In this document: piece after piece, positions 1-64,000 of the stretch
Layout: every line of letters starts with the position of its first letter
Numbering within the stretch: position 1 is the stretch's first letter
Origin: Carpediemonas membranifera BICM
Taxonomy: Eukaryota; Protista; Fornicata
Reading direction: 5' to 3'
Assembly: GCA_019828565.1 (NCBI GenBank)
Contig: JAHDYR010000005.1
Location: 1,315,937-1,379,936, forward strand
Length of the DNA: 64,000 nt
Translations under genes and position numbers: made by a program
The notes under the pieces: generated by a model
The model's database searches: none
Seen by the model: the letters and a program-made list of their open reading frames with translations, nothing else
Told to the model about the DNA's origin: nothing

Positions 1-439
1 GGCTTTGCCCTTTGCCCTTGTCCTTCTCCTCGGTGTCAATGGCCTCAATAATGGTCTTTACGCGCCTTTGCGCTTCTCCTGGCTATACACATATCAGCCT
101 GGTTGTCGTCAACCCACTTCTGCCAGCGCGCCGGGCTTCTTGGAACTTCTTGGTCCGGCGAGTGCCATAAACTGCTTCTTCAACTTATCCTGGAGCTCCT
201 CCTTCTCGTCCTTCGTGAGGCGGAATTTCGTAGTGATATGGTTCAGGTTGATTCCTATATAAGCATTGCTATGACTACAAACGCTTCCTGATCACTAGAT
301 CGAGCAGTTTCCGTTCATCCAGCAAAACCGCGCGAAGAACAGCACATTTGGCATGATTGGTGGTTGCCTTGGTGTATGCAGCCAATATCGCATCGTACTG
401 TTCCTTGCTAGCGCTCTCAATCCACTTTAGCAAGTCCAT
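1..439 (-). CDS. Cargo gene 'A' paralog (coiled-coil protein; other copies end in an OTU domain), partial, intron 255-282
   Basis: Exon 1 MDLLKWIE..AKCAVLRAVLL resembles the ORFs at 56339 and 62383. A 28-nt phase-1 GT..AG intron sits at the same position. Exon 2 RINLNHITTKFRLTKDEKEELQDKLKKQFMA aligns with the paralog. Confidence 0.7.
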
Positions 440-767
440 TTTCGGCACTATCAGCAAGAGAGCATAAAAAAATGGACATAGAGTGCCAAAAGTAATAAAC
501 TGAAACCATCCTCACGGCAACTATGTACCTAGGCGGCCTCAGCACCTCCAATACCTTCCGTATGTGCTTTTTTGTCCGTCCCTACTTCGTCCCACGAACC
601 AGAAAAAAGCGCAAAGAGAGGGCCCTTTGAATAATTCTATAACGGCAGCAGAGCATAAAACACGGTTCGAAAGGGCTGATTTTATGCTCTCTTGCCGTTA
701 GTTCAAGCCGAGGCACGCTTCGGGCGAGCTCCGGCCAAGGGGTCCAGGAGTCAGCTTTTGGGGGAAG

Positions 768-2176
768 GTCTGTGGTGCTATAACGTACCTCGGGACGCAC
801 TGTGGAGGCCCCTAGAGTACTCGGTCATGACATGTCAGACCAAGGGTCCCTCAAATCTGGCCCCATTCAGGATGCTCCCCCTAAATGTTCCGTTGCAAGC
901 GTCTGACGGGCGTTCTCTGGATACCGACCAAGATGGAGGTCACGTGGATCAACGGACGATAATTACGGTATTCTGGCCATGCCTGGTACTCTCAAATCAT
1001 CTATACTGATCAGTGCTCCATTTATAGTTCATATTGTTTGGTCCTGATGGACTTATAGTTGTTGATGTTGTTTAGGGATAATTGTTGCTTTAATGATGCT
1101 CTGCGCTCGCTTACTGATGTTTCTTAGTGATATGTGCATGCCTACTACGTTAAAGCTGCCAGTATTCTTTCTATTCTTAAGTTCGCCATTTCAGTCTCGT
1201 TGCGAGCATAAAGTGCACATTGTGAAAGGAAATTGGGTGGTTATATAATGGATACAGGGCAGGAAAAGGTACACGAATGCCGTCCTGAGGTTTGGCATGG
1301 GATACTGATCTCATACGTCAAAAATGGGCGGTGGTATTCGAATTTCAGAATTTCGGCATGTCCGAATTCCGAGGCAAGCGGGTAGGGTGTACAAAACCTG
1401 GCCTGGGTCCCTACTGGAGCTAATAGATAACAGTATCACCGTGTATTCGGTTTTCAGAAATATAACTTGTGTTGGTATTGCAATTTCAGAATTACTTCCA
1501 GTACCGGAGATTGTCTTAGAATTTGGATGTTCATGACTACTTTAAAATTTTAAAAAGTTCCCATGAACCCACTCCAGCTCAGGATTGCGGATCTGAGCCA
1601 AGTTTAGGTCGAATCCAAGTATTTGATAATTTTGTATGTACGAAATTCTGAAATTGCAATACCAACAGAAAAACTCGTGTTATGGAGGTTCTAGCTGCAA
1701 ATAACGACGATATTGTTAAGCGCTGGTCTGATAGAGGTTCAGTGAAGACGCGTAGTGTGTACAAGAAGCACCTGGAGGACGTTTTGGCCAGCATTTGCCA
1801 GGAAACAGGCGCTGAAATGCAGAAGGGCATCGAGATTGTCCGAAGCGACAACGTTACGACTTATTTGGCGCATTATTTCGCTACAAAGACGCCTGCTATG
1901 GCTAAGAGGATCGTTTCGGCTGTTCAGTCTTTCCGGAACTTCGACTTGCCACATCCCGCGAAGCCGTTGTCCTGGAAAGAGGAGGAAGAGGTGTCGCCTG
2001 CATCAGTTGAGAGTCTCCCCAGCCCGTATGGCGCCATTGCCATTCTGCTCAACCAGACGGGCTGGGAGTATTCGTATCTCCAAGGTAATCTCCCCGATGC
2101 GATAGACCTTACCTCGTGCCCGAGCTGGATGGGCTTTGGCACGCTCAAATCGGGATTCCCGCAGGCCAGTGCTGTA
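768..2176 (+). repeat. Near-identical direct copy of 62593-64000; diverged inverted copy at ~54300-56060
   Basis: Direct sequence comparison; matching ORF translations at 1324/63149 and 1755/63579. Confidence 0.95.
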
Positions 2177-2543
2177 TCGGAGGCGCTCAAGGTTCAGGGG
2201 TTGACGGTTCGCATGCTTCGCTTTTGCGCAGCGGATCGACGTGTCCACCGATAGGATGCAGTCTATCGGCACGCTAGAGCGCCGCGGCAGACCGCAGGAG
2301 AAGCCTCAGAAGGTCGTTAAGGACAAGCGCATCAGCCTGACCGATGAGCAGTTCAGGCACCAGTTGGCGTCCAGTCACTTAACGACCACGCGGCGCCCAA
2401 CGATCCTCGATCTCAACCCGGAGATCCGAAGCTCTGCCGACCTGGTGCCGCCGATGCTCGATGACTGGCTTTACAACAGGCTCAAGGCCAGAATGATCGA
2501 GCTTCACGATACTAAGAAGAAAGAGAGGCAAAGCGAGGGCTGA
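1682..2543 (+). CDS. Cargo gene 'B': degenerate tyrosine-recombinase-fold protein (frameshift ~2225)
   Basis: ORFs 1682-2254 and 2241-2543 together equal the uninterrupted paralog 53955-55157. Has core-binding-like motifs (TRSVY..L; RIVSAVQSFRNF), box I-like AIAILLNQTGWEYS and box II-like LTVRMLR. Confidence 0.5.
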
Positions 2544-3033
2544 CAAGGAGGCGGAGTTCGGCTCGCCGACTCGCGAGACAGAGATGCCAGAGGGCGAGAG
2601 AGGGCGATACTGACGAGGAGGCGGTGTCCGACGAGCCAGCTTACCAGGCAGAGTGGATGCACTACGAGGTGCCAGCTCGCGAGGAGAGCGCCTTTGGCGA
2701 GGAGGTGGACTTATGCAAGAGTGCCGATGAGGAACCAAAGATCGACCACGACGAGCATGGCGGGGAGGTGGCGGGCAGAGATGGTGATGGGGAGATTCAA
2801 GAGAACGTGATTGATGAGGAGCGCTCAGAGAGCGATACTGCCGACAGTATCGTCTTTTCCTTCATCTGACATTGTAAAGAGGAAGAGTTTATGATTGGAG
2901 CATAGCTGATGTCCATAAACACCATTCATAAGCCAGTCCTGTCTTGTTTTCCACTGCTACTTCTCTCGTTGCGACGCACAGCTAGCTGTCGCGAAATGCA
3001 CTTTAAGACCAATTTTCACACAGCTACCTGTGC

Positions 3034-4331
3034 ATGGTGTTCGAGCTAGATAGCGACAAGCTGGAGCGACTTACTTCCTTACCTGGTAATAGTAGACAAT
3101 ATCTGCACGACTTTGAACCTGAAAAGCTGCAGGTCGTGATCAAAGTTGATGAGCATTATGATATGGAGGTTCCCACCCTGCTAGCGCTCAAGGACAGTCC
3201 GCATGTCCTCCCCTGTCGTCGATACAGGTTTTGTCGACCGTGATCCAGCCTTCATGGCTCCTTTGGTCAACTGTACCCCCTTCGCTGACATCTGCCAGGC
3301 TCACTCCAGCGTGCAGTTCCGCTATGTTTCGCATCTGCTGCAGGCAGTATGCTACATGCATGACCACGGGGTTGTCCATTGCGATATTAAGCCAGACAAC
3401 TTCCTCTTCAGCAAGAGTCAGAAGGGATACCTCATTGATTTTTGGGTCTGCAATGAGGAAGCCGGCTAATGGCGACGACAGGTGGGCCATACAACTGAGA
3501 TTTGTATCCGAGTATCGCGGCACCCATGGATATTTGCCCCCAGAGCTGTTCTACGAGTACCTTGTCTCGCGCTCAGTGATTACTGCTGCACGCGACACCT
3601 CCAAGCTCGCGCGCATGACGGCAGGGGCTCTTTCCGTCACTTCTTATGTCGTGACACCTGCATCGGACATTTACTCTTGCGGTGTAGTCATTTTGATGCT
3701 CTTTTACGGTCTCCCCAAGTCCCCCTTTGCCGCGAAGGTGACTGACATGGGTGCAAACATGGCGCAGATCGACAACAAGAAGAAGAAGAAGATGCTGAAG
3801 CTTGGTAGCTTGCTGAACTGGTGCCAATTCTATGGTGGGCAGTTGCAGTTGTCACCTCAGGCACAGACACATTTCAAAGATTGCCTCGAGTGTGTCAACG
3901 TGAACTCTGAGCTCCCGATTCGCGGCACCACGCCACCTACTTGTCTCAGCCTGTACGACCTGGCAATGCAGATGCTCCACTTCGACCCTGCGAAGCGTCC
4001 CACTGCTGCCGAATGTCTTGACAAGCTCAAGGTCATCATGCGCGTGCATGAATGCGTCGCCAAGCCGAGTCCGCTTCTGTTAGATGATACAGAAGAGGTC
4101 ACCCTGTCTGCAGCTCAGCGAAAGAGACTGACCGACTGCTGTCAGCGAGGGTTTGAGGGTCAAGTCTTCTATCGGCGCTGCATAGTGTGTGGTAGAGACC
4201 TTCATGGACGCGAGAACGTCAGCTGTGACACATGCCACAAGGGATACAGGCAGGTGAGCACCAATAAGTGCGCAAAAGGTGTGCGCGGAAGACTGCACAG
4301 GCAGTTTATTGCGATGATTGAGCGGACGTAA
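3034..4331 (+). CDS. Ser/Thr protein kinase with C-terminal Cys4 motif; two frameshifts (~3208, ~3440) in homopolymers
   Basis: VVIK, HCDIKPDNFL, DF(G), GTHGYLPPE, SDIYSCGVV and DPAKRPTA motifs lie across three overlapping ORFs. Confidence 0.85.
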
Positions 4332-4794
4332 AGAGATTGATACTTTCGGTGATGCAGGAATGAGATCAATGCTGCTGACAGGTCTCGAGATGGCAGAGGT
4401 GCTGGAGAAGAGAGAGCAGAAAAGGCATCAGAAGTAAATGAACGAGGTAAATTCCAGTTCGCCGGAGATGATATCCTTCCTCGTACGCGGCATGTGTCTT
4501 GGGTCTTAAGTTCGCCATTTTAATCTCGTTGCGAGCATAAAATGCACACTTGTGCATTCGAGTACAATGACGAAATCCCTCAATATGCTACCAGCAGTGC
4601 ATTTAATAACCAATATCAACGCCGAGACGCGTGTAGTTCGGAGCCATGTAGTTGTTTGCGCTCGTCTGTCCCCCTATTACCGAAACTGGTGCTGTACTCT
4701 AGAAAATCACTAACAACATCAACTCCTTTTCTCCGCAATGCAGATGAGAATGCCTATTCTCGCGATCTATAACTACCAATCATGTTTTCATTCT

Positions 4795-7350
4795 TTACTC
4801 ATACTTGCCACAGATGCACACATCCAGTGAGATCTCTCCTTCCTCATGGACATCGATGTCTAACCATTGCCCGTCAAACACGAGCCCTACCTGCCTCAAC
4901 ACCTTCTTCCATAGACCATCCACTTGACCTTCAAACAGAGGTAACAGTTTCTGACAGTCTCCCTCGTCCAATGTTCCAGTGCCCTCGCTCCGAATACGGA
5001 TCCAGTGTTTGGCGTCCTTGCAGCAGCGATGAACGCGCATTGTCTTCAGACGTATTTGGTGGGGAACGTCTGTTGACTGTCGCCCATACGAGACGACGCC
5101 ACGGAGGAATCGGTAAAAACAACTCGACCTGCTCCTTCAATATCGTTCTCTCAAGGACCATCTGGTTGCGCCTTAAGTGTACTCTACTTTCCTGATTGCC
5201 AATAAAGTCGCGCTCGAATGACTCCTCAATAATCCGGCCAAGTGGGACTCGGATTTTTGACTGAATCTCCGGCAACACAGCAACTCGCGCTAAGCCATGA
5301 AGTGTGTCGATGGAGGGAGCCTTCTTGGCTACCTTAGACGGCGGCCGGATTGGAATAGACTCCGACACGGTGCTGGTCGTGCTCAGACACATTGTCAGTG
5401 AAAAGAGGTGAACAAGCAACGCTGTCAGTCGATGCCAGGTGATAATGTCATCTGTGGCCTCCTCGTGAGAGTAATAATGCTCTTGCAGGTAGGCAACGAG
5501 TCTGAAAAGTGGCTGAACGGGGGAGGGAATGCCATGTAGAGACCGTTTCCAATTGACGCGATCATCTTCCTCCCCTTCACTTGCTCATTACAGCCAGTCG
5601 TGCGACTGGGAGGTTCAAACTTAGCCAGCCTGGCGAGGTCAGCGTTTCTGGCCTTCTTGGTCTTGATTTCCTCCGGGGTAGAGTCTGGGTCGACCTCAAT
5701 TGGCTTGAACATCCGACAAATGTTGTGTATCAAGGAGACGAAGTCATGACTGAGGTGCATGATCGGCGGGACAAGGAAGATTTTGCCCCTATCGAGAGTT
5801 GGGTCATCCGAGTTCTCGAATAGGCTGGGCATGATGCACTTATTCTTCTTGTTGTAGAACGACCCCCACTTCTTCTCTCTATCCAGGACTGTCTTGTCCT
5901 CAACAGACATCTTCTTCGCATACATCACGTCTGCAATCGTGTTTCGTGGGGTGAGACCGAATGGGCTCCAGGCCTTGTTGTCAGCATGTACCGAGCTGAA
6001 TGGAGAGGGATAGCTGCCGCCAATCAAGGTTCCACAGACTTTTGACATCGCTGGGTGGTCTGCGATGAACATAACGCGAGTGACACGGCACAGGAGACCG
6101 GTATTTCTCACCTCAAGTGACTCGCGATGGGTACTCTCGACTGAGCGCTCGATGAAGTCGAAGAATTCTCCAATGCGCTTCTCTGGTCCGTTGTACTCGA
6201 GTATGCGGAAGGGTGGTGTTCCGCCTGACGGGAAGACTTTGCCGGAGACATCGATAAACCGAACCTTCACAGATGTAGTCAACCCTCGCCATCCATCGAC
6301 CCAGACGAGAAGATCAAGCGGCACTGTCTGAGTCTCTTCAGCTTGAGTCTGCGCTGTCAACTGCTTGCCCACGTTCTTACGAGCAGCCCTTGACCTCTCG
6401 AGATCGATAGGCGAAGCCACCGCCTGGCGATAGTACCGCATGAGGTCAAACTCAGCGTGTTGCACATGGGAATACCTGCCGCTAGACTGGAGACGCGGGT
6501 TGAGACCGGCTCTCTTCATCACGTCATTATGTGCAGTTCGCTTCATTGCCGATTCGTAGAAGATGCACACCGTCGTACCTCTGAGCACTTCAGTGTTATA
6601 GTCGTCGCCGTCGAATGTAGCGTTGACTTGTTCGAGGTCTGCGTCGACGTGGGTAATCAGGTCGAGGTCATACTCGCGGTGATCCTTGTCCGTCCTCTTT
6701 GCTCGTGTCTCTTGAGTGATCGCCATGGGTATGTAGCCCTTTAGGGCCTTTTTCAAGTTCCTATGCGACTTGACAATGGTCTCAACGTCTGCGATGTTCC
6801 GAATGCTGCACTGAAGCGACTTGACTTGGTTTGTGACCTGATTGATGTTGATAATGTCAAGGTTGAGTCTCTGTGCAAGGGCTTGCATGATGTGAATCTC
6901 GTCATTGACTGCATTCACGCCGATCGTGATGGCCCTGAGCTCGTTGGACACCTGCAGAAGACGTTCAGTGTCAGCAATACGCTTACGTAGACGAGCATTC
7001 TCTGCCTCGAGGCCGAAGCTATCAGAATGCAGAACATATGCACCAACGTAAAGGTGACTGGGACCAGAGCGGTGTGCCTTCTTCTCCTTTGAGATGCTAG
7101 TGGATGATGGCGCTGGGTAGAGATTGCTAGAAATAGCCTCACGCGATACAGCGCCGATATTGATTAGTTCCTGCGCGATGCGGGCTAGCTCGAGCCTTTG
7201 CTGGTGTTTGGAGGTATCAAATCCGTTAATACGGCGATCCACTGCGTCAATCGAGAGCCAGACGCTGCAAAGGATGGTATTGATGTCATCAGTGCCCTCC
7301 GGAGCATAGATAGATCCGTTAGACAGTTTCCACTTCAGTTGAAGCGCCAT
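4795..7350 (-). CDS. RAG1/Transib-like DDE transposase, copy 1 (frameshifts ~5520, ~5060)
   Basis: WVDG, IADH, PPIMHL and LH..VLPEIQSKIRVPLGRIIEESFE motifs occur in RAG1/Transib order. Collinear with 45261-47627 across ORFs 5425-7350, 4931-5419 and 4795-5040. Confidence 0.7.
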
Positions 7351-7415
7351 CTGTCAGTCGCTCTTTCAAGAATTCTAAAGATCCTAAAAATGCGTGACTT
7401 CGAGAAGATCATCTA

Positions 7416-8651
7416 ATGCCAGCCACGGAACTAGAGATGAAGCGTGGAAATGAAGGAACTACTCCGGACACCCGAGAGACGAACTCTCAGAAACGCAAGC
7501 CGATGGTCAGGTGGAATGACGCCGCAAAGAGCGAATGCAGGTCGGCTCTCATGATTGGTATGCTCAAGGCATTCTTTTGCATCACCGTTGATGTGTTTGG
7601 AACGGATATGACTGGTCTATCTGTCCGTAAGGTGGCGAATGCCTACAATCACATCATCTCGGTGTACTTGCAGCCCTGCCACCCTGATCCGACATTCTTT
7701 GATGGTATCAAGTCCCTCACGGCTGTATCGCAGGGTAGGCTTGTCATTGGGCATGTTAAGGAGTGGGCAACCCAGTCTTGCCACTGCAACATCGGCATTT
7801 CTGATCAGGCTCCTTCGAGAGTGTTTCATAACCTTTCTCGGGCCCCCAACCCGGTGCGATCGGAGCTTCTGACCGCGATGAAGAAGATTTTCACGAGAGT
7901 TGGCCTGGACGTCCCCCAGAATTTTGATTCGCGTCCTCTGTCCCTTAATCTGGTGGACCTTTCGGCACCCGACATATTTACTGGTCGGACGAAGACGTTT
8001 TTCAAGACAGCAGAAATCCCCCATTCCGTGCCGCAAGTGAAGCAGGAGGTGGAGGTTGACCCCGTTCGACCCTCTGAGTCTATCTCTAAGCGTAACGTCA
8101 TGCTACTCGATGACGTCCATCGCATGACACAGCGCATGTCGGAAGATCTCTCTCAGCTCAAAGAACGGCCGGTAACCGCTGATTCAGACTCTGACGATGA
8201 TGGAGAGAACCTCCTTGACTTGCAGAAGAGGATGCTTGCCTTCTGTTGCGGCCATTGCCACAGCTTGGACTGGGTTGGCAATCTCAACACGTCAAAGTTT
8301 GTCTCATGTGGAGAGTGCGGCAGGAACTTTCATGACAATTCCGTTTGCGTGCCTGCTCGTCCGGAGAAATGTTCAAAGACTGCCAACTGGACGAAAGAAG
8401 CCAACAGAAAGAAGTCCTCGTGGAAGTTCACATGCCAGGCTTGTGTCCAGGAGAAGACTTGTTTCGCATGCCAGAAGAACGCCTCGGTATATCATTGTCG
8501 GATGTGTGGGCACTGGTTCTGTGGTAACAAGGGCTGTATGGGCACCACTGCCGTGAAGGTCGTCATTGACGGCGTGAATATTCCCAAGATCCGTCTTTGT
8601 GACGATTGCCTTGAGAACTTCAAGTCGGTGGTTCAACAGTCGGAGCAGTAA
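7416..8651 (+). CDS. PHD/Cys-rich zinc-finger protein
   Basis: CCGHC..SCGECGRNFH..C..FTCQAC (C4HC3) plus a second Cys cluster, after the acidic patch DSDSDDDGE. Divergent from the transposase, 65 bp apart. Confidence 0.7.
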   Translation: MPATELEMKRGNEGTTPDTRETNSQKRKPMVRWNDAAKSECRSALMIGMLKAFFCITVDVFGTDMTGLSVRKVANAYNHIISVYLQPCHPDPTFFDGIKSLTAVSQGRLVIGHVKEWATQSCHCNIGISDQAPSRVFHNLSRAPNPVRSELLTAMKKIFTRVGLDVPQNFDSRPLSLNLVDLSAPDIFTGRTKTFFKTAEIPHSVPQVKQEVEVDPVRPSESISKRNVMLLDDVHRMTQRMSEDLSQLKERPVTADSDSDDDGENLLDLQKRMLAFCCGHCHSLDWVGNLNTSKFVSCGECGRNFHDNSVCVPARPEKCSKTANWTKEANRKKSSWKFTCQACVQEKTCFACQKNASVYHCRMCGHWFCGNKGCMGTTAVKVVIDGVNIPKIRLCDDCLENFKSVVQQSEQ

Positions 8652-9866
8652 AGATACAATTGAATCTTTTCAAACATATTTTCATGAAGATAGATCCAAT
8701 GAAACTATGTACCATGAGCCCGATTGCTCAGTGATTATGTGATAATCCTGTGTGACCCAGGACAGCGTGCTCCTGGAATCAACAGGGCACAAAAACACCC
8801 TGCGTATTCCGGTAGCACACCGTTCTGACTCATACGTCCGTCTCTGGTTGTCGTATACAGGTCTATTTACGTGTTTGGCGATGGCGCTCCCTTAAATCTG
8901 CTTGAACGGCGTGTCGTGGCTGTCAGTATGCTGCAAATGTCGCAGCGAGAAAGGAGTCACCAATCGCGTTCAGCTTTCTTGTTTCTCGCCTGATACTGCT
9001 CGTAATATCGTTCAAGCGTGAATCTATGAAGTAATGGGACTGAATGGCCTCTATTGCGTCAATTTCTTGCGTAATCGTTGTTGAATGGCCTAGAATAGAT
9101 GTTGCAGCTGCTTCCAGCTCCTGTTGCATGCTAAATGCTGTGTTTTGGACAATTGGTCGTGTTCAGGCAGATTTTTTTCGTGCAAAGTGCAGGCTAATAC
9201 GCGCCCTTAAACTGTGGGATCAGCCGCTGGGTAAATATACTGAGAAAAAACCATATAGCTGAGTTCACTGTCTTGTGCTGAATACGGTGGCGCCATTTAT
9301 TTCTCTGAATCGCTAAGTTTTGTCAGCGTTGACCGCGCACGACCGGTCGTCCTTACGCGATGACACCCAGCCCATCTTGTAGGTCGGGTGGCCATACCTC
9401 GCGGCCTTGCTTGCTTTTCTTTGACGAGCAATATTCCCTGAGTAATAGCCTCTCCTTTTCTTCAATTCGACTCTAGCCAAGTCAAAAACAAGAAATCGAC
9501 CATATCTCAAAATCTAACAGGTAGATTCACTCTGAAAGTGATTATGCGCATATGTACCTCCTTTCAACTACTCACATAATCACTATCGTAGTGAATCTAC
9601 CTGTTAGATTTTCTGTTATTGTCCATTTTATCGTTTCGTCTTAACCTGCACGGCGAAATGCTCAAACCAGGCAAGGAGTCAGAGCCAGAGCTTCTTTCCA
9701 TGCTCTAAGTACATCATATGGACTCTCAAGAAGACCTTCGTTTATCTCTAAATAGCTTAAATTTAATGAATACTTCATTTCTGAGCAAGAAATTGTAGAT
9801 TATCTAGCGTTTTGAGGTCGAAGATAATCTAGGGTTTAGCAAAGATAATCTAGGGATGTTGACAGC

Positions 9867-12800
9867 ATGTAATAAGGTCTCTGTGGCGGAGTGGCGCCAT
9901 ATGGTTAAGTCCTGGCGTGCTTATGCCGCTAGGTGCCGTGATCCGATTGCTATTTTCGACCTGGTGTCAAACGAAGTGCTCGAAACGTTTAAGTGCCGTT
10001 CTCCCATGCTGGGCTCTTTTCTCCAGGTGGTGGATGAACCGATGGATGAGCATGACCCCGATCGTGAGACGGAGTGGAACGAGGAGTTTATCGACCTGAT
10101 TAACAAGATGTTCCAACCTCTCGACGAGCTAGAGGCCATCGAATGGCTGAAGAAGCTGAATTGCCCCGAGTCGGGCAATCTCGTCGAGAACATGGCCGAT
10201 TACGTGCTGACATTCAAGGAGACGTGTTCCTACTTCGGCGAGCTGCAGCCTCAAGCCAAGCAACTCGTGGAGGCGTTCGTCGCTGGAGTCCGCTATCAAG
10301 TCCTGAGAGAGCGAATCGGCGCCAAGAAGAAGAGCAAGGATCTGGAGGAGACCATGAAGGTGGCTTTTGAGCAAGCCCTGGAGGCTGAGAAGGGTAGACG
10401 TGAGGCGCAGCGTCAGTCAGTTGAGTCGAAGGGCGAGAAGACCAAGAAGAAGCATGAAGACAAGGCGTCTACCAAGTGCCCCTACTGCAACAAGGTGGGC
10501 CACGAAGATGCCACAAAGTGCTGGAAGAAGCAGAGGGACGAACGCAAGAAGGGTGTAAAAACTCAGGCTTGTTTCTCTCTGTCTTCTTCCTCTTTGGTCG
10601 CCCAGGGGACCGCGAAGCGTCCTGAAGCCGTGGTGTGTGTAGACGGTCGCGACGTTAACACATTGCTAGACACCGGGGCCGACGCAGATTTTGTCGACAA
10701 GACGTTGATCGACGAGTTGGGGTTCGCGGATGAAATTATCCCCACAAACGTGAAGGTTCGATTGCAAGGCGGGACGGTTTACAACGTGCATGAGAAGATC
10801 GAAGTCAACATCGATCTAGGAGTTATTCCGAAGACAGGACGCCGTACTACGGCGAAGCTAGTACTCTACATCCTACCGAGGCTTAAGCCGCAGATAGTGT
10901 TCGGATTCCCGACGCTAACGGCCTTGGGCTTGGTGGAAATCCACCTACCAACAGCTGGAGAAGGGACCAAGACGTTCCTGGAGCTGGAGGGCGATGAGTT
11001 TGACGAAGAAGTCTACCTGTCGAGCGCGCAGAAGACCAATGATGCCAAGCCGGTGATAATGGACCTGACCGTGGAGGTCGAAGAGGTGTTAGCGAAGCTA
11101 GGGGGGTTGTTCGGAGGTATTGATGAGCCGGCCGATGTGGAGCCATTCGGGTTGGACCTTCGACATGACAGAGTGGTCAACGTACCGCCCTACCGCTACG
11201 GCGAGGGTGAAGTGGAAGAGATGAAGCGACAGGTCGAGGAGCTTTGCAACATGGCGGTTATAAGACGTTCCGAGAGCCAGTACAACAACCCGGTTGTGTT
11301 AGCTTGGAAGCGGGACCGTACACGTCGCATGTGCCTTGACTTTAGACGTCTGAACGAGATCACGACTGACCTGACCCACCCCTTGCCTCTAATAGACGAC
11401 CTCGTAGAGAGGCTGCAGGGCAACTCATACTTTGCAGCCCTTGATTTGAGCAAGGCGTTTCTTCAAATCCCCTTGAAACACGAATGCCAGGCCTTTATCG
11501 TTGACGGTGTCAAATACTGTTATACGAGGATGCCCTTTGGGCTAAAAAATGCTGCAGCGTACTGCCAACGGGCCCTGGAGGCAGCGCTAGGAAGCAGCGT
11601 GTACACCGACTGTTTGGTGTACGTGGACGACGTAGTGGTCTACGGCCGGGACAAAACCGAATTTCTACGTCGCCTGGAGACCGTTCTCGGAAAACTCCAC
11701 ACTCGAGGACTCCGTCTCAATGCGAAGAAGTGCATCTTCGCTGCGTCCGAGATCGATTATCTAGGATGGACCGTTAGCGCCGACGGCAAGAGGATCGCAG
11801 AGGATCGCCTGCAAGGAATTCACGATCTTGCACCCCCCGTGACCTGTCGACGCTTCGTACGCTCTTGGGGACTGTTAACTACTTCCGCCCCATGATTGAG
11901 CGCTACGCGGACATAACTGAGCCCCTTGCGGCCCTCACCCGGGCCAACAGGAAGTTTGAGTGGGGACCAGACCAACAAGACGCATTTGAGCGCGTCAAGA
12001 CCTGCCTGCTGGACAACAGAATGCTCGTACACCCCAAGCCTGGGTCGAAGCTGATATTGCAGACCGACGCAAGTGATGTCGCAGCAGGTGCCGTACTGAT
12101 GCAAGAATCCGCGTCAGGTCCTAGTCCGATCGCCTTTTACTCGAAGACATTCGACGCTACCCAACGCCGATGGTCGACGCATGAGAAGGAGGCGTTCGCG
12201 ATTTATTTCGCAATGCAGAAGGCAGAGCGACTACTGATCGGACGAGAGTTCGTTGTGCGCACTGACCACAAAAATCTGCTCTACCTGGCCACCTCTGCCA
12301 ACGCTAAGGTGGTTAGGTGGCATCTGGCCATGGCACGGTTCAACTATTCCGTGGAACACGTACCAGGAGTGGCCAACGGCGGTGCAGACGGCTTGTCCCG
12401 TCTAGTACACCTACAAAGTGCCGATACGAGCCATACTGACCTGATCGAAAGCATACATGGGGGTTTACAAGGACATCTGGGCATTCGGGCTACCCTACAA
12501 CGCCTGATTGAAAGAGGAGAGACGTGGAAGGGGATGTACAACGAGGTGAAACAGTTCGTCAAGGCCTGCCCGGTCTGCCAAGTCCATCGGCAGACAGCTG
12601 AGCGAGTGCCGCAGGACCGGCATTCGACGATGGGACGCCTTCCATTTGACGTAGTACAAGTAGACACTGTTGGACCCCTACCTGAATCTGGCGGCGGTTA
12701 CCGCCACATCGTGGTGGCCATCGACACGTTCTCCAAGCTTACGATGTTATACCCCACCCACTCCACTACTGCGGCAGAGGCAGCTGAGGCCCTATTACAA

Positions 12801-13679
12801 TGGGTCGCCCACTACGGTATACCCCGTTTAATCCATTCAGACGGTGGGTCCCAATACCGAAATCAGCTCGTCGACACCATGGTGGAGAAGCTATCGATGA
12901 AACATCATATCGGTACGCCGTACCGACCGGCATCGCAAGGCGTCGTCGAACGTCAGAACGCGGAGCTGAAGAAGCATCTGAAGTGCCTGATGACGGAGTG
13001 CAAGACACGTGACTGGACGAAACTGATTCCACACGCTCAGTTCATCCTTAACTCGACGAAGAATAGTACCACGGGCATGTCCCCGTGGACGGTACTGTAC
13101 GACCAGGAGCAAGACTCGACTCTTGACGAGTTGAGTGACGATACAGTCTCGTTGGAGCTCTTTAGGCGTAGGATTGAAGTTAATCGTGTGGTTCAGCAAC
13201 AACTGTGTGATGGAGAGTCGCCAAGTCGCGATCACATCGAGCTACAAGACACCGCAGTCCTGGTGGCGTCGAACTCCGGTAGGAGATCTACTCTGCTCGG
13301 GCCGATGTGGTGCATAGGCCCAGACAAGTCCCCGAACGTTTATCGTGTCCGTAACCTGACGTCCGGGAAGACCCACAGCATCCACGCTGACAGGCTCAGG
13401 GTGTTCGAGACAAGCTTGACGCTCGATCAGCTGAAGCAGGTTGCTGCGGAGCGAGACGACGAATACGTGGTGGAGGAGATCAACGAGCACAAGTTCGAGG
13501 GACGGAAGCTGCTACTGCATGTTATTTGGGAAGGGTACCTTCCTGAGGAAGCCACGTGGGAGCCATTCACATTGGAGCTAGACAAACTCGAAGCACTTGA
13601 CAGATACTTGGAGAAAGTACCTCATTTGGCGAAGAAGTTGCCTGCACAGCGGAAGATGCTGCGGTTCAAAGCGAACTAA
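9867..13679 (+). CDS. Gag-Pol polyprotein (frameshift at C-run ~11835)
   Basis: CPYCNKVGHEDATKC knuckle, LLDTGAD protease, YVDD RT, QTDASD RNase H, GHLG..CPVC and D-D-E integrase, EYVVEEI..WEGY..ATWEP chromodomain. Confidence 0.93.
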
Positions 13680-13732
13680 GGCGGTAGTCGCTGAAAAGGC
13701 TGGAAACTTCGGACCCATGGGGGAAGGAGCAG

Positions 13733-14026
13733 TGTTCAGCTACAATAAGCTGGATTCCATTGGTTTTGATGTTGATTAGTTGTTATTCACGGCATACGAC
13801 GTTGATGGTTTGTTTTTGATGCGTCCTCAGCATGGGGACCTTCAATGAGACATAACCTGCGGGAATAGATTCTGCTGAAGATTTGGACCAAGGAATTTTA
13901 TTTCGGGGTTCTGGAGATTTTGGAAGATCCGAATTTTTATTTCCGGATCTTGGGGGAAGTGTAATCAATTGATGACTGATTTACCCCGGATCAATTAAAT
14001 CACTCTCTGTGTTTCCTGCTGCAACA
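13733..14026 (+). repeat. 3' LTR (294 bp)
   Basis: Follows the polypurine tract; ends are TGTTCAGC...GCTGCAACA; the right end abuts DIRS YR sequence. Confidence 0.75.
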
Positions 14027-14501
14027 CCATGGGTACCTGGCGGGAGGTTCGTAGTTTGCGCTCTTACATCGGACAGGCTATGCGCAACGAGCCTCTCTTC
14101 GTCCGCGAAGCGACAAGGAGTCTGCTGCGGCCTAGCGCGAAGCGTCTTTAACGCTGCGCTCCTAATCATTCCAAACAATCTTTAAACGCGTTCGTCGAAG
14201 CGAAATGGTTTCGCCGGCGCCTTGATCCGCTCCCGCTATAACAATGCGAGGTTATTGTAGTGTGAGAGTAGCGGTAGTAGTGTGTCCTCTGGGTGAGTGG
14301 TTCCCTCTGGGTTGGTGATTATATGTTAGTTGGCCATGTTATATGGCGTGGACCACATGGGTCACAGTTGACACCCGGGAGTGTCGGGTCGTGCTGCCTG
14401 ATCCGATTCGATCGGATTCGATGGGCGCCAAATTTCAAGGATCGTCTCGATCCTCTTCAGAAGAACGAGAATGGCTGATCCGGCCGAAGAAAACGAGCCG
14501 G
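14027..14501 (+). repeat. Direct repeat of 17570-18045 (YR 3' end, spacer, gag start): tandem DIRS units
   Basis: Near-identical sequence at offset 3543-3544. Confidence 0.95.
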
Positions 14502-15013
14502 TCACCCAGAAGGACCTCCAAGAACTGAGAGAAGTTGTAGAACGCGCTCTTCAGGCCAGAAGTGCTGAAGAACAGCATAACCCCGATGATATCGCCCTCA
14601 ACGTAGAGGATAACGATGATCAGCAGCTTCAGGACCAAGAAAGCATCGAAGACGAACAGCAGGACGCTGTCGACGACATCTTTGATCCCTTTGAGGCTCT
14701 TGTGAACCTTCCTAACCGGTTCGGCCTTCGAGATGAGGCTAGGTGGCTTTACGCCATGGAACGTGATCTCATCGCTGGCCGCCTTGCAACCATTCCTGCT
14801 CTGAGGGTCAAGATCTACGGACGCCAGCAACTCCTCCTCCTCAAGGACAGTTGGGACGACGCAACCTCCGAGCGCTGCTCCAACCTCTTCAAGTCCGCTC
14901 CTCCCCGCACTCGGGCCGCCGTCGACATCTTGGTGGCTAAGGCTAAGATCAAGGGCATCAAGAAGCGTGACAATTTTCGCGAAAGGGGGGGCAGAAGGAC
15001 TCACCGCAATTAG
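14471..15013 (+). CDS. E1 Gag-like ORF1
   Basis: Lies upstream of RT; similar to 18418-18945 (EARWL..LLKDSWDDAT); basic tail. Confidence 0.7.
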   Translation: MADPAEENEPVTQKDLQELREVVERALQARSAEEQHNPDDIALNVEDNDDQQLQDQESIEDEQQDAVDDIFDPFEALVNLPNRFGLRDEARWLYAMERDLIAGRLATIPALRVKIYGRQQLLLLKDSWDDATSERCSNLFKSAPPRTRAAVDILVAKAKIKGIKKRDNFRERGGRRTHRN

Positions 15014-15030
15014 CTACCAAGCTCCCATCG

Positions 15031-17694
15031 ATGAACGCGCGATGGTTCGTTTGGAAAAGGTTCGGTGCGTCCCTAGAAGTCTGCAATCTCTTACGCGAGG
15101 GCGTTCCCATACAGCTCAAACGCCTGCCCTCACCCCCATCACCTCAGGCCAGCATCGACCGCAAGATCCTGGACAAGCTCAAGGACCAGCTCGCCTCGGG
15201 GGGTCTCATCAAGTCATCCATGCGCAAGCTCCGTCACAGCGCCCCCCTCTTCTCTGTAGCCAAGGGCGAGACCGATATCCGTGTCATCCACGACTTGCGG
15301 CGCCTCAACGCCATCACCAAGGAGCGTCGGGTCTTTCGCTTATTCGGCGTACGAAGAGCGGTGGGCCTTCTCGCTCAGGGCGACTATATGGCAAAGATAG
15401 ACCTCTCGGACGGCTATCATCAGCTAGGCGTGAAGCCCCAGGACGCTCCACTCTTGGGAGTGGTTCTTCCCAACGGCCAGGCTTATCACTATACAGGCCT
15501 GTCGTTCGGGTGGACAGCGGCTCCATATTTCTTCCAGCTGGTGATGGTACAAGCCGCGAGGATCCTAGCGTTGCGCTTCAAGGTCAAGGTGAGTGTGTAT
15601 CTAGACGACTTCCTGCTGGCCCATGCAGATCAAGCCTACCTCCGATCGATAGGGCCAGAGGTGCTCAGGACCCTTCAGCTTCTCGGCATCATCGTGAACG
15701 TCCGAAAGAGCGAGCTCGAGCCCGCCCAGCTCATCCAGTACCTGGGAGTTCTGCTCGGCACACGCTCCATGACCATCAGCCTTCCCAAGGACAAAGCAGA
15801 GAAGTACCGCAACACCATCAGGGCCGCTTTATCCTCCAACAAGATCACGGCACAGGACTGGGCGTCAGTGATGGGCCGCCTGGGCTTCTTCGCCTACACG
15901 TCGAGGCTCGTCCACAAGCTGCGTCGGCTACAAGCACTCCGTCCATCATCCGAGCTAGTCCTTCAACCGGCAGACAGAGCCGAGCTCGAACAGTGGGAAG
16001 CCCTCTTACTCTCATGCCCAACAAGACCGTTCGCAGATCTCTTTCCCTCGTGGGATCTCGACCTGTGCGTGACCTCGGATGCCTCGGACGAGGGCTGGGG
16101 AGCAGTCATCTTCAACCCCGGCACAAGCGACTCTTCCATTCAGGGCACATTCCCAGCCAACATTGCGACGGAGTCCATCAACGTTCGAGAGCTGTATGCC
16201 GTGGTCCGTGCCGTCGAATCCCTTCCAAGCTTCAAGGAGCGCAGGGTGCTCACCGTCTTCACGGACAACTCCACAGCCCAAGCTTGGGTCAACCGTCAGG
16301 GCTCTACGCACGCGCCCCAAGCTGCGATGGATCTTGTGCAGGAGCTTCACACTCTGCTCGCAAGCCGCAACCTTATCATCAAGGCCGAGTTCACGCCGGG
16401 TCGAGCCAACATCCACGCAGACCGGCTGTCTCGCAACATAGAGGTGCCTCCGACACTGACAGAGCAGCTCCTAGCTCTGTGGGGGCCGGCCAACACCATC
16501 TGGGAGGGCGACGGCCCGAAGGTCTGGCGCGGTCGTCGAGTTCTGGTGGTGAATACAGCAGTGACGAGAGCAGTGACGAGTCTATGTCTCAAGGCTACAG
16601 CTCCGACAGCACCTACATCCCATCCGAGGACCTGGACCTCGTCGATATTCCTCCTCGTGAAAGACACTATGTCGCCAGAGTTGCGCCTCCTCAAGCAGGC
16701 AGCTCGCCTGAAGCGCTACTTCTCGACCACCGAGCCCCAGAGCGGCATGAAGTCGAGGTACATCGGTCTGGCCCTTCCAACCTGTTCGAAGGAATCAGAC
16801 TATCTGATCAGCTCTCGCACCTCGAGGAGCAAGGAAGGCGAGCGGTCGCCGGCTGGGTTACCAAGTTCATCGAGAGTAGAGATCCGAAGCTGTCCCACGC
16901 AGCCCAGTTCAGGGCATTCCTGCTCAAAGAGGGAAGGAACTCAGGGCCGGACTCGGTCGGCCGCAAGGCTTACTGGGTCATCCAAGCAGCCCCGCGATGG
17001 TCTAGCTGGAGAGTTCCTCTCGACGCGCAGGCGATCCAGAAAAGAAGCCCGCAAGAGAGCTACCCTGAAGGGTCTCACCGGAGGGTCACGCCCAGTCTAC
17101 AGGATCGAGATGAGCGACGCCATCGCGAACCGCAACAGTTCTATCAGGGCATACCAGGCAACCCTGTTTGCGTCCATGTGCTACTTGACGGTCAGTCGAG
17201 GAAGGGAGATCTTCACGCTAACGCCCGGGCGCATCACCTTCGAGCCTAACGGTGACGCCACGCTCGGCATCCCTCGTACCAAGACCATGATAGGGGTGGC
17301 TAAGAGACTCCCTAACGTCTGGATCCAGGGTTTTAACCCAGCTAAGACTTTACAGCGCTGGCTGACTGGCCTATCTCTTCCGGACGATGCCTGCATGTGG
17401 CGGGAGGTGACTCCCCGCAATACGCTCAGTCGTCGCAACCCACGGTCAGCTAGGGGTTTGCTGCAGGACGTGAAGCGCTTATTCGGCCCAAGGTCGGGCT
17501 GGCATTCGTTCCGCAAGGGTGCCGCCTCGGAGCTTGCCCTATGTGGCACGCTTCTGGAGGCCCTGCTCGCCATGGGTACCTGGCGGGAGGTTCGTAGTTT
17601 GCGCTCTTACATCGGACAGGCTATGCGCAACGAGCCTCTCTTCGTCCGCGAAGCGACAAGGAGTCTGCTGCGGCCTAGCGCGAAGCGTCTTTAA
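15031..17694 (+). CDS. E1 RT/RNase H with overlapping tyrosine recombinase (~16790-17694)
   Basis: KIDLSDGYHQ, FGW, YLDD, TSDAS, FTDN, ADRLSR. YR motifs SRGRE, HSFRKG, GTW..RSY. Confidence 0.9.
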   Translation: MNARWFVWKRFGASLEVCNLLREGVPIQLKRLPSPPSPQASIDRKILDKLKDQLASGGLIKSSMRKLRHSAPLFSVAKGETDIRVIHDLRRLNAITKERRVFRLFGVRRAVGLLAQGDYMAKIDLSDGYHQLGVKPQDAPLLGVVLPNGQAYHYTGLSFGWTAAPYFFQLVMVQAARILALRFKVKVSVYLDDFLLAHADQAYLRSIGPEVLRTLQLLGIIVNVRKSELEPAQLIQYLGVLLGTRSMTISLPKDKAEKYRNTIRAALSSNKITAQDWASVMGRLGFFAYTSRLVHKLRRLQALRPSSELVLQPADRAELEQWEALLLSCPTRPFADLFPSWDLDLCVTSDASDEGWGAVIFNPGTSDSSIQGTFPANIATESINVRELYAVVRAVESLPSFKERRVLTVFTDNSTAQAWVNRQGSTHAPQAAMDLVQELHTLLASRNLIIKAEFTPGRANIHADRLSRNIEVPPTLTEQLLALWGPANTIWEGDGPKVWRGRRVLVVNTAVTRAVTSLCLKATAPTAPTSHPRTWTSSIFLLVKDTMSPELRLLKQAARLKRYFSTTEPQSGMKSRYIGLALPTCSKESDYLISSRTSRSKEGERSPAGLPSSSRVEIRSCPTQPSSGHSCSKREGTQGRTRSAARLTGSSKQPRDGLAGEFLSTRRRSRKEARKRATLKGLTGGSRPVYRIEMSDAIANRNSSIRAYQATLFASMCYLTVSRGREIFTLTPGRITFEPNGDATLGIPRTKTMIGVAKRLPNVWIQGFNPAKTLQRWLTGLSLPDDACMWREVTPRNTLSRRNPRSARGLLQDVKRLFGPRSGWHSFRKGAASELALCGTLLEALLAMGTWREVRSLRSYIGQAMRNEPLFVREATRSLLRPSAKRL

Positions 17695-18417
17695 CGCTGC
17701 GCTCCTAATCATTCCAAACAGTCTTTAAACGCGTTCGTCGAAGCGAAATGGTTTCGCCGGCGCCTTGATCCGCTCCCGCTATAACAATGCGAGGTTATTG
17801 TAGTGTGAGAGTAGCGGTAGTAGTGTGTCCTCTGGGTGAGTGGTTCCCTCTGGGTTGGTGATTATATGTTAGTTGGCCATGTTATATGGCGTGGACCACA
17901 TGGGTCACAGTTGACACCCGGGAGTGTCGGGTCGTGCTGCCTGATCCGATTCGATCGGATTCGATGGGCGCGCAAATTTCAAGGATCGTCTCGATCCTCT
18001 TCAGAAGAACGAGAATGGCTGATCCGGCCGAAGAAAACGAGCCGGGAGCGAGAACCCGCAGGCGATGCCTGTTCAGCGCGCAGGAGCGACGCTGTGAGAA
18101 ACTTCAGCATTGGAATAAATTTCTCACCCCCCTCCCTCTGGGTTGGTGATTATATGTTAGTTGGCCATGTTATATGGCCTGATCGTTTACACTAGCTCTC
18201 TTCTTTAATAAACGATCGCCCCCCCGTTGGGTAGAGCAAGTATGTCTAGAGGCTAGGACAGCTAGCCTGGCCTCTACAGCTAGCGGTGATGAAATGGCGT
18301 TACATCGCGCTGACAGGTTACCTCGGGTAACGGGCCGTGAGCGGAGGGCAATGAGATCGCCTCGCTCCGGCATGGTGATGCGCCGACCAGGCGAGCCGCG
18401 CAGTTTATGCGGGCAGA

Positions 18418-18945
18418 ATGGTAGAAAATTCGGAACATCCAGATCCGACGGCAACGAGGCTCAATAACCTAGAAACCTCAATCGCTACCATCTCGCAACA
18501 GCTTGCAAAGCTTAATCCGCCTCCTCCGCCGCCCGAGACCGAGCCGCCGAAGGAATCCCAAATTGATTTCTTCCCTGAACAAGATGAAGCGGATATTGAC
18601 CAAACACTGGCAGAGATGGATGCATACGGCGAGCTTCCGACAAAGAGACCACTTAAGGCGGAAGCAAAGTGGCTTCGCCGCGTGATGGTGATCGTCAACG
18701 CCCTCGACGACGAGCCGCTCAAAGCAAGACTCCTGGTGGAACTCCAAGCACGCCGTACCCTTCTGGACCTCAAGGACGACAACTGGTCGGACGCAACCTG
18801 CGAACTGTTTCTCGACTTGTTCAACACGTCCCAGACCAAAACCCCCCGTGCCATCTCCTACTGCGCAGCCAAAGCCAGAGCCAAGGGTAAGAGAAAGGAC
18901 CAGCCCCAGAACAAAGGGGGGTTTCACAAGAAGCACAAGAAGTAG
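18418..18945 (+). CDS. E2 Gag-like ORF1
   Basis: Similar to E1 ORF1 and upstream of RT. Confidence 0.7.
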   Translation: MVENSEHPDPTATRLNNLETSIATISQQLAKLNPPPPPPETEPPKESQIDFFPEQDEADIDQTLAEMDAYGELPTKRPLKAEAKWLRRVMVIVNALDDEPLKARLLVELQARRTLLDLKDDNWSDATCELFLDLFNTSQTKTPRAISYCAAKARAKGKRKDQPQNKGGFHKKHKK

Positions 18946-18974
18946 CCCTTGCCACAGATGTTCAGTTCCCGTCA

Positions 18975-19795
18975 ATGAACAAAAAGTGGCCGGTGTGGGC
19001 AAGACTCGGTGCCTCCCCCGAGGTAGTAAGCTGGCTGCGGGATGGCGTCCCTATCCACCTCACCTCTGCGCCCCCTCCACCAGAACCGCAAAGGCGAGTG
19101 GACCCCCGCCTACTCCCGAAGATCGAAGAGCTAGTCGCCAAGGGCGTCCTCTCCCCGTGCCCGATAGACGAACTGCGTCACAGCGCACCCCTGTTCGCGG
19201 TGTCGAAGGGCAAAGACGATGTCCGCCCCGTGCACGACCTCCGAGCCCTGAACGAGTTGACAGCAGAGCTGAGGGTGTTTCGTCTGTTCGGCATCAGACG
19301 GGCGGTCCGCAATCTGCACAAGAACGACTACATGATCAAGATAGACCTAGCATCGGGATACCACCAACTTGGCGTCGCCTCGCGAGACTCCCCCCTCCTA
19401 GGCGTGGTCCTACCGGACGGCCGCGCATTCAGGTACAACACACTCGGCTTCGGATGGACAGCGGCGCCGTACGTGTTCCAGAGCACGACCATACAGCTTG
19501 CAAAGATCATCGCACACAGGTTCGGGGTGACCATCGCGGTCTATCTCGACGACTTCTTAGTGTCCCATGCCTCCCCATCGTACCTAGCTTCGGTCACCCC
19601 GCAGATCATCGACCTCATGCTATCGCTGGGGGCGATACCGGGCCTCAACAAGTGCGTCCTCACGCCGACCCAGCAGGTAGACTACCTAGGTGTCCACATA
19701 GACACCGCAAGCGAGTCCCTAAGAATCTCAAAAGACAAGGCCGAGGCCTACACGGCCACGATCGCCAAGGCCCTCCGGGTCGGGTCCATCACAGC
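18975..19795 (+). pseudogene. E2 reverse transcriptase, interrupted; resumes at 24411
   Basis: KIDLASGYHQ, YLDD. The sequence after the Gypsy reads SDWQKLLGRLSFF, matching E1 QDWASVMGRLGFF. Confidence 0.9.
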
Positions 19796-20266
19796 TGTGG
19801 CGACAACAGTATTTACACATAACCTGCGAAGCAGGGGTGAGTGTGCCCGTAGTTATAAATAGCAATAATAATAACTGAGGCACTGACACTACCCCCCTCG
19901 AGCTGTAAGTGGGGCGTATGAATGATGGTGCCGAAGATATGTTTTGATGTCATCAAATCTTTCGGTCAGATCTCGAGGATATTCTCCACGATATTCGCCA
20001 GGAGTCTGGGTTCGAGTCCCGGGATGGTCACTTTTGTCGAACAGCGGATCAATTGATGAGCGAGTTGTTCGTGATGACGGTATGATGTCCAGAATGAGCC
20101 TGGTGTGTTCGAAACGCGAAGGATACTGTTAGAAAGTCCTTCTTTCCCCCTTTCCTGCTATCGGTTCTCGATGAGGGAATGCATGATGTTCCTGTTCGAA
20201 CTGCGTTCGTTCGGATGAATGGTTGTACAATAAGCAACATCAACATGAGATTAGGATGGGCTGATG

Positions 20267-23101
20267 TTATAGTCGCTTTTCCAGCTTTGAGCGCTCGTCG
20301 GGCGGTAGCGTCAACAAGTAACTGTCTAATGCGACGAGCTGGCGGTTCTCTGCATCTAGAGGTTCCCACGTAGCCTCTGAGCGTTCGAATCCTGCCCAGA
20401 GGATCTTGATCAGGCCTGGTTCCTTCCTCAGGTCGTGATCCAGGATGGCTTCGACGACAAGTTCGTCGTGATCCAGGGCCGCCATTTTGAGGGCCGCCTC
20501 TGGGCTGACGGGCGCTGCGATCATGCGCTCCCCGTGGATGTGGACCACCTTCTTCGTAATGAGGTCCTTCAGTCGGTAGACGTTGGGGTCTTCGCCACGA
20601 CCCAGGACCTTAAGTGGTCCCCGGAGGAAGGGTGAGAGCTTCTGGGGCTTCCTGCTCGGGATGATAAACGCGAACTCGTGCGGCTTCCACCTGTGGGTGG
20701 TCTTGAAGTGATCTCCCCGGCGCTTAGCCGCGTTGTACTCCTCCACAGCATGCTTGCTCAGTGCGCGGATGCGGCCGAGGGCCTCGATGTGACTGGCGAG
20801 AGCTGTAGATGCGCGCTCGGGGTCGGTGTAGCTGCGTGGGGTCTTCAAGTGTCGAGGGCTGATGCCCAGTAAGGCCTCGAGGGGTGATATTCCCCCAAGA
20901 GTGCGATGTGGAGCGGAGTTGACGAGGAATTGGGCCATATAAAGCCATCGTTGCCATTCGTTGGACTCTGCTTCCATCATGAGTTTGCGTAGAGCGCGCA
21001 CGGCCGTGCCATTCGCTCGCTCAACTATACCCGAGCTCTGTGGATGGTAGGCTGTAGCAATGTGGTGCTTGAGGGTCAATTCACTCGTAAGCTTCTCCAT
21101 AAGCTTGTTGCGGTACTGGGATCCTCCATCGGTGTGGATCTCCTGAGGAATGCCGAAGCGGCCAGCGAATGCGAGTAGGGCCTGTGCGGCTGAGTCTGCC
21201 GACGTGTCCCGGACTGGAACTAGGTCGACGTACTTGGTAAAGGAGTCAATGATGGTGATGATATATCGATTGCCCCTAGTGGATTCGGGCAGGGGCCCGA
21301 TCGTGTCCAGCTGGACTGTCTCGAACGGCTCTACCCTCTGCGTGCTATGCCACGCGGTCTGGCGCGCTTGGATCTGTCGAGTCTTCAGACAAGCCGGACA
21401 GGTCCGAACGAAGGCGTCGATGTAGGGGTCAATGGTCTCGCGTTGAGCTGGCGTTGCCAGCCTGCGGATGATTCTGGCTGATGGGTGGCCGGCGGATCCT
21501 CCATGAAGGGTCCGGAGGATGGCGCGGGCGTCTTCTGGTATGTCGTCAGTGGTCAGGAAGCAGCAGCGACTAAGAGCGTCTGCTACAGCGTTGTCCTCCC
21601 CTGCCACATGTGATATCTCCGCGGGGAACTGCTGGAGGGTGATCCTCCAGCGCATTACCTTCGGTGAGCAGTCCGAGCGCTTCATGAGGTAGACGATATT
21701 GCGATGGTCCGTGTGGACGTGTAGGTCCGTGGCCATGGTGAACAGGGGCTGCATGTCTGATCTGGTGAGTGCACTAAGGATACCATACAGTTCCTTATCA
21801 TAGGTGCACCAGCGGCGTTGCACATCAGTTAGTCTCTTGGAGAATAACGTGACGGGCTGATGTTGGCCGTCCGCAGCGATCTGGTATAGAATACCGCCGA
21901 CCGCGTTGTCGGACGCGTCTGTATAGAGATGCCAGGGTAGACCCGGGTCCGGCTGGGTGAGGGTGATGGCCTCCGCTGTGGCCTCCTTGAGGCTCTGGAG
22001 GGCCTGTTCTTGTGGATCACCCCACTCCTCGGCCTTGATTGCGTCATAGAGCGGGCCAAGAAGCTCCTGTGCGCGCGGAAGGTGCTCAGCGATGTAATTG
22101 AACATGCCAGCGATGCGTCGCATGTCCTTGACAGAGGTGGGAGATGTGATGTCGTTGAGGGCCTTGGCTCTCTCGGGGTCCACGCTGCGACCTTGCTCCG
22201 AGATGTCGAAGCCGACGACCTTGACCTTACGGGAGGCGAACTTGCACTTCGCGAGGTTAAGTCTCAAGTCATGGCGATCGAGTAGCACTAAGGTGTGCTC
22301 TAGCGTCTGGAGGAATTCCTCCTGTGTCTTTGCGTGGATGAGGATGTCATCAATGTAGACCATAACACCCTTGTGAAGCACGGGTGCGAGGACTCCTTGC
22401 ATGACTCTTTGGAAGTGAGACGGCGCATTTGCTAGGCCGAATGGCACCCGCACGAACTCGTCATACGCGTCTGGGGTGATCATAGCCGTCTTGCGGACGT
22501 CGTCCGGGTGGACTGGGACTTGATGATACCCGGACGTGAGGTCCAGCGCCGCGAAGAAGCGTGAGCCGGATGCTTCCCGTACAAACGACTTCAAGTCGGG
22601 GAGGGGGAAGTGGTCCTTGACTGTGATCCTATTGAGAGCTGTATAGTCAATACACAGTCTGATGGCGCCGGATGCCTTGTCTACGACGACAATGGGAGAG
22701 GCAAACGGTCCCTGTGAGGCCCGTGTGATACCTGCCGATCGCAGGCGCTGCAGCTCTTCTCTGACTTGCTCACGGCGTCTGGGATTGAGGCGGCGGGGCT
22801 TGGCTTGCACGAGGTGCTGTTCGTCCACTAGCGGGATGCGCATGGCGGGCACCTTGGCTCCTCCGGGCGCCAGGCCGTCAAAAACGTGAGGGTGCTGCTC
22901 CAATATCGCTGTGATCGGTTGCTTAAGCTCCTCGATCTCAATGTTGGGCTGTACGTTGTCGGCCAGCAGTAATTCTTCTGCTGGTCTGAAAGGAATATCG
23001 TCCCCTTCGTCTGCTGCGGTTTCTTTCACGAGCTTAACAAAAAGGCCATCGGAAGTGAGGCATCCGAGGCTTCTCAGAATATCGCAGCCTATGAGGATCA
23101 G
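20267..23101 (-). CDS. Pol: protease C-terminus, RT, RNase H, integrase, chromodomain
   Basis: LILIGCDIL, YIDD, YTDASD, GH..CPAC, D-D-E, VVEAILDH..WAGF..ATWEP. Confidence 0.95.
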   Translation of the reverse strand: MILIGCDILRSLGCLTSDGLFVKLVKETAADEGDDIPFRPAEELLLADNVQPNIEIEELKQPITAILEQHPHVFDGLAPGGAKVPAMRIPLVDEQHLVQAKPRRLNPRRREQVREELQRLRSAGITRASQGPFASPIVVVDKASGAIRLCIDYTALNRITVKDHFPLPDLKSFVREASGSRFFAALDLTSGYHQVPVHPDDVRKTAMITPDAYDEFVRVPFGLANAPSHFQRVMQGVLAPVLHKGVMVYIDDILIHAKTQEEFLQTLEHTLVLLDRHDLRLNLAKCKFASRKVKVVGFDISEQGRSVDPERAKALNDITSPTSVKDMRRIAGMFNYIAEHLPRAQELLGPLYDAIKAEEWGDPQEQALQSLKEATAEAITLTQPDPGLPWHLYTDASDNAVGGILYQIAADGQHQPVTLFSKRLTDVQRRWCTYDKELYGILSALTRSDMQPLFTMATDLHVHTDHRNIVYLMKRSDCSPKVMRWRITLQQFPAEISHVAGEDNAVADALSRCCFLTTDDIPEDARAILRTLHGGSAGHPSARIIRRLATPAQRETIDPYIDAFVRTCPACLKTRQIQARQTAWHSTQRVEPFETVQLDTIGPLPESTRGNRYIITIIDSFTKYVDLVPVRDTSADSAAQALLAFAGRFGIPQEIHTDGGSQYRNKLMEKLTSELTLKHHIATAYHPQSSGIVERANGTAVRALRKLMMEAESNEWQRWLYMAQFLVNSAPHRTLGGISPLEALLGISPRHLKTPRSYTDPERASTALASHIEALGRIRALSKHAVEEYNAAKRRGDHFKTTHRWKPHEFAFIIPSRKPQKLSPFLRGPLKVLGRGEDPNVYRLKDLITKKVVHIHGERMIAAPVSPEAALKMAALDHDELVVEAILDHDLRKEPGLIKILWAGFERSEATWEPLDAENRQLVALDSYLLTLPPDERSKLEKRL

Positions 23102-24291
23102 GGGTTTTTCCCTGGTATGATGTCGAGGTTGGCAGTGAAGCGGGTCTCGTGGCCAGCTAGGGCCACTCGGAGGTCCGCGGAGGTCCGGCCATTAGCGGTG
23201 GCCACTGACTGGTCTGCCAGTAAATAATGCCGCGTAGGGCCCGTTGAATGGGGTAGGGCGAGATCCTTTGCTAGTCCCTCCGAAACTCCTGAACGTCTGG
23301 CGCATGAATCAATGTGGAACACGTACTCTTGGCCATTTATATGGCCCGTAGTCTTGAGCACGTCGTCCTCGGTGTCGATCTCGGCATCGTCAAGGATCAT
23401 GGCCTCGAACGGGGTCTTGGCCTTGAGCTCAGATTTGGCTCTGAGGCCGCCGCCCGACTCCCTGGAGCGTGTCTTCTCTGAACGGGGACACTCGTTCCGC
23501 CAGTGATTGCCCTGGCAGATGGGGCAAGGGGTCTTCGGGGGCCTGTTGGTCGGATGGATGTCGTTCGGACGCGGCTTGGAGGTGGGAGCCGCTTCCTTGG
23601 CCTTGATGGGGAGGGCCTGCTTGGTGCTGGAGGATTCGTCAGTGTCGGGGTCGCTGTTGGCCTTGGTTCTGGCCTTCTTGGTGCGCACTAGATCGTAGCC
23701 GTAGCGCGTCATGTCCAGGCGAAGCTGGTCTTCAACCCGGGCGGCCTCGGTGATGAGTTTGTACACGTCCTCGAGCTTGGTTGGCTTTCGGAGGTCATAC
23801 TCCGTGCGGACGACACGTTGGAAAGCGTCAGGTGCCAGATGGGAGAGGCACAGCTTGGTGGCTTTTTCGATGACGGTATCGTCGTCGCGGGAGAGGTTCT
23901 CCTCTTCGGAGAATGTGCCCTTTGTGTAGAGCTGGAAGATGTCCTGGAATGCGTTGATGTACTTGCGCACAAGGACGGTGCGGGTGTTGAGGTCGGTGAT
24001 AGTGGATTCACAGCGGACCTTGCTCAGCTCGGCGAGCCATTGGCGGGATGTCTGAGGGCCGACGAGCTTGTCGAGGTGCTTGAAGAGCTCCTCTTCGGTG
24101 ATGGTTTCAGCGTTGAGGTCGAACTGTCGCTGAATGAGATCCGACAAGGCGTCGGTGAGGAAAAGGGAGGCTTTCGCGTCAGGTGCGAACACCTTGAGGC
24201 GTTGGACTTGCCTCTTGAAGGAGCGGACGCTCTCGCGGTCGAGGTTAATAGCGTCGAGCTCTGGAATTGTCATTTGGGTTTTGGCAAACAT
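23098..24291 (-). CDS. Gag with zinc knuckle plus protease N-terminus
   Basis: CPICQGNHWRNEC; FHIDSCA aspartic-protease motif. Confidence 0.9.
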   Translation of the reverse strand: MFAKTQMTIPELDAINLDRESVRSFKRQVQRLKVFAPDAKASLFLTDALSDLIQRQFDLNAETITEEELFKHLDKLVGPQTSRQWLAELSKVRCESTITDLNTRTVLVRKYINAFQDIFQLYTKGTFSEEENLSRDDDTVIEKATKLCLSHLAPDAFQRVVRTEYDLRKPTKLEDVYKLITEAARVEDQLRLDMTRYGYDLVRTKKARTKANSDPDTDESSSTKQALPIKAKEAAPTSKPRPNDIHPTNRPPKTPCPICQGNHWRNECPRSEKTRSRESGGGLRAKSELKAKTPFEAMILDDAEIDTEDDVLKTTGHINGQEYVFHIDSCARRSGVSEGLAKDLALPHSTGPTRHYLLADQSVATANGRTSADLRVALAGHETRFTANLDIIPGKNP

Positions 24292-24540
24292 GAGTCTGTA
24301 CTAGAATCGATTCTGTGGCGACAACAGTATTTACACATAACCTGCGAAGCAGGGGTGAGTGTGCCCGTAGTTATAAATAGCAATAATAATAACTGAGGCA
24401 CTGACACAGCTTCAGACTGGCAGAAGCTCCTAGGCCGTCTGTCATTCTTCGCAGGGACCACACAGTTCGCCCGCCTCGCACTGGCAAGATACGCTTCGTG
24501 GCGCTTATCCTGAGGACCCGTTCCAAGCCCTCCTCGCTGA

Positions 24541-25423
24541 CGACCGACTATCACATTTCAGAAACGAATCGTCGCGCCACACAGCAGCGGGCTGGGTCGC
24601 CAAATTCCTCCAATCCCGCAACGCGAGCCACTCACACGCGCAACAGCTCAAAGAGTTCCTTCTGACCGAGGGTACCACGTCGGGCCCACAGTCGATACAC
24701 AGGAAAGGCTACTGGATTTGCGAGGCCGCCCCACTCGTGTCTGACTGGCGCCCCCCGATCGCTGCCAAGCAGATAATCGCCGCCACCCGGAACGTCGCCT
24801 CTGTAGAAGGCCTGACCGGGGGTGCGAAGCCTGTCACGTCCGCGAGAGTCCGCAGGGTCATAGACAGACGTCGGAAGTCACCCCAAGCCTTCCAGGCCGC
24901 CCTCTTTTCTGCTCTCTGCTTTATCACCGTGAGTAGAGGCGCAGAGATCTTTGGGCTCAGACGAAGAGACGTCGAGTTCGACGCTGATGGCAATGCCCTC
25001 CTTCTGTTCGCGAGAACTAAGACTGCCACAGGCGTCCGCAAGCTGGTACCAAACCAATCGTGGGCCCGCTTTAACCCAGCAAGGGCCCTGAAGGCATGGG
25101 TCCCCACGGCAACGCGCCGCGACGACGACCTCATCTGGCGGGCGATCACCTCAACCGGTGGTATTTCACTATCGAAGCCGCTACCGGCGTCAACCCTCCG
25201 CCACTGGATCCACCAGGCGTACGGCACCGACATTTCGTGGCACTCATTCCGCAAGGGCGCCACCACGGAGTTGGCGGTAGCCCACACGAGTACCGAAGTC
25301 CTCCTGTCCATGGGGACGTGGGCCTCCACGAAAAGCATGCTGAGATATATGGGCAACGGGGTCCGCACACACCCGGGGGTCCAGGGACACCTGGCCTCCA
25401 TCCTTCTCCAACCACCACTTTAA
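24541..25423 (+). CDS. E2 tyrosine recombinase
   Basis: SRGAE, RTKT, HSFRKG, GTW..LRY; the N-terminus aligns with E1 YR. Confidence 0.9.
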
Positions 25424-25662
25424 ATCTCTGACGGGAGCTAGTGGCTGGGAGAGCTAGGTAGGGTGGGGCTGACACGCGTTACAACGGCAGATGTAAGCCA
25501 CAACAGACATTCTTTGACGCGGTCTCTCGAGGAGACGGTCGGTTTGGGCTCGCAAGCGTGCCTGCAAGCCATTCCACTATGCTCGTTGCCGGTGGGATAT
25601 CCCCGTTGGGTAGAGCAAGTATGTCTAGAGGCTAGGACAGCTAGCTCGACGATGGAGAAAAC

Positions 25663-25735
25663 TGGTCCACGTGGGGCTCGAACCCACGACCTTTGGCTTA
25701 TCAGACCAACGATCTACCGACTGATCTAGCAGACC
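25663..25735 (-). tRNA. tRNA-Ile, anticodon GAU
   Basis: GGTCTGC/GTGGACC acceptor stem, GATC/GATC D-stem, TTGGT-CTGATAA-GCCAA anticodon arm, GTGGG-TTCGAGC-CCCAC T-arm; no CCA; TTTT 2 nt downstream. Confidence 0.92.
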
Positions 25736-25941
25736 TGCATATCATCGACATGTAAGCTATCACGCCTCGGGCGTGGCTCACGCCCTGACACTGCTGGGTC
25801 AGGGTGTGTCAGAACAGGATTCCGGAGACACGAGAAAGATGGACAAAATATTTAGAAAATCTCGAAAGATATGATTGTGGATACGGTCTTGATCCGTCCC
25901 GATCGCGAGCAGATCGTATCCCTCCAGCAGAAACCGTGAGG

Positions 25942-26481
25942 ATGGCCGAAGGCGACGCGGATAACGCTGATCCGCCGCCTGTCACCATGGAGAGCCTTGC
26001 TGAGCTCATACAACAGCAGCAGAACATCATTACGGCACTCCGTTCGGAGGTTTCATCGGTTAAGGACAGTACACGGGACCCGAGACGCCCGTCTCGGATA
26101 GGAGCCGTTGCTAAGGAGTACGACCACCTCCGCGAGACACTTGCCGACATCAGAGGTATCCTCAACAACCCGGAGATGACGCGCGTCAACCAGATCGAAG
26201 CCGCGATAGAGGCGGTCTTCGAGCGCAGGCTCGAGTTCCTACGGCTATATGACAGCCACTCCGACACCGCTGCGCGCTACTTCATGGCTATTTCGAGAGA
26301 AGAACGAGACGCGCAACGCTTCGTAGTGCTGGCCGCCAAGGCGGCCAAGGCCACTCCACCGCCTCCTCGACCCAAGCGGTTCCAGAGAGGCTTCGGCGGC
26401 TTCAGCCGCAACTCTCCCCGCTTCAACAACAACAACCGTCGTGCCCCGGCAACCGACCTCGGACCGGGGCGGGCCCAGTAG
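25942..26481 (+). CDS. E3 Gag-like ORF1
   Basis: Coiled coil; ERRLEFLRLYD matches E5 EKRLEYLRVVD. Confidence 0.7.
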   Translation: MAEGDADNADPPPVTMESLAELIQQQQNIITALRSEVSSVKDSTRDPRRPSRIGAVAKEYDHLRETLADIRGILNNPEMTRVNQIEAAIEAVFERRLEFLRLYDSHSDTAARYFMAISREERDAQRFVVLAAKAAKATPPPPRPKRFQRGFGGFSRNSPRFNNNNRRAPATDLGPGRAQ

Positions 26482-26553
26482 AGGCCAGAGAAGGGTTAAG
26501 CCTGAACCCGATGACTATAAAAGGCTCGATATACTTCGAAGAGTTTTATTGCA

Positions 26554-28533
26554 ATGGAAAGAGAAGAAGCACAAGAAGATCAGCAAGACACCTCCACCCA
26601 GTGTATACAGGGGCTGACGGGCTCGATGAGCCGTCGGTGGATGAGGTGGCAGGCCCTCGGGGCCAGCAGGGAGGTGGTGCAGCTGTTACGAGAGGGAGTG
26701 AAGGTCACCCCGGCAGCACCGGCGCTCAATGCGCACCTCCAGAAGGAGACAGACACGATGAAGGCTCTACTAGAGGAGCTACTGCAACAGAAAGCAATAG
26801 AGAAGGGCGAGGCGACGACAATATGCCCCCTGTTCACATTAGAGAAGAAGATCGCAGGCAGCTACCGTCTGATACACGACCTGAGACCGGTCAATGCATA
26901 CCAAGAGGACCTAACATTCAGGCTGAAGGGCCTAGCAGAGATACAGCATGGAGTTCCGAGAAACTCGTGGGGAATAACATTGGATATGAAGTCCGGGTAC
27001 TACCAGCTCCTAGTGGAGGAGAACTCACGACAGGAACTCGGATTCTCGTTCGAGGGAGAACAATACAGATGGAGAGGACTCCCTTTCGGCCTCTCAACGG
27101 CGCCACGGCAGTTTCAGTCGGTTACGTCACAGATGGCGAAGATCCTGCGCTCACTTCTCGAAGGACTGATAATATACGTGTATCTGGACGATCTGCTCAT
27201 AATCAGTCGCTCGAGAGAGTCGTTGAACGCCCAGGTCCCACGGATCATAGAGATCTTGGACTCACTTGGAGTCGTCCTATCGAGAGAGAAGTGCCACTTG
27301 ACCCCGTCCCAGAGGGTAACTTACTTGGGCGTGATAGTCGACTTGCGCGAGATGACGATGTCGCTGCCAGAGGAGAAGAGGGCTCAATACAGCAGACTCA
27401 TAGCCAACCTGCAACTCAAGAGACACACAAAGCGGGACCTTCAGACCCTTCACGGAAAGCTCCTCTTCTGCCGGTTCGCACTGGGGACGCGGGCACTTGT
27501 CCGGCTCAGAGAGCTGCAGGTCAGGATCGCTGGCTGCGACGACCGAGTGCGGTACCCAAAGTCCAGCCTGCCCCAGGACCTACGAACGGATCTGCGGTGG
27601 TGGGCCAGACAGCTATCATCCGACCCGGCATGGTACTTCGGCCCAAGAGGCCAGGTACTTCGTATGGAGACCGACGCGCCGGACTATGCGTTCGGTGCGA
27701 CGCTGTTTGTCGAAGACACGTCCCTCAACATCCAGGGCAGGTTCTCAGAGGCACAATGCTCCAAGAGCATCAACGCGAAGGAGCTATGGGCAATGGAGGA
27801 AGGCCTGCGGAGATGGACGAGCGACATTCAGGAGAGGGACCTACTCATAGCCGGGGACAACACATCAGCGCTTTCATGGGTCCTGAAGTCAAGCACCAGA
27901 GCTCCCCGACACATCAGAAGGACGATTGTGGAGCTTCACGACTACTTGTTCGAGATTGGCTGCAGGATAAGAACCAAGCACATTCCAGGGAGATACAACA
28001 CGACTGCCGACGGGCTGTCCAGGTACCGGAAGCTGGACTGGAACTCACCCGCGGCGATGCTCCAGAGCGCGCTGGAACGATGGGGGTTTGAGTTTTTGAG
28101 TTTTTGAGTTTATTTTTTGATACAGTGCCGGGGTGTCCACCTCCAGGCACTGGCCACAACCCGAGCCAGACGAGCGGTGATCAGCCGATGGGGGTCAGTA
28201 GACCGATCACTCTTCTGCGCGGAGAGATTCCTGCCGGAGGACCACGACTTCCAGACGGACGCATTTACATGCAATTGGTCAGAGATGAGGTCATTGGCGG
28301 TCCCACCAGTCAGCCTACTGGACAATGTCATCGCCAGGGCGGAGGAGATCGCCACGTCAGACGAGACGCACCCCGCACTGCAGCAGAGAGGCCTATTAGT
28401 CATCGCACCACAACGCAGGACGAATGCCAGACTGGCAGCCATAGCACAGGACTGGTTCGAGGCAGCGTTCCCGATCAGCTGGTGGGCCCACACGGAGATA
28501 GAGAGCCTCTTCACAGGCAAGCAGAGAGCGCAT
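26554..28533 (+). CDS. E3 RT/RNase H plus methyltransferase-like domain (in-frame TGA at 28105)
   Basis: LDMKSGYYQ, LPFG, YLDD, ETDA, GDN, ADGLSR; DAFTCNW..AVPP. Confidence 0.88.
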
Positions 28534-31500
28534 ACTGTTAAAAACGGGGTTTCGATGCCTGAGGAAATCATGAGGAAGTCCGTTTTCACGAAAAAAAATG
28601 GTGAAAACATTAGATTCAGTGAAATCTTTTCACCATTTTCACAAGGCGCAAGAACACGAAAGAGATGGCACTGAACACCCCTGGATGTACAGGACATCAC
28701 TATACATGCTTTCCATGCATCTGTGAGCTTCTGCATTTTTCACACATTTTCACGAAATGCTTCTCTGCACTGAGACCACTGTTCGCCAAGAGAATCACTG
28801 ATGTTGTCGATAAATGCTATCCATAAGCTACTCCTGTCTTTATTTCCGCTGCTGCTTCCCTCGTAGCGACGCACAGGTAGCTGTCGCAAAATGCACTTTA
28901 AGACCGAATTTCGCACAGCTACCTGTGCATGGTGTTTGAGCTTGATTGAAAGGCACTGAACAATACAGGGCTACTCTGCAGGTAACAGTAAGCAATACTT
29001 GAGCGACTTTGGGCCTCGAAAGTGGTAGGATCTCATCAATGTTTATGACCCACCCTCGCATCATCCTGATCAGAACTTCACGCTTACTCACATGCTCAAA
29101 TACTATCCATATGTCCTCCCTGTCACCGATGTAGTCGTTGTCGACCGTGTCTCAGCCTGGATACTCCTCCTGTCGACCGCACTGTCGTCTCCAACGTCTG
29201 TTAGGTCGACCCTGGTGTCCAACTCAGTTATATTAGTCATCTAATGCAGGCTAAATTCGTCATACATGACCACGGAGTTGTTCAATGCGACTTCAAGTCT
29301 CACAATTTTCTTTCCGCTCTGAACAGAATGTATAGGTGACTGAATATGGCTCAGCGATGGCTAGAATCACAACTAATTGTCCTCTCTGACTCTTTGAAAG
29401 CTATTCGAGTGTGTCAGATCATTCTAATCTTTCCAGTCGCGCCATAATGTTAAACGGAAAGCCCAATCTCGCGATTGAATACGCATAGTCGACGCAGAGA
29501 AGCATTGTATAGCCAAGAACGCCTTCTTGAACATGACAGTATTGTTGACGTGACTCCAACATTAGTCCTCGGATTGATATTATGTCGAGACAGGAAGATG
29601 GGAGGGATGCACCACGACTCATGAGACTAAATGTCTCCCAAACCATCTCCTAAACCATTTGATGTAGTGTGATTGAACTTGTACTGTGTTTACCTTGAAG
29701 TGCGCCCCATGTATTTTTTTGTTTACGTATATCAACATAAATACGCCAATTTATTATCGTAAAATTGCTGGGCCCGGGTCAGCACAGTCTAAGGACCCGC
29801 CATATCGCTTTTCAGGTAGAAGTAGTCTGAACCCTAAATTTGCTTTACGTATATCTCGGTAAATAGACTCGAACGATATGTAAAAATCTTGGATCCGTCC
29901 TAACATATCAAATACTACACATATACCAAGTTTCAGCCAAATCCAAGCCGAGAAGATCACCCCCGTCAAGCCCATGGACAATGGTAGGTCAGAGTGGTTT
30001 TGGCGAAAATAACAGTGCATTGCTGTATTCCAAATGTATGACTTATAGTGCAATGCACTGTTATTTTCGCAGAGCCGAACTTGGAGGTGGCCAGAAACTG
30101 ACATCGCTGAAAAGCTCAGAGACGTCGTTATATCATCTATAACGGCATCTCTGAGCTTTTGGGCGCACGGTTTCATCCTGACGTGGAGATCGATGCTTGT
30201 GAAAATGAAGAATCGACTAGGAGAGCTCTACGCTTGCATGCAGCCTTCTATTAGGTTGTTGATGTTGGTTATATGCTTCTTTTCGTTCTCGATGCGTGTG
30301 GATGAGTATTCTGTTGCAAGATTCATTTTGATGGACTGATGTTGGTTATAGAGGATAAAGGCACCAGAATGGATCATATGCATGCTATAAACCCGTTCTG
30401 TGCCGTTGGAATAGCGTTATTCGATAGTCAGTAGCACTTGTTGTTCGTTTCACTCGTTGCAATCATTAAAGTGCACATGGAGAAATGATAAATCCTGGCC
30501 CATCTGTGCATGTGACAGCAACAAGGGGTCTCGGGGTAAGAGCAGGAACAAGAATTGGGAACAGCGAATTCCAGGCTGCCTGTCAACGAGCTAAGAACTG
30601 ACCCCAGCCAGGTGAAACAAATGGAACTTCTCAGAATGTCATAATATTCGCTGGTGTATGAGACTCACTGCCTCCCCTGCTCACCCCAATTAGCGATATA
30701 GGGACTTAGGGATGTGCAGTGCAATGACCGTGATAAATGCGGACGCAGAAGAGGCAGACCAGCACTTGTGGGGAACACTCACACCCCCGCTAAATCACAC
30801 GCAAGGTCACCGGAGAAGACACAAGTCTCATAGAGTCCACAGGTATGAACTTTTGAGGTCATAACTCTATGCTCTATGGCGGGTGCAATTGTGATAGGAA
30901 GTGCGTTGAATGCAAGTTGGAGGTCTAATGCGCTCTAGAGTCTTCTTCTGGTCATCATTCAGCGGATGAGGTAGCGCCCAGGCCGGGTGGAGAGTGGCGA
31001 AAATGGTCATTCACGAGCTTTGGGCAGTTACCCGCGTCTCTCGGCTGTGGGATAATGGGATACCGGACCTGTCCATGACCGAACACCAATCGACCTAAAA
31101 TTGTATTTAATGCGAAAAAATTTTTACGATGGTGTCTCTGACCTCCTGCCATGATACAGGTGCGAGAGGTACAAAGTTATTCTTTTTGATGTTTTTCTCC
31201 CGAGACCATTTTGTGCCACCAAGAAAAAAAAAGTGGCACAAATGAGTTTGAAGTTTGTGTGCTGCAGAACTACATTCTGAGGTGTTCAGGGGATGTGTAT
31301 AGTGTCTAATAAAGTACCCAGTGCAAACCACCAGCGGCATGATCATCACAATAGCGATTACGAACTGTGAAATTTCACATTTTCACATTTCACGGAGTTT
31401 TCACGAAACGCGATTACTGCGATTGCGACATCTTGGAGCTGAAAAGCGGCAGAAATGCCTGTAACAAGGATCTATAACATATCTTGAAGTTAGACTGCTG

Positions 31501-32287
31501 ATAGCTAGTCTCGTTGTCGAGTTCTGAGCTTGCACAAAAAAGTTGAATCTGAATTTCACGGTCAATATTGACCTAGATCGCGAAAGTGAAGGTGTAAGAA
31601 AAGGCTAACTCACCAACGAGAGCAGCTAGAGGAAAATGGTAAAGGGTTTTGCAATCTGCATCCCCTGAGGAGTTCAGTTTCACACAGATGAGGATTTGAG
31701 AAAGCTCCCCTTTCACAACGTCTTTGGGCACCTTCGACGGCATCGATAATGATGAAGCATACCATTAGCCCTTATAGGCTATGATACACATCTACTGTTG
31801 GCGAAATGTTCTGCAATGTTGTCATCGACGAGATATGGTACCACATTTTTTATATCTCAAGATTGATGAAGTGCCCCATCTAGCCGAGCATATCCGGGTG
31901 CTGTATGAAGGTCATATAGCACCCCAGTATGGTTGGTTAGTTGGGGCACTTCACCAATCCCGAGATCGAGTGATTCAATCAAAAGAACCCAGCGACTGAG
32001 ACATCGCTGAGAGCTGAAACCGAGAGAGGATGTATAAACAGTAGTACTGAGCTTGCTTACAGACCAGCTTGTCATTACGACCACTTTTCACCAACTACAT
32101 AAAATGCGTTTCCCTATTTACTCGCCGATGAGCAAAGTAATGCTCGACAAAGATGTAAGATATGCGTTATTCATCTATAAAGCACCTGCTGTAGTATTTA
32201 AATCGGCTTCAGGGGTTCTAGTTTCGGATATCGCCATTTTCACTTCCTCACGACTTCCTCAGGCATCGAAACCCCGTTTTTAACAGT
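28534..32287. mobile_element. Non-autonomous TIR DNA transposon (3.75 kb), 46-bp TIRs
   Basis: ACTGTTAAAAACGGGGTTTCGATGCCTGAGGAA... at both ends (2 mismatches); flanks CAT|...|ATG; AT-rich interior without long ORFs. Confidence 0.9.
28929..29350 (+). pseudogene. Decayed copy of the 3034 kinase
   Basis: Upstream region and start match 2976-3060; remnant HDHGVVQCDFKSHNF; many stops. Confidence 0.7.
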
Positions 32288-34492
32288 ATGCGACGTTCAT
32301 AGCCTACTGGATCCCGATCGCCACAGAGACCTCGTCCTCACAGCCGGGGGAGTCCTGCAACAGAGAGCGAGAGAACGTATCGCCGGCGGAAGACAGGAGG
32401 AGCACAGGTGGCGAAGAGGCCCCAGAGAGTTCGAGACAGGCCTCAGAGATCAGATACTCGGAGCAGCACTCATCAGGGATCGGGAGCGGAGCACCCGAGA
32501 GCGCATAGCCGTGGAGACGGCAAAGTACATCAGTTTTGCAGAACGTATGATGGAGGAAGAGGAGGAAGCTGGAGAGAACAGAGACACGGTAGGAGCAAGG
32601 GCAGCAACAGCCGTTTTCCTGGGCGAGATGGCACAACGCATTAGGGACGCAGACTGGAGAGCAGAAGTCGAAGAGATCGCACAGATGACACCTGACGACG
32701 ACTATCTCCTACACTACATGATACAAGAGATCCCATTCATTGCCAAGGACACATTCCTCGTCAAGGAAGCAAATATCAGGACTGGCCTAGAGTCGATCAA
32801 CCATGGTCTGGAGAGCTCACCCATCCACAGGGCTCTGATACGCGCGTGTGCAAGAATGGCCGGCAAATGCGAGCTGACTGTGGGTCGTAAGACCGGAAAG
32901 GCATACCCGGTGACAGTCGAGCAGCTGAAGAGAGCAGCAGCCGCGGCGCGCAAGACCAAGTCACCGGCGCTCACGCAGGCAGTAGCCTTCGGACTGACGT
33001 GCTTCTCCACCGTCAGCAGATCAGGGGAGATAATGAGCTTACTCACGACCGACGTTCGGCGGGTGAGAGAGGGCTACGAGATCACTATTCGAAGATCCAA
33101 GACCAGGGATGAGCCCATGGTGAAGCTGGTCCCACTACTAGCAGCAGGAGGCTTAAGCCCAGCCAGGTGGCTGAGACATGCAGTCAATTCTGGTACCTTT
33201 TCTGGAACAAATAGTTCCAGAATTGGTTCCAGAATGCCAGAAAAAATGGCATTTGCAAGAAAAACTAAACGCGTTCAAACAATTTAGCGACGCCTTGCCA
33301 TGGGATGTAAAGCAATATGCAACTAATACTGGGCCCAAGGAACGTTGATACGTACTGCTCTCATGAACTCACTCACTTTTCAGCAGAGCTCGACCAAAAA
33401 CTAACAGAGGCTTGCCCGAGGTGTGCTTAAGCCAGCTCCAACTCTCTCTCAGTCTGTGACAGCTCCCCCAAAAAATATTCTTGCTCAAAGTTGAGGTTTT
33501 CGGGAAATACTGCCAAAAAGTTTGCTTCTGCTCAAGAACGGGGGATGCGCGTTGGATACCGACACCGTTACGTAACAGTTTAACATTCATTATAACAGCG
33601 CTAGCCTCCAGATTTCCTTGCGCACGCCTTTATCTGGAGAAAATAGCACAAACTTTCGCAAGCAAACGCAAATCGATAGAAAAATATGTTTCATGTCCAA
33701 CGGAGCTAAAACTGAGCACAGTGTTATTCATCCTTCTATTCTACTAGTTTATCACTTCAAAAGGATCTGAACTTCAGTATTGATGGTGTTATAGGCACTG
33801 GTTCGGTTCGAGTCAAAACTGACTAAACTGTGACGACGGCTAGGTGTTGAAACATGCCATACTCACTCGTAGCGTGGCGCTTAATAGTGCCAGAATTGCT
33901 TCACTGCCACAAATCAATGGAGGTTCATGTTTGTGCATAAAGTACACAAACATGAGAAGACACGAATTCGTCACTGAATTAGAGACGATGCGCATAAGAA
34001 TCAAAGATTTGGTTCAAATAGAGGAATACTACCTCTTTGCAGACGATATCGCGAAGGAATACCTTGATGTTGCGTCCATATACCTGATGAAGGCAATCCT
34101 ACGTTCTCAGTGAGGCAACTAGCAAACATGAACCGTATCAAGAGACAAATATTGAAGCACTCCCCGTCCACATCATGTTTGATAAATTTTCTGGTGTCAT
34201 TCTGCTGTTAATATCAGACAAGCAAACAACGTAGTGATGCGGAGAGACCGCGTGCTGCTAGAATACGCAGGGCATGATGCACCTGTTGATACCAGGAGCG
34301 CTGTCTGGTATGATGATTAATTGCAACGAACGCGATCACCGGAAATTACCTTAACTTACCTTACCTGCAGGTACCATGGGTGTTCGTTTTCGTCTCCAAA
34401 CGCCATCGTGTAAGAGCATAAAGAGCATTTTCTGTTTACTGTGCCGTTGGGGATTGATGGCGCTGGCGTAGGGGTGCTGTGTGGGCGCCAGT

Positions 34493-35360
34493 GATGACGG
34501 CGCCAGGGATGAGGCGCCAGGATGAGGGAGCCAGGGATGAGGCGCCAGGATGAGGGAGCCAAGATGAGGGCGCCAGGGATGAGGCGCCAGGGATGAGGCG
34601 CCAGGATGAGGCGCCAGGGATGAGGCGCCAGGGATGAGGCGCCAGGATGAGGGAGCCAGGATGAGGCGCCAGGGATGACGGCGCCAGGGATGAGGCGCCA
34701 GGGATGAGGCGCCAGGGATGAGGCGCCAGGGATGAGGCGCCAGGATGAGGCGCCAGGGATGACGGCGCCAGGGATGAGGCGCCAGGGATGAGGCGCCAGG
34801 GATGAGGCGCCAGGATGAGCGCCAGGGATGAGGCGCCAGGGATGAGGCGCCAGGGATGAGGCGCCAGATGAGCGCCAGGGATGAGGCGCCAGGGATGAGC
34901 GCCAGGGATGAGGCGCCAGGGATGAGGCGCCAGGGATGAGGCGCCAGGGATGAGGCGCCAGGGATGAGGCGCCAGGGATGAGGCGCCAGGGATGAGGCGC
35001 CAGGGATGAGGCGCCAGGGATGAGGCGCCAGGGATGAGACGCCAGGGATGAGGCGCCAGGGATGAGGCGCCAGGGATGAGGCGCCAGGGATGAAGCGCCA
35101 GGGATGAGGCGCCAGGGATGAGGCGCCAGGGATGAGGCGCCAGGGATGAGCGCCAGGGATGAGGCGCCAGGGATGAGGCGCCAGGGATGAGGCGCCAGGG
35201 ATGAGGCGCCAGGGATGAGGCGCCAGGGATGAGGCGCCAGGGATGAGGCGCCAGGGATGAGGCGCCAGGGATGAGGCGCCAGGGATGAGGCGCCAGGATG
35301 AGGCGCCAGGGATGACGGCGCCAGGATGAGGGAGCCAAGATGAGGGCGCCAGGGATGAGG
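34493..35360. repeat. 14-bp minisatellite (GAGGCGCCAGGGAT)n, ~60 units
   Basis: Visible tandem array; a shorter inverted copy lies at 59766-60172. Confidence 0.97.
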
Positions 35361-35720
35361 AGTACAGTATTTGAACCCCGAAAACGCCATATTACCAGCA
35401 CCAATGAGCTTCATCAACGAAGATGCGCTCACTGGTGCCGGTTATGGCGTTTTCGGGGTTCGTCGATCATTCTGCTCCCAAATCTGCACCTGTATTTTCG
35501 TGAGCATGCCCGGGAGCTGGGCCAGACGAGTGGTGCCACAGGGACTAAGCTCCGCTGCTCAGCCTCTGCCAGGCGACACTCGTCTGAATTCTGCACGAAA
35601 AATTCAGACGACGAATGATGGGCAAGGGCCGCGAAAACGCTGAAGTACCAGCGCAAGTAGAGCGGTTTGCAATAAAATAGCTTACTTGCGCTGGTGCTGG
35701 CGTTTCGGGGCCCTGAATTG

Positions 35721-36410
35721 CCCCGGGCGCTCTCCAGGCTTCTCTCCCGGGCTCTCTCCCGGGCGCTCTCCGGGCTTCTCTCCGGGCTTCTCTCTCCGGG
35801 CTCTTCTCCCCGGGCGCTCTCCGGGCTCTCTCCGCGCTCTTCTCCCCGGGCGCTCTCCGGGCTCTCTCCGCGCTCTTCTCCCCGGGCTCTCTCCCTGGGC
35901 TCTCTCTCCCGGGCTCTCTCTCCCGGGCTTCTCTCCCGAGCTCCTCTCCCCGGGCTCTCCCCGGGCTCTCTCTCCCGGGCTCTCTCCCGAGTCTCTCCCG
36001 GGATGCTCTCCCGGGCTCTCTCTCCCGGATGCTCTCCCGGGACTCTCTCGGGCTCATTCTCCCCGGGCTCTCCCGGGCTCCTCTCTCGCGCTCTTCTCCC
36101 CGGGCGCTCTCCGGGCTCCTCTCCGCGCTCTTCTCCCCGGGCGCTCTCCCCGGGCTCTCTCTCCGGGCTCTTCTCCCCGGGCGCTCGGGCTTCTCTCCGG
36201 GCTCTTCTCCCCGGGCGCTCGGGCTCTCTCCGCGCTCTTCTCCCCGGGCGCTCTCCCGGGCTCCTCTCTCCCGCGCTCTTCTCCCCCGGGCTCCTCTCCC
36301 CTGGGCTCCTCTCTCCCGGGCTCCTCTCTCCCGGGCGCTCTCCCGGGCTTCTCTCTCCCGGGCTCCTCTCTCCCGCGCTCTTCTCCCCCGGGCTCTATCC
36401 TCCGGGGCTC
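35721..36410. repeat. C/T-rich degenerate minisatellite with CCCGGG cores
   Basis: Visible array; a shorter inverted copy lies at 59140-59402. Confidence 0.93.
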
Positions 36411-38122
36411 CTGTCCCCAGCGCTGTTTCCCAGGCGCTCTGCTCTCTCCAGCGTCCTCACTCGTAAATGTACGTTGCTGTCTTGTCTGCTTGATCTGATT
36501 TCATTTAGTGTGCACTTTAGGGGATAGTTTCATTGCAACGCCAAAATGGCGAGTTCAGGTTGTAGCAATGATCTGATGCGCGGAATGTACTAGAAAACAT
36601 TGCAATTACAACGCAAAGCAGCGAAAAGCGGAGAAATCAACATCAATAACAACATCAACACCAAAAGAACAGTATCCCAAAGAATTGTGGGCGTTGCTGC
36701 GCCAAAGAGCAATAAATGACCACAAAGCATTCGCTTATGCACAATTAGCTGCCAGAAAGAACACTACACCGTTACTTTGGATCATCCCAGTTCGCCGGAG
36801 ATGACGCAGGTCCAGAACGCTGCCTTGGAGGGCTGGTGAAGCGGTTGTGTAGCGCTTACTCGCCTGGCCTTTGGGGCTCTCTCAACATCCTTCCAGACTA
36901 CTGCATTGTCATTCACCGGAGGAGCAGGCCAGAGTCACTTGCCATCTGGCGCATCATGAGGAGATATTGGAATGTGATGATGTGTTTATTGACTAAATGA
37001 GCTGGAATTAGGCGGGTTTGATGTTGCTTACATGTTCTGTGGCATGCCTGATGTCCAGAGGATACCCCTCAGAGGTGACAGTGCAACACCCGAAATTTTG
37101 TCTATACACGTCATATACAAGGTCTAATGCATCTTTGCCAACCACTTTTAGCGTTTGTATGTGTCAGACGATCGAGTTCTGAAGAGCGACTTTGGCCAAG
37201 TCATGCGACCTTATCCTGCACTGACGATACGAAAACCGATCATAAATATTTATTGAGACATCTGCATGCAGTAGTAATGTGTCCAGAGGTGAAGCTAGGT
37301 CTATAGAGTACGCACGCCAACTTTACTACTGATCCGCGAGATTCGATCAAAATCGATCAAAGAAACTGGAACCAATTCTGGAACTATTTGTTCCAGAAAA
37401 GGTACCAGAATTGACTGCATGGAGCACACCTCAACGACATCCAGACGGAAGGACCCCTGTGGAGATCCATACAGCACACCGAGAGCCTGCTGAGAGACAA
37501 CTGCCTTCCACTGACAGCAACAAGGTGGCGCAGATGGGAGATGATCATGGACGTCAACGAGGTCTTCAAGGCAACAGGACACAGCTTCAGACGTGGAGCC
37601 GTCGTCCACATGATCGATGAGGGGCGTTCCCCATTGGTTATTCAGGCACTAGGAGGCTGGAAGTCGATCGATTCGGTGAATAGATACTGTGAAGAGGCCA
37701 TTCGAATCTCACAGCATGCTCTGCAGAGAAGAACATAGAAATATAGGACATAAGAGAGCATTGTAGCGATAAAGGGAGATGAAACGGAACGAGGGGAGAA
37801 GAAACAGGCAAGAGCTAGAGAAATGGATGTTTTTTCGGATTCGGAACAGGAATTACATATGCCACGTATAACCGGCACAGAAGGTCATAAGTGCAGTAGA
37901 GGAAGGCCCAGGGTACCATCGCAAGGTTAGATGGCGGGATGCATCAATTTGGAATAGTCGATTATCGTCGACCAAATGGTCGTTGGCGGGGCACGCCTTC
38001 AATAGGACGTAGGGGTCCTGCGCCGGATACGGTTCGATTTGCTGATCTGATTCTGCGAAGTGGATCGAGATCAACTCCGAGCAAGTCAGTTCGGACGAAG
38101 GGCAAAGGAATAAGCTTTAGAG

Positions 38123-38641
38123 ATGGCACCGACCAACAACGAGACACCTGAGCAACTGCAGGAGACCATTGAGCAACAACGGGACATCGAAGTAACTCCG
38201 AAGTCCAACGAGCAACTCGAGCAGGAGCTCAAGACCTTGCGGGGCCTTATTTCCAACCTTGAGGATGAACGGCGCTCCAACAACTGGACCCCTCCGCATT
38301 CGGACTCCATGCGAGGGGAATGGGCCTTCCTTCAGCGCCTCTACCGAGCCATTCGGTTTGACGCGTCCACCTCATCAACCGAGCTCCTCAACAGGCTCTA
38401 CTCTCGCCAGAGGGCCCTTGCCATCAAGGACCGCTACGGGTTCCACGTAGGCCTGGCGGTGGAAACCGCCACTGACGCTCTGCTCAGCGCTAAGCCAACT
38501 GCTACGGAGGCGATCATCGAGGAGAAGATCCTCTCCACCCTTTCCAAGATCCCCAGGCTTGGCGACCGCCAGCGTGAACGCGCTTCTTTTCAGCGCTCCC
38601 GTCGCCCACCGAAGCGAAGCGGCAAGCCCGCCAGAGATTAA
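38123..38641 (+). CDS. E4 Gag-like ORF1
   Basis: Position, coiled coil and basic tail. Confidence 0.68.
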   Translation: MAPTNNETPEQLQETIEQQRDIEVTPKSNEQLEQELKTLRGLISNLEDERRSNNWTPPHSDSMRGEWAFLQRLYRAIRFDASTSSTELLNRLYSRQRALAIKDRYGFHVGLAVETATDALLSAKPTATEAIIEEKILSTLSKIPRLGDRQRERASFQRSRRPPKRSGKPARD

Positions 38642-41633
38642 GAAAACATCCGAAAAGACTCTCTCTAGGCGATCGCTCTCACTCTCTTGCCTCTCCCCAC
38701 TCCTCCCCACCTCCCTCTCCGTCCCTACAAGGGCTGTCTCCCCCTCCGTCACCTCCTCCAGGGCCTCTTCAGCTTCCTCCGTCGCCTCCCGACAGTCAGC
38801 ACGCCAATCCGACCTTCCCGTCCATCACAGATCATCAGATCTGGTCAGACTGCGGGGCGCGCTCAGAAGTGGTGCGGTGGATTCGCGACGGCGTGCCCAT
38901 CAACATCCAGCAGGCAGCCTCAAAGCCCAGGCTTCCACCAGCACGGGCGTGCGACAAGCCGTTGTTGAGGAAGCACCTTGCGGACCTGCTCGCCTCGGGT
39001 GCGGCTGTACCTTGCCGCAGTCCGGCCCTCATCTCGCCAGTCTTCCTGGTACCGAAGGGCGAGACGGATACTCGCCTCATACACGACCTTCGCTCCCTCA
39101 ACAGCGTCACCAGCGAGGTCAGGTCGTTCCGTCTGCACGGGGTGAAGCGCCTGGTCACTCTCCTTGCCCCAGGGGACTACATGTGCCGTATAGACTTGAA
39201 GTCAGGGTACCAACAGGTAGGAATCAGACTGAAGGACCGCAAGCTGCTCGGCTTCATGATAGACGGGCGTCCATACGCTTTCCGCGTGCTTCCATTCGGC
39301 TGGTCAGCAGCACCGTTCCATTTCCAGATGATAATGCTAGAAGCTGCTCGCCTTGTTTCGGCCCGATGGAACGTCAAGATCGTCGTATATCTAGACGATT
39401 GGGCCTTTCTCGCGCCGAAAGACTACCTGACAAGCTGCATGCCGCAGATTGTGCGCTTTCTGCAAAATTTGGGCCTTATCCTGAACATCAAGAAATCCCA
39501 GCTGGACCCCGCCACTGTCACCGTCTTCCTAGGGATGCTGATCGACTCCGCGCGCAGAACGATACGTGTAGAGAGCAACAAGGCGCACAAGTACTCTTCG
39601 CGAATTACCGACGCCCTAGCCCGCGGCTCCTCAGCGGCCGAGTGGAAGAGACTGACAGGCAACCTGTCCTTCGCGTCATCAGCAGTCCCGGAAGGCCGCC
39701 TTTGGCTCAGGCATCTCCAGTCCTGGGAGCCCGTGGAGTCGCATCGAGTCAAGATCCCCGAGGAGCAGCGAAATGCGCTCGTCCATTGGCAGAAGCTTCT
39801 CAACAACCATACTCCACGTCCCCTGAAAGAGCTACTTTCCCTTTGGGGCACTTCCAGCAACCTAGACGTTACGATAGCCTCAGATGCTTCGAAATTCGCG
39901 GCAGGAGCCGTCATCAGCATCGATGGAGCGAAGAAGACGATCTCTGTACCAACAAGCACCAACAAGGACCGTCATATAACGGAGCTGGAGTTCTTCGCTG
40001 CAATGGAGGCCATCAACTTCGTGCTGCAGGAGACAGCGGTCTCGGACCGGGAGATCCGCGTATTCTCGGACTCTACGGCGGCTGTGGCGTGGCTCAACAA
40101 GCAGGGCTCGTCCCGATGCCCTCAAGCAGTCATTGCAGAGCTCCATCGCATCCTCCCGCGCCTGAGAGCCAGAGGACTGCTACTCAGGGCGGTGCACGTG
40201 AGCGGGCACCTGAATGTACGCCCGGATCGGCTGTCACGGCTCAGCAAGGTCGATTGGGGCACGCCACAGGTGGTCCTCGACCATATCATCGACTCTTGGG
40301 GGCCTCTACAGGTGGACGTCACAGCACAGGAAGGCAAGACGCTGCAGATCGGGGCAAACCCGCTCATGCCCCTTACTCGCGCGCAGGATGGTCTCTCATC
40401 CCGGTGGGAGGGCCTCAGAGTCTACGCAGCACCCCCGTGGGCCCTCATCCCGGCCACTCTATCGAAGCTGGCCTCCATCACCACCCCCTCACAGGACGGG
40501 GATCCCTCCAGCTGGTCATCAATGGCAGTAGTGCTCGTGCCGGACATAGTTTCGGCCGCGACCCTCGCCCTCAAGCGCTTAACGCCACACAGGCGGTACT
40601 TCCGCCTCCCTCCGGGCTCATTCGATGGGACAGAGCTACAGAGGACGGCACGGGCCGATGGCACGGTCAGACTGATGGCTCTCGCGTTCCGGCTGAAGCC
40701 TTCAACACCCTCGTTGGACACCCCAGGCTCGGAGGCCTCTCAGACTCCTACAAACGCCACATCGCGGGTACTCTGGTGACATTCGTCGACTTAGCCTCAA
40801 CAACACCCACGGTAGAGCAGGTAGCTACCTGGGTGCGGCAGCAGAGAGCCTCCTGCAGCGAGACCACGATCATGCGGAAGGCCCAGCTCATCATCACTCA
40901 TGGGCCAGACATCTTGGGCATCCAGCTCCCTGAACACTTCCGTCCGGCCATTAAGGAGGCCGCAAAGGGCGCAGCCGGCAAGCCGATCGGTCAGGCCCCA
41001 CCCATAAGACTGCCACTCTTCCACAAAGCACTGTCAGAGGCAGCCGCCTCCGGGCCCCTTCCGAAGACGTGGGTGCAAGCCTTCGCCTTCTCACTAGTGG
41101 CCTACTCGACGACCTCAAGACCAGGCGAGATCTTCGGATTGACAGGAGGAGACGTGAAACCCGCGGGCGCGCGCGGTATAACGATCCGTATTCAGGCGAC
41201 TAAGACCGGGAGGTCTAACGTGCTCAAGCTCGTACCGGACGTGCGGGGACATCCGCTTTCCCCTGCGCGGTGGCTGGCCCGTCACATTCAGAACCTCCCT
41301 CAATCTGATCTGAACGAATCTATCTGGCGTGCGCCGCGTGTCGATGGCTCGCTCTCATCCACGCCCATCTCCTTCGACCTACTTGGAGACTACATGGCTG
41401 GCGTCTTCCACAGAGTCAGCATCCGGGCTCACGGGCTTAGGCGCGGCTCAGCCGCCGACCTAGTCCTGGCTGGCGTTTCCCCTTACGTAGTCGCAGCCAA
41501 GGGTACATGGGCCGATATCAATTCGATGCTCCGCTATATCGACGACACGATGAGACTTGACCGCGCAACGTCGGCAAAGTGTTTCACGCCCCACATGGCA
41601 CAGGGGCTGCCGGACAAGATTGAGTTCGAGTGA
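38559..41633 (+). CDS. E4 long ORF ending in tyrosine recombinase (~40700-41633)
   Basis: SRPGE, ATKT, HGLRRG, GTW..LRY. Confidence 0.88.
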   Translation: MATASVNALLFSAPVAHRSEAASPPEIKKTSEKTLSRRSLSLSCLSPLLPTSLSVPTRAVSPSVTSSRASSASSVASRQSARQSDLPVHHRSSDLVRLRGALRSGAVDSRRRAHQHPAGSLKAQASTSTGVRQAVVEEAPCGPARLGCGCTLPQSGPHLASLPGTEGRDGYSPHTRPSLPQQRHQRGQVVPSARGEAPGHSPCPRGLHVPYRLEVRVPTGRNQTEGPQAARLHDRRASIRFPRASIRLVSSTVPFPDDNARSCSPCFGPMERQDRRISRRLGLSRAERLPDKLHAADCALSAKFGPYPEHQEIPAGPRHCHRLPRDADRLRAQNDTCREQQGAQVLFANYRRPSPRLLSGRVEETDRQPVLRVISSPGRPPLAQASPVLGARGVASSQDPRGAAKCARPLAEASQQPYSTSPERATFPLGHFQQPRRYDSLRCFEIRGRSRHQHRWSEEDDLCTNKHQQGPSYNGAGVLRCNGGHQLRAAGDSGLGPGDPRILGLYGGCGVAQQAGLVPMPSSSHCRAPSHPPAPESQRTATQGGARERAPECTPGSAVTAQQGRLGHATGGPRPYHRLLGASTGGRHSTGRQDAADRGKPAHAPYSRAGWSLIPVGGPQSLRSTPVGPHPGHSIEAGLHHHPLTGRGSLQLVINGSSARAGHSFGRDPRPQALNATQAVLPPPSGLIRWDRATEDGTGRWHGQTDGSRVPAEAFNTLVGHPRLGGLSDSYKRHIAGTLVTFVDLASTTPTVEQVATWVRQQRASCSETTIMRKAQLIITHGPDILGIQLPEHFRPAIKEAAKGAAGKPIGQAPPIRLPLFHKALSEAAASGPLPKTWVQAFAFSLVAYSTTSRPGEIFGLTGGDVKPAGARGITIRIQATKTGRSNVLKLVPDVRGHPLSPARWLARHIQNLPQSDLNESIWRAPRVDGSLSSTPISFDLLGDYMAGVFHRVSIRAHGLRRGSAADLVLAGVSPYVVAAKGTWADINSMLRYIDDTMRLDRATSAKCFTPHMAQGLPDKIEFE
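38869..40779 (+). CDS. E4 RT/RNase H/methyltransferase-like
   Basis: RIDLKSGYQQ, LPFGW, YLDD, ASDAS, FSDS, PDRLSR; QDGLSSRW..YAAPPW. Confidence 0.92.
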   Translation: MVRWIRDGVPINIQQAASKPRLPPARACDKPLLRKHLADLLASGAAVPCRSPALISPVFLVPKGETDTRLIHDLRSLNSVTSEVRSFRLHGVKRLVTLLAPGDYMCRIDLKSGYQQVGIRLKDRKLLGFMIDGRPYAFRVLPFGWSAAPFHFQMIMLEAARLVSARWNVKIVVYLDDWAFLAPKDYLTSCMPQIVRFLQNLGLILNIKKSQLDPATVTVFLGMLIDSARRTIRVESNKAHKYSSRITDALARGSSAAEWKRLTGNLSFASSAVPEGRLWLRHLQSWEPVESHRVKIPEEQRNALVHWQKLLNNHTPRPLKELLSLWGTSSNLDVTIASDASKFAAGAVISIDGAKKTISVPTSTNKDRHITELEFFAAMEAINFVLQETAVSDREIRVFSDSTAAVAWLNKQGSSRCPQAVIAELHRILPRLRARGLLLRAVHVSGHLNVRPDRLSRLSKVDWGTPQVVLDHIIDSWGPLQVDVTAQEGKTLQIGANPLMPLTRAQDGLSSRWEGLRVYAAPPWALIPATLSKLASITTPSQDGDPSSWSSMAVVLVPDIVSAATLALKRLTPHRRYFRLPPGSFDGTELQRTARADGTVRLMALAFRLKPSTPSLDTPGSEASQTPTNATSRVLW

Positions 41634-42023
41634 AAGAGAGACTGCAAGAGAGCAGCAAGGGGCCCATCTGCCGGGGCGGGTGGTCTGGGGAGGCTACCTC
41701 GCCCTCGGCCGGGCCCTATCGCGTGGACCAAGTGTGGTCGCGATAAATTTTGAGAGAGTTATGTTGTTGGCGACCGGGATTCCCCATGGGTTCACATTCG
41801 ACATACCCAATGTCTGCTTGTCAGACGCAGGTACGGCGCGAAGCCAACCCTCTCGGACAAGCGTGGTCCGGGGCCAGTGACGGCAACCCCCTTGCTCTGG
41901 GCTGGGATTCCTGGGGTAAGCCGGCAGCGCTCAGGTGGGGTCCTGGAGCCTCACCCTGATCGTTTGGGTTTGGTCTCGAAATGTCCTGATTGGATCATTT
42001 CCAGAACCTCGAGAACGAGCCCG

Positions 42024-42545
42024 ATGCCCACCGAAGAAGAGTTCAAGGAACTGAAGGACCTTCTGGAAGCTACAGTGGAAGAGAACAAGATCATTCGCGC
42101 TAGAATGGAAGGCATCGAAGAAGACGAGCATATGGAAGAGCGCGCGCCCAAGAATCTCGAGAGTGTGAAGAAGGAATTCACCGCCTGGATCAACTTCTTT
42201 GCTGAATACCGCAAGAAGATCACCGATCTCCCGGATGAAGCCTCGTTTGAAGAGATTGTCGCCATCGTTAGCAGCCTCGTGGAGAAGCGCTTGGAATACC
42301 TCCGCGTAGTGGACGCTTATGATGAAGGAACCGCCCGCAACTTCCTGGTGGAAGCAGAGGACTCAACGACCCGAAGAGACCTCATGCGCGCCGCAATGAA
42401 AGCAGCCAGGGACTCCCTTGGTGCACGCGTCAGGGGCCACGGACCTAAGCGAGTTGGCCAGCCGAGACACAAGTGCGGTTTCTGTGGTAAGACGGGTCAT
42501 CCAGAGGAGCGCTGCTGGAGAAAGCACCCAGAGATAAAGCGCTAA
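42024..42545 (+). CDS. E5 Gag with CCHC knuckle
   Basis: CGFCGKTGHPEERC. Confidence 0.82.
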   Translation: MPTEEEFKELKDLLEATVEENKIIRARMEGIEEDEHMEERAPKNLESVKKEFTAWINFFAEYRKKITDLPDEASFEEIVAIVSSLVEKRLEYLRVVDAYDEGTARNFLVEAEDSTTRRDLMRAAMKAARDSLGARVRGHGPKRVGQPRHKCGFCGKTGHPEERCWRKHPEIKR

Positions 42546-42587
42546 CTCGTACTTCTTTGATTACACTAGCCCGCAGGTTTAGGAGAG

Positions 42588-43723
42588 ATGCTATCGTCGT
42601 TAAACTGGGGGCCCCAGTTGGCAAAAGCAATCGAACTTAACAACCAAGCGGTTGTTGGGTCAATCTCACGACAGGCAGATGTTTGGATGCGGACGAATCC
42701 CCCTGCTGAAGTCGTAGCTGCGCTGAGAGGCATCGTTATCGATGCAAAAGACATTCTGGAGCCCATAGAGGGCACGTCAAGGTGTTCTGATCACCTAAAA
42801 GGAGAGATCGCGGAGCTGGAGGCGCTGGGCGCAATTCAACGTGTACACGAGCAACCTATAGCAGTGTGCCCTATCTTTCCACTCGTCAAGTCTGACGGAG
42901 TATCTTACAGGCTAATTCACGACTTAAGACCGGTGAATGAAGGTCTAGATGTCCCCAAGTTCTCCATGAGGGGGCTTGAGGAAGTCAAGGAGACGCTGCT
43001 CCCAGGAGACTATATGATCACACTGGACATGAGTAAGGGATATTATCAGCTCCTGTTGGAGCAGGCCAGTAGACAGATGGCCGGATTTCAGTTCGAGGGC
43101 CAGTATTTCACATTCAACGTGCTTCCCTTTGGCCTCGCGACGGCACCAAGAATTTTCCAAGCAGTATCCAAACATGCAGCCAAATTCGTGGCCAGACAAC
43201 TGGACCTGAGAATATGCGTCTACTTAGACGACTGGATAGTGATGGATCAAGACAAGGACAAGCTGGAGAGGCAATTGCCAGATTTGGTCAACATCGCAAC
43301 TTCGCTCGGTATTGTGCTCAACTGCGCGAAAACAACATGGATTCCAGCTCAGAGTGTAGAATATCTCGGTGCGATCGTCGATTCGTTAGAGATGGTGATC
43401 AAAATCACGGAAGAGAAGCGTCGCAAGTACAAACATCAAGTGGACGCCATTTTATCAGAGAGAAGGTTCCACATGAACGATCTACGACAGCTAATAGGAC
43501 GACTAACATTCACAAGAGTGTGCTGCGGCGCCATCGCACTTGTTCGGATTCGCGAGCTCGCCATCAACTTCGCGAGCCTGGTACGAGCAGTCGGAGCGAG
43601 CAGCCGTCGAAAGAGGTCGGACCTGAGCGCGGAAGCCCTGGCGGATCTGACCTGGTGGAGCAAGCGCCTGGAGACGCCCATGACACACCCAGTCTGCATG
43701 CCCCAGAACTTCTCGGTAAGCAT
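42588..43723 (+). pseudogene. E5 reverse transcriptase, truncated
   Basis: LDMSKGYYQ, LPFGL, YLDD, DLTWW. Confidence 0.9.
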
Positions 43724-44910
43724 GCTGTCTGGAGGGGGTGTATGGGTGGCAGTATACACCTACGGAACAGAGGGGCTCTGTCAAAAATGTCTGATTTAGA
43801 ACGTCTTACTCTGGCACCATGTAGCCCCCTTCCTGATGCACCTTTGAGCACGTGCTTGGCCTGCGATAATTACTTGGCGTCCCGTAAAGCCCAAAAATTA
43901 ATCAAATCGTCATCAAATGCGAATTAAATGATGCTGATATTGCTCATGAAACGACTCTGCTGATCAGCTGGGACTCTACGCGGCGATATGGCATGGCAAG
44001 TCTCTACACTTTGGAGACAATTCGGTCCCATGGTTCCTACCTTGACCCACGTTGTCTCGCGCGCGAGGTACTCACTGAAAGGATATATCAACACTGGGAG
44101 CAGAAAAAGGCACAGCGAGATGCAGGCGCTGTTGCTGAGCTCATTTTCCGGATAAGACCCGTTTTGTCACCTCAACCCATTCATATTGGCGGCTGTTGCT
44201 TCGTTTTGATCAAATCAAATGGAAACCAAACCGAGATCCGGGAAACGAGGATGATTGGGAGAGATAGACACATCATAAGGTCTTTAATATAGTAATGCAC
44301 CGTCAATGAGAAGTTCTTGGTTCCTGAAATGGATTATTGATTCCAAACGCTTTTCTTTGAGGATAACGCATTTATAGCGGTGATTTCCACACAATTCATC
44401 CAAATACTGATCAAACCATCAGAACTGCAAGTAAAATTGGTATAGATCGTTTATCCACGGAGATAGCAAATGCTCCCAATCCCAGCTTACAAGAAAAAGT
44501 TAAGGGGCTGTATTGGGGCTTGCACTGATATCTCTATATATGCCGACACAGTCACTGGGCTGTCCATCACTGAACAGCTCTAGCCCAATACAAAAACATG
44601 AGGGCTCGAAGTTTTGGCCTTCTCGGAAAAGGGTGGCGGAACGCTGCAACACTACAATGCTAATGGACAGAGGGGAGGAAGTGGTCCACAGGTATGTCCT
44701 ATGGGTCGCTTCTTCCCCTCTGTCCATTTTTACACGATATCGATTTGCCGGATTTGACACATGTTGTGCGATCTTTAACTCCTCGCGTCCAAGCACCTCT
44801 CCCAAACGATCTGCAAGATCGACCAGCCCTGGATCACTTGGGCCTGCCTCCGTGCCCGGCCTGTTGCGATCAATCATGTTGATTAATTGCAACGAACGCG
44901 ATCACCGGAA

Positions 44911-47627
44911 ATGGCGACTTTGGCTTCCGAGACGGAGATTATTAATACAGTGCATGGCATTGTCATGTATTCAGGCGCATGCTCGCTCAAGGTTCTCTTG
45001 GCGGTGCTGGAAGCGAAGATTGTTACCAAATGTACAGTTTCCGGCCGTCCGCGTCTCGATGAGGCGTCTGTTCAAAGATTTTTGGACGTTTCGTTGGCTG
45101 TTTCTCGGAATCCGCGCTTCATTCTTACTCCTGCTCTTGAAACCGCTTTGGAGGCGAGAAATTTTCGTGGCGTCCAAAGATTTCTAAGCACAAAAATGTT
45201 GACCTCACTCTTGCAGCTTTCATCCCCAGTTCCCTCCAGTCAACGACAGTCACAGAGTTCTTGGAGGCATTTGCTGCGATAGCTTCGGTCGACTTAGGCG
45301 CCAACAAGTATGACCGCCTGCGTCGCGTTTATAATCACCTTTCACAGGCGATGAACGTCGCCGATCGAGTTCCACAACTCCCACCGGCGAAGCCCCTCAA
45401 GGATATTGGCCCGAGTCTTCTTGATTACGGCCCACTGAACCGAAATCTCCGCGATCCAGCCTTGGTCACTGATATGGCAGCATACACACCGGCCAGCCTT
45501 ATCTTTGACGGATTTAGCGGCTTGTCTATGGTCAACCCTGATACTGCTGCGTTTTCTGGTCTCCCTGTGACTGTTGCGTCAGACAACAGCATAAAAATCG
45601 CTTGTCAGCAGGAGCAGACGACTTCCATCCTCAGCCTCTTCCGCACTGACGAATATTTGGTCTCTGAGCATGTTTTCCACCACGAGAAGTTCTCAGTAGG
45701 GGGTTCAGGTGTCCTTATTCTGTCGCCATACGAGGGTCAAATTGACGCAGTCTGCCAGCGTCTCTCAGCGAACGACGTCGTGTTCCGCCGGTATCATAAC
45801 AGTCGCCATGAGTATGCATCTAGCCTGACATACAACCTTCGGAAATGGATCATATTCGCTCTCGACAATCCCGCTTCAGTCGAACGTGCCAAAAACAGCT
45901 TCACTGTCGCGAAGACGGCAATGCGAAACTCGGTAGATTCCTCTTCTGCGAGTGTGAAGACGATCCAGCTATTTGTCTGGATTGACGGTTACCGCAAGGC
46001 CTCCACGGCGGTCAAGGTCAGACTCTATGACTCCTCCGGCAAAGTTCTCCCGCAGCTGATCACTCCTCCCTATACGATTTATCAGTACAGTGGAGATGAG
46101 GGTGACCTCCACAAACACTCAGCCGTCATCGAGAATCTCATCCGCCAGGCGACGACAATCTCTTACGATAAGTGTTTCATGATGCCCAACTGTACAGTTA
46201 AGGTGGAACTTACTGCGATACTGGCAGACCACAAGGCCATGCAGATCATCTGCGGGGTGAGCAAGGGCGGATACAGCAGGTCGCCGTTCTCGGCAATTGA
46301 ATTTCCCCTTCTGCCAAGAAACCCGTACGATGCGTTCTGTAGCCGGCTGACTCTGGGACAGACCGTGCAGGGCCGAACCACCTTACTCAATGGTGAACAC
46401 CAGACGACCCTGTTTCATAGTCTGGATAATGGCCAGGTCCAGACACCACTATTCTGCCACTACGATAACGACACGAGACAATTTTACGTCAATTCTCCCA
46501 GTCTGAGTCAAGTCATCGTCTGCCCTCCAGTGATGCACGTCAGCCACGAGCTCATGAGGCAGATGTGGGTTCTACTGGAACGATTCACTCCAGCTGTTCG
46601 CGGCAACCACCTGCAGACCCATATCGATGCTGCCTTCACCCGCACGACGGGATGCAACGAACAGAGTTGGAATAGACACCGTCTTGCCGTTCTGTCCAAC
46701 GATTACCTCTACAGCTTTGATGAAACTCTCCGCCCCTTCATTCTGATCATCAGTCATCTCCAGGCTCTGCTCTACTCCAAGGCGCCCGTGACGGATTATA
46801 CTGTTCGCAAGCTGTTTTTCATGGGGATGGTTACTTTCTACTTCTTCCATGTCTCGACCCTGGTCTTACCGACTGCCCAGCAGCCTCGGAACCGCAACAA
46901 CCATGACGCCCAGGAACCTGAAGCCGGTAGAGATGTTCGGCAGAAGCCCTACCTCCGCTACGACACGGGCGATTTTGCAGGGTCGTTATACATGCACGAC
47001 CTGATTGCAGTTTTGCCAGAAGTGTGCCACAGGCTGCGCATTCCACTCTTCAATCTCCTGGAGGAGTACTTCGAGCGAGACTTTTTGCTCGACGCAATTG
47101 TTCACAGAGAGAAGCATCGTGTGAGAACGCTGCTGTACAACTGTCAGAAGCTGCAGGTCAGGCGGTTGACAGCCTTTATCACTGGCGTTCGGACGTCTCG
47201 AAAGCACACAGACGTTGCGCCACTGCAGACTCACGTCAACCGGATTCGTCTTCACAAATGTCTGTGGGATGCCAGTTCTGCATTCAGCTGGCGAAACCGC
47301 ATGTTTGGGACTTCCAAAGAGGTGAATGACAATTTCAAAGGTTCCGTTCAGGACACTCTAGCAGCTTTACGTGACGGTCTTCAGCAGCATCTCAACAATG
47401 CCGTCCCTGACTCGTTTATAACTGATGGTGACTATCTCACATGCGTTGTAGGAGACCACCATGATGAGAACTCTACTTGTACAGTCTGTATCTGCCAACG
47501 TCCATCTGATCCTGGGGTGCGGCCCGACGCACGGCAGTCACGCCAACAGCAAGCCGACCTTGATCAACGTCGCGCGTTGATTTCAGACGATGAGATCCAA
47601 TTTCAGCAGCGGAGGGCACGGATGTAG
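44911..47627 (+). CDS. RAG1/Transib-like DDE transposase, copy 2 (main ORF 45261-47627; possible 5' exon with intron 45167-45216)
   Basis: WIDG, LADH, PPVMHV, YMHDLIAVLPEVCHRLRIPLFNLLEEYFE. A 50-nt GT..TTGCAG intron would join the ATG at 44911 in frame. Confidence 0.72.
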
Positions 47628-47775
47628 TATTTCTATCCAGTCCAGAGGGTGAGAACGAAGTAAAAGTTTGATTGACACGAAAATGCACGTATCCCGAACC
47701 ACGAAGATGTAGTATGGTGACCTTTTAACGCACAGAGTAGACTGAAACTTCCCACTTGGCGCAGCTGGCCACAAA

Positions 47776-48410
47776 TTGTTCTGATTTCATTTAGTGTGCA
47801 CTTTAGGGGATAGTTTCATTGCAACGCCAAAATGGCGAGTTCAGGTTGTAGCAATGATCTGATGCGCGGAATGTACTAGAAAACATTGCAATTACAACGC
47901 AAAGCAGCGAAAAGCGGAGAAATCAACATCAATAACAACATCAACACCAAAAGAACAGTATCCCAAAGAGTTGTGGGCGTTGCTGCGCCAAAGAGCAATA
48001 AATGACCACAAAGCATTCGCTTATGCACAATTAGCTGCCAGAAAGAACACTACACCGTTACTTTGGATCATTCCAGTTCGCCGGAGATGACGCAGGTCCA
48101 GAACGCTGCCTTGGAGGGCTGGTGAAGCGGTAGTGTAGCGCTTACTCGCCAAGCGGGCGATGGTCTCGACGGGACGGTTGACGGTCTCAAGGTGGCCCTG
48201 CTCTTCGACGTACCAGGCGGACATGCCGATGACGGAGCGGCGCTGACCCTGGCGGACGTTATCCTCGCCCTGGGTGAAGCTGTTCTTGCCGCAGTACACG
48301 TCGATACCGATGGTGAGGCAGGGCTGTTGCATGGAGGCCGAGAAACCATAAACTGCACGGATCCACAAACGTGGATTGGCCTGAACGACAGCGCTGATGC
48401 CCAGACAGGC
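47776..48410 (-). repeat. Cargo module C (copies at 53030-53666 +, 58308-58940 +, partial 36494-36864 -)
   Basis: Near-identical sequence; contains the Piwi-like fragment. Confidence 0.9.
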
Positions 48411-48413
48411 ATA

Positions 48414-48948
48414 CCGTCGGTTGTCCATAGCACGTAGCAGTCAACTACCTGCCAATTGTATCAGTCTCCAGCCATAAGTTCAAAGCATGGCCACCTATAC
48501 GGCAGCCAGAGCCGATCCACATTTGTGGATTCAGCTAAACCGGGCATGCCACAACACTGCATCTAGTCCCAATACACGCGTGTATATACGCTAGAGAGGG
48601 CCGCATTTGGCCTTAGGAAACGGCTATGGGGTACAGCTTTTTAATCCTTAAAGTGCGTTGCATCGATGCAACAAGCAACTACCTCAAACGTGCGAGCTAC
48701 CATCGATTTCTTGGCACCAACACGACACATTGAAGTCAGATAACTACGCGGTCAGCTATGAGCACACTAAACAACATCACTGTGCCAAAATACATCTTTG
48801 GACATCAGGCATGCCACAGAACATGTAAGCAACATCAAACCCGCCTAATTCCAGCTCATTTAGTCAATAAACACATCAACACATTCCAATATCTCCTCAT
48901 GATGCGCCAGATGGCAAGTGACTCTGGCCTGCTCCTCCGGTGAATGAC
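48414..48948 (+). repeat. ~535-bp direct repeat, second copy 50604-51141
   Basis: Near-identical; partial inverted copy at ~36895-37055. Confidence 0.93.
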
Positions 48949-49236
48949 AATGCAGAAGTCTACACATGAAGGTTGGCCTACGAGTCGGAAAGAAAGACTT
49001 GGCAACCTATATCCATGCTTCCTTCGACTTCGAGGCTTCCCTCTTCGATCGATGGTGTGCCTATGTTTTGGCGACATTCTCGAATGAGTTTAGCATATGG
49101 TTCAAGGCTCTGAGTGAAGATCGCATTAGTGACTCCGAGTTCCACAAATACATCCTCTTTCGCATGAACAACAATTCGGAGAATGAGAGTGTTCCTCCGC
49201 ACTGCACTCTTATCTTTAAATTTGACTGATTCTTCT

Positions 49237-50523
49237 TTACTCCAACTGTGCTCGCTTCCCATCATCATCGCCTGACTCCGTCACGTTGCCTTTCCGCTTG
49301 CCAGACCCACTTCTCTCTTCACATTCCGTCTCGGGCGATGGCTTGACATACGTCAGGGAGTTCGTCTCCACAGAAAGCGCAAACATTTGCTCCATCATCG
49401 ATAGCCTGTCTGTGTCAGTTACTCCATCCTTCAGTTCCTGCATGAGTGCTGCACGCGTTCCTCCCTCGCTGTTATATGCCATGAAGAAGCTCTCCAAGAC
49501 CATGTTTGCCAACTCTCTCGCATCACCCGTGTCCCTGGGAATCAAACCAGCCTCCAGGAACTTGCCGAAGTCGGCGTATGTCAGCAACATCATGCCGATG
49601 ATGATGTGGCTTCGTTCTATGCTCTTCACACCCATATTCGTGGCATGTTTCTGTACATCATTATAGAAGCTTGACTTGTTAGTCCTGCGAGTGCGGGTTG
49701 TGCAGTAACTCTGGTTACGGCTGATGAACTCGCTGCGTTGTTTTTCGGCCATCTTAGTCAGTTCAGCTGTTGGAGCAATTATCGGGTCCACAGTAAACTT
49801 ATCCTTCGCTATATAGTCATACAGAGTTAGGTTATACGCAACGTAAATACGCATCACCGTGAGGTTCTCTTCAGAGAGGCTGTCGGCAATATGGTTGAGT
49901 GACGCCAGGGAAGTTTGCATGTCCCCCAGCCGATTCACACGCTCGACTGACCTCTCTAGTGAAGGCAATCTAGCTTTGATCGTCTTGAGATACTTCTGGA
50001 GGAACGCACTTCTCTCCACCGGCAAGGCAGCATCATCGGGATGGACAATCTCTGACGGAAAAGTTAGCTTCTGGGTCTTCCTTGCCGAAAGTAGCCGACG
50101 CTTGTGGGCCTTCTTTGTCTTATGCGAGCTTGATGCGCTGGTTACGGGTGGCTCATCCTCTTCTCCGTCGTGCACTTCGACAATCTTCATTGTTTCCTCG
50201 CGATCGCCCGAATACAATGCATCCATCTTCTCTAGCGCTTCTGGATCCTCGTTGAGCACTTCCCGCTCCAACAAAAGGAAGGACCGCAAGAACTCGGTGT
50301 GAATAGTCTTGGAGTATGCCCTTCCGTGGCGCTCGCCTCTTATGGATTGCGAGGATCCCCGAAGAACATCGACTGCGGCGAGCATTGTCATGAGATACCG
50401 CAAATGCTCAGAGGATGAGTGCTTTCCTGTGAAGACATCCATTTCGTCCATAAACTGCGGCAAAACAAGGTGAAGCATGCTTACGACCGCGTTGATGTCC
50501 ATACAGGTGTCAGACTGACCCAC
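49237..50523 (-). CDS. Hypothetical protein (428 aa)
   Basis: Long ORF with protein-like composition; no recognised motif. Confidence 0.6.
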   Translation of the reverse strand: MGQSDTCMDINAVVSMLHLVLPQFMDEMDVFTGKHSSSEHLRYLMTMLAAVDVLRGSSQSIRGERHGRAYSKTIHTEFLRSFLLLEREVLNEDPEALEKMDALYSGDREETMKIVEVHDGEEDEPPVTSASSSHKTKKAHKRRLLSARKTQKLTFPSEIVHPDDAALPVERSAFLQKYLKTIKARLPSLERSVERVNRLGDMQTSLASLNHIADSLSEENLTVMRIYVAYNLTLYDYIAKDKFTVDPIIAPTAELTKMAEKQRSEFISRNQSYCTTRTRRTNKSSFYNDVQKHATNMGVKSIERSHIIIGMMLLTYADFGKFLEAGLIPRDTGDARELANMVLESFFMAYNSEGGTRAALMQELKDGVTDTDRLSMMEQMFALSVETNSLTYVKPSPETECEERSGSGKRKGNVTESGDDDGKRAQLE

Positions 50524-51256
50524 GATTATTGTCTAAGCTCATGCACAGCCCCAAGCCCCAGGGAGCGCCTGTCTGTTGCGAAGCGAGCCCTGCCAGTGAA
50601 TGGCCGTCGGTTGTCCATATGAGCACGTACCAGTCAACTACCTGCCAATTGTATCAGTCTCCAGCCATAAGTCCAAAGCATGGCCACCTATACGGCAGCC
50701 AGAGCCGATCCACATTTGTGGATTCAGCTAAACCGGGCATGCCACAACACTGCATCTAGTCCCAATACACGCGTGTATATACGCTAGAGAGGGCCGCATT
50801 TGGCCTTAGGAAACGGCTATGGGGTACAGCTTTTTAATCCTTAAAGTGCGTTGCATCGATGCAACAAGCAACTACCTCAAACGTGCGAGCTACCATCGAT
50901 TTCTTGGCACCAACACGACACATTGAAGTCAGATAACTACGCGGTCAGCTATGAGCACACTAAACAACATCACTGTGCCAAAATACATCTTTGGACATCA
51001 GGCATGCCACAGAACATGTAAGCAACATCAAACCCGCCTAATTCCAGCTCATTTAGTCAATAAACACATCAACACATTCCAATATCTCCTCATGATGCGC
51101 CAGATGGCAAGTGACTCTGGCCTGCTCCTCCGGTGAATGACGATCGACAACGACAATCTTAGCCCGCAAGTGACCTAATTGATGTGGTATCCCGCTGTAC
51201 GTCCAAATGTCTGCTGCAGGTCATGAACCGCTGGCTACACGGGCATATCCAAATCT

Positions 51257-51967
51257 TTATTCAATCTCAACGACCTCGCACTTCTTCTGGTACAGCGTGG
51301 CGTGAGCCGGATCGCCTTCGATGACAATAGCGAAATTATCTGTCAATCCCCACAAGTCTGCATCAGGTGCAAGCATGGTGGTGCCATCAAACAGGTATAA
51401 GATGGCGGAGATGCCTTGCATGCCGTTGTATCCGTCGTATGACTGGACAACAAGGATGTTCCGCTTCTGCTTCCTCGCCCAGACTCGGATGGCGTTCGAG
51501 TTATAGTAGCCGGAGTCCGGATCTGTCAGGCTACGCTCCGTGACATTCTTCTTAGACCAGTACTTGGCCTTCACTGACTGGCAGAGGCCACGCTGCCACT
51601 TTTCGAAGTCGCCATCAACTCGGCCACCCAACTCAATGGCTTGGAGACAATATGCAACGCAGTTGCCGTCACTCTTGACATGAATCGCGGTACAGCCAGC
51701 CGTGAGAGCCTCCGCGTTGATGCACGTCTGCACCGCGGCCTCAGAGGTGATGCGAGTCTGAGTCTCCGGCTCAGTCTGGATGCAGGCGTCGCATGTGTTC
51801 ACCGTCTCCTCTTCTGCCTCACCCCTCTTCTCCTTCGCCTCCTCCTGCTCCTCCTCTGTCTCCTCCTCCTCTGACTCCTCCTCCGAGTCCTCAGGCCTGG
51901 CCTTCTCGGGCGTTATGATGAGGGCCTTGCGCTTCACAGACATGGAGGCCTGCGCCTCGTCCGTCAT
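51257..51967 (-). pseudogene. 3' half (OTU domain) of the gene A copy that starts at 62383
   Basis: Near-identical to 57365-58057; joins 61489 in frame (RRDTMTDE). Confidence 0.85.
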
Positions 51968-52283
51968 GCAGACAATTCTGGTACCTTTTCTGGAACAAAT
52001 GGTTCCAGAATTGGTTCCAGAATGCCAGAAAAAATGGCATTTGCAAGAAAAACTAAACGCGTTCAAACAATTTAGCGACGCCTTGCCACGGGGTGTAAAG
52101 CAATATGCAACTAATACTGGGCCCAAGGAACGTTGATACGTACTGCTCAAGTCTTGAAAGTGAACCTTCAATATCAAACTAGTGCTAAAGCAACGGTATT
52201 GTGCGTCATTTCCTCCAAAACGCCCCCTTTACGTGATATTGTACGCTCAATATTTGATGAGTTCAAAATGGTGTGACAGTACG

Positions 52284-53015
52284 ATGGCTGATAATACACG
52301 TGACAGAGACCTTTTGCGGAAGATTGTTGCAGCGATTATGGCAGCTTGCTTCTATTTTACTCCAGAAAGCATCGAATGTATGGAACTTGCTGCATCTGAG
52401 GTCATTTGGGCTATTCTTCCAGGCCAGAAGACACAGGCAAGACGTTCATCGCGCTACTTAAGTCGCCAGTGTCGCTCGTTCGCGACAAGTGAACATCATG
52501 CGCTGACGACGAAGGTCAACAGTCTTGAGAAGGATATTGAGAGGCTGCGTAGCGGCGGCCGTAAGACCATGCGCAGGCTGCCAGGCGTCAGGTCTCAGCC
52601 GGAGCCCACCACTTTGGAGCAGGCAACGATGACGACTTCGGACGTCGGAGACCTGGATGAGCCGAGGCCCAGGCCCGAAGACACGGGCAAGACGCGCGGT
52701 ACGCTCATGTCCCGCACACTGACTGCTAGCCAGGTGGACCAGCTAGCTATGGCCAGAACGCATGACCCCCCGCTTGTCCTGTCAGGACGTTGCATCGTGT
52801 GCGGGGGCTCATGCGAGACCTCAGAGTGGGCTTGCCGTCGTACCTCAACGACGACACCCAAAGATCCTTGCCGAACCTTGATTCGGAAGGTTTCGAAACA
52901 GAAGGTTTCGACTCGGAAGGATAAGGACAGCGGCATGTCTGTCTACCTCACAGATGAGGCATTTGAGTGGGTCAAGCGTCGCGATCCGACAGGCAAGAGA
53001 GCGAGACAGGAATAA
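52284..53015 (+). CDS. Hypothetical protein with coiled coil and CIVCG..C..C motif
   Basis: Within ORF 52182-53015 (likely start MADNTRD); the Cys motif resembles the kinase tail. Confidence 0.5.
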   Translation: MADNTRDRDLLRKIVAAIMAACFYFTPESIECMELAASEVIWAILPGQKTQARRSSRYLSRQCRSFATSEHHALTTKVNSLEKDIERLRSGGRKTMRRLPGVRSQPEPTTLEQATMTTSDVGDLDEPRPRPEDTGKTRGTLMSRTLTASQVDQLAMARTHDPPLVLSGRCIVCGGSCETSEWACRRTSTTTPKDPCRTLIRKVSKQKVSTRKDKDSGMSVYLTDEAFEWVKRRDPTGKRARQE

Positions 53016-53954
53016 ATGAATGTATATCTGACTGTCTGGGCATCAGCGCTGTCGTTCAGGCCAATCCACGTTTGTGGATCCGTGCAGTTTATGGTTTCTC
53101 GGCCTCCATGCAACAGCCCTGCCTCACCATCGGTATCGACGTGTACTGCGGCAAGAACAGCTTCACCCAGGGCGAGGATAACGTCCGCCAGGGTCAGCGC
53201 CGCTCCGTCATCGGCATGTCCGCCTGGTACGTCGAAGAGCAGGGCCACCTTGAGACCGTCAACCGTCCCGTCGAGACCATCGCCCGCTTGGCGAGTAAGC
53301 GCTACACTACCGCTTCACCAGCCCTCCAAGGCAGCGTTCTGGACCTGCGTCATCTCCGGCGAACTGGAATGATCCAAAGTAACGGTGTAGTGTTCTTTCT
53401 GGCAGCTAATTGTGCATAAGCGAATGCTTTGTGGTCATTTATTGCTCTTTGGCGCAGCAACGCCCACAACTCTTTGGGATACTGTTCTTTTGGTGTTGAT
53501 GTTGTTATTGATGTTGATTTCTCCGCTTTTCGCTGCTTTGCGTTGTAATTGCAATGTTTTCTAGTACATTCCGCGCATCAGATCATTGCTACAACCTGAA
53601 CTCGCCATTTTGGCGTTGCAATGAAACTATCCCCTAAAGTGCACACTAAATGAAATCAGAACAATTTGGGGTCAGCTGCGCCAAGTCGATGGCTTAGTCA
53701 GTGTTTGAGTCATTCCCACGACATATTTACTTCGTTCATTTACTTCTGATGCTTTTCCTGCTCTCTCTTCTCCATCACGTCGTCATACTCGGCCCTCGTC
53801 AGCCTCACAGTTGTCATTCCGGCATCACGGATGTGCTGAAAGGCCTCATCGGGCAGCTTCGGCATCCCGTCCTCGCTGTCGCTGCTGCTGCCCAAGTCTG
53901 ACTCGCTCTCGTGATAGCGGCGAAGGCGAATGCGTCTGCTGGGCACCCTGGTCT

Positions 53955-55157
53955 TCATAGAGTCATAGAGCGGAGCGAGCCCACTTCCATTGGCCCCGCT
54001 ACGGACACCCTCATCGGTATCTCTCTCAGACATATCACACTCAACCTGTTGTGACTGAACAAATGACAGGTTGTCGACGAGGCTATCCTCGGCATCGCTG
54101 TCTGAACTCTCCTCATCCTCCCACTCTCCTTCCAGCATCTCCAACCCGGCTGTCTCGTCAAACTCGCCCTCCACTGCGGTCTCCGGCATCTCTGCCTCGC
54201 CAGCTGTCTCGTCAAACAGCGCCTCATCGTCAGACTCACCCTCCCCGTGTCGCCCCCCTCGGGCTTACGCTGGTCGTGGAGCTGGACCATCCTCATCCTG
54301 AGCTTGTTGTAAAGCCAGTTATCGAGCGTCGGCGGCACCAGGTCGGCAGAGCTTCGGATCTCCGGGTTGAGATCGAGGATCGTTGGGCGCCGCGTGGTCG
54401 TTAAGTGACTGGACGCCAACTGGTGCCTGAACTGCTCATCGGTCAGGCTGATGCGCTTGTCCTTAATGACCTTCTGAGGCTTCTCCTGCGGTCTGCCGCG
54501 GCGCTCTAGCGTGCCGATAGACTGCATCCTATCGGTGGACACGTCGATCCGCTGCGACAAGCGAAGCATGCGAACCGTCAACCCCTGAACCTTGAGCGCC
54601 TCCGATACAGCACTGGCCTGCGGGAATCCCGATTTGAGCGTGCCAAAGCCCATCCAGCTCGGGCACGAGGTAAGGTCTATCGCATCGGGGAGATTACCTT
54701 GGAGATACGAATACTTCCAGCCCGTCTGGTTGAGCAGAATGGCAATGGCGCCATACGGGCTGGGGAGACTCTCAACTGATGCAGGCGACACCTCTTCCTC
54801 CTCTTTCCAGGACAACGGCTTCGCGGGGTGTGGCAAGTCGAAGTTCCGGAAAGACTGAACAGCCGAAACGATCTTCTTCTGCGTCCCCAGAGGCTTCTCA
54901 GCGAGGTACCGGCGCAAATGGGTTACCAGCTCGTCACTACGGACAATCTCGATGCCCTTCTGGATATCTGTGGCGGTTTTCTGACAAATTCTGGCCAAAA
55001 CGTCTTTCAGAAGCTTGTTGTAGTTCGTACGCGATTTGGTTGGAACATTCCTCAACCAACGCTTCATGATATCTTCGTCTATTGCCGCTACAGCCTCCAT
55101 GGGATGAGTTTTTGCTGCTTCAATTTGGATTGCTATTTCAGAATTTCGACCATACAA
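53955..55157 (-). CDS. Cargo gene B, degenerate YR-fold protein
   Basis: 400-aa ORF; SRTNYNKLL..LRRYL..TQKKIVSAVQSF; TGWKYS; LTVRMLR. An acidic tail may continue to 53740. Confidence 0.55.
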   Translation of the reverse strand: MYGRNSEIAIQIEAAKTHPMEAVAAIDEDIMKRWLRNVPTKSRTNYNKLLKDVLARICQKTATDIQKGIEIVRSDELVTHLRRYLAEKPLGTQKKIVSAVQSFRNFDLPHPAKPLSWKEEEEVSPASVESLPSPYGAIAILLNQTGWKYSYLQGNLPDAIDLTSCPSWMGFGTLKSGFPQASAVSEALKVQGLTVRMLRLSQRIDVSTDRMQSIGTLERRGRPQEKPQKVIKDKRISLTDEQFRHQLASSHLTTTRRPTILDLNPEIRSSADLVPPTLDNWLYNKLRMRMVQLHDQRKPEGGDTGRVSLTMRRCLTRQLARQRCRRPQWRASLTRQPGWRCWKESGRMRRVQTAMPRIASSTTCHLFSHNRLSVICLREIPMRVSVAGPMEVGSLRSMTL

Positions 55158-56338
55158 AATTCTAAAGTATTGGGAATTGACCCAAACTGAGCTCAGATAC
55201 GTGATCTGGGGCCTGAGTGGGTGAATGGGGACCTTTCATTTTTAAAAGTGTTGTTACACTCCCAGATTTAATGATAATCTCCGGTACTGGAAGTAATTCT
55301 GAAATGGCGATCCAAATGCAATTATTATTCTGAAAACCGAATCCATGGTGCTGCCATTCTCTATTCGCTCTAATAGGTACCCAGGCCAGGTTTTGTACAC
55401 CCTACCCGCTTGCCTCGGAATTCGGACATGCCGAAATTCTGAAATTCGAATACCACCGCCCATTTTTGACGTATGAGATCAGTATCCCATGCCAAACCTC
55501 AGGACGGCATTCGTGTACCTTGTCCTGCCATATATCCATTAGATAACCACCCACTTTCCTTTCACAATGTGCACTTTATGCTCGCAACGAGACTGAAATG
55601 AGGATCTGAAGAATAGAAAGAATACTGGCGGATTTGAAGATGCAGACACATGAATATCACTAAGAAACATCAGTTGGCGGGCGCAGAGCATCAGTCAAGC
55701 ACCAATTATCTCTAAACAACATCAAGTACCATAAGTCCATCAGGACCATACGATATGAACAATAAATGAACCACAGAGCAGTATAGATGATTTGAGAGTA
55801 CCAGGCATGGCCAGAATACCGCAATACTCGTCCGTTGATCCACGTGACCTCCATCTTGGTCGGTATCCAGAGAACGCCCGTCAGACGCTTGCAACGGAAC
55901 ATTTAGGGGTGCATCCTGAATGGGGCCAGATTTGAGGGACCCTTGGTCTGACATGCCATGACCGAGCACTCTAGGGGCCTCCACAGTGCGTCCCGAGGTA
56001 CGTTAGAGCACCACAGACCTTCCCCCAAAAGCTGACTCCTGGACCCCTTGGCCGGAGCTCGCCGAAACGTGAAAATCGGCGATGATTTCTCCGTATAACG
56101 TCATAGGGGGTTATATGGGGCTCTTTTCAGCCGCAGATAACGTCTCTTGGCCATATTAAATTTGCGAAAGGCCCTGGCTCGCTGGCCGGACGATTTAATC
56201 AGCATCGGCGAGAATGGACGTGTGGGTAGGGCTAGGGGTGTGATGACGGCTGGTGGTAGTCACGGTGTGAGTGCTTTCAAGCCGCAGGCGATATACATAA
56301 ACTTTTAGTAACCATTTAACGTCTCTTGGCGATATACG

Positions 56339-58057
56339 ATGCTAGACTTGTTCACTTGGCTGGAAGAAGCCACTGAGTTCGATAAGAAGGAGCTAATGAC
56401 CAAGATCAATGCAGCTGCAAGCGCTAAAGGCAAATGCGACGTCCTTCGCGCGCTTTTGCTGCCTAGGCGCGATTTACTCGCTACTGTGATCAAGGAACGT
56501 ACGTTACTGAGCGAAATTGTTTAAACAGGTGTTAATCTCAAGCGTATTGCCACGTTCTTCCGTCTCACGTGCCAGGAGACGGAAGATATGAAGAAGGACC
56601 TTAAGGCGCAGTTTATGGCGACGATGAAATTGAATGAGGGTGAAAGGGTCACAGGGGAACACAAGAAAACACTGAAGCAGGTCCTCGGCGGGGATACCTT
56701 CACGCACCTGTACGACGGCGAGGTGGAGAGCGCGCGTATTCGGGTGAAGAAGAGCATTCGTGAGGCTAGAAAGAAGACAAACGCTAGGCTTGAGTGTGAA
56801 CTCGCGAAGGAGGAGGACGAGGACATCAGGGATTGTACTCGGGTTCAGATGATGAAGCTGGCCGATGAGGAAGACCGAAAGGAGTTGGAAAAGGAGATGG
56901 AATACACGCGCGAGTCCAAGTATGACGTGGTATGGGAGCGAGTGTACGATGAGATCTGCGGTACTCGTCGTGTGCGGGCCCGCAAGGATAACGCCCCCTG
57001 TCCCGGCGAGGATCACGCCGACCACGTGCTTCAGCGCTATCTCTGGGCCGACCAGATCGATACTCAGGCGCTTACTGGCGAGAAGACGTTGACCACGAGA
57101 CTCCCTGCTGAAGCTCGAGTCGTACGTCGCGTGACAGCCAGTCTGATCTCTGCCCAGAAGACGGAGATCCAATCTCTCAAGGAGCAGGTCGAGCGGCTGA
57201 CGAAGCAGGTGACCGACGAGAGAAGAGACCACTTTCTTGAGTGCAGGCGTATCCATCATGAGCATGACGTTGGGTACCTTGCTTCCTGCGATGTTTCGTT
57301 CGCCGCCAGCCCCATGCCGCCACAGTCTGGCACGCTCTCCAGGACTTCCTGCCCCCGACGCACTACGGACGAGCCCGAGGCCTCCATGTCTGTGAAGCGC
57401 AAGGCCCTCTTCATCACGCCCGAGAAGGCCAGGCCTGAGGACTCAGAGGAGGAGACAGAGGAGGAGCAGGAGGAGGCGAAGGAGAAGAGGGGTGAGGCAG
57501 AAGAGGAGACGGTGAACACATGCGACGCCTGCATCCAGACTGAGCCGGAGACTCAGACTCGCATCGCCTCTGAGGCCGCGGTGCAGACGTGCATCAACGT
57601 GGAGGCTCTCACGACTAACTGTACCGCGATTCATGTCAAGAGTGACGGCAACTGCGTTGCATATTGTCTCCAAGCCATTGAGTTGGGTGGCAGAGTTGAT
57701 GGCGACTTCGAAAGGTGGCAGCGTGGCCTCTGCCAGTCAGTGAAGGCCAAGTACTGGTCTAAGAAGAATGTCACGGAGCGTAGCCTGACAGATCCGGACT
57801 CCGGCTACTATAACTCGAACGCCATCCGAGTCTGGGCGAGGAAGCAGAAGCGGAACATCCTTGTTGTCCAGTCATACGACGGATACAACGGCATGCAAGG
57901 CATCTCCGCCATCTTATACCTGTTTGATGGCACCACCATGCTTGCACCCGATGCAGACTTGTGGGGGTTGACAGATAATTTCGCTATTGTCATCGAAGGC
58001 GATCCGGCTCACGCCACGCTGTACCAGAAGAAGTGCGAGGTCGTTGAGATTGAATAA
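56339..58057 (+). CDS. Cargo gene A: coiled-coil protein with C-terminal OTU-like cysteine protease; intron 56499-56528
   Basis: A 30-nt GTACGT..AAACAG intron with an in-frame stop; IHVKSDGNCVAYC...GDPAHATLY. Confidence 0.78.
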
Positions 58058-59139
58058 AGATTTGGATATGCCTTTGTAGTGCGTTCGACTGTGTACGTTT
58101 AGGAGAAGGCTGAGACGGAGAAGAAGGAGGACAAGGAGGTGGAGACAGAGGAGAAGAAGGGTAAGTAGGCAGACGAGGAGGAGCCTGACTCGGAAGGATA
58201 AGGACAGCGGCATGTCTGTCTACCTCACAGATGAGGCATTTGAGTGGGTCAAGCGTCGCGATCCGACAGGCAAGAGAGCGAGACAGGAATAAATGAATGT
58301 ATATCTGACTGTCTGGGCATCAGCGCTGTCGTTCAGGCCAATCCACGTTTGTGGATCCGTGCAGTTTATGGTTTCTCGGCCTCCATGCTACAGCCCTGCC
58401 TCACCATCGGTATCGACGTGTACTGCGGCAAGAACAGCTTCACCCAGGGCGAGGATAACGTCCGCCAGGGTCAGCGCTCCGTCATCGGCATGTCCGCCTG
58501 GTACGTCGAAGAGCAGGGCCACCTTGAGACCGTCAACCGTCCCGTCGAGACCATCGCCCGCTTGGCGAGTAAGCGCTACACTACCGCTTCACCAGCCCTC
58601 CAAGGCAGCGTTCTGGACCTGCGTCATCTCCGGCGAACTGGAATGATCCAAAGTAACGGTGTAGTGTTCTTTCTGGCAGCTAATTGTGCATAAGCGAATG
58701 CTTTGTGGTCATTTATTGCTCTTTGGCGCAGCAACGCCCACAATTCTTTGGGATACTGTTCTTTTGGTGTTGATGTTGTTATTGATGTTGATTTCTCCGC
58801 TTTTCGCTGCTTTGCGTTGTAATTGCAATGTTTTCTAGTACGTTCCGCGCATCAGATCATTGCTACAACCTGAACTCGCCATTTTGGCGTTGCAATGAAA
58901 CTATCCCCTAAAGTGCACACTAAATGAAATCAGAACAATTCGGGGCAAGTGGCGGCATTCATGCAGCTGAATATGTGCTTAGCTTGCCTTACTAGTCACC
59001 CTGATATGGCTGATGTGACGGGCCTGTTGATGAAAGCCACATGGCCGAACACTTTAGGGCAGTACAGGACAAGACAGCAACGTAAATTTACGAGTGAGGA
59101 CGCTGGAGAGCAGAGCGCCTGGGAAACAGCGCTGGGGAC

Positions 59140-60172
59140 AGGAGCCCCGGAGGATAGAGCCCGGGAGAAGAGCCCGGGGGATAGAGCGGCGGGAGAGCGC
59201 CCGGGGGAGAAGAACTCGGGAGAGAGAAGCCCGGGAGAAGAGCCCTGGAGAGAGAAGCCCGGGAGAGCGCCCGGGGGAGAAGAGCCCTGGAGAGAGAAGC
59301 CCGGGAGAGCGCCCGGGAGAGAGGAGCCCGGGAGAGAGAAGCCCGGGAGAGCGCCCGGGAGAGAGGAGCCCGGGAGAGAGAAGCCTGGGAGAGCGCCCGG
59401 GGCAATTCAGGGCCCCGAAAACGCCAGCACCAGCGCAAGTAAGCTATTTTATTGCAAACCGCTCTACTTGCGCTGGTACTTCAGCGTTTTCGCGGCCCTT
59501 TGCCCATCATTCGTCGTCTGAATTTTTTCGTGCAGAATTCTGACGAGTGCCGCCTGGCAGAGCCTGAGCATCTGAGCTTAGTCCCTGTGGCACCACTCGT
59601 CTGGCCCAGCTCCCGGGCATGCTCACGAAAATACAGGTGCAGATTTGGGAGCAGAATGATCGACGAACCCCGAAAACGCCATAACCGGCACCAGTGAGCG
59701 CATCTTCGTTGATGAAGCTCATTGGTGTTGGTATTATGGTGTTTTCGGGGTTCTAATACTGTACTCCTCATCCCTGGCGCCTCATCCCTGGCGCCTCATC
59801 CCTGGCGCCTCATCCTGGCGCCTCATCCCTGGCGTCTCATCCCTGGCGCCTCATCTCTGGCGCCTCATCCTGGCGCCTCATCCCTGGCGCCTCATCTCTG
59901 GCGCCTCATCCTGGCGCCTCATCCCTGGCGTCTCATCCCTGGCGCCTCATCTCTGGCGCCTCATCCTGGCGCCTCATCCCTGGCGCCTCATCTCTGGCGC
60001 CTCATCCTGGCGCCTCATCCCTGGCGCCTCATCCCTGGCGCCTCATCCCTGGCGCCTCATCCCTGGCGCCCTCATCCTGGCGCCTCATCCCTGGCGCCTC
60101 ATCTCTGGCGCCTCATCCCTGGCGCCTCATCCCTGGCGCCTCATCCCTGGCGCCTCATCCCTGGCGCCGTCA
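59140..60172. repeat. Inverted, shorter copies of the two minisatellites (59140-59402; 59766-60172)
   Basis: Same repeat units, reverse-complemented. Confidence 0.93.
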
Positions 60173-61488
60173 TCACTGGCGCCCACACAGCACCCCTACG
60201 CCAGCGCCATCAATCCCCCAACGGCACAGTAAACAGAAAATGCTCTTTATGCTCTTACACGATGGCGTTTGGAGACGAAAACGAACACCCATGGTACCTG
60301 CAGGTAAGGTAAGGTAAGGTAATTTCCGGTGATCGCGTTCGTTGCAATTAATCATCATACCAGACAGCGCTCCTGGTATCAACAGGTGCATCATGCCCTG
60401 CGTATTCTAGCAGCACGCGGTCTCTCCGCATCACTACGTTGTTTGCTTGTCTGATATTAACAGCAGAATGACACCAGAAAATTTATCAAACATGATGTGG
60501 ACGGGGAGTGCTTCAATATTTGTCTCTTGATACGGTTCATGTTTGCTAGTTGCCTCACTGAGAACGTAGGATTGCCTTCATCAGGTATATGGACGCAACA
60601 TCAAGGTATTCCTTCGCGATATCGTCTGCAAAGAGGTAGTATTCCTCTATTTGAACCAAATCTTTGATTCTTATGCGCATCGTCTCTAATTCAGTGACGA
60701 ATTCGTGTCTTCTCATGTTTGTGTACTTTATGCACAAACATGAACCTCCATTGATTTGTGGCAGTGAAGCAATTCTGGCACTATTAAGCGCCACGCTACG
60801 AGTGAGTATGGCATGTTTCAACACCTAGCCGTCGTCACAGTTTAGTCAGTTTTGACTCGAACCGAACCAGTGCCTATAACACCATCAATACTGAAGTTCA
60901 GATCCTTTTGAAGTGATAAACTAGTAGAATAGAAGGATGAATAACACTGTGCTCAGTTTTAGCTCCGTTGGACATGAAACATATTTTTCTATCGATTTGC
61001 GTTTGCTTGCGAAAGTTTGTGCTATTTTCTCCAGATAAAGGCGTGCGCAAGGAAATCTGGAGGCTAGCGCTGTTATAATGAATGTTAAACTGTTACGTAA
61101 CGGTGTCGGTATCCAACGCGCATCCCCCGTTCTTGAGCAGAAGCAAACTTTTTGGCAGTATTTCCCGAAAACCTCAACTTTGAGCAAGAATAATTTTTGG
61201 GGGAGCTGTCACAGACTGAGAGAGAGTTGGAGCTGGCTTAAGCACACCTCGGGCAAGCCTCTGTTAGTTTTTGGTCGAGCTCTGCTGAAAAGTGAGTGAG
61301 TTCATGAGAGCAGTACGTATCAACGTTCCTTGGGCCCAGTATTAGTTGCATATTGCTTTACATCCCATGGCAAGGCGTCGCTAAATTGTTTGAACGCGTT
61401 TAGTTTTTCTTGCAAATGCCATTTTTTCTGGCATTCTGGAACCAATTCTGGAACCATTTGTTCCAGAAAAGGTACCAGAATTGACTGC

Positions 61489-62383
61489 ATGGTATCGCGT
61501 CGGGGACAGGAAGTCCTGGAGACTGTGCCAGACTGTGGCGGGATGGGGCTGCATGGGAGTGATGCATCCATGGACTTGTCAGCGTCATAGGCTGCCTCTC
61601 GCTCAGCCTGCTGCTGCAGAAGGCGTCGATGCAGCGTGATGACTTCCTCACTCTTTGCCGTCAAGCTCTTCCTCAACTGCTTGACTCTCTTCTTGTATCC
61701 TCGAACAATTTTGTGATAGGAATCGATGATAGCGCCAGTACCTGGGGGGAGCAGGGGCGTACCTTCTCCCGCGGGAGTCTCCAACCATTCCAGGGCGATG
61801 ATGTACTCTTCGAAGTACGAGCGGCAGGAGTGCTTCATGTAAGCAAGGTCTGCCTCCTTGCTGCGCACCCTGGCAACCATTGCTGTGACATGGTCGCGCA
61901 CAAGCGCGTTGGTGGATGTCGCGTTGCGCCACGCCCGAACCTTGACACTCAGCGCCTCTTTTTCGATACGCGCGCCCTCATTCTCCTTGGCATACTCAGC
62001 CCTCTTGGAGTTCTTGAAGGCTGTGACAGCGGCCGACTCAAACGCCTTCATCTCCTTCTCCGTGAAGGTTGCCTCGATGTTCTCGTTCGAGGTCTTATCC
62101 TGCACCTGCTGAGACAGCAATGCCTCGAGTTCTGCCTTCTTCTCGCCCTGAATCTCGAAATATGAGCACAGGTGGTTGAAGTTGATCCCTATATAAACAT
62201 TTGCACCAATTACGTACCGTTCTTGACGACTATATCGAAGATATCGTTCTCGTCGAGCAATTTGTCCCGAAGAACGGCACTCTTCGCCTTGTTTGTCTTC
62301 TTCTCCTTGAATTCGGTGATAACGGCCTCAATCACATCATCTGAGGTGCTCTCGATCCACTCGTGAAGGAATTCGAACGTCAT
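61489..62383 (-). pseudogene. 5' half of gene A copy, intron 62189-62217
   Basis: 29-nt phase-1 intron; ends PQSGTVSRTSCPRRDTM at the TIR. Confidence 0.8.
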
Positions 62384-63505
62384 TCTTCTCTTCGTTATAT
62401 CCCAATAATGGACATATAACAGAGATGAGAAAATTGCCAGTAACCGTAGGCAACGGGGTGTCGGAAACGTTATACCATACAAACGGGGGATATAATCGCT
62501 CCGAAAACACCCATTATGTGGACTGAATGGCGATATAACGTATGAGGAGTGATCCGGCGAGCTTTCGGGCGGTGCAGGCTAAGACACACCAAGTCTGTGG
62601 TGCTATAACGTACCTCGGGACGCACTGTGGAGGCCCCTAGAGTACTCGGTCATGGCATGTCAGACCAAGGGTCCCTCAAATCTGGCCCCATTCAGGATGC
62701 TCCCCCTAAATGTTCCGTTGCAAGCGTCTGACGGGCGTTCTCTGGATACCGACCAAGATGGAGGTCACGTGGATCAACGGACGAGTATTGCGGTATTCTG
62801 GCCATGCCTGGTACTCTCAAATCATCTATACTGCTCTGTGGTTCATTTATAGTTCATATCGTATGGTCCTGGTGGACTTATAGTTGTTGATGTTGTTTAG
62901 GGATAATTGTTGCTTTAATGATGCTCTGCGCCCGCATACTGATGTTTCTTAGTGTTGTACACATGCCTACTACGTTAAAGCCGCCAGTATTCTTTCTATT
63001 CTTAAGTTCGCCATTTCAGTCTCGTTGCGAGCATAAAGTGCACATTGTGAAAGGAAAGTGGGTGGTTATCTAATGGATACAGGGCAGGAAAAGGTACACG
63101 AATGCCGTCCTGAGGTTTGGCATGGGATACTGATCTCATACGTCAAAAATGGGCGGTGGTATTCGAATTTCAGAATTTCGACATGTCCGAATTCCGAGGC
63201 AAGCGGGTAGGGTTTACAAAACCTGGCCTGGGTCCCTACTGGAGCTAATAGATAACAGTATCACCGTGTATTCGGTTTTCAGAAATATAACTTGTGTTGG
63301 TATTGCAATTTCAGAATTACTTCCAGTACCGGAGATTGTCTTAGAATTTGGATGTTCATGACTACTTTAAAATTTTAAAAAGTTCCCATGAACCCACTCC
63401 AGCTCAGGATTGCGGATCTGAGCCAAGTTTAGGTCGAATCCAAGTATTTGATAATTTTGTATGTACGAAATTCTGAAATTGCAATACCAACAGAAAACTC
63501 GTGTT

Positions 63506-64000
63506 ATGGAGGTTCTAGCTGCAAATAACGACGATATTGTTAAGCGCTGGTCTGATAGAGTTTCAGTGAAGACGCGTAGTGTGTACAAGAAGCACCTGGA
63601 GGACGTTTTGGCCAGCATTTGCCAGGAAACAGGCGCTGAAATGCAGAAGGGCATCGAGATTGTCCGAAGCGACAACGTTACGACTTATTTGGCGCATTAT
63701 TTCGCTACAAAGACGCCTGCTATGGCTAAGAGGATCGTTTCGGCTGTTCAGTCTTTCCGGAACTTCGACTTGCCACACCCCGCGAAGCCGTTGTCCTGGA
63801 AAGAGGAGGAAGAGGTGTCGTCTGCATCAGTTGAGAGTCTCCCCAGCCCGTATGGCGCCATTGCCATTCTGCTCAACCAGACGGGCTGGGAGTATTCGTA
63901 TCTCCAAGGTAATCTCCCCGATGCGATAGACCTTACCTCGTGCCCGAGCTGGATGGGCTTTGGCACGCTCAAATCGGGATTCCCGCAGGCCAGTGCTGTA
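63506..64000 (+). CDS. Cargo gene B copy, partial
   Basis: Near-identical to 1682-2176. Confidence 0.6.
   Translation, partial: MEVLAANNDDIVKRWSDRVSVKTRSVYKKHLEDVLASICQETGAEMQKGIEIVRSDNVTTYLAHYFATKTPAMAKRIVSAVQSFRNFDLPHPAKPLSWKEEEEVSSASVESLPSPYGAIAILLNQTGWEYSYLQGNLPDAIDLTSCPSWMGFGTLKSGFPQASAV

Follow-up and report, generated by a model that had tools for sequence, protein, structure and literature searches.

Five nested elements in a 64,000-bp stretch of the Carpediemonas membranifera genome (hereafter the window) are probably cut-and-paste DNA transposons, mobilised by a DDE transposase of RAG1-like fold, that duplicate 2 bp and fall within or beside the CMC-Transib ("CMCT") supergroup. They are A (19.3 kb), B (3.8 kb), C (4.2 kb), D (27.8 kb) and E (9.5 kb, inside D). 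Judging from the sequences, the lineage is real, recently active, of a known kind and apparently undescribed; a literature search found no published description of these elements. Recent activity is suggested by transposase copies that are 100% identical at two to three loci per family, and by the 1,276-nt identity between C and E. The initial annotation had proposed one family of large, cargo-carrying transposons with terminal inverted repeats (TIRs) and a CATG target. The elements do form a single group, with a RAG1-like transposase fold, many near-identical copies and transposase genes inside the ends, but the CATG target has to be abandoned.

Elements, termini and hosts

The elements and their host retroelements are organised as follows.

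1–9869 (unstranded): right half of element A, which measures 19,316 bp in total and starts 9,446 bp before the window; ends CATACTGTCAAC.. (left) and ..GTTGACAGCATG (right), TIR of about 80 bp
9870–13679 (+): host Gypsy, not part of the transposon, cut about 16 codons into gag, exactly at the right end of A
28531–32290 (unstranded): element B, non-autonomous, 3,760 bp; ends CATACTGTT..AACAGTATG
33177–37421 (unstranded): element C, non-autonomous, 4,245 bp; ends CATGCAGTC..GACTGCATG
37424–43720 (+): host DIRS-like retroelements (tyrosine recombinase, reverse transcriptase), which received B, C and D and are not part of the transposons
43721–64000, continuing to 71536 (unstranded): element D, 27,816 bp in total, or 18.3 kb after subtraction of E; ends CATGCTGTCTGG..CCAGACAGCATG, TIR of 22 bp
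51965–61491 (unstranded): element E, non-autonomous, nested in D, of the same family as C, 9,527 bp

All eight junctions that had been reported are present, at the positions assigned to them. The pairing of six of them as TIRs also stands, with lengths that become about 49 bp (B), 59 bp (C) and 188 bp (E) when CATR is counted inside the element. The partners of the two unpaired ends were found outside the window, at −9446 (A) and 71536 (D). As predicted, the remainder of the DIRS reverse transcriptase/RNase H adjoins the partner end of D, whose insertion lies inside a DIRS-like reverse transcriptase/RNase H ORF. The equivalent prediction failed for A: the missing 5' half of the Gypsy element is absent beside its partner end and beside every A end in the genome.

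Elements start with 5'-CATRCWGY and finish with its reverse complement. Taken by itself, this short motif is only slightly more frequent than chance would give (17 matches versus 9.3 expected, with one in 100 shuffles reaching 17). Chance does not explain the long TIR pairs or their copies across the genome: we found 32 ends of the C/E type and 61 of the A type, and none with reversed-pattern controls. Copies of the autonomous type span about 9–24 kb and encode the transposase 1–2.5 kb from one end, together with accessory genes. D has four further complete copies (8.6–18.4 kb), and three copies of another subfamily diverge right after ..ACAGCATG. The shorter B, C and E lack a transposase; C and E have 1,276 identical nucleotides in common. 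The interior of C includes a 14-bp minisatellite (34484–35360).

A relative was found in a second genome (GCA_002919055.1). This 11,629-bp element has CATACTG ends and a perfect TIR of at least 20 bp (starting CATACTGCC..), and sits within a Gypsy pol gene, where its excision regains a 939-aa ORF. No Carpediemonas copy is more than 30% identical to the transposase that it encodes.

The insertion footprint

The footprint of insertion is a 2-bp duplication of variable sequence, and CATG is the tip of the element rather than its target. The same 2 bp flank the CATR..YATG termini in seven of the nine complete Carpediemonas copies (CG, GA, AG, GT, CA, TC and AA), where chance agreement is 1/16 per copy; an eighth pair, GC/GC, flanks the element of the second genome. 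The two copies without a matching duplication are A (flanked by TC and TA) and the copy of D that we call C1. In the window, the duplications are CG for B (28529–28530 and 32291–32292), GA for C (33175–33176 and 37422–37423), AG for D and GT for E (51963–51964 and 61492–61493). At these four sites, filled and empty versions differ by the element plus 2 bp. The empty sites of B and C, GAGAGCGACGTT and CTGAGAGCACA, were each seen in nine paralogues (DIRS copies in the case of B). Excising D in silico produces a 640-aa ORF whose junction aligns without gaps to a paralogous protein (NFSV/RVESDAS), and without E and one GT, D has at that site the same length as in its C1 copy.

The model in which elements insert into the palindrome CATG, duplicate it or its AT, and properly begin at RCWGWY is thus almost certainly wrong. 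In its favour, CAT precedes every end, and the host frame survives whichever excision model is applied. Frames are indeed restored by excision, as had been observed, but they are restored under both models alike because these are 6 nt apart, and this difference of +6 nt accounts for the apparent support. Four independent empty sites, including those of B and C with their nine paralogues each, lack CATG, and the paralogues of D and E align gap-free only under the 2-bp model. Moreover, Gypsy paralogues read CCTACCT before TAATAAGG, where the flank of A reads CATG before TAATAAGG. In the A family, some ends read CATA and others CATG before identical sequence, and this fourth base differs between the two ends of several putative pairs; it is a property of the element and not of the target. 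The CATG noted by the earlier reader is the outermost part of the TIR.

Transposase and accessory genes

A and D each carry, as initially annotated, a long transposase-like ORF that reads inward, 1.2–2.5 kb inside the end.

4948–7350 (−): A-family transposase, in three frame segments (7335–5518, 5533–5114 and 5118–4948)
44911–47627 (+): D-family transposase, 905 aa in the C1 copy
45984–45986, 46227–46229, 47064–47066 and 47073–47075 (+): conserved acidic residues D, D, E and E (EEYFE) of the D transposase

The frame of the A gene changes in overlaps near 5518–5533 and 5114–5118, which is why the C-terminal EExxE motif is missing from its 641-aa ORF (5425–7350); at other loci of the genome there are relatives of full length (852 aa). 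In the D gene of the window, a run of A at about 45191 has one base fewer, and the ORF that remains, of 758 aa, starts at 45351. These homopolymer-run frameshifts, present in both genes, may be genuine damage or assembly errors. The genome has at least 57–71 transposase matches, in several subfamilies.

The initial annotation described these proteins as RAG1/Transib-like, and the predicted fold agrees. The AlphaFold 2 (AF2) model of the D-family transposase (pLDDT 78, pTM 0.75) had RAG1 as best match with both Foldseek and VIA. RAG1, BbRAGL and HzTransib make up all of the top 43 Foldseek matches in the PDB (lowest E 1e-8), VIA aligned 437–452 residues (model 114–760 to RAG1 460–1005; Z 13–13.9), and RAG1 also came first when 48,161 chains were scanned exhaustively. 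The second-best solved fold is the P-element transposase (VIA Z 11, 327–339 residues; Foldseek E 0.027), ahead of HzTransib (Z only 8.2–8.6). Since the PDB has no CMC structure, CMC and Transib cannot be told apart by their folds. In the atlas, models of CACTA and Plavaka transposases are about as good a match as RAG1, and the named structural neighbours there are Transposase_21 (406 residues aligned, TM 0.56), Plavaka and RAG1. The nearest named clusters in a protein language model are Plavaka, Transposase_21 and a nematode DUF1258 cluster (scores 0.83–0.88).

Residues D359, D374, E397, D440, E718/E719 and E722 (numbering of the 905-aa copy) are kept even in distant metagenome relatives (hhalign probability 99.8%). 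D359, on a strand of the model, D440, just past a strand, and E719–E722, in an EExxE helix preceded by a long insertion, are the putative catalytic residues, the third being placed by aligned ranges and conservation rather than by residue-level superposition. No connection with RAG1, Transib, CACTA or Plavaka emerged from sequence searches: with a threshold as loose as E 10, Pfam models (Transposase_21, Plavaka, DUF1258 and RAG1 included) gave no match for 34 family members, and PDB profile searches gave no sequence match. Neither of the zinc-ligand motifs, C(2)C and H(3-4)H, is conserved in the family, which has a single conserved histidine; an H(2)H is restricted to the close family.

Element A also encodes candidate cargo.

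768–2509 (+): module C, a DNA module with an ORF without assigned function
3231–4331 (+): ORF with a weak match to a protein-kinase C-lobe (Pkinase, 27.4 bits versus a cut-off of 31.7)
7416–8651 (+): accessory ORF of 411 aa, head-to-head with the A transposase, with a Cys/His-rich C-terminus and conserved CxxC pairs

The shared cargo proposed initially (kinase, OTU, tyrosine recombinase-like ORF and module C) holds in part. Module C is common to A, D (62593–64332, 97.6% identity) and E (54274–56071, inverted, 88.6% identity). The kinase assignment is uncertain, being below the Pfam cut-off and having no PDB match at E ≤ 0.01, and the recombinase-like ORF has only a weak lead. An OTU was found neither in Pfam scans nor with a single Cys-box pattern for OTU over six frames, scans that left several short ORFs outside. 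The 411-aa ORF has no Pfam match and an unusable AF2 model (pLDDT 35); its homologues occur in related elements of a metagenome contig and of the second genome. The best supported accessory gene, a conserved cargo, is SET-domain methyltransferase-like: a profile of five element-borne ORFs matches the SET domain of EHMT2/G9a (E 2e-6). Relatives carry a Cys/His-rich gene and an acetyltransferase (GNAT) gene.

Mechanism, placement and comparison with known systems

Excision would follow a hairpin route like that of RAG/Transib, and integration would join both 3' ends to target strands 2 bp apart, producing the 2-bp duplication without visible sequence preference. B, C and E are presumably mobilised in trans. 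It is extremely unlikely that the RAG1-fold ORF is instead cargo or a domesticated gene and that another enzyme, e.g., the recombinase-like product of module C, moves the elements. Module C is shared by three elements and has a weak atlas lead to integrase N-terminal domains (SAM-like clusters, score <0.9), but it is missing from B, C and the L055 element and has no significant similarity to DIRS recombinases. The combination of TIRs with a duplication of constant length is the hallmark of DDE transposition, and in all subfamilies examined, as in the second genome, the transposase keeps a fixed distance from an end.

The CMCT clade is characterised by 5'-CA..TG-3' termini and duplications of 2–5 bp (Kojima 2025, PMC12730594), those of CMC elements being 2–4 bp and those of Transib varying between 5 bp, 3 bp and TA (bioRxiv 10.64898/2026.08.26.747230). 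The ends and footprint described here fit this range and are not outside what is known, whereas the initial annotation took their chemistry to be unlike that of Transib. The family probably lies within, or next to, the supergroup (EnSpm/CACTA, Mirage, Chapaev, Transib, Plavaka, ESTA as well as Lanisha; PMC12730594), as a lineage that escapes current Pfam models and is devoid of the supergroup's zinc-ligand motifs. It is possible, though we think it unlikely, that these are ordinary members of a named CMC lineage (Mirage-like, with its 2-bp duplication, or Chapaev-, Plavaka- or ESTA-like), i.e., a new family but not a new lineage, the missing Pfam matches reflecting divergence in a metamonad. 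The termini and duplication are within the published CMC range (PMC12730594; bioRxiv 10.64898/2026.08.26.747230), and the language-model neighbours and the Transposase_21 atlas model point the same way. Yet the 34 members have no Transposase_21 or Plavaka matches, the zinc-ligand motifs are absent from the family, and only 17 proteins among 1.84 billion representatives match at E ≤ 1e-10, the 23 weaker matches likewise lacking Pfam transposase domains. Membership of the Transib superfamily proper, the group ancestral to RAG1, with a shortened duplication is very unlikely. Significant Foldseek matches in the PDB are limited to RAG1, BbRAGL and HzTransib, and variable Transib duplications are on record (bioRxiv 10.64898/2026.08.26.747230), but HzTransib scores below the P-element transposase in VIA, RAG1-family Pfam matches and zinc ligands are absent, the termini have only CA in common with the CACAATG-type heptamer, and the atlas neighbours are mostly of CMC type.

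The family resembles CMCT elements in its termini, its short duplication, its large elements with chromatin-related cargo and its similarity to RAG1 at the level of structure only, as reported for ESTA with HHpred. It differs in that all the listed lineages share C(2)C and H(3-4)H and have Pfam models that fail to match it, in its metamonad protist host, and in its cargo (SET-domain, Cys/His-rich and GNAT genes versus TET/JBP in fungal lineages).

Mirage, a CMC group of nematodes, also duplicates 2 bp, and DUF1258, which we take to be Mirage, is among the language-model neighbours; however, there is no DUF1258 sequence match at E ≤ 10, and the Carpediemonas elements are far larger in size and cargo. 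The P-element transposase has a comparable fold, but with a shorter alignment and a Foldseek E-value far from the 1e-8 of RAG1, and P elements make 8-bp duplications.

Compared with RAG1, ProtoRAG (BbRAGL) and HzTransib, the Carpediemonas elements duplicate 2 bp instead of 5 bp, have CATRCWGY rather than CACAGTG/CACAATG termini, and encode a transposase with about 10% sequence identity, no zinc ligands and, in the model, an extra ferredoxin-like domain (residues ~202–307). The aligned part of RAG1 nevertheless includes its DNA-binding/dimerisation, pre-RNase H, RNase H, insertion and C-terminal domains. The catalytic E962 of RAG1 is part of an E959-x-x-E962 pair, and the ExxE pair of Carpediemonas (EYFE) is about where the aligned ranges place it.

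Ends, target sites and copies of the elements

The window (contig C6:1315937-1379936) comes from the 24.2-Mb genome of Carpediemonas membranifera, as an exact protein match to J8273_4482 indicates, and consists of mobile elements nested in one another. Pfam recognises in it several retroelements of the Gypsy type (with protease, RT, RNase H, integrase and chromodomain) and DIRS-like elements (RT, tyrosine recombinase); five cargo transposons, A to E, lie among them. The eight junctions read in the initial annotation were all found at their places, and the two partner ends that it had predicted beyond the window were recovered when 20 kb were added on each side, that of A at -9446 (negative coordinates lie before the window start) and that of D at 71536. 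The terminal inverted repeats (TIRs) of the five elements range from 22 to ~188 bp.

Cargo transposons and minisatellites. Coordinates and lengths count the terminal CATR as part of the element.
Element A: -9446..9869; 19,316 bp; TIR ~80 bp; flanking 2 bp TC / TA
Element B: 28531..32290; 3,760 bp; TIR ~49 bp; flanking 2 bp CG / CG
Element C: 33177..37421; 4,245 bp; TIR ~59 bp; flanking 2 bp GA / GA
Element D: 43721..71536; 27,816 bp (18.3 kb without E); TIR 22 bp; flanking 2 bp AG / AG
Element E, nested in D: 51965..61491; 9,527 bp; TIR ~188 bp; flanking 2 bp GT / GT
Minisatellites in C: 34484-35360 and 35721-36410
Minisatellite inverted in E: 59766-60183

Uninterrupted paralogues of the multicopy host retroelements provide the empty sites. 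The site of B reads GAGAGCGACGTT in nine DIRS paralogues and GAGAGCG|CATACTGTT...AACAGTATG|CGACGTT in the window; the site of C reads CTGAGAGCACA in the same nine paralogues and CTGAGA|CATGCAGTC...GACTGCATG|GAGCACA in the window. Excising D (43721-71536) together with one AG yields a 640-aa RT/RNase H ORF, which aligns without gaps across the junction with a 67%-identical paralogue (NFSV|RVESDAS vs NCSVRVETDAS), and excising E together with one GT leaves the same length as in the C1 copy, another genomic copy of D. CATG had been proposed as the insertion target, with the element's own sequence starting at RCWGWY. The empty sites of B, C, D and E lack CATG. CATR/YATG therefore belongs to the inverted repeat, as its four outermost bases, and what is duplicated is 2 bp; the empty sites also contradict a duplication of AT within CATG. 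The restored reading frames that had been taken to argue for a CATG target are uninformative, since the two models differ by 6 nt and both keep the frame.

Identical dinucleotides lie outside CATR..YATG in seven of nine complete Carpediemonas copies compared (CG, GA, AG, GT, CA, TC and AA), where the chance of a match is 1/16 per copy. The eight duplications seen, including a GC in a second genome, show no sequence preference. Variation at the fourth terminal base also marks the tetranucleotide as element sequence: in the A family some ends have A there and others G, in front of an identical sequence, and both forms can occur on one element, as in the window copy of A (CATA at -9446, CATG at 9869) and in several putative pairs. 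All seven end types read CATR..YATG, with 5'-CA..TG-3' termini; a third Carpediemonas subfamily has the terminus ...CAGAAAAAACAGCATG, directly beyond which its three copies part. The 9-mer CATRCWGWY alone is slightly enriched (17 matches, 9.3 expected). The C/E-type 29-mer occurs at 32 genomic places and the A-type 31-mer at 61, against none for either reversed-pattern control, and these long terminal sequences are not due to chance.

Element A has unlike flanks. On its right (window 9870) lies a Gypsy cut ~16 codons into gag, and at this point seven Gypsy paralogues continue as ...CCCTACCT|TAATAAGG. On its left (window -15342..-9447, L013/L015) there is ~1 kb of DNA, single-copy among the sequences compared, behind a different Gypsy. 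The reciprocal junction (Gypsy 5' part, TA and the left end of A) had no match in the genome with up to three mismatches allowed. The unlike flanks and the unmatched TC/TA suggest that A was rearranged, by ectopic recombination between two copies of A or by an adjacent deletion. The missing retroelement halves that were expected beside the partner ends were thus found for D and not for A.

Copies of the D family that carry a transposase measure 8.6, 11.0, 17.5 and 18.4 kb, next to 18.3 kb in the window; the differences come from modules duplicated or lost inside the elements. They are mosaics of modules of ~0.2-1.2 kb, in both orientations and in copy-specific numbers (e.g., window 47754-48411, 53029-53686 and 58306-58957), which accounts for the range of sizes. 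By end coordinates only, putative A-type pairs span ~9-24 kb and putative C/E-type pairs around a transposase ~20-21 kb; at least a dozen A-family transposase genes have an A-type end ~2.5 kb upstream of their start. Counted by their ends, families A and C/E by themselves contribute roughly 45 elements, each 4-24 kb long, to the 24-Mb genome. B, C and E lack a transposase. The 1,276 identical nucleotides common to C and E indicate very recent movement. Much of C is filled by 14-bp minisatellites: 63 copies of GGCGCCAGGGATGA and an array of the CCCGGGCTCTCT type.

The transposase and its fold

The long ORFs of A and D are homologous (26% identity, E 1e-30):
5425-7350, minus strand: transposase ORF of A
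45261-47627, plus strand: transposase ORF of D

Transposase matches occur at no fewer than 57-71 genomic loci, in several subfamilies, and some copies recur with 100% identity at two or three loci. In the window, two frame changes are needed for the A transposase to follow its full-length relatives, and in D an A-run one base shorter than in the C1 copy cuts off the first 147 codons. The sites (45186-45191, 5518-5533 and 5114-5118) fall within or next to short runs of one base (A5, G5/G3 and A5), so the three frameshifts may stem from the assembly and not from real damage. Among public reads, fragments turned up only in four very small runs, with contigs limited to 44.8-45.2 kb, too little to speak for or against expression, excision or the homopolymer frameshifts.

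No transposase family was matched in Pfam even at E 10, in a scan of ~45 ORFs (including all transposase variants) and 34 relatives, nor was any RAG1-family match to the transposase found at E <= 10; a PDB sequence search with three transposase profiles (A1, A2 and A3) gave no relevant match. Among 1.84 billion representative proteins, a profile search returned only 17 at E <= 1e-10, mostly from Carpediemonas among those looked up. A further 23 weak metagenomic matches, likewise without Pfam transposase domains, are homologous over the core (hhalign probability 99.8%). A word-based homologue search gave a single relative from outside Carpediemonas.

The fold agrees with the RAG1/Transib-like assignment of the initial annotation. 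An AlphaFold model (L005:1150-3867) built on a 34-sequence alignment (pLDDT 78, pTM 0.75) had 43 Foldseek matches in the PDB at E <= 0.001, all of them RAG1, amphioxus BbRAGL or HzTransib (best E 1e-8); the next protein was the P-element transposase (E 0.027). With VIA-align, model residues 114-760 align to RAG1 460-1005 (437-452 residues aligned, Z 13-13.9), ahead of BbRAGL (11.8-11.9), the P element (11.0-11.1), HzTransib (8.2-8.6) and ISCth4 (7.6-8.3). RAG1 likewise heads the list when all 48,161 chains are scanned exhaustively. Since CMC (CACTA/Mirage/Chapaev) structures are missing from the PDB, any CMC-type enzyme would have RAG1 as its best solved match. The model has an extra small alpha/beta domain (ferredoxin/ACT/RRM-like; residues ~202-307) ahead of the RNase H domain, with no counterpart within the RAG1 alignment range.

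Numbered on the 905-aa C1 copy, W357, D359, D374, E397, D440, PP539-540, H543, E718/E719, E722 and F725 are conserved among close and distant relatives alike. The conserved acidic residues D359, D440 and E719/E722 are presumably catalytic. In the model D359 lies on a strand and D440 directly after one. By aligned ranges, the position of RAG1 E962 falls at the LLEEYFERDF motif, ~280 residues past D440, and we therefore take E719 or E722 as the probable third carboxylate. Another candidate for the catalytic Glu, E584 in the motif RTTGCNE, was rejected: the motif is missing in distant relatives, and the aligned range of RAG1 suits the later one. Of the zinc ligands, neither the C(2)C nor the H(3-4)H motif is conserved in the transposase alignments, and no Cys pair is; H543 is the only conserved His, and an H(2)H (PPVMHVSH) is confined to the close family.

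Relatives in other genomes and the cargo

Relatives were found in a second genome and on a metagenome contig. Protein P0009, on contig PPCM01000946 of the second genome (GCA_002919055.1), shares no more than 30% identity with any Carpediemonas copy. It lies in an 11,629-bp element with a perfect terminal inverted repeat of at least 20 bp (CATACTGCCCATGAGTGAAT...) and GC/GC flanks, inserted in a chromodomain Gypsy pol in which excision and removal of one GC restore a 939-aa ORF. The ENA metagenome contig ERZ23495434 encodes a 29%-identical transposase and carries ...GACAGCATG 790 bp past its stop codon, with the nine terminal bases the same as in D. Three other contigs of GCA_002919055.1 (L056-L058) encode an identical 770-aa transposase, P0006.

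The accessory genes that recur, or persist as remnants, are the following:
7416-8651, plus strand: Cys/His-rich accessory ORF, head-to-head with the A transposase
L054:2623-3732, minus strand: its homologue on the metagenome contig
L055:11805-13073, minus strand: its homologue on PPCM01000946
68198-68323: remnant of the SET-domain-like ORF in D, just past the window end

Judged by sequence comparison, the best supported cargo gene is the putative SET-domain-like ORF, which A carries just before the window and which also occurs in three other copies of D and on both second-genome contigs. A profile of five element-borne ORFs matches the SET domains of EHMT2, EHMT1 and SUV39H2 over ~130 residues (E 2e-6); the single-sequence Pfam match to SET (E 0.022) is below the cut-off. 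The homologues of the Cys/His-rich protein have in common a C-terminal array of conserved CxxC pairs, and the gene stands beside a RAG1-fold transposase in three sources, head-to-head in two of them. Its AlphaFold model (pLDDT 35) is too poor to use; one Carpediemonas homologue is labelled in its source as a FYVE-type zinc finger. Acetyltransferase genes are present on both foreign contigs (ERZ23495434 and PPCM01000946).

The initial annotation named a kinase, an OTU, a YR-like gene and module C as shared cargo. The putative kinase ORF matches Pfam below threshold only, and neither this ORF nor a 428-aa ORF of D had a match in the PDB. No OTU appeared in Pfam scans of the ORFs scanned (several short ORFs were left out) or with one OTU Cys-box pattern, and searches with simple signature motifs of OTU, kinases and recombinases told nothing either way. 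The ORF of module C, a DNA module common to A, D and E, is a weak lead as a tyrosine recombinase: its atlas scores stay under 0.9, and blastp showed no similarity between it and the recombinases of the DIRS elements.

Transposition and relation to known groups

The features of a DDE cut-and-paste TIR transposon are present in this family: TIRs, a fixed 2-bp duplication with empty sites and an RNase H-fold transposase inside the ends. The data show the ends and the duplication, empty sites that are clean, copies that are nearly identical, a fold like that of RAG1 and acidic residues that are conserved, and a route of movement can be proposed around them. A dimeric transposase would bind the CATRCWGY ends and free the element, probably in the manner of RAG and Transib, with a nick first and then a hairpin formed on the flanking DNA. 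The two 3'-OH ends would then be joined to target strands 2 bp apart, and the short copies would have been moved in trans.

RAG1, the assembler of antibody genes, descended from Transib-like transposases, and both the eukaryotic reach of its fold and the features essential to it are still being mapped. With this lineage, a transposase of the RAG1 fold that was active recently is found in a free-living metamonad. Its fold goes together with a 2-bp integration stagger and lacks conserved zinc ligands, and in two genomes and one metagenome contig it is accompanied by conserved cargo of chromatin type. The near-identical copies of autonomous-type and short elements, together with the clean empty sites, are well suited to the design of an excision/integration assay, and the corrected ends (CATRCWGY + 2 bp) are what repeat-library annotation needs.

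Literature searches found no published description of Carpediemonas transposons of this kind. The named structural neighbours among ESM Atlas models are a Transposase_21 (CACTA) cluster, with 406 residues aligned at TM 0.56, a cluster of Plavaka at TM 0.54 and, at TM 0.59, a fragment of RAG1; the nearest named clusters in a protein language model, to be read as leads only, are Plavaka, Transposase_21 and DUF1258 (scores 0.83-0.88). It is possible, and we put it forward tentatively, that the family and its metagenomic relatives form a deep RAG1-fold branch of superfamily rank beside CMC/Transib, which would work without a structural zinc site and would have kept SET-domain, Cys/His-rich and GNAT accessory genes across distant hosts. 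If so, the cargo would be functional equipment of the transposon and not a set of passengers.

The family shares with Transib a RAG1-like multi-domain fold, yet HzTransib itself reaches only Z 8.2-8.6. It differs in its 2-bp duplication, compared with the canonical 5 bp, although Transib duplications themselves vary (5 bp, 3 bp or TA; bioRxiv 10.64898/2026.08.26.747230) and 5 bp is thus not an absolute criterion. It also differs in its termini, which read CATRCWG and have only CA in common with the CACAATG-type RSS-like heptamer, and in the lack of detectable sequence similarity between its transposase and the Transib/RAG1 core. The wider CMC-Transib (CMCT) clade is characterised by 5'-CA..TG-3' termini, duplications of 2-5 bp and the motifs C(2)C and H(3-4)H (PMC12730594). 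The Carpediemonas family agrees with this clade in its CA..TG termini, 2-bp duplication and fold, whereas the zinc motifs of the clade are not conserved in it. By termini, duplication, fold and zinc motifs, we place it in or beside the CMCT supergroup, as an apparently undescribed lineage.

Follow-up and report, generated by a model that had tools for sequence, protein, structure and literature searches.

A predicted RAG1-fold transposase family of Carpediemonas membranifera with the residues of the canonical zinc site replaced or partly kept

The zinc ion of RAG1, the enzyme by which vertebrate antibody genes are assembled, joins both halves of the insertion domain (the ZnC2/ZnH2 module). Its ligands are C727, C730, H937, and H942, and mutations of the zinc site are classed as protein destabilizing in immunodeficiency (PMC4914335). 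The corresponding motifs, C(2)C and H(3-4)H, are described as common to every lineage of the CMCT clade of transposases (PMC12730594). Can an enzyme of this type do without them? The question is raised by a 64,000-nucleotide stretch of the Carpediemonas membranifera BICM genome (contig JAHDYR010000005.1, positions 1,315,937 to 1,379,936; the window), in which an initial annotation singled out two divergent genes as RAG1/Transib-like transposases that had lost the zinc ligands. We consider it likely that these genes belong to a family of DDE transposases of cut-and-paste DNA transposons, with a RAG1-core fold in which the canonical zinc site is unable to form. The broader proposition, that a whole RAG1-fold lineage is still active after dismantling its structural zinc site ligand by ligand, we regard as evenly poised.

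The first gene (copy 1) is a 788-codon open reading frame (ORF) on the forward strand (45261 to 47627; all coordinates are those of the window). According to the ORF listing and an AlphaFold model, it consists of a RAG1-like core (residues 1 to 643) followed by a C-terminal extension, and it is at least 99% identical to the NCBI hypothetical protein J8273_4482 of C. membranifera. Alignment with another genomic copy (L005, contig C1) places the N-terminal approximately 100 codons of the transposase at 44911 to 45191 on the same strand. An A-run at about 45192 is one nucleotide shorter in the window copy, and the resulting N-terminal frameshift splits these codons off; the copy on contig C1 is a single open 905-aa frame from the equivalent ATG, of which the 788-aa ORF is the major portion.

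The second gene (copy 2) lies on the reverse strand. Its N-terminal 641 codons (5425 to 7350) carry WVDG, ADH, SPFS (6006), PPIMH (5769), and RTTGCNEQ (5604). The C-terminal part (4804 to 5533, same strand), delimited by tblastn of protein P0043 against the window and by three-frame translation, lies in two other frames (5533 to 5114 and 5118 to 4804) and includes LPE...EESFE, with EESFE at 5227. Relative to the intact 852-aa copies, found at C7:423113 and other sites, copy 2 is frameshifted twice, near 5525 and again near 5116, and this frameshifted form is present as three identical copies in the genome. The two window proteins are indeed paralogs, as had been proposed (26% identity over 360 residues; BLASTP E 1e-30). 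The RAG1-like motif order given in the initial annotation is found complete in copy 1; in copy 2 it holds from WVDG to RTTGCNEQ, the EESFE motif being in another frame because of the two frameshifts.

The AlphaFold model of copy 1 (pLDDT 80, pTM 0.81) has the secondary structure β1-β2-β3-α-β4-α, with Asp residues ending β1 and β4. The first catalytic Asp, D242 (45984 to 45986), stands in WIDG (from 45978) at the end of β1 (model strand 231 to 244) and is invariant in 30 of the 32 aligned rows. The second, D323 of ADH (46227 to 46229), comes immediately after model strand 311 to 322 and is nearly invariant across the 32 relatives. The third acidic motif, E601-E602-Y-F-E605 (EEYFE; 47061 to 47075), sits where a helix begins at residue 602, with E601 and E605 invariant. 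Residue correspondences with RAG1 were read from the first and last aligned residues, residues 308 to 622 having been folded separately for the end points. In this domain model residue 308 is aligned to RAG1 693, which puts 323 on 708, and residue 622 to RAG1 978/979, which puts 605 on 961/962. D323 is accordingly the equivalent of RAG1 D708, and E605 is likely the catalytic Glu, the counterpart of RAG1 E962. The RAG1 stretch that we take to be HKTLAHVPE...E959..E962 is consistent with this mapping and serves as a lead only. The DDE triad of the CMCT clade is hence represented by D242, D323, and E605, all invariant or nearly so among the 32 relatives.

Three further motifs deserve description. 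PPVMH (46524 to 46538) has P422, P423, and H426 nearly invariant in the whole clade; the CMCT motif set comprises five conserved residues, two Cys and three His (PMC12730594), and H426 is probably its third conserved His. RTTGCNEQ (46641 to 46664 in copy 1), rightly noted before as common to both window copies, is a core-family signature with an invariant C465; the relatives with CxxC lack it, and it falls in a low-confidence loop of the model (residues 461 to 463). Lastly, the C-terminal extension, outside the RAG1-matching part, contains H665-x-C667 and C743-x-C745 (47253 to 47495). These [H/C]xC and CxC motifs occur in every core-family row that reaches the extension and may constitute a separate candidate zinc site.

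The zinc-ligand positions were compared across the 32 relatives, the more distant Carpediemonas subfamilies being represented by NCBI and metagenome proteins. At the place of RAG1 C727/C730, copy 1 has S341-P-F-S344 (46281 to 46292), and the previously reported replacement of CxxC by SPFS applies to copy 2 as well. The relatives' alignment sets SPFS against RCSxC in four sequences (P0022, P0024, P0033, and P0040), all from ENA metagenome contigs and the only members with C(2)C, and against CPF[ST], half of the motif, in six intermediate relatives. From the second Asp, the residues at the CxxC position are 18 and 21 residues away in copy 1 and 19 and 22 residues away in both P0024 and RAG1. At the place of H(3-4)H, copy 1 has H579-D-L-I-A583-V584 (46995 to 47012), aligned with WHSMLH of P0024, the only member with HSMLH. 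The model is confident here (pLDDT 80 to 94 at residues 579 to 584), and H579 is seven residues ahead of the LPE proline. The claim that the second His is missing stands for both copies, with the qualification that the first His is retained in copy 1: the second-His position is occupied by Ala/Val (A583/V584) in copy 1, and copy 2 has Leu at the H579 position and Ala at the second. Where RAG1 has C727, C730, and H942, the residues here are Ser, Ser, and Ala/Val; copy 1 keeps one of the four C2H2 ligands and copy 2 none. With S341, S344, H579, and A583/V584 at the ligand-equivalent positions, a canonical RAG1-type zinc site would be impossible and, to judge from these residues, cannot be formed. 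The confident fold is itself uninformative on this point because AlphaFold does not model metals.

That the residues were lost, as opposed to never gained, follows from the relatives that still carry CxxC and HxxxH, in agreement with the initial annotation. Its suggestion of a single loss founding one zinc-free lineage fares less well, since the ligand states show a stepwise pattern. Other relatives retain one Cys and one His, and Cys at position 341 and His at position 579 are both present in six rows, both absent in six, with His alone in two and Cys alone in none. The distribution points to stepwise, probably repeated loss rather than one event. The second Cys and second His had probably disappeared by the time that the core family diversified, and the first Cys followed, in at least two to three branches, an order that would run from C2H2 to one Cys plus one His and then to Ser/His or nothing. 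The term "zinc-free" is also too strong, considering the [H/C]xC...CxC of the extension and the invariant Cys of RTTGCNEQ.

This last residue enters the alternative that survives best, which we nonetheless find improbable: the zinc site may have been moved or rebuilt, with the same module now pinned by a metal bound to C465, H426/H429 of PPVMHxSH, and H579. As part of this scenario, the leftover Cys-His pair of the intermediate relatives may bind a metal together with water or a carboxylate. The invariance of C465 and H426, and that of H429 in the majority of core members, is consistent with it, as is the confinement of the RTxGCxEQ motif to members without the full C2H2 set. The co-occurrence of 341 Cys and 579 His likewise suggests that the two positions are still functionally coupled, although these counts are not phylogenetically independent. 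Against a relocated site, proteins of the L007/L010 type and of the copy-2 type lack both C341 and H579 and yet exist as many intact, near-identical copies, and the loop with C465 is modelled with low confidence.

Returning to the reading that we prefer, a transposase unable to form the canonical site, the surrounding DNA gives a view of its mobility. The element is a genuine mobile element, probably active in recent times, with inverted ends, 2-bp duplications, and six near-identical copies. Genome matches to the family number 57 to 71, including the six that are 99 to 100% identical to copy 1. On its left side the copy-1 element bears the terminal inverted repeat CATGCTGTCTGGAGGGGGTGTA (43721 to 43742, forward strand), which marks a start common to all six genomic copies and has a perfect 22-bp inverse at the right ends of both complete copies, located on contig C18. 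An inverted match sought across the window revealed no right end for the copy-1 element, which is rearranged after 48961/51141. Complete elements measure 8.6 to 11 kb; their 22-bp inverted ends start with CATGCTG, and their termini read CATGCTGT...ACAGCATG, that is, 5'-CA...TG-3'. A 3.76-kb element in the window and the insertion L041 have CATACTG...CAGTATG as termini. Identical dinucleotides (AA, TC, CG, and GC) flank four of four insertions, with a chance of approximately 1.5e-5, indicating a target duplication of 2 bp, within the 2- to 5-bp range of the CMCT clade. At L041, a 939-aa Ty3 pol frame becomes whole again once the element and 2 bp are taken out; this frame result is also compatible with a 2-bp duplication inside CATG.

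In the mechanism that we propose, the ORF would encode the DDE transposase of a C. membranifera cut-and-paste DNA transposon. The protein would have the RAG1-core domain order, with the second Asp separated from the Glu by a large insertion, helical for the most part, as the counterpart of ZnC2/ZnH2. From several subfamilies, each with many near-identical intact copies, and from invariant catalytic residues, we infer that the enzyme works with no zinc at the canonical site. Between subfamilies, synonymous sites are saturated and the motifs invariant; within subfamilies, dN/dS is roughly 0.15 to 0.7, with few changes. For the window copy itself, the N-terminal frameshift and the missing right end of copy 1 count against the proposal.

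Could the ligand-less proteins instead be inactive relics, moved in trans by a relative with a complete zinc site? The three identical copies of the frameshifted copy 2 would fit such a situation, and so would the frameshift at the N terminus of window copy 1, but none of the Carpediemonas proteins among the exhaustive-search hits combines CxxC and HxxxH. Moreover, several ligand-less subfamilies have long open frames, invariant catalytic residues, and, between them, saturated synonymous divergence, as selection acting on the transposase itself would be expected to produce. We judge this scenario very unlikely.

The relationship with RAG1 is seen in structure. By sequence, Pfam gave no match at E up to 10 for copy 1 or any of the 32 aligned relatives, and phmmer and three family profiles run against the PDB sequences retrieved no RAG1 or Transib chain. 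The PDB-sequence matches obtained in that search, to release factors and Pumilio, were dismissed as chance. Models of RAG1 (PF12940) and Transposase_21 found nothing in the whole genome, a result of little weight since control genomes were equally silent; with PF12940 and the sub-domain models, the family had no profile-detectable similarity to RAG1/Transib. Word-based protein searching returned two proteins, the wider set coming from an exhaustive search. Among named Atlas clusters, those closest to the family are Transposase_21, Plavaka, and RAG1.

Foldseek analysis of the AlphaFold model, the check proposed in the initial annotation, returned RAG1, BbRAGL, or HzTransib chains as all of the top 45 matches (E 1.7e-8 to 9e-5), the next match being at E 1e-2, so that only RAG-family chains lie below E 1e-4. 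In an exhaustive structural search, 7 of 48,161 chains reached Z 8. Model residues 1 to 643 match mouse RAG1 463 to 1005 with Z 13.8 to 14.5 over 431 to 455 aligned residues, bearing out the predicted RNase H and RAG1-like fold. The insertion domain modelled alone (308 to 622, pLDDT 79) matches RAG1 with Z 12.0 to 13.0, BbRAGL with 12.2, and the P element with 8.6, against a background of at most Z 5.8. Residues 1 to 315 of this domain model correspond to mouse RAG1 693 to 978/979, with 250 of the 315 residues aligned. The model accordingly has a RAG1-core fold that includes the ZnC2/ZnH2 insertion.

The structures of the RAG1 core (mouse and zebrafish) and of the amphioxus RAG1-like transposase (PDB 4WWX, 6CIJ, 6DBI, and 6B40) share the domain order and the fold, starting at the dimerization/DNA-binding domain and running to the C-terminal domain, and the module inserted after the second Asp and ahead of the Glu is of the same architecture. 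The identity with RAG1 is approximately 10 to 12%, undetectable by sequence, and the target duplication is 5 bp in RAG1, in contrast to 2 bp here. The C-terminal extension with [H/C]xC...CxC is an addition relative to RAG1.

Insertions of P element transposases bind GTP, and target duplications are 8 bp in both P and hAT elements. The Drosophila P element transposase (PDB 6P5A and 6PE2) also has an RNase H-like core with a large insertion, and its full-model Z of 12.8 to 13.0 is within approximately 1 Z unit of RAG1, which counts against RAG1 specificity; fewer residues are aligned (326 to 334), and its Foldseek E value is 1.4. The possibility that the RAG1 likeness is generic to RNase H folds with a helical insertion, such as the P element and hAT, and that the Ser residues replace positions that were never ligands, derives some substance from these values, from the HzTransib scores (Z 9.9 at most), and from the missing sequence-level link to RAG1, Transib, or CACTA, but is scarcely credible given that RAG1 holds its Z of 12 to 13 on the insertion domain alone while the P element drops, that RAG-family chains alone lie below E 1e-4 in Foldseek, that the closest named Atlas clusters are the three given above, that HMMER-found relatives carry CxxC exactly as far from the second Asp as in RAG1, with HxxxH ahead of the Glu, and that the CA..TG ends come with a 2-bp duplication.

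Where does a RAG1-fold family with these properties belong? HzTransib (PDB 6PQN and 6PQR) has the general fold in common (full-model Z 8.4 to 9.9, Foldseek E 7e-5) but is a weaker match than RAG1, with an rmsd of 7 to 10 Å and an insertion-domain Z of 6.3, and it also ranks below the P element transposase. The family heptamer, CAT[GA]CTG, shares CA and TG alone with CACAGTG/CACAATG, and the family has neither the 5-bp duplication nor the CAC-type heptamer of Transib/RAG1. According to a 2026 preprint, 3-bp and TA duplications occur within Transib, where the duplication and the terminal heptamer are both variable. The CMCT members (EnSpm/CACTA, Mirage, Chapaev, and Transib, together with Plavaka, ESTA, and Lanisha; PMC12730594) have in common with the family the DDE triad, the conserved His that follows PPxM, termini of the form 5'-CA...TG-3', and a 2- to 5-bp duplication. 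They differ in C(2)C and H(3-4)H, missing here and carried by the more distant family relatives as C(2)C and H(3)H, and no CMCT-family Pfam model detects any of the 32 members. Among the lineages of this clade, Mirage has a target duplication of 2 bp (Repbase). The initial designation as RAG1/Transib-like can be retained as regards the fold and not as regards Transib: since there is no sequence link, the HzTransib match is weak, and the duplication is 2 bp, placement in the CMCT clade (Kojima 2025), which also takes in RAG1, is safer than in Transib proper, the assignment being by motifs, termini, and duplication.

What is new here is a predicted RAG1-fold transposase in which the four zinc-holding residues, described as universal in its relatives, are replaced or partly kept. 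The family adds a free-living metamonad to the hosts of RAG1-fold transposons, and there it has gone undetected by Pfam, with the result that its genes are annotated as hypothetical proteins. With the fold and triad kept in near-identical multicopy proteins whose ligands are gone, the zinc site may be dispensable. The subfamilies provide graded natural variants for testing how the domain is stabilized without that site and, if the reading is true, a living series from C2H2 through Cys-His and Ser-His to none in which the role of the zinc can be asked.

Two transposase ORFs in the window encode homologous products (BLASTP E value, 1e-30; 26% identity across 360 residues). Copy 1 is an open 788-codon frame at positions 45261 to 47627 on the forward strand, at least 99% identical to the Carpediemonas membranifera hypothetical protein J8273_4482, and copy 2 is a 641-codon frame at 5425 to 7350 on the reverse strand. 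As the initial annotation had claimed, the motifs W[VI]DG, ADH, SPFS, PP[VI]MH, RTTGCNEQ, and EE[YS]FE follow in this order in both copies, including the SPFS and the shared RTTGCNEQ. Copy 1 is incomplete: an A-run at ~45192 is one base shorter than in the contig C1 copy, and this difference splits the first ~100 codons from the remainder. The longer A-run is found in at least one other genomic copy (contig C1, locus L005), together with a single 905-aa frame whose start ATG is equivalent to position 44911; the shorter run may be a true frameshift or a misassembled homopolymer. Copy 2 is damaged, with its C-terminal third read in two further frames (frameshifts near 5525 and near 5116), and its counterpart at other genomic sites is an 852-aa open frame. 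The shortened 642-aa frame of copy 2 (whole copy at 4804 to 7350, reverse strand) is present in three identical genomic copies on contigs C6, C19, and C30, which suggests duplication or mobilization of copy 2 after its frame had been broken.

The AlphaFold2 model of copy 1, built from a 32-row alignment (pLDDT 80, pTM 0.81), has its secondary elements in RNase H order: strand 231-244 has D242 at its end, strand 311-322 is immediately followed by D323, and helix 602-618 carries the EEYFE glutamates at its start. Foldseek searches of the PDB with the full model returned 45 matches at E values of <1e-4, all of them RAG1, amphioxus RAG1-like, or Helicoverpa zea Transib (HzTransib) chains, the next match being at 1e-2. 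The RAG1 match spans model residues 1 to 643 and mouse RAG1 463 to 1005. A second structural aligner, independent of Foldseek, was run on 48,161 representative chains, only 7 of which reached a Z score of ≥8. RAG1 scored 13.8, 13.7, and 13.7 (431 to 439 residues aligned), P element transposase 12.8 (334 aligned), the amphioxus protein BbRAGL 12.6, a further RAG1 chain 11.6, and HzTransib 9.9, followed by ISCth4 at 8.0. Because P element transposase came near the RAG1 score, the insertion domain (residues 308 to 622) was folded separately (pLDDT 79). This domain matched RAG1 at Z scores of 12.0 to 13.0 (250 of 315 residues aligned), BbRAGL at 12.2, P element transposase at 8.6, HzTransib at 6.3, and all other chains at ≤5.8; RAG chains were also top-ranked by Foldseek, weakly (E values from 0.011). 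Domain residues 1 to 315 were aligned with RAG1 693 to 978/979, and reading the mapping from these ranges places residue 308 at RAG1 693, D323 at D708, and E605 at 961/962, i.e., E962. The RAG1-like fold anticipated from sequence was thus recovered, with the RNase H order and with RAG-family chains first in the PDB. Residues ~105 to 180 (window 45573 to 45800), before the RNase H domain, have matches of their own to ACT/ferredoxin-like alpha-beta domains (Z, 6 to 7.6), which may be just a common small fold.

At the sequence level, none of the 32 aligned members matched a Pfam transposase family, even at an E value of 10, and no family profile found RAG1 or Transib among PDB sequences. The C. 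membranifera genome holds at least 57 to 71 matches to the family, in several subfamilies, with six genomic copies 99 to 100% identical to copy 1. When 1.84 billion representatives were searched exhaustively with HMMER, 17 proteins reached E values of ≤1e-10; their sources were Carpediemonas, a small number of metagenome contigs, and NCBI assembly GCA_002919055.1. Another 24 weak metagenomic matches covered the first-to-second Asp region. The family is rare outside the Carpediemonas genome. Comparisons between subfamilies show saturated synonymous sites but retention of 34 to 57% of residues and of every motif; comparisons within subfamilies give a dN/dS of ~0.15 to 0.7, with few changes behind the estimate.

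All six genomic copies of the copy-1 element start at the equivalent of position 43721 with CATGCTGTCTGGAGGGGGTGTA, and the right ends of two complete contig C18 copies (11.0 and 8.6 kb) are its perfect 22-bp inverse. No right end of the copy-1 element was found in the window, where the sequence past 48961 consists of a 2.19-kb partial tandem repeat (48414 to 48961 = 50604 to 51141) and then other repeats. The 2.19-kb unit is present here in 1.25 tandem copies (48414 to 51141) and contains a 428-aa ORF (49237 to 50523, reverse strand) with no Pfam match; other genomic copies have differing unit numbers, or insertions at the 48961/48968 junction. The left end lies inside an ORF with a reverse transcriptase-like YLDD motif (42588 to 43799), which comes after reverse transcriptase and recombinase-like ORFs (38559 to 41633), so that the copy-1 transposon seems to have inserted into a retroelement. 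The window also carries a Ty3/gypsy retrotransposon pol (9856 to 13679) with Pfam protease, reverse transcriptase, RNase H, integrase, and chromodomain matches.

In four insertions out of four, the 2 bp outside one end are identical to those outside the other: AA and TC in the two contig C18 copies (loci L033 to L036), CG in a 3.76-kb element at 28531 to 32290, and GC in an 11,629-bp element of GCA_002919055.1 (positions 2171 to 13799 of locus L041, from PPCM01000946.1). The latter (11.6 kb) is of the same design: it encodes transposase P0009 as well as six other genes lacking Pfam matches, and its inverted repeat is 36 bp long and perfect. Its insertion site is a Ty3 pol gene, whose 939-aa frame is restored when the element is excised together with 2 bp but not with 0 or 4 bp. 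This frame test is also compatible with a 2-bp duplication hidden in CATG, the two cases being equivalent modulo 3; the duplication is placed outside the ends because the flanks match at four insertions. For the CATRCTG-ended elements, the data argue for a target duplication of 2 bp, of variable sequence and outside the ends, and against an AT duplication contained in CATG. The transposase is probably active, judging from the identity among copies and from frames and ends that remain intact.

Target duplications in the CMCT clade (CACTA/EnSpm, Mirage, Chapaev, Transib, RAG1) are 2 to 5 bp (PMC12730594), a range into which the CA..TG ends and 2-bp duplication of the Carpediemonas element fit. 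They do not match the canonical Transib/RAG duplication of 5 bp, although a 2026 preprint reports that 3-bp and TA duplications occur within Transib. The nearest named ESM Atlas clusters (Transposase_21, Plavaka, RAG1) agree with a CMCT placement. Of the original RAG1/Transib-like label, the RAG1 fold stands; we would reword the label to a family belonging with the broad CMCT group, not demonstrably with Transib.

The zinc ligands of mouse RAG1 are C727, C730, H937, and H942 (PMC4914335). Copy 1 has S341 and S344 at 18 and 21 residues past the second Asp; aligned to them is Cys-x-x-Cys in four HMMER-found metagenomic relatives (P0022, P0024, P0033, and P0040), the pair in P0024 lying 19 and 22 residues past the Asp, the exact RAG1 spacing. 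P0024, the sole CxxC-bearing row extending to the His region, reads W-H-S-M-L-H-L-V-P before the Glu, versus M-H579-D-L-I-A583-V-L-P in copy 1. The states at 341/344 and 579/583 are C/C and H/H in P0024, C/[S,T] and H/[A,M,V] in six relatives (P0047 and P0007 to P0011, with P0010 from Carpediemonas), S/S and H/A in copy 1, S/S and N/S in the L007 and L010 subfamilies, and S/S and L/A in copy 2, whose 579/583 states come from a separate alignment and translation, its row being gapped there. D242, D323, E601, E605, and H426 are invariant across all ligand states. Fold match and residue states thus uphold the main idea, a RAG1-fold transposase without the canonical zinc ligands. Cys at 341 and His at 579 occur together in six rows, neither occurs in six, His only in two, and Cys only in none, in rows that are not phylogenetically independent, hinting that the pair, where surviving, may still cooperate.

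In a tree computed without the ligand columns, core family support is 100/99, and the copy-1 and copy-2 clades lie on separate branches, each beside Cys-His members, so that the first Cys would have been lost two or three times. The tree was rooted by assumption on the C/C group because the wider clade has C2H2. The proposed loss in both paralogs is seen in their residue states; the single zinc-free lineage is not, the loss being gradual and repeated according to the tree.

Nor is "zinc-free" borne out as worded. Beyond the RAG1-like part, the C-terminal extension (47253 to 47495; copy 1 residues 665 to 745) has [H/C]-x-C (H665, C667) and C-x-C (C743, C745) in all core-family rows reaching that region, a candidate separate zinc-binding module, and C465 of RTTGCNEQ is invariant. 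The transposase may still bind zinc, at a site elsewhere in the protein. As judged from its residues, the family would be an exception to the C(2)C/H(3-4)H ligands of the wider CMCT clade.
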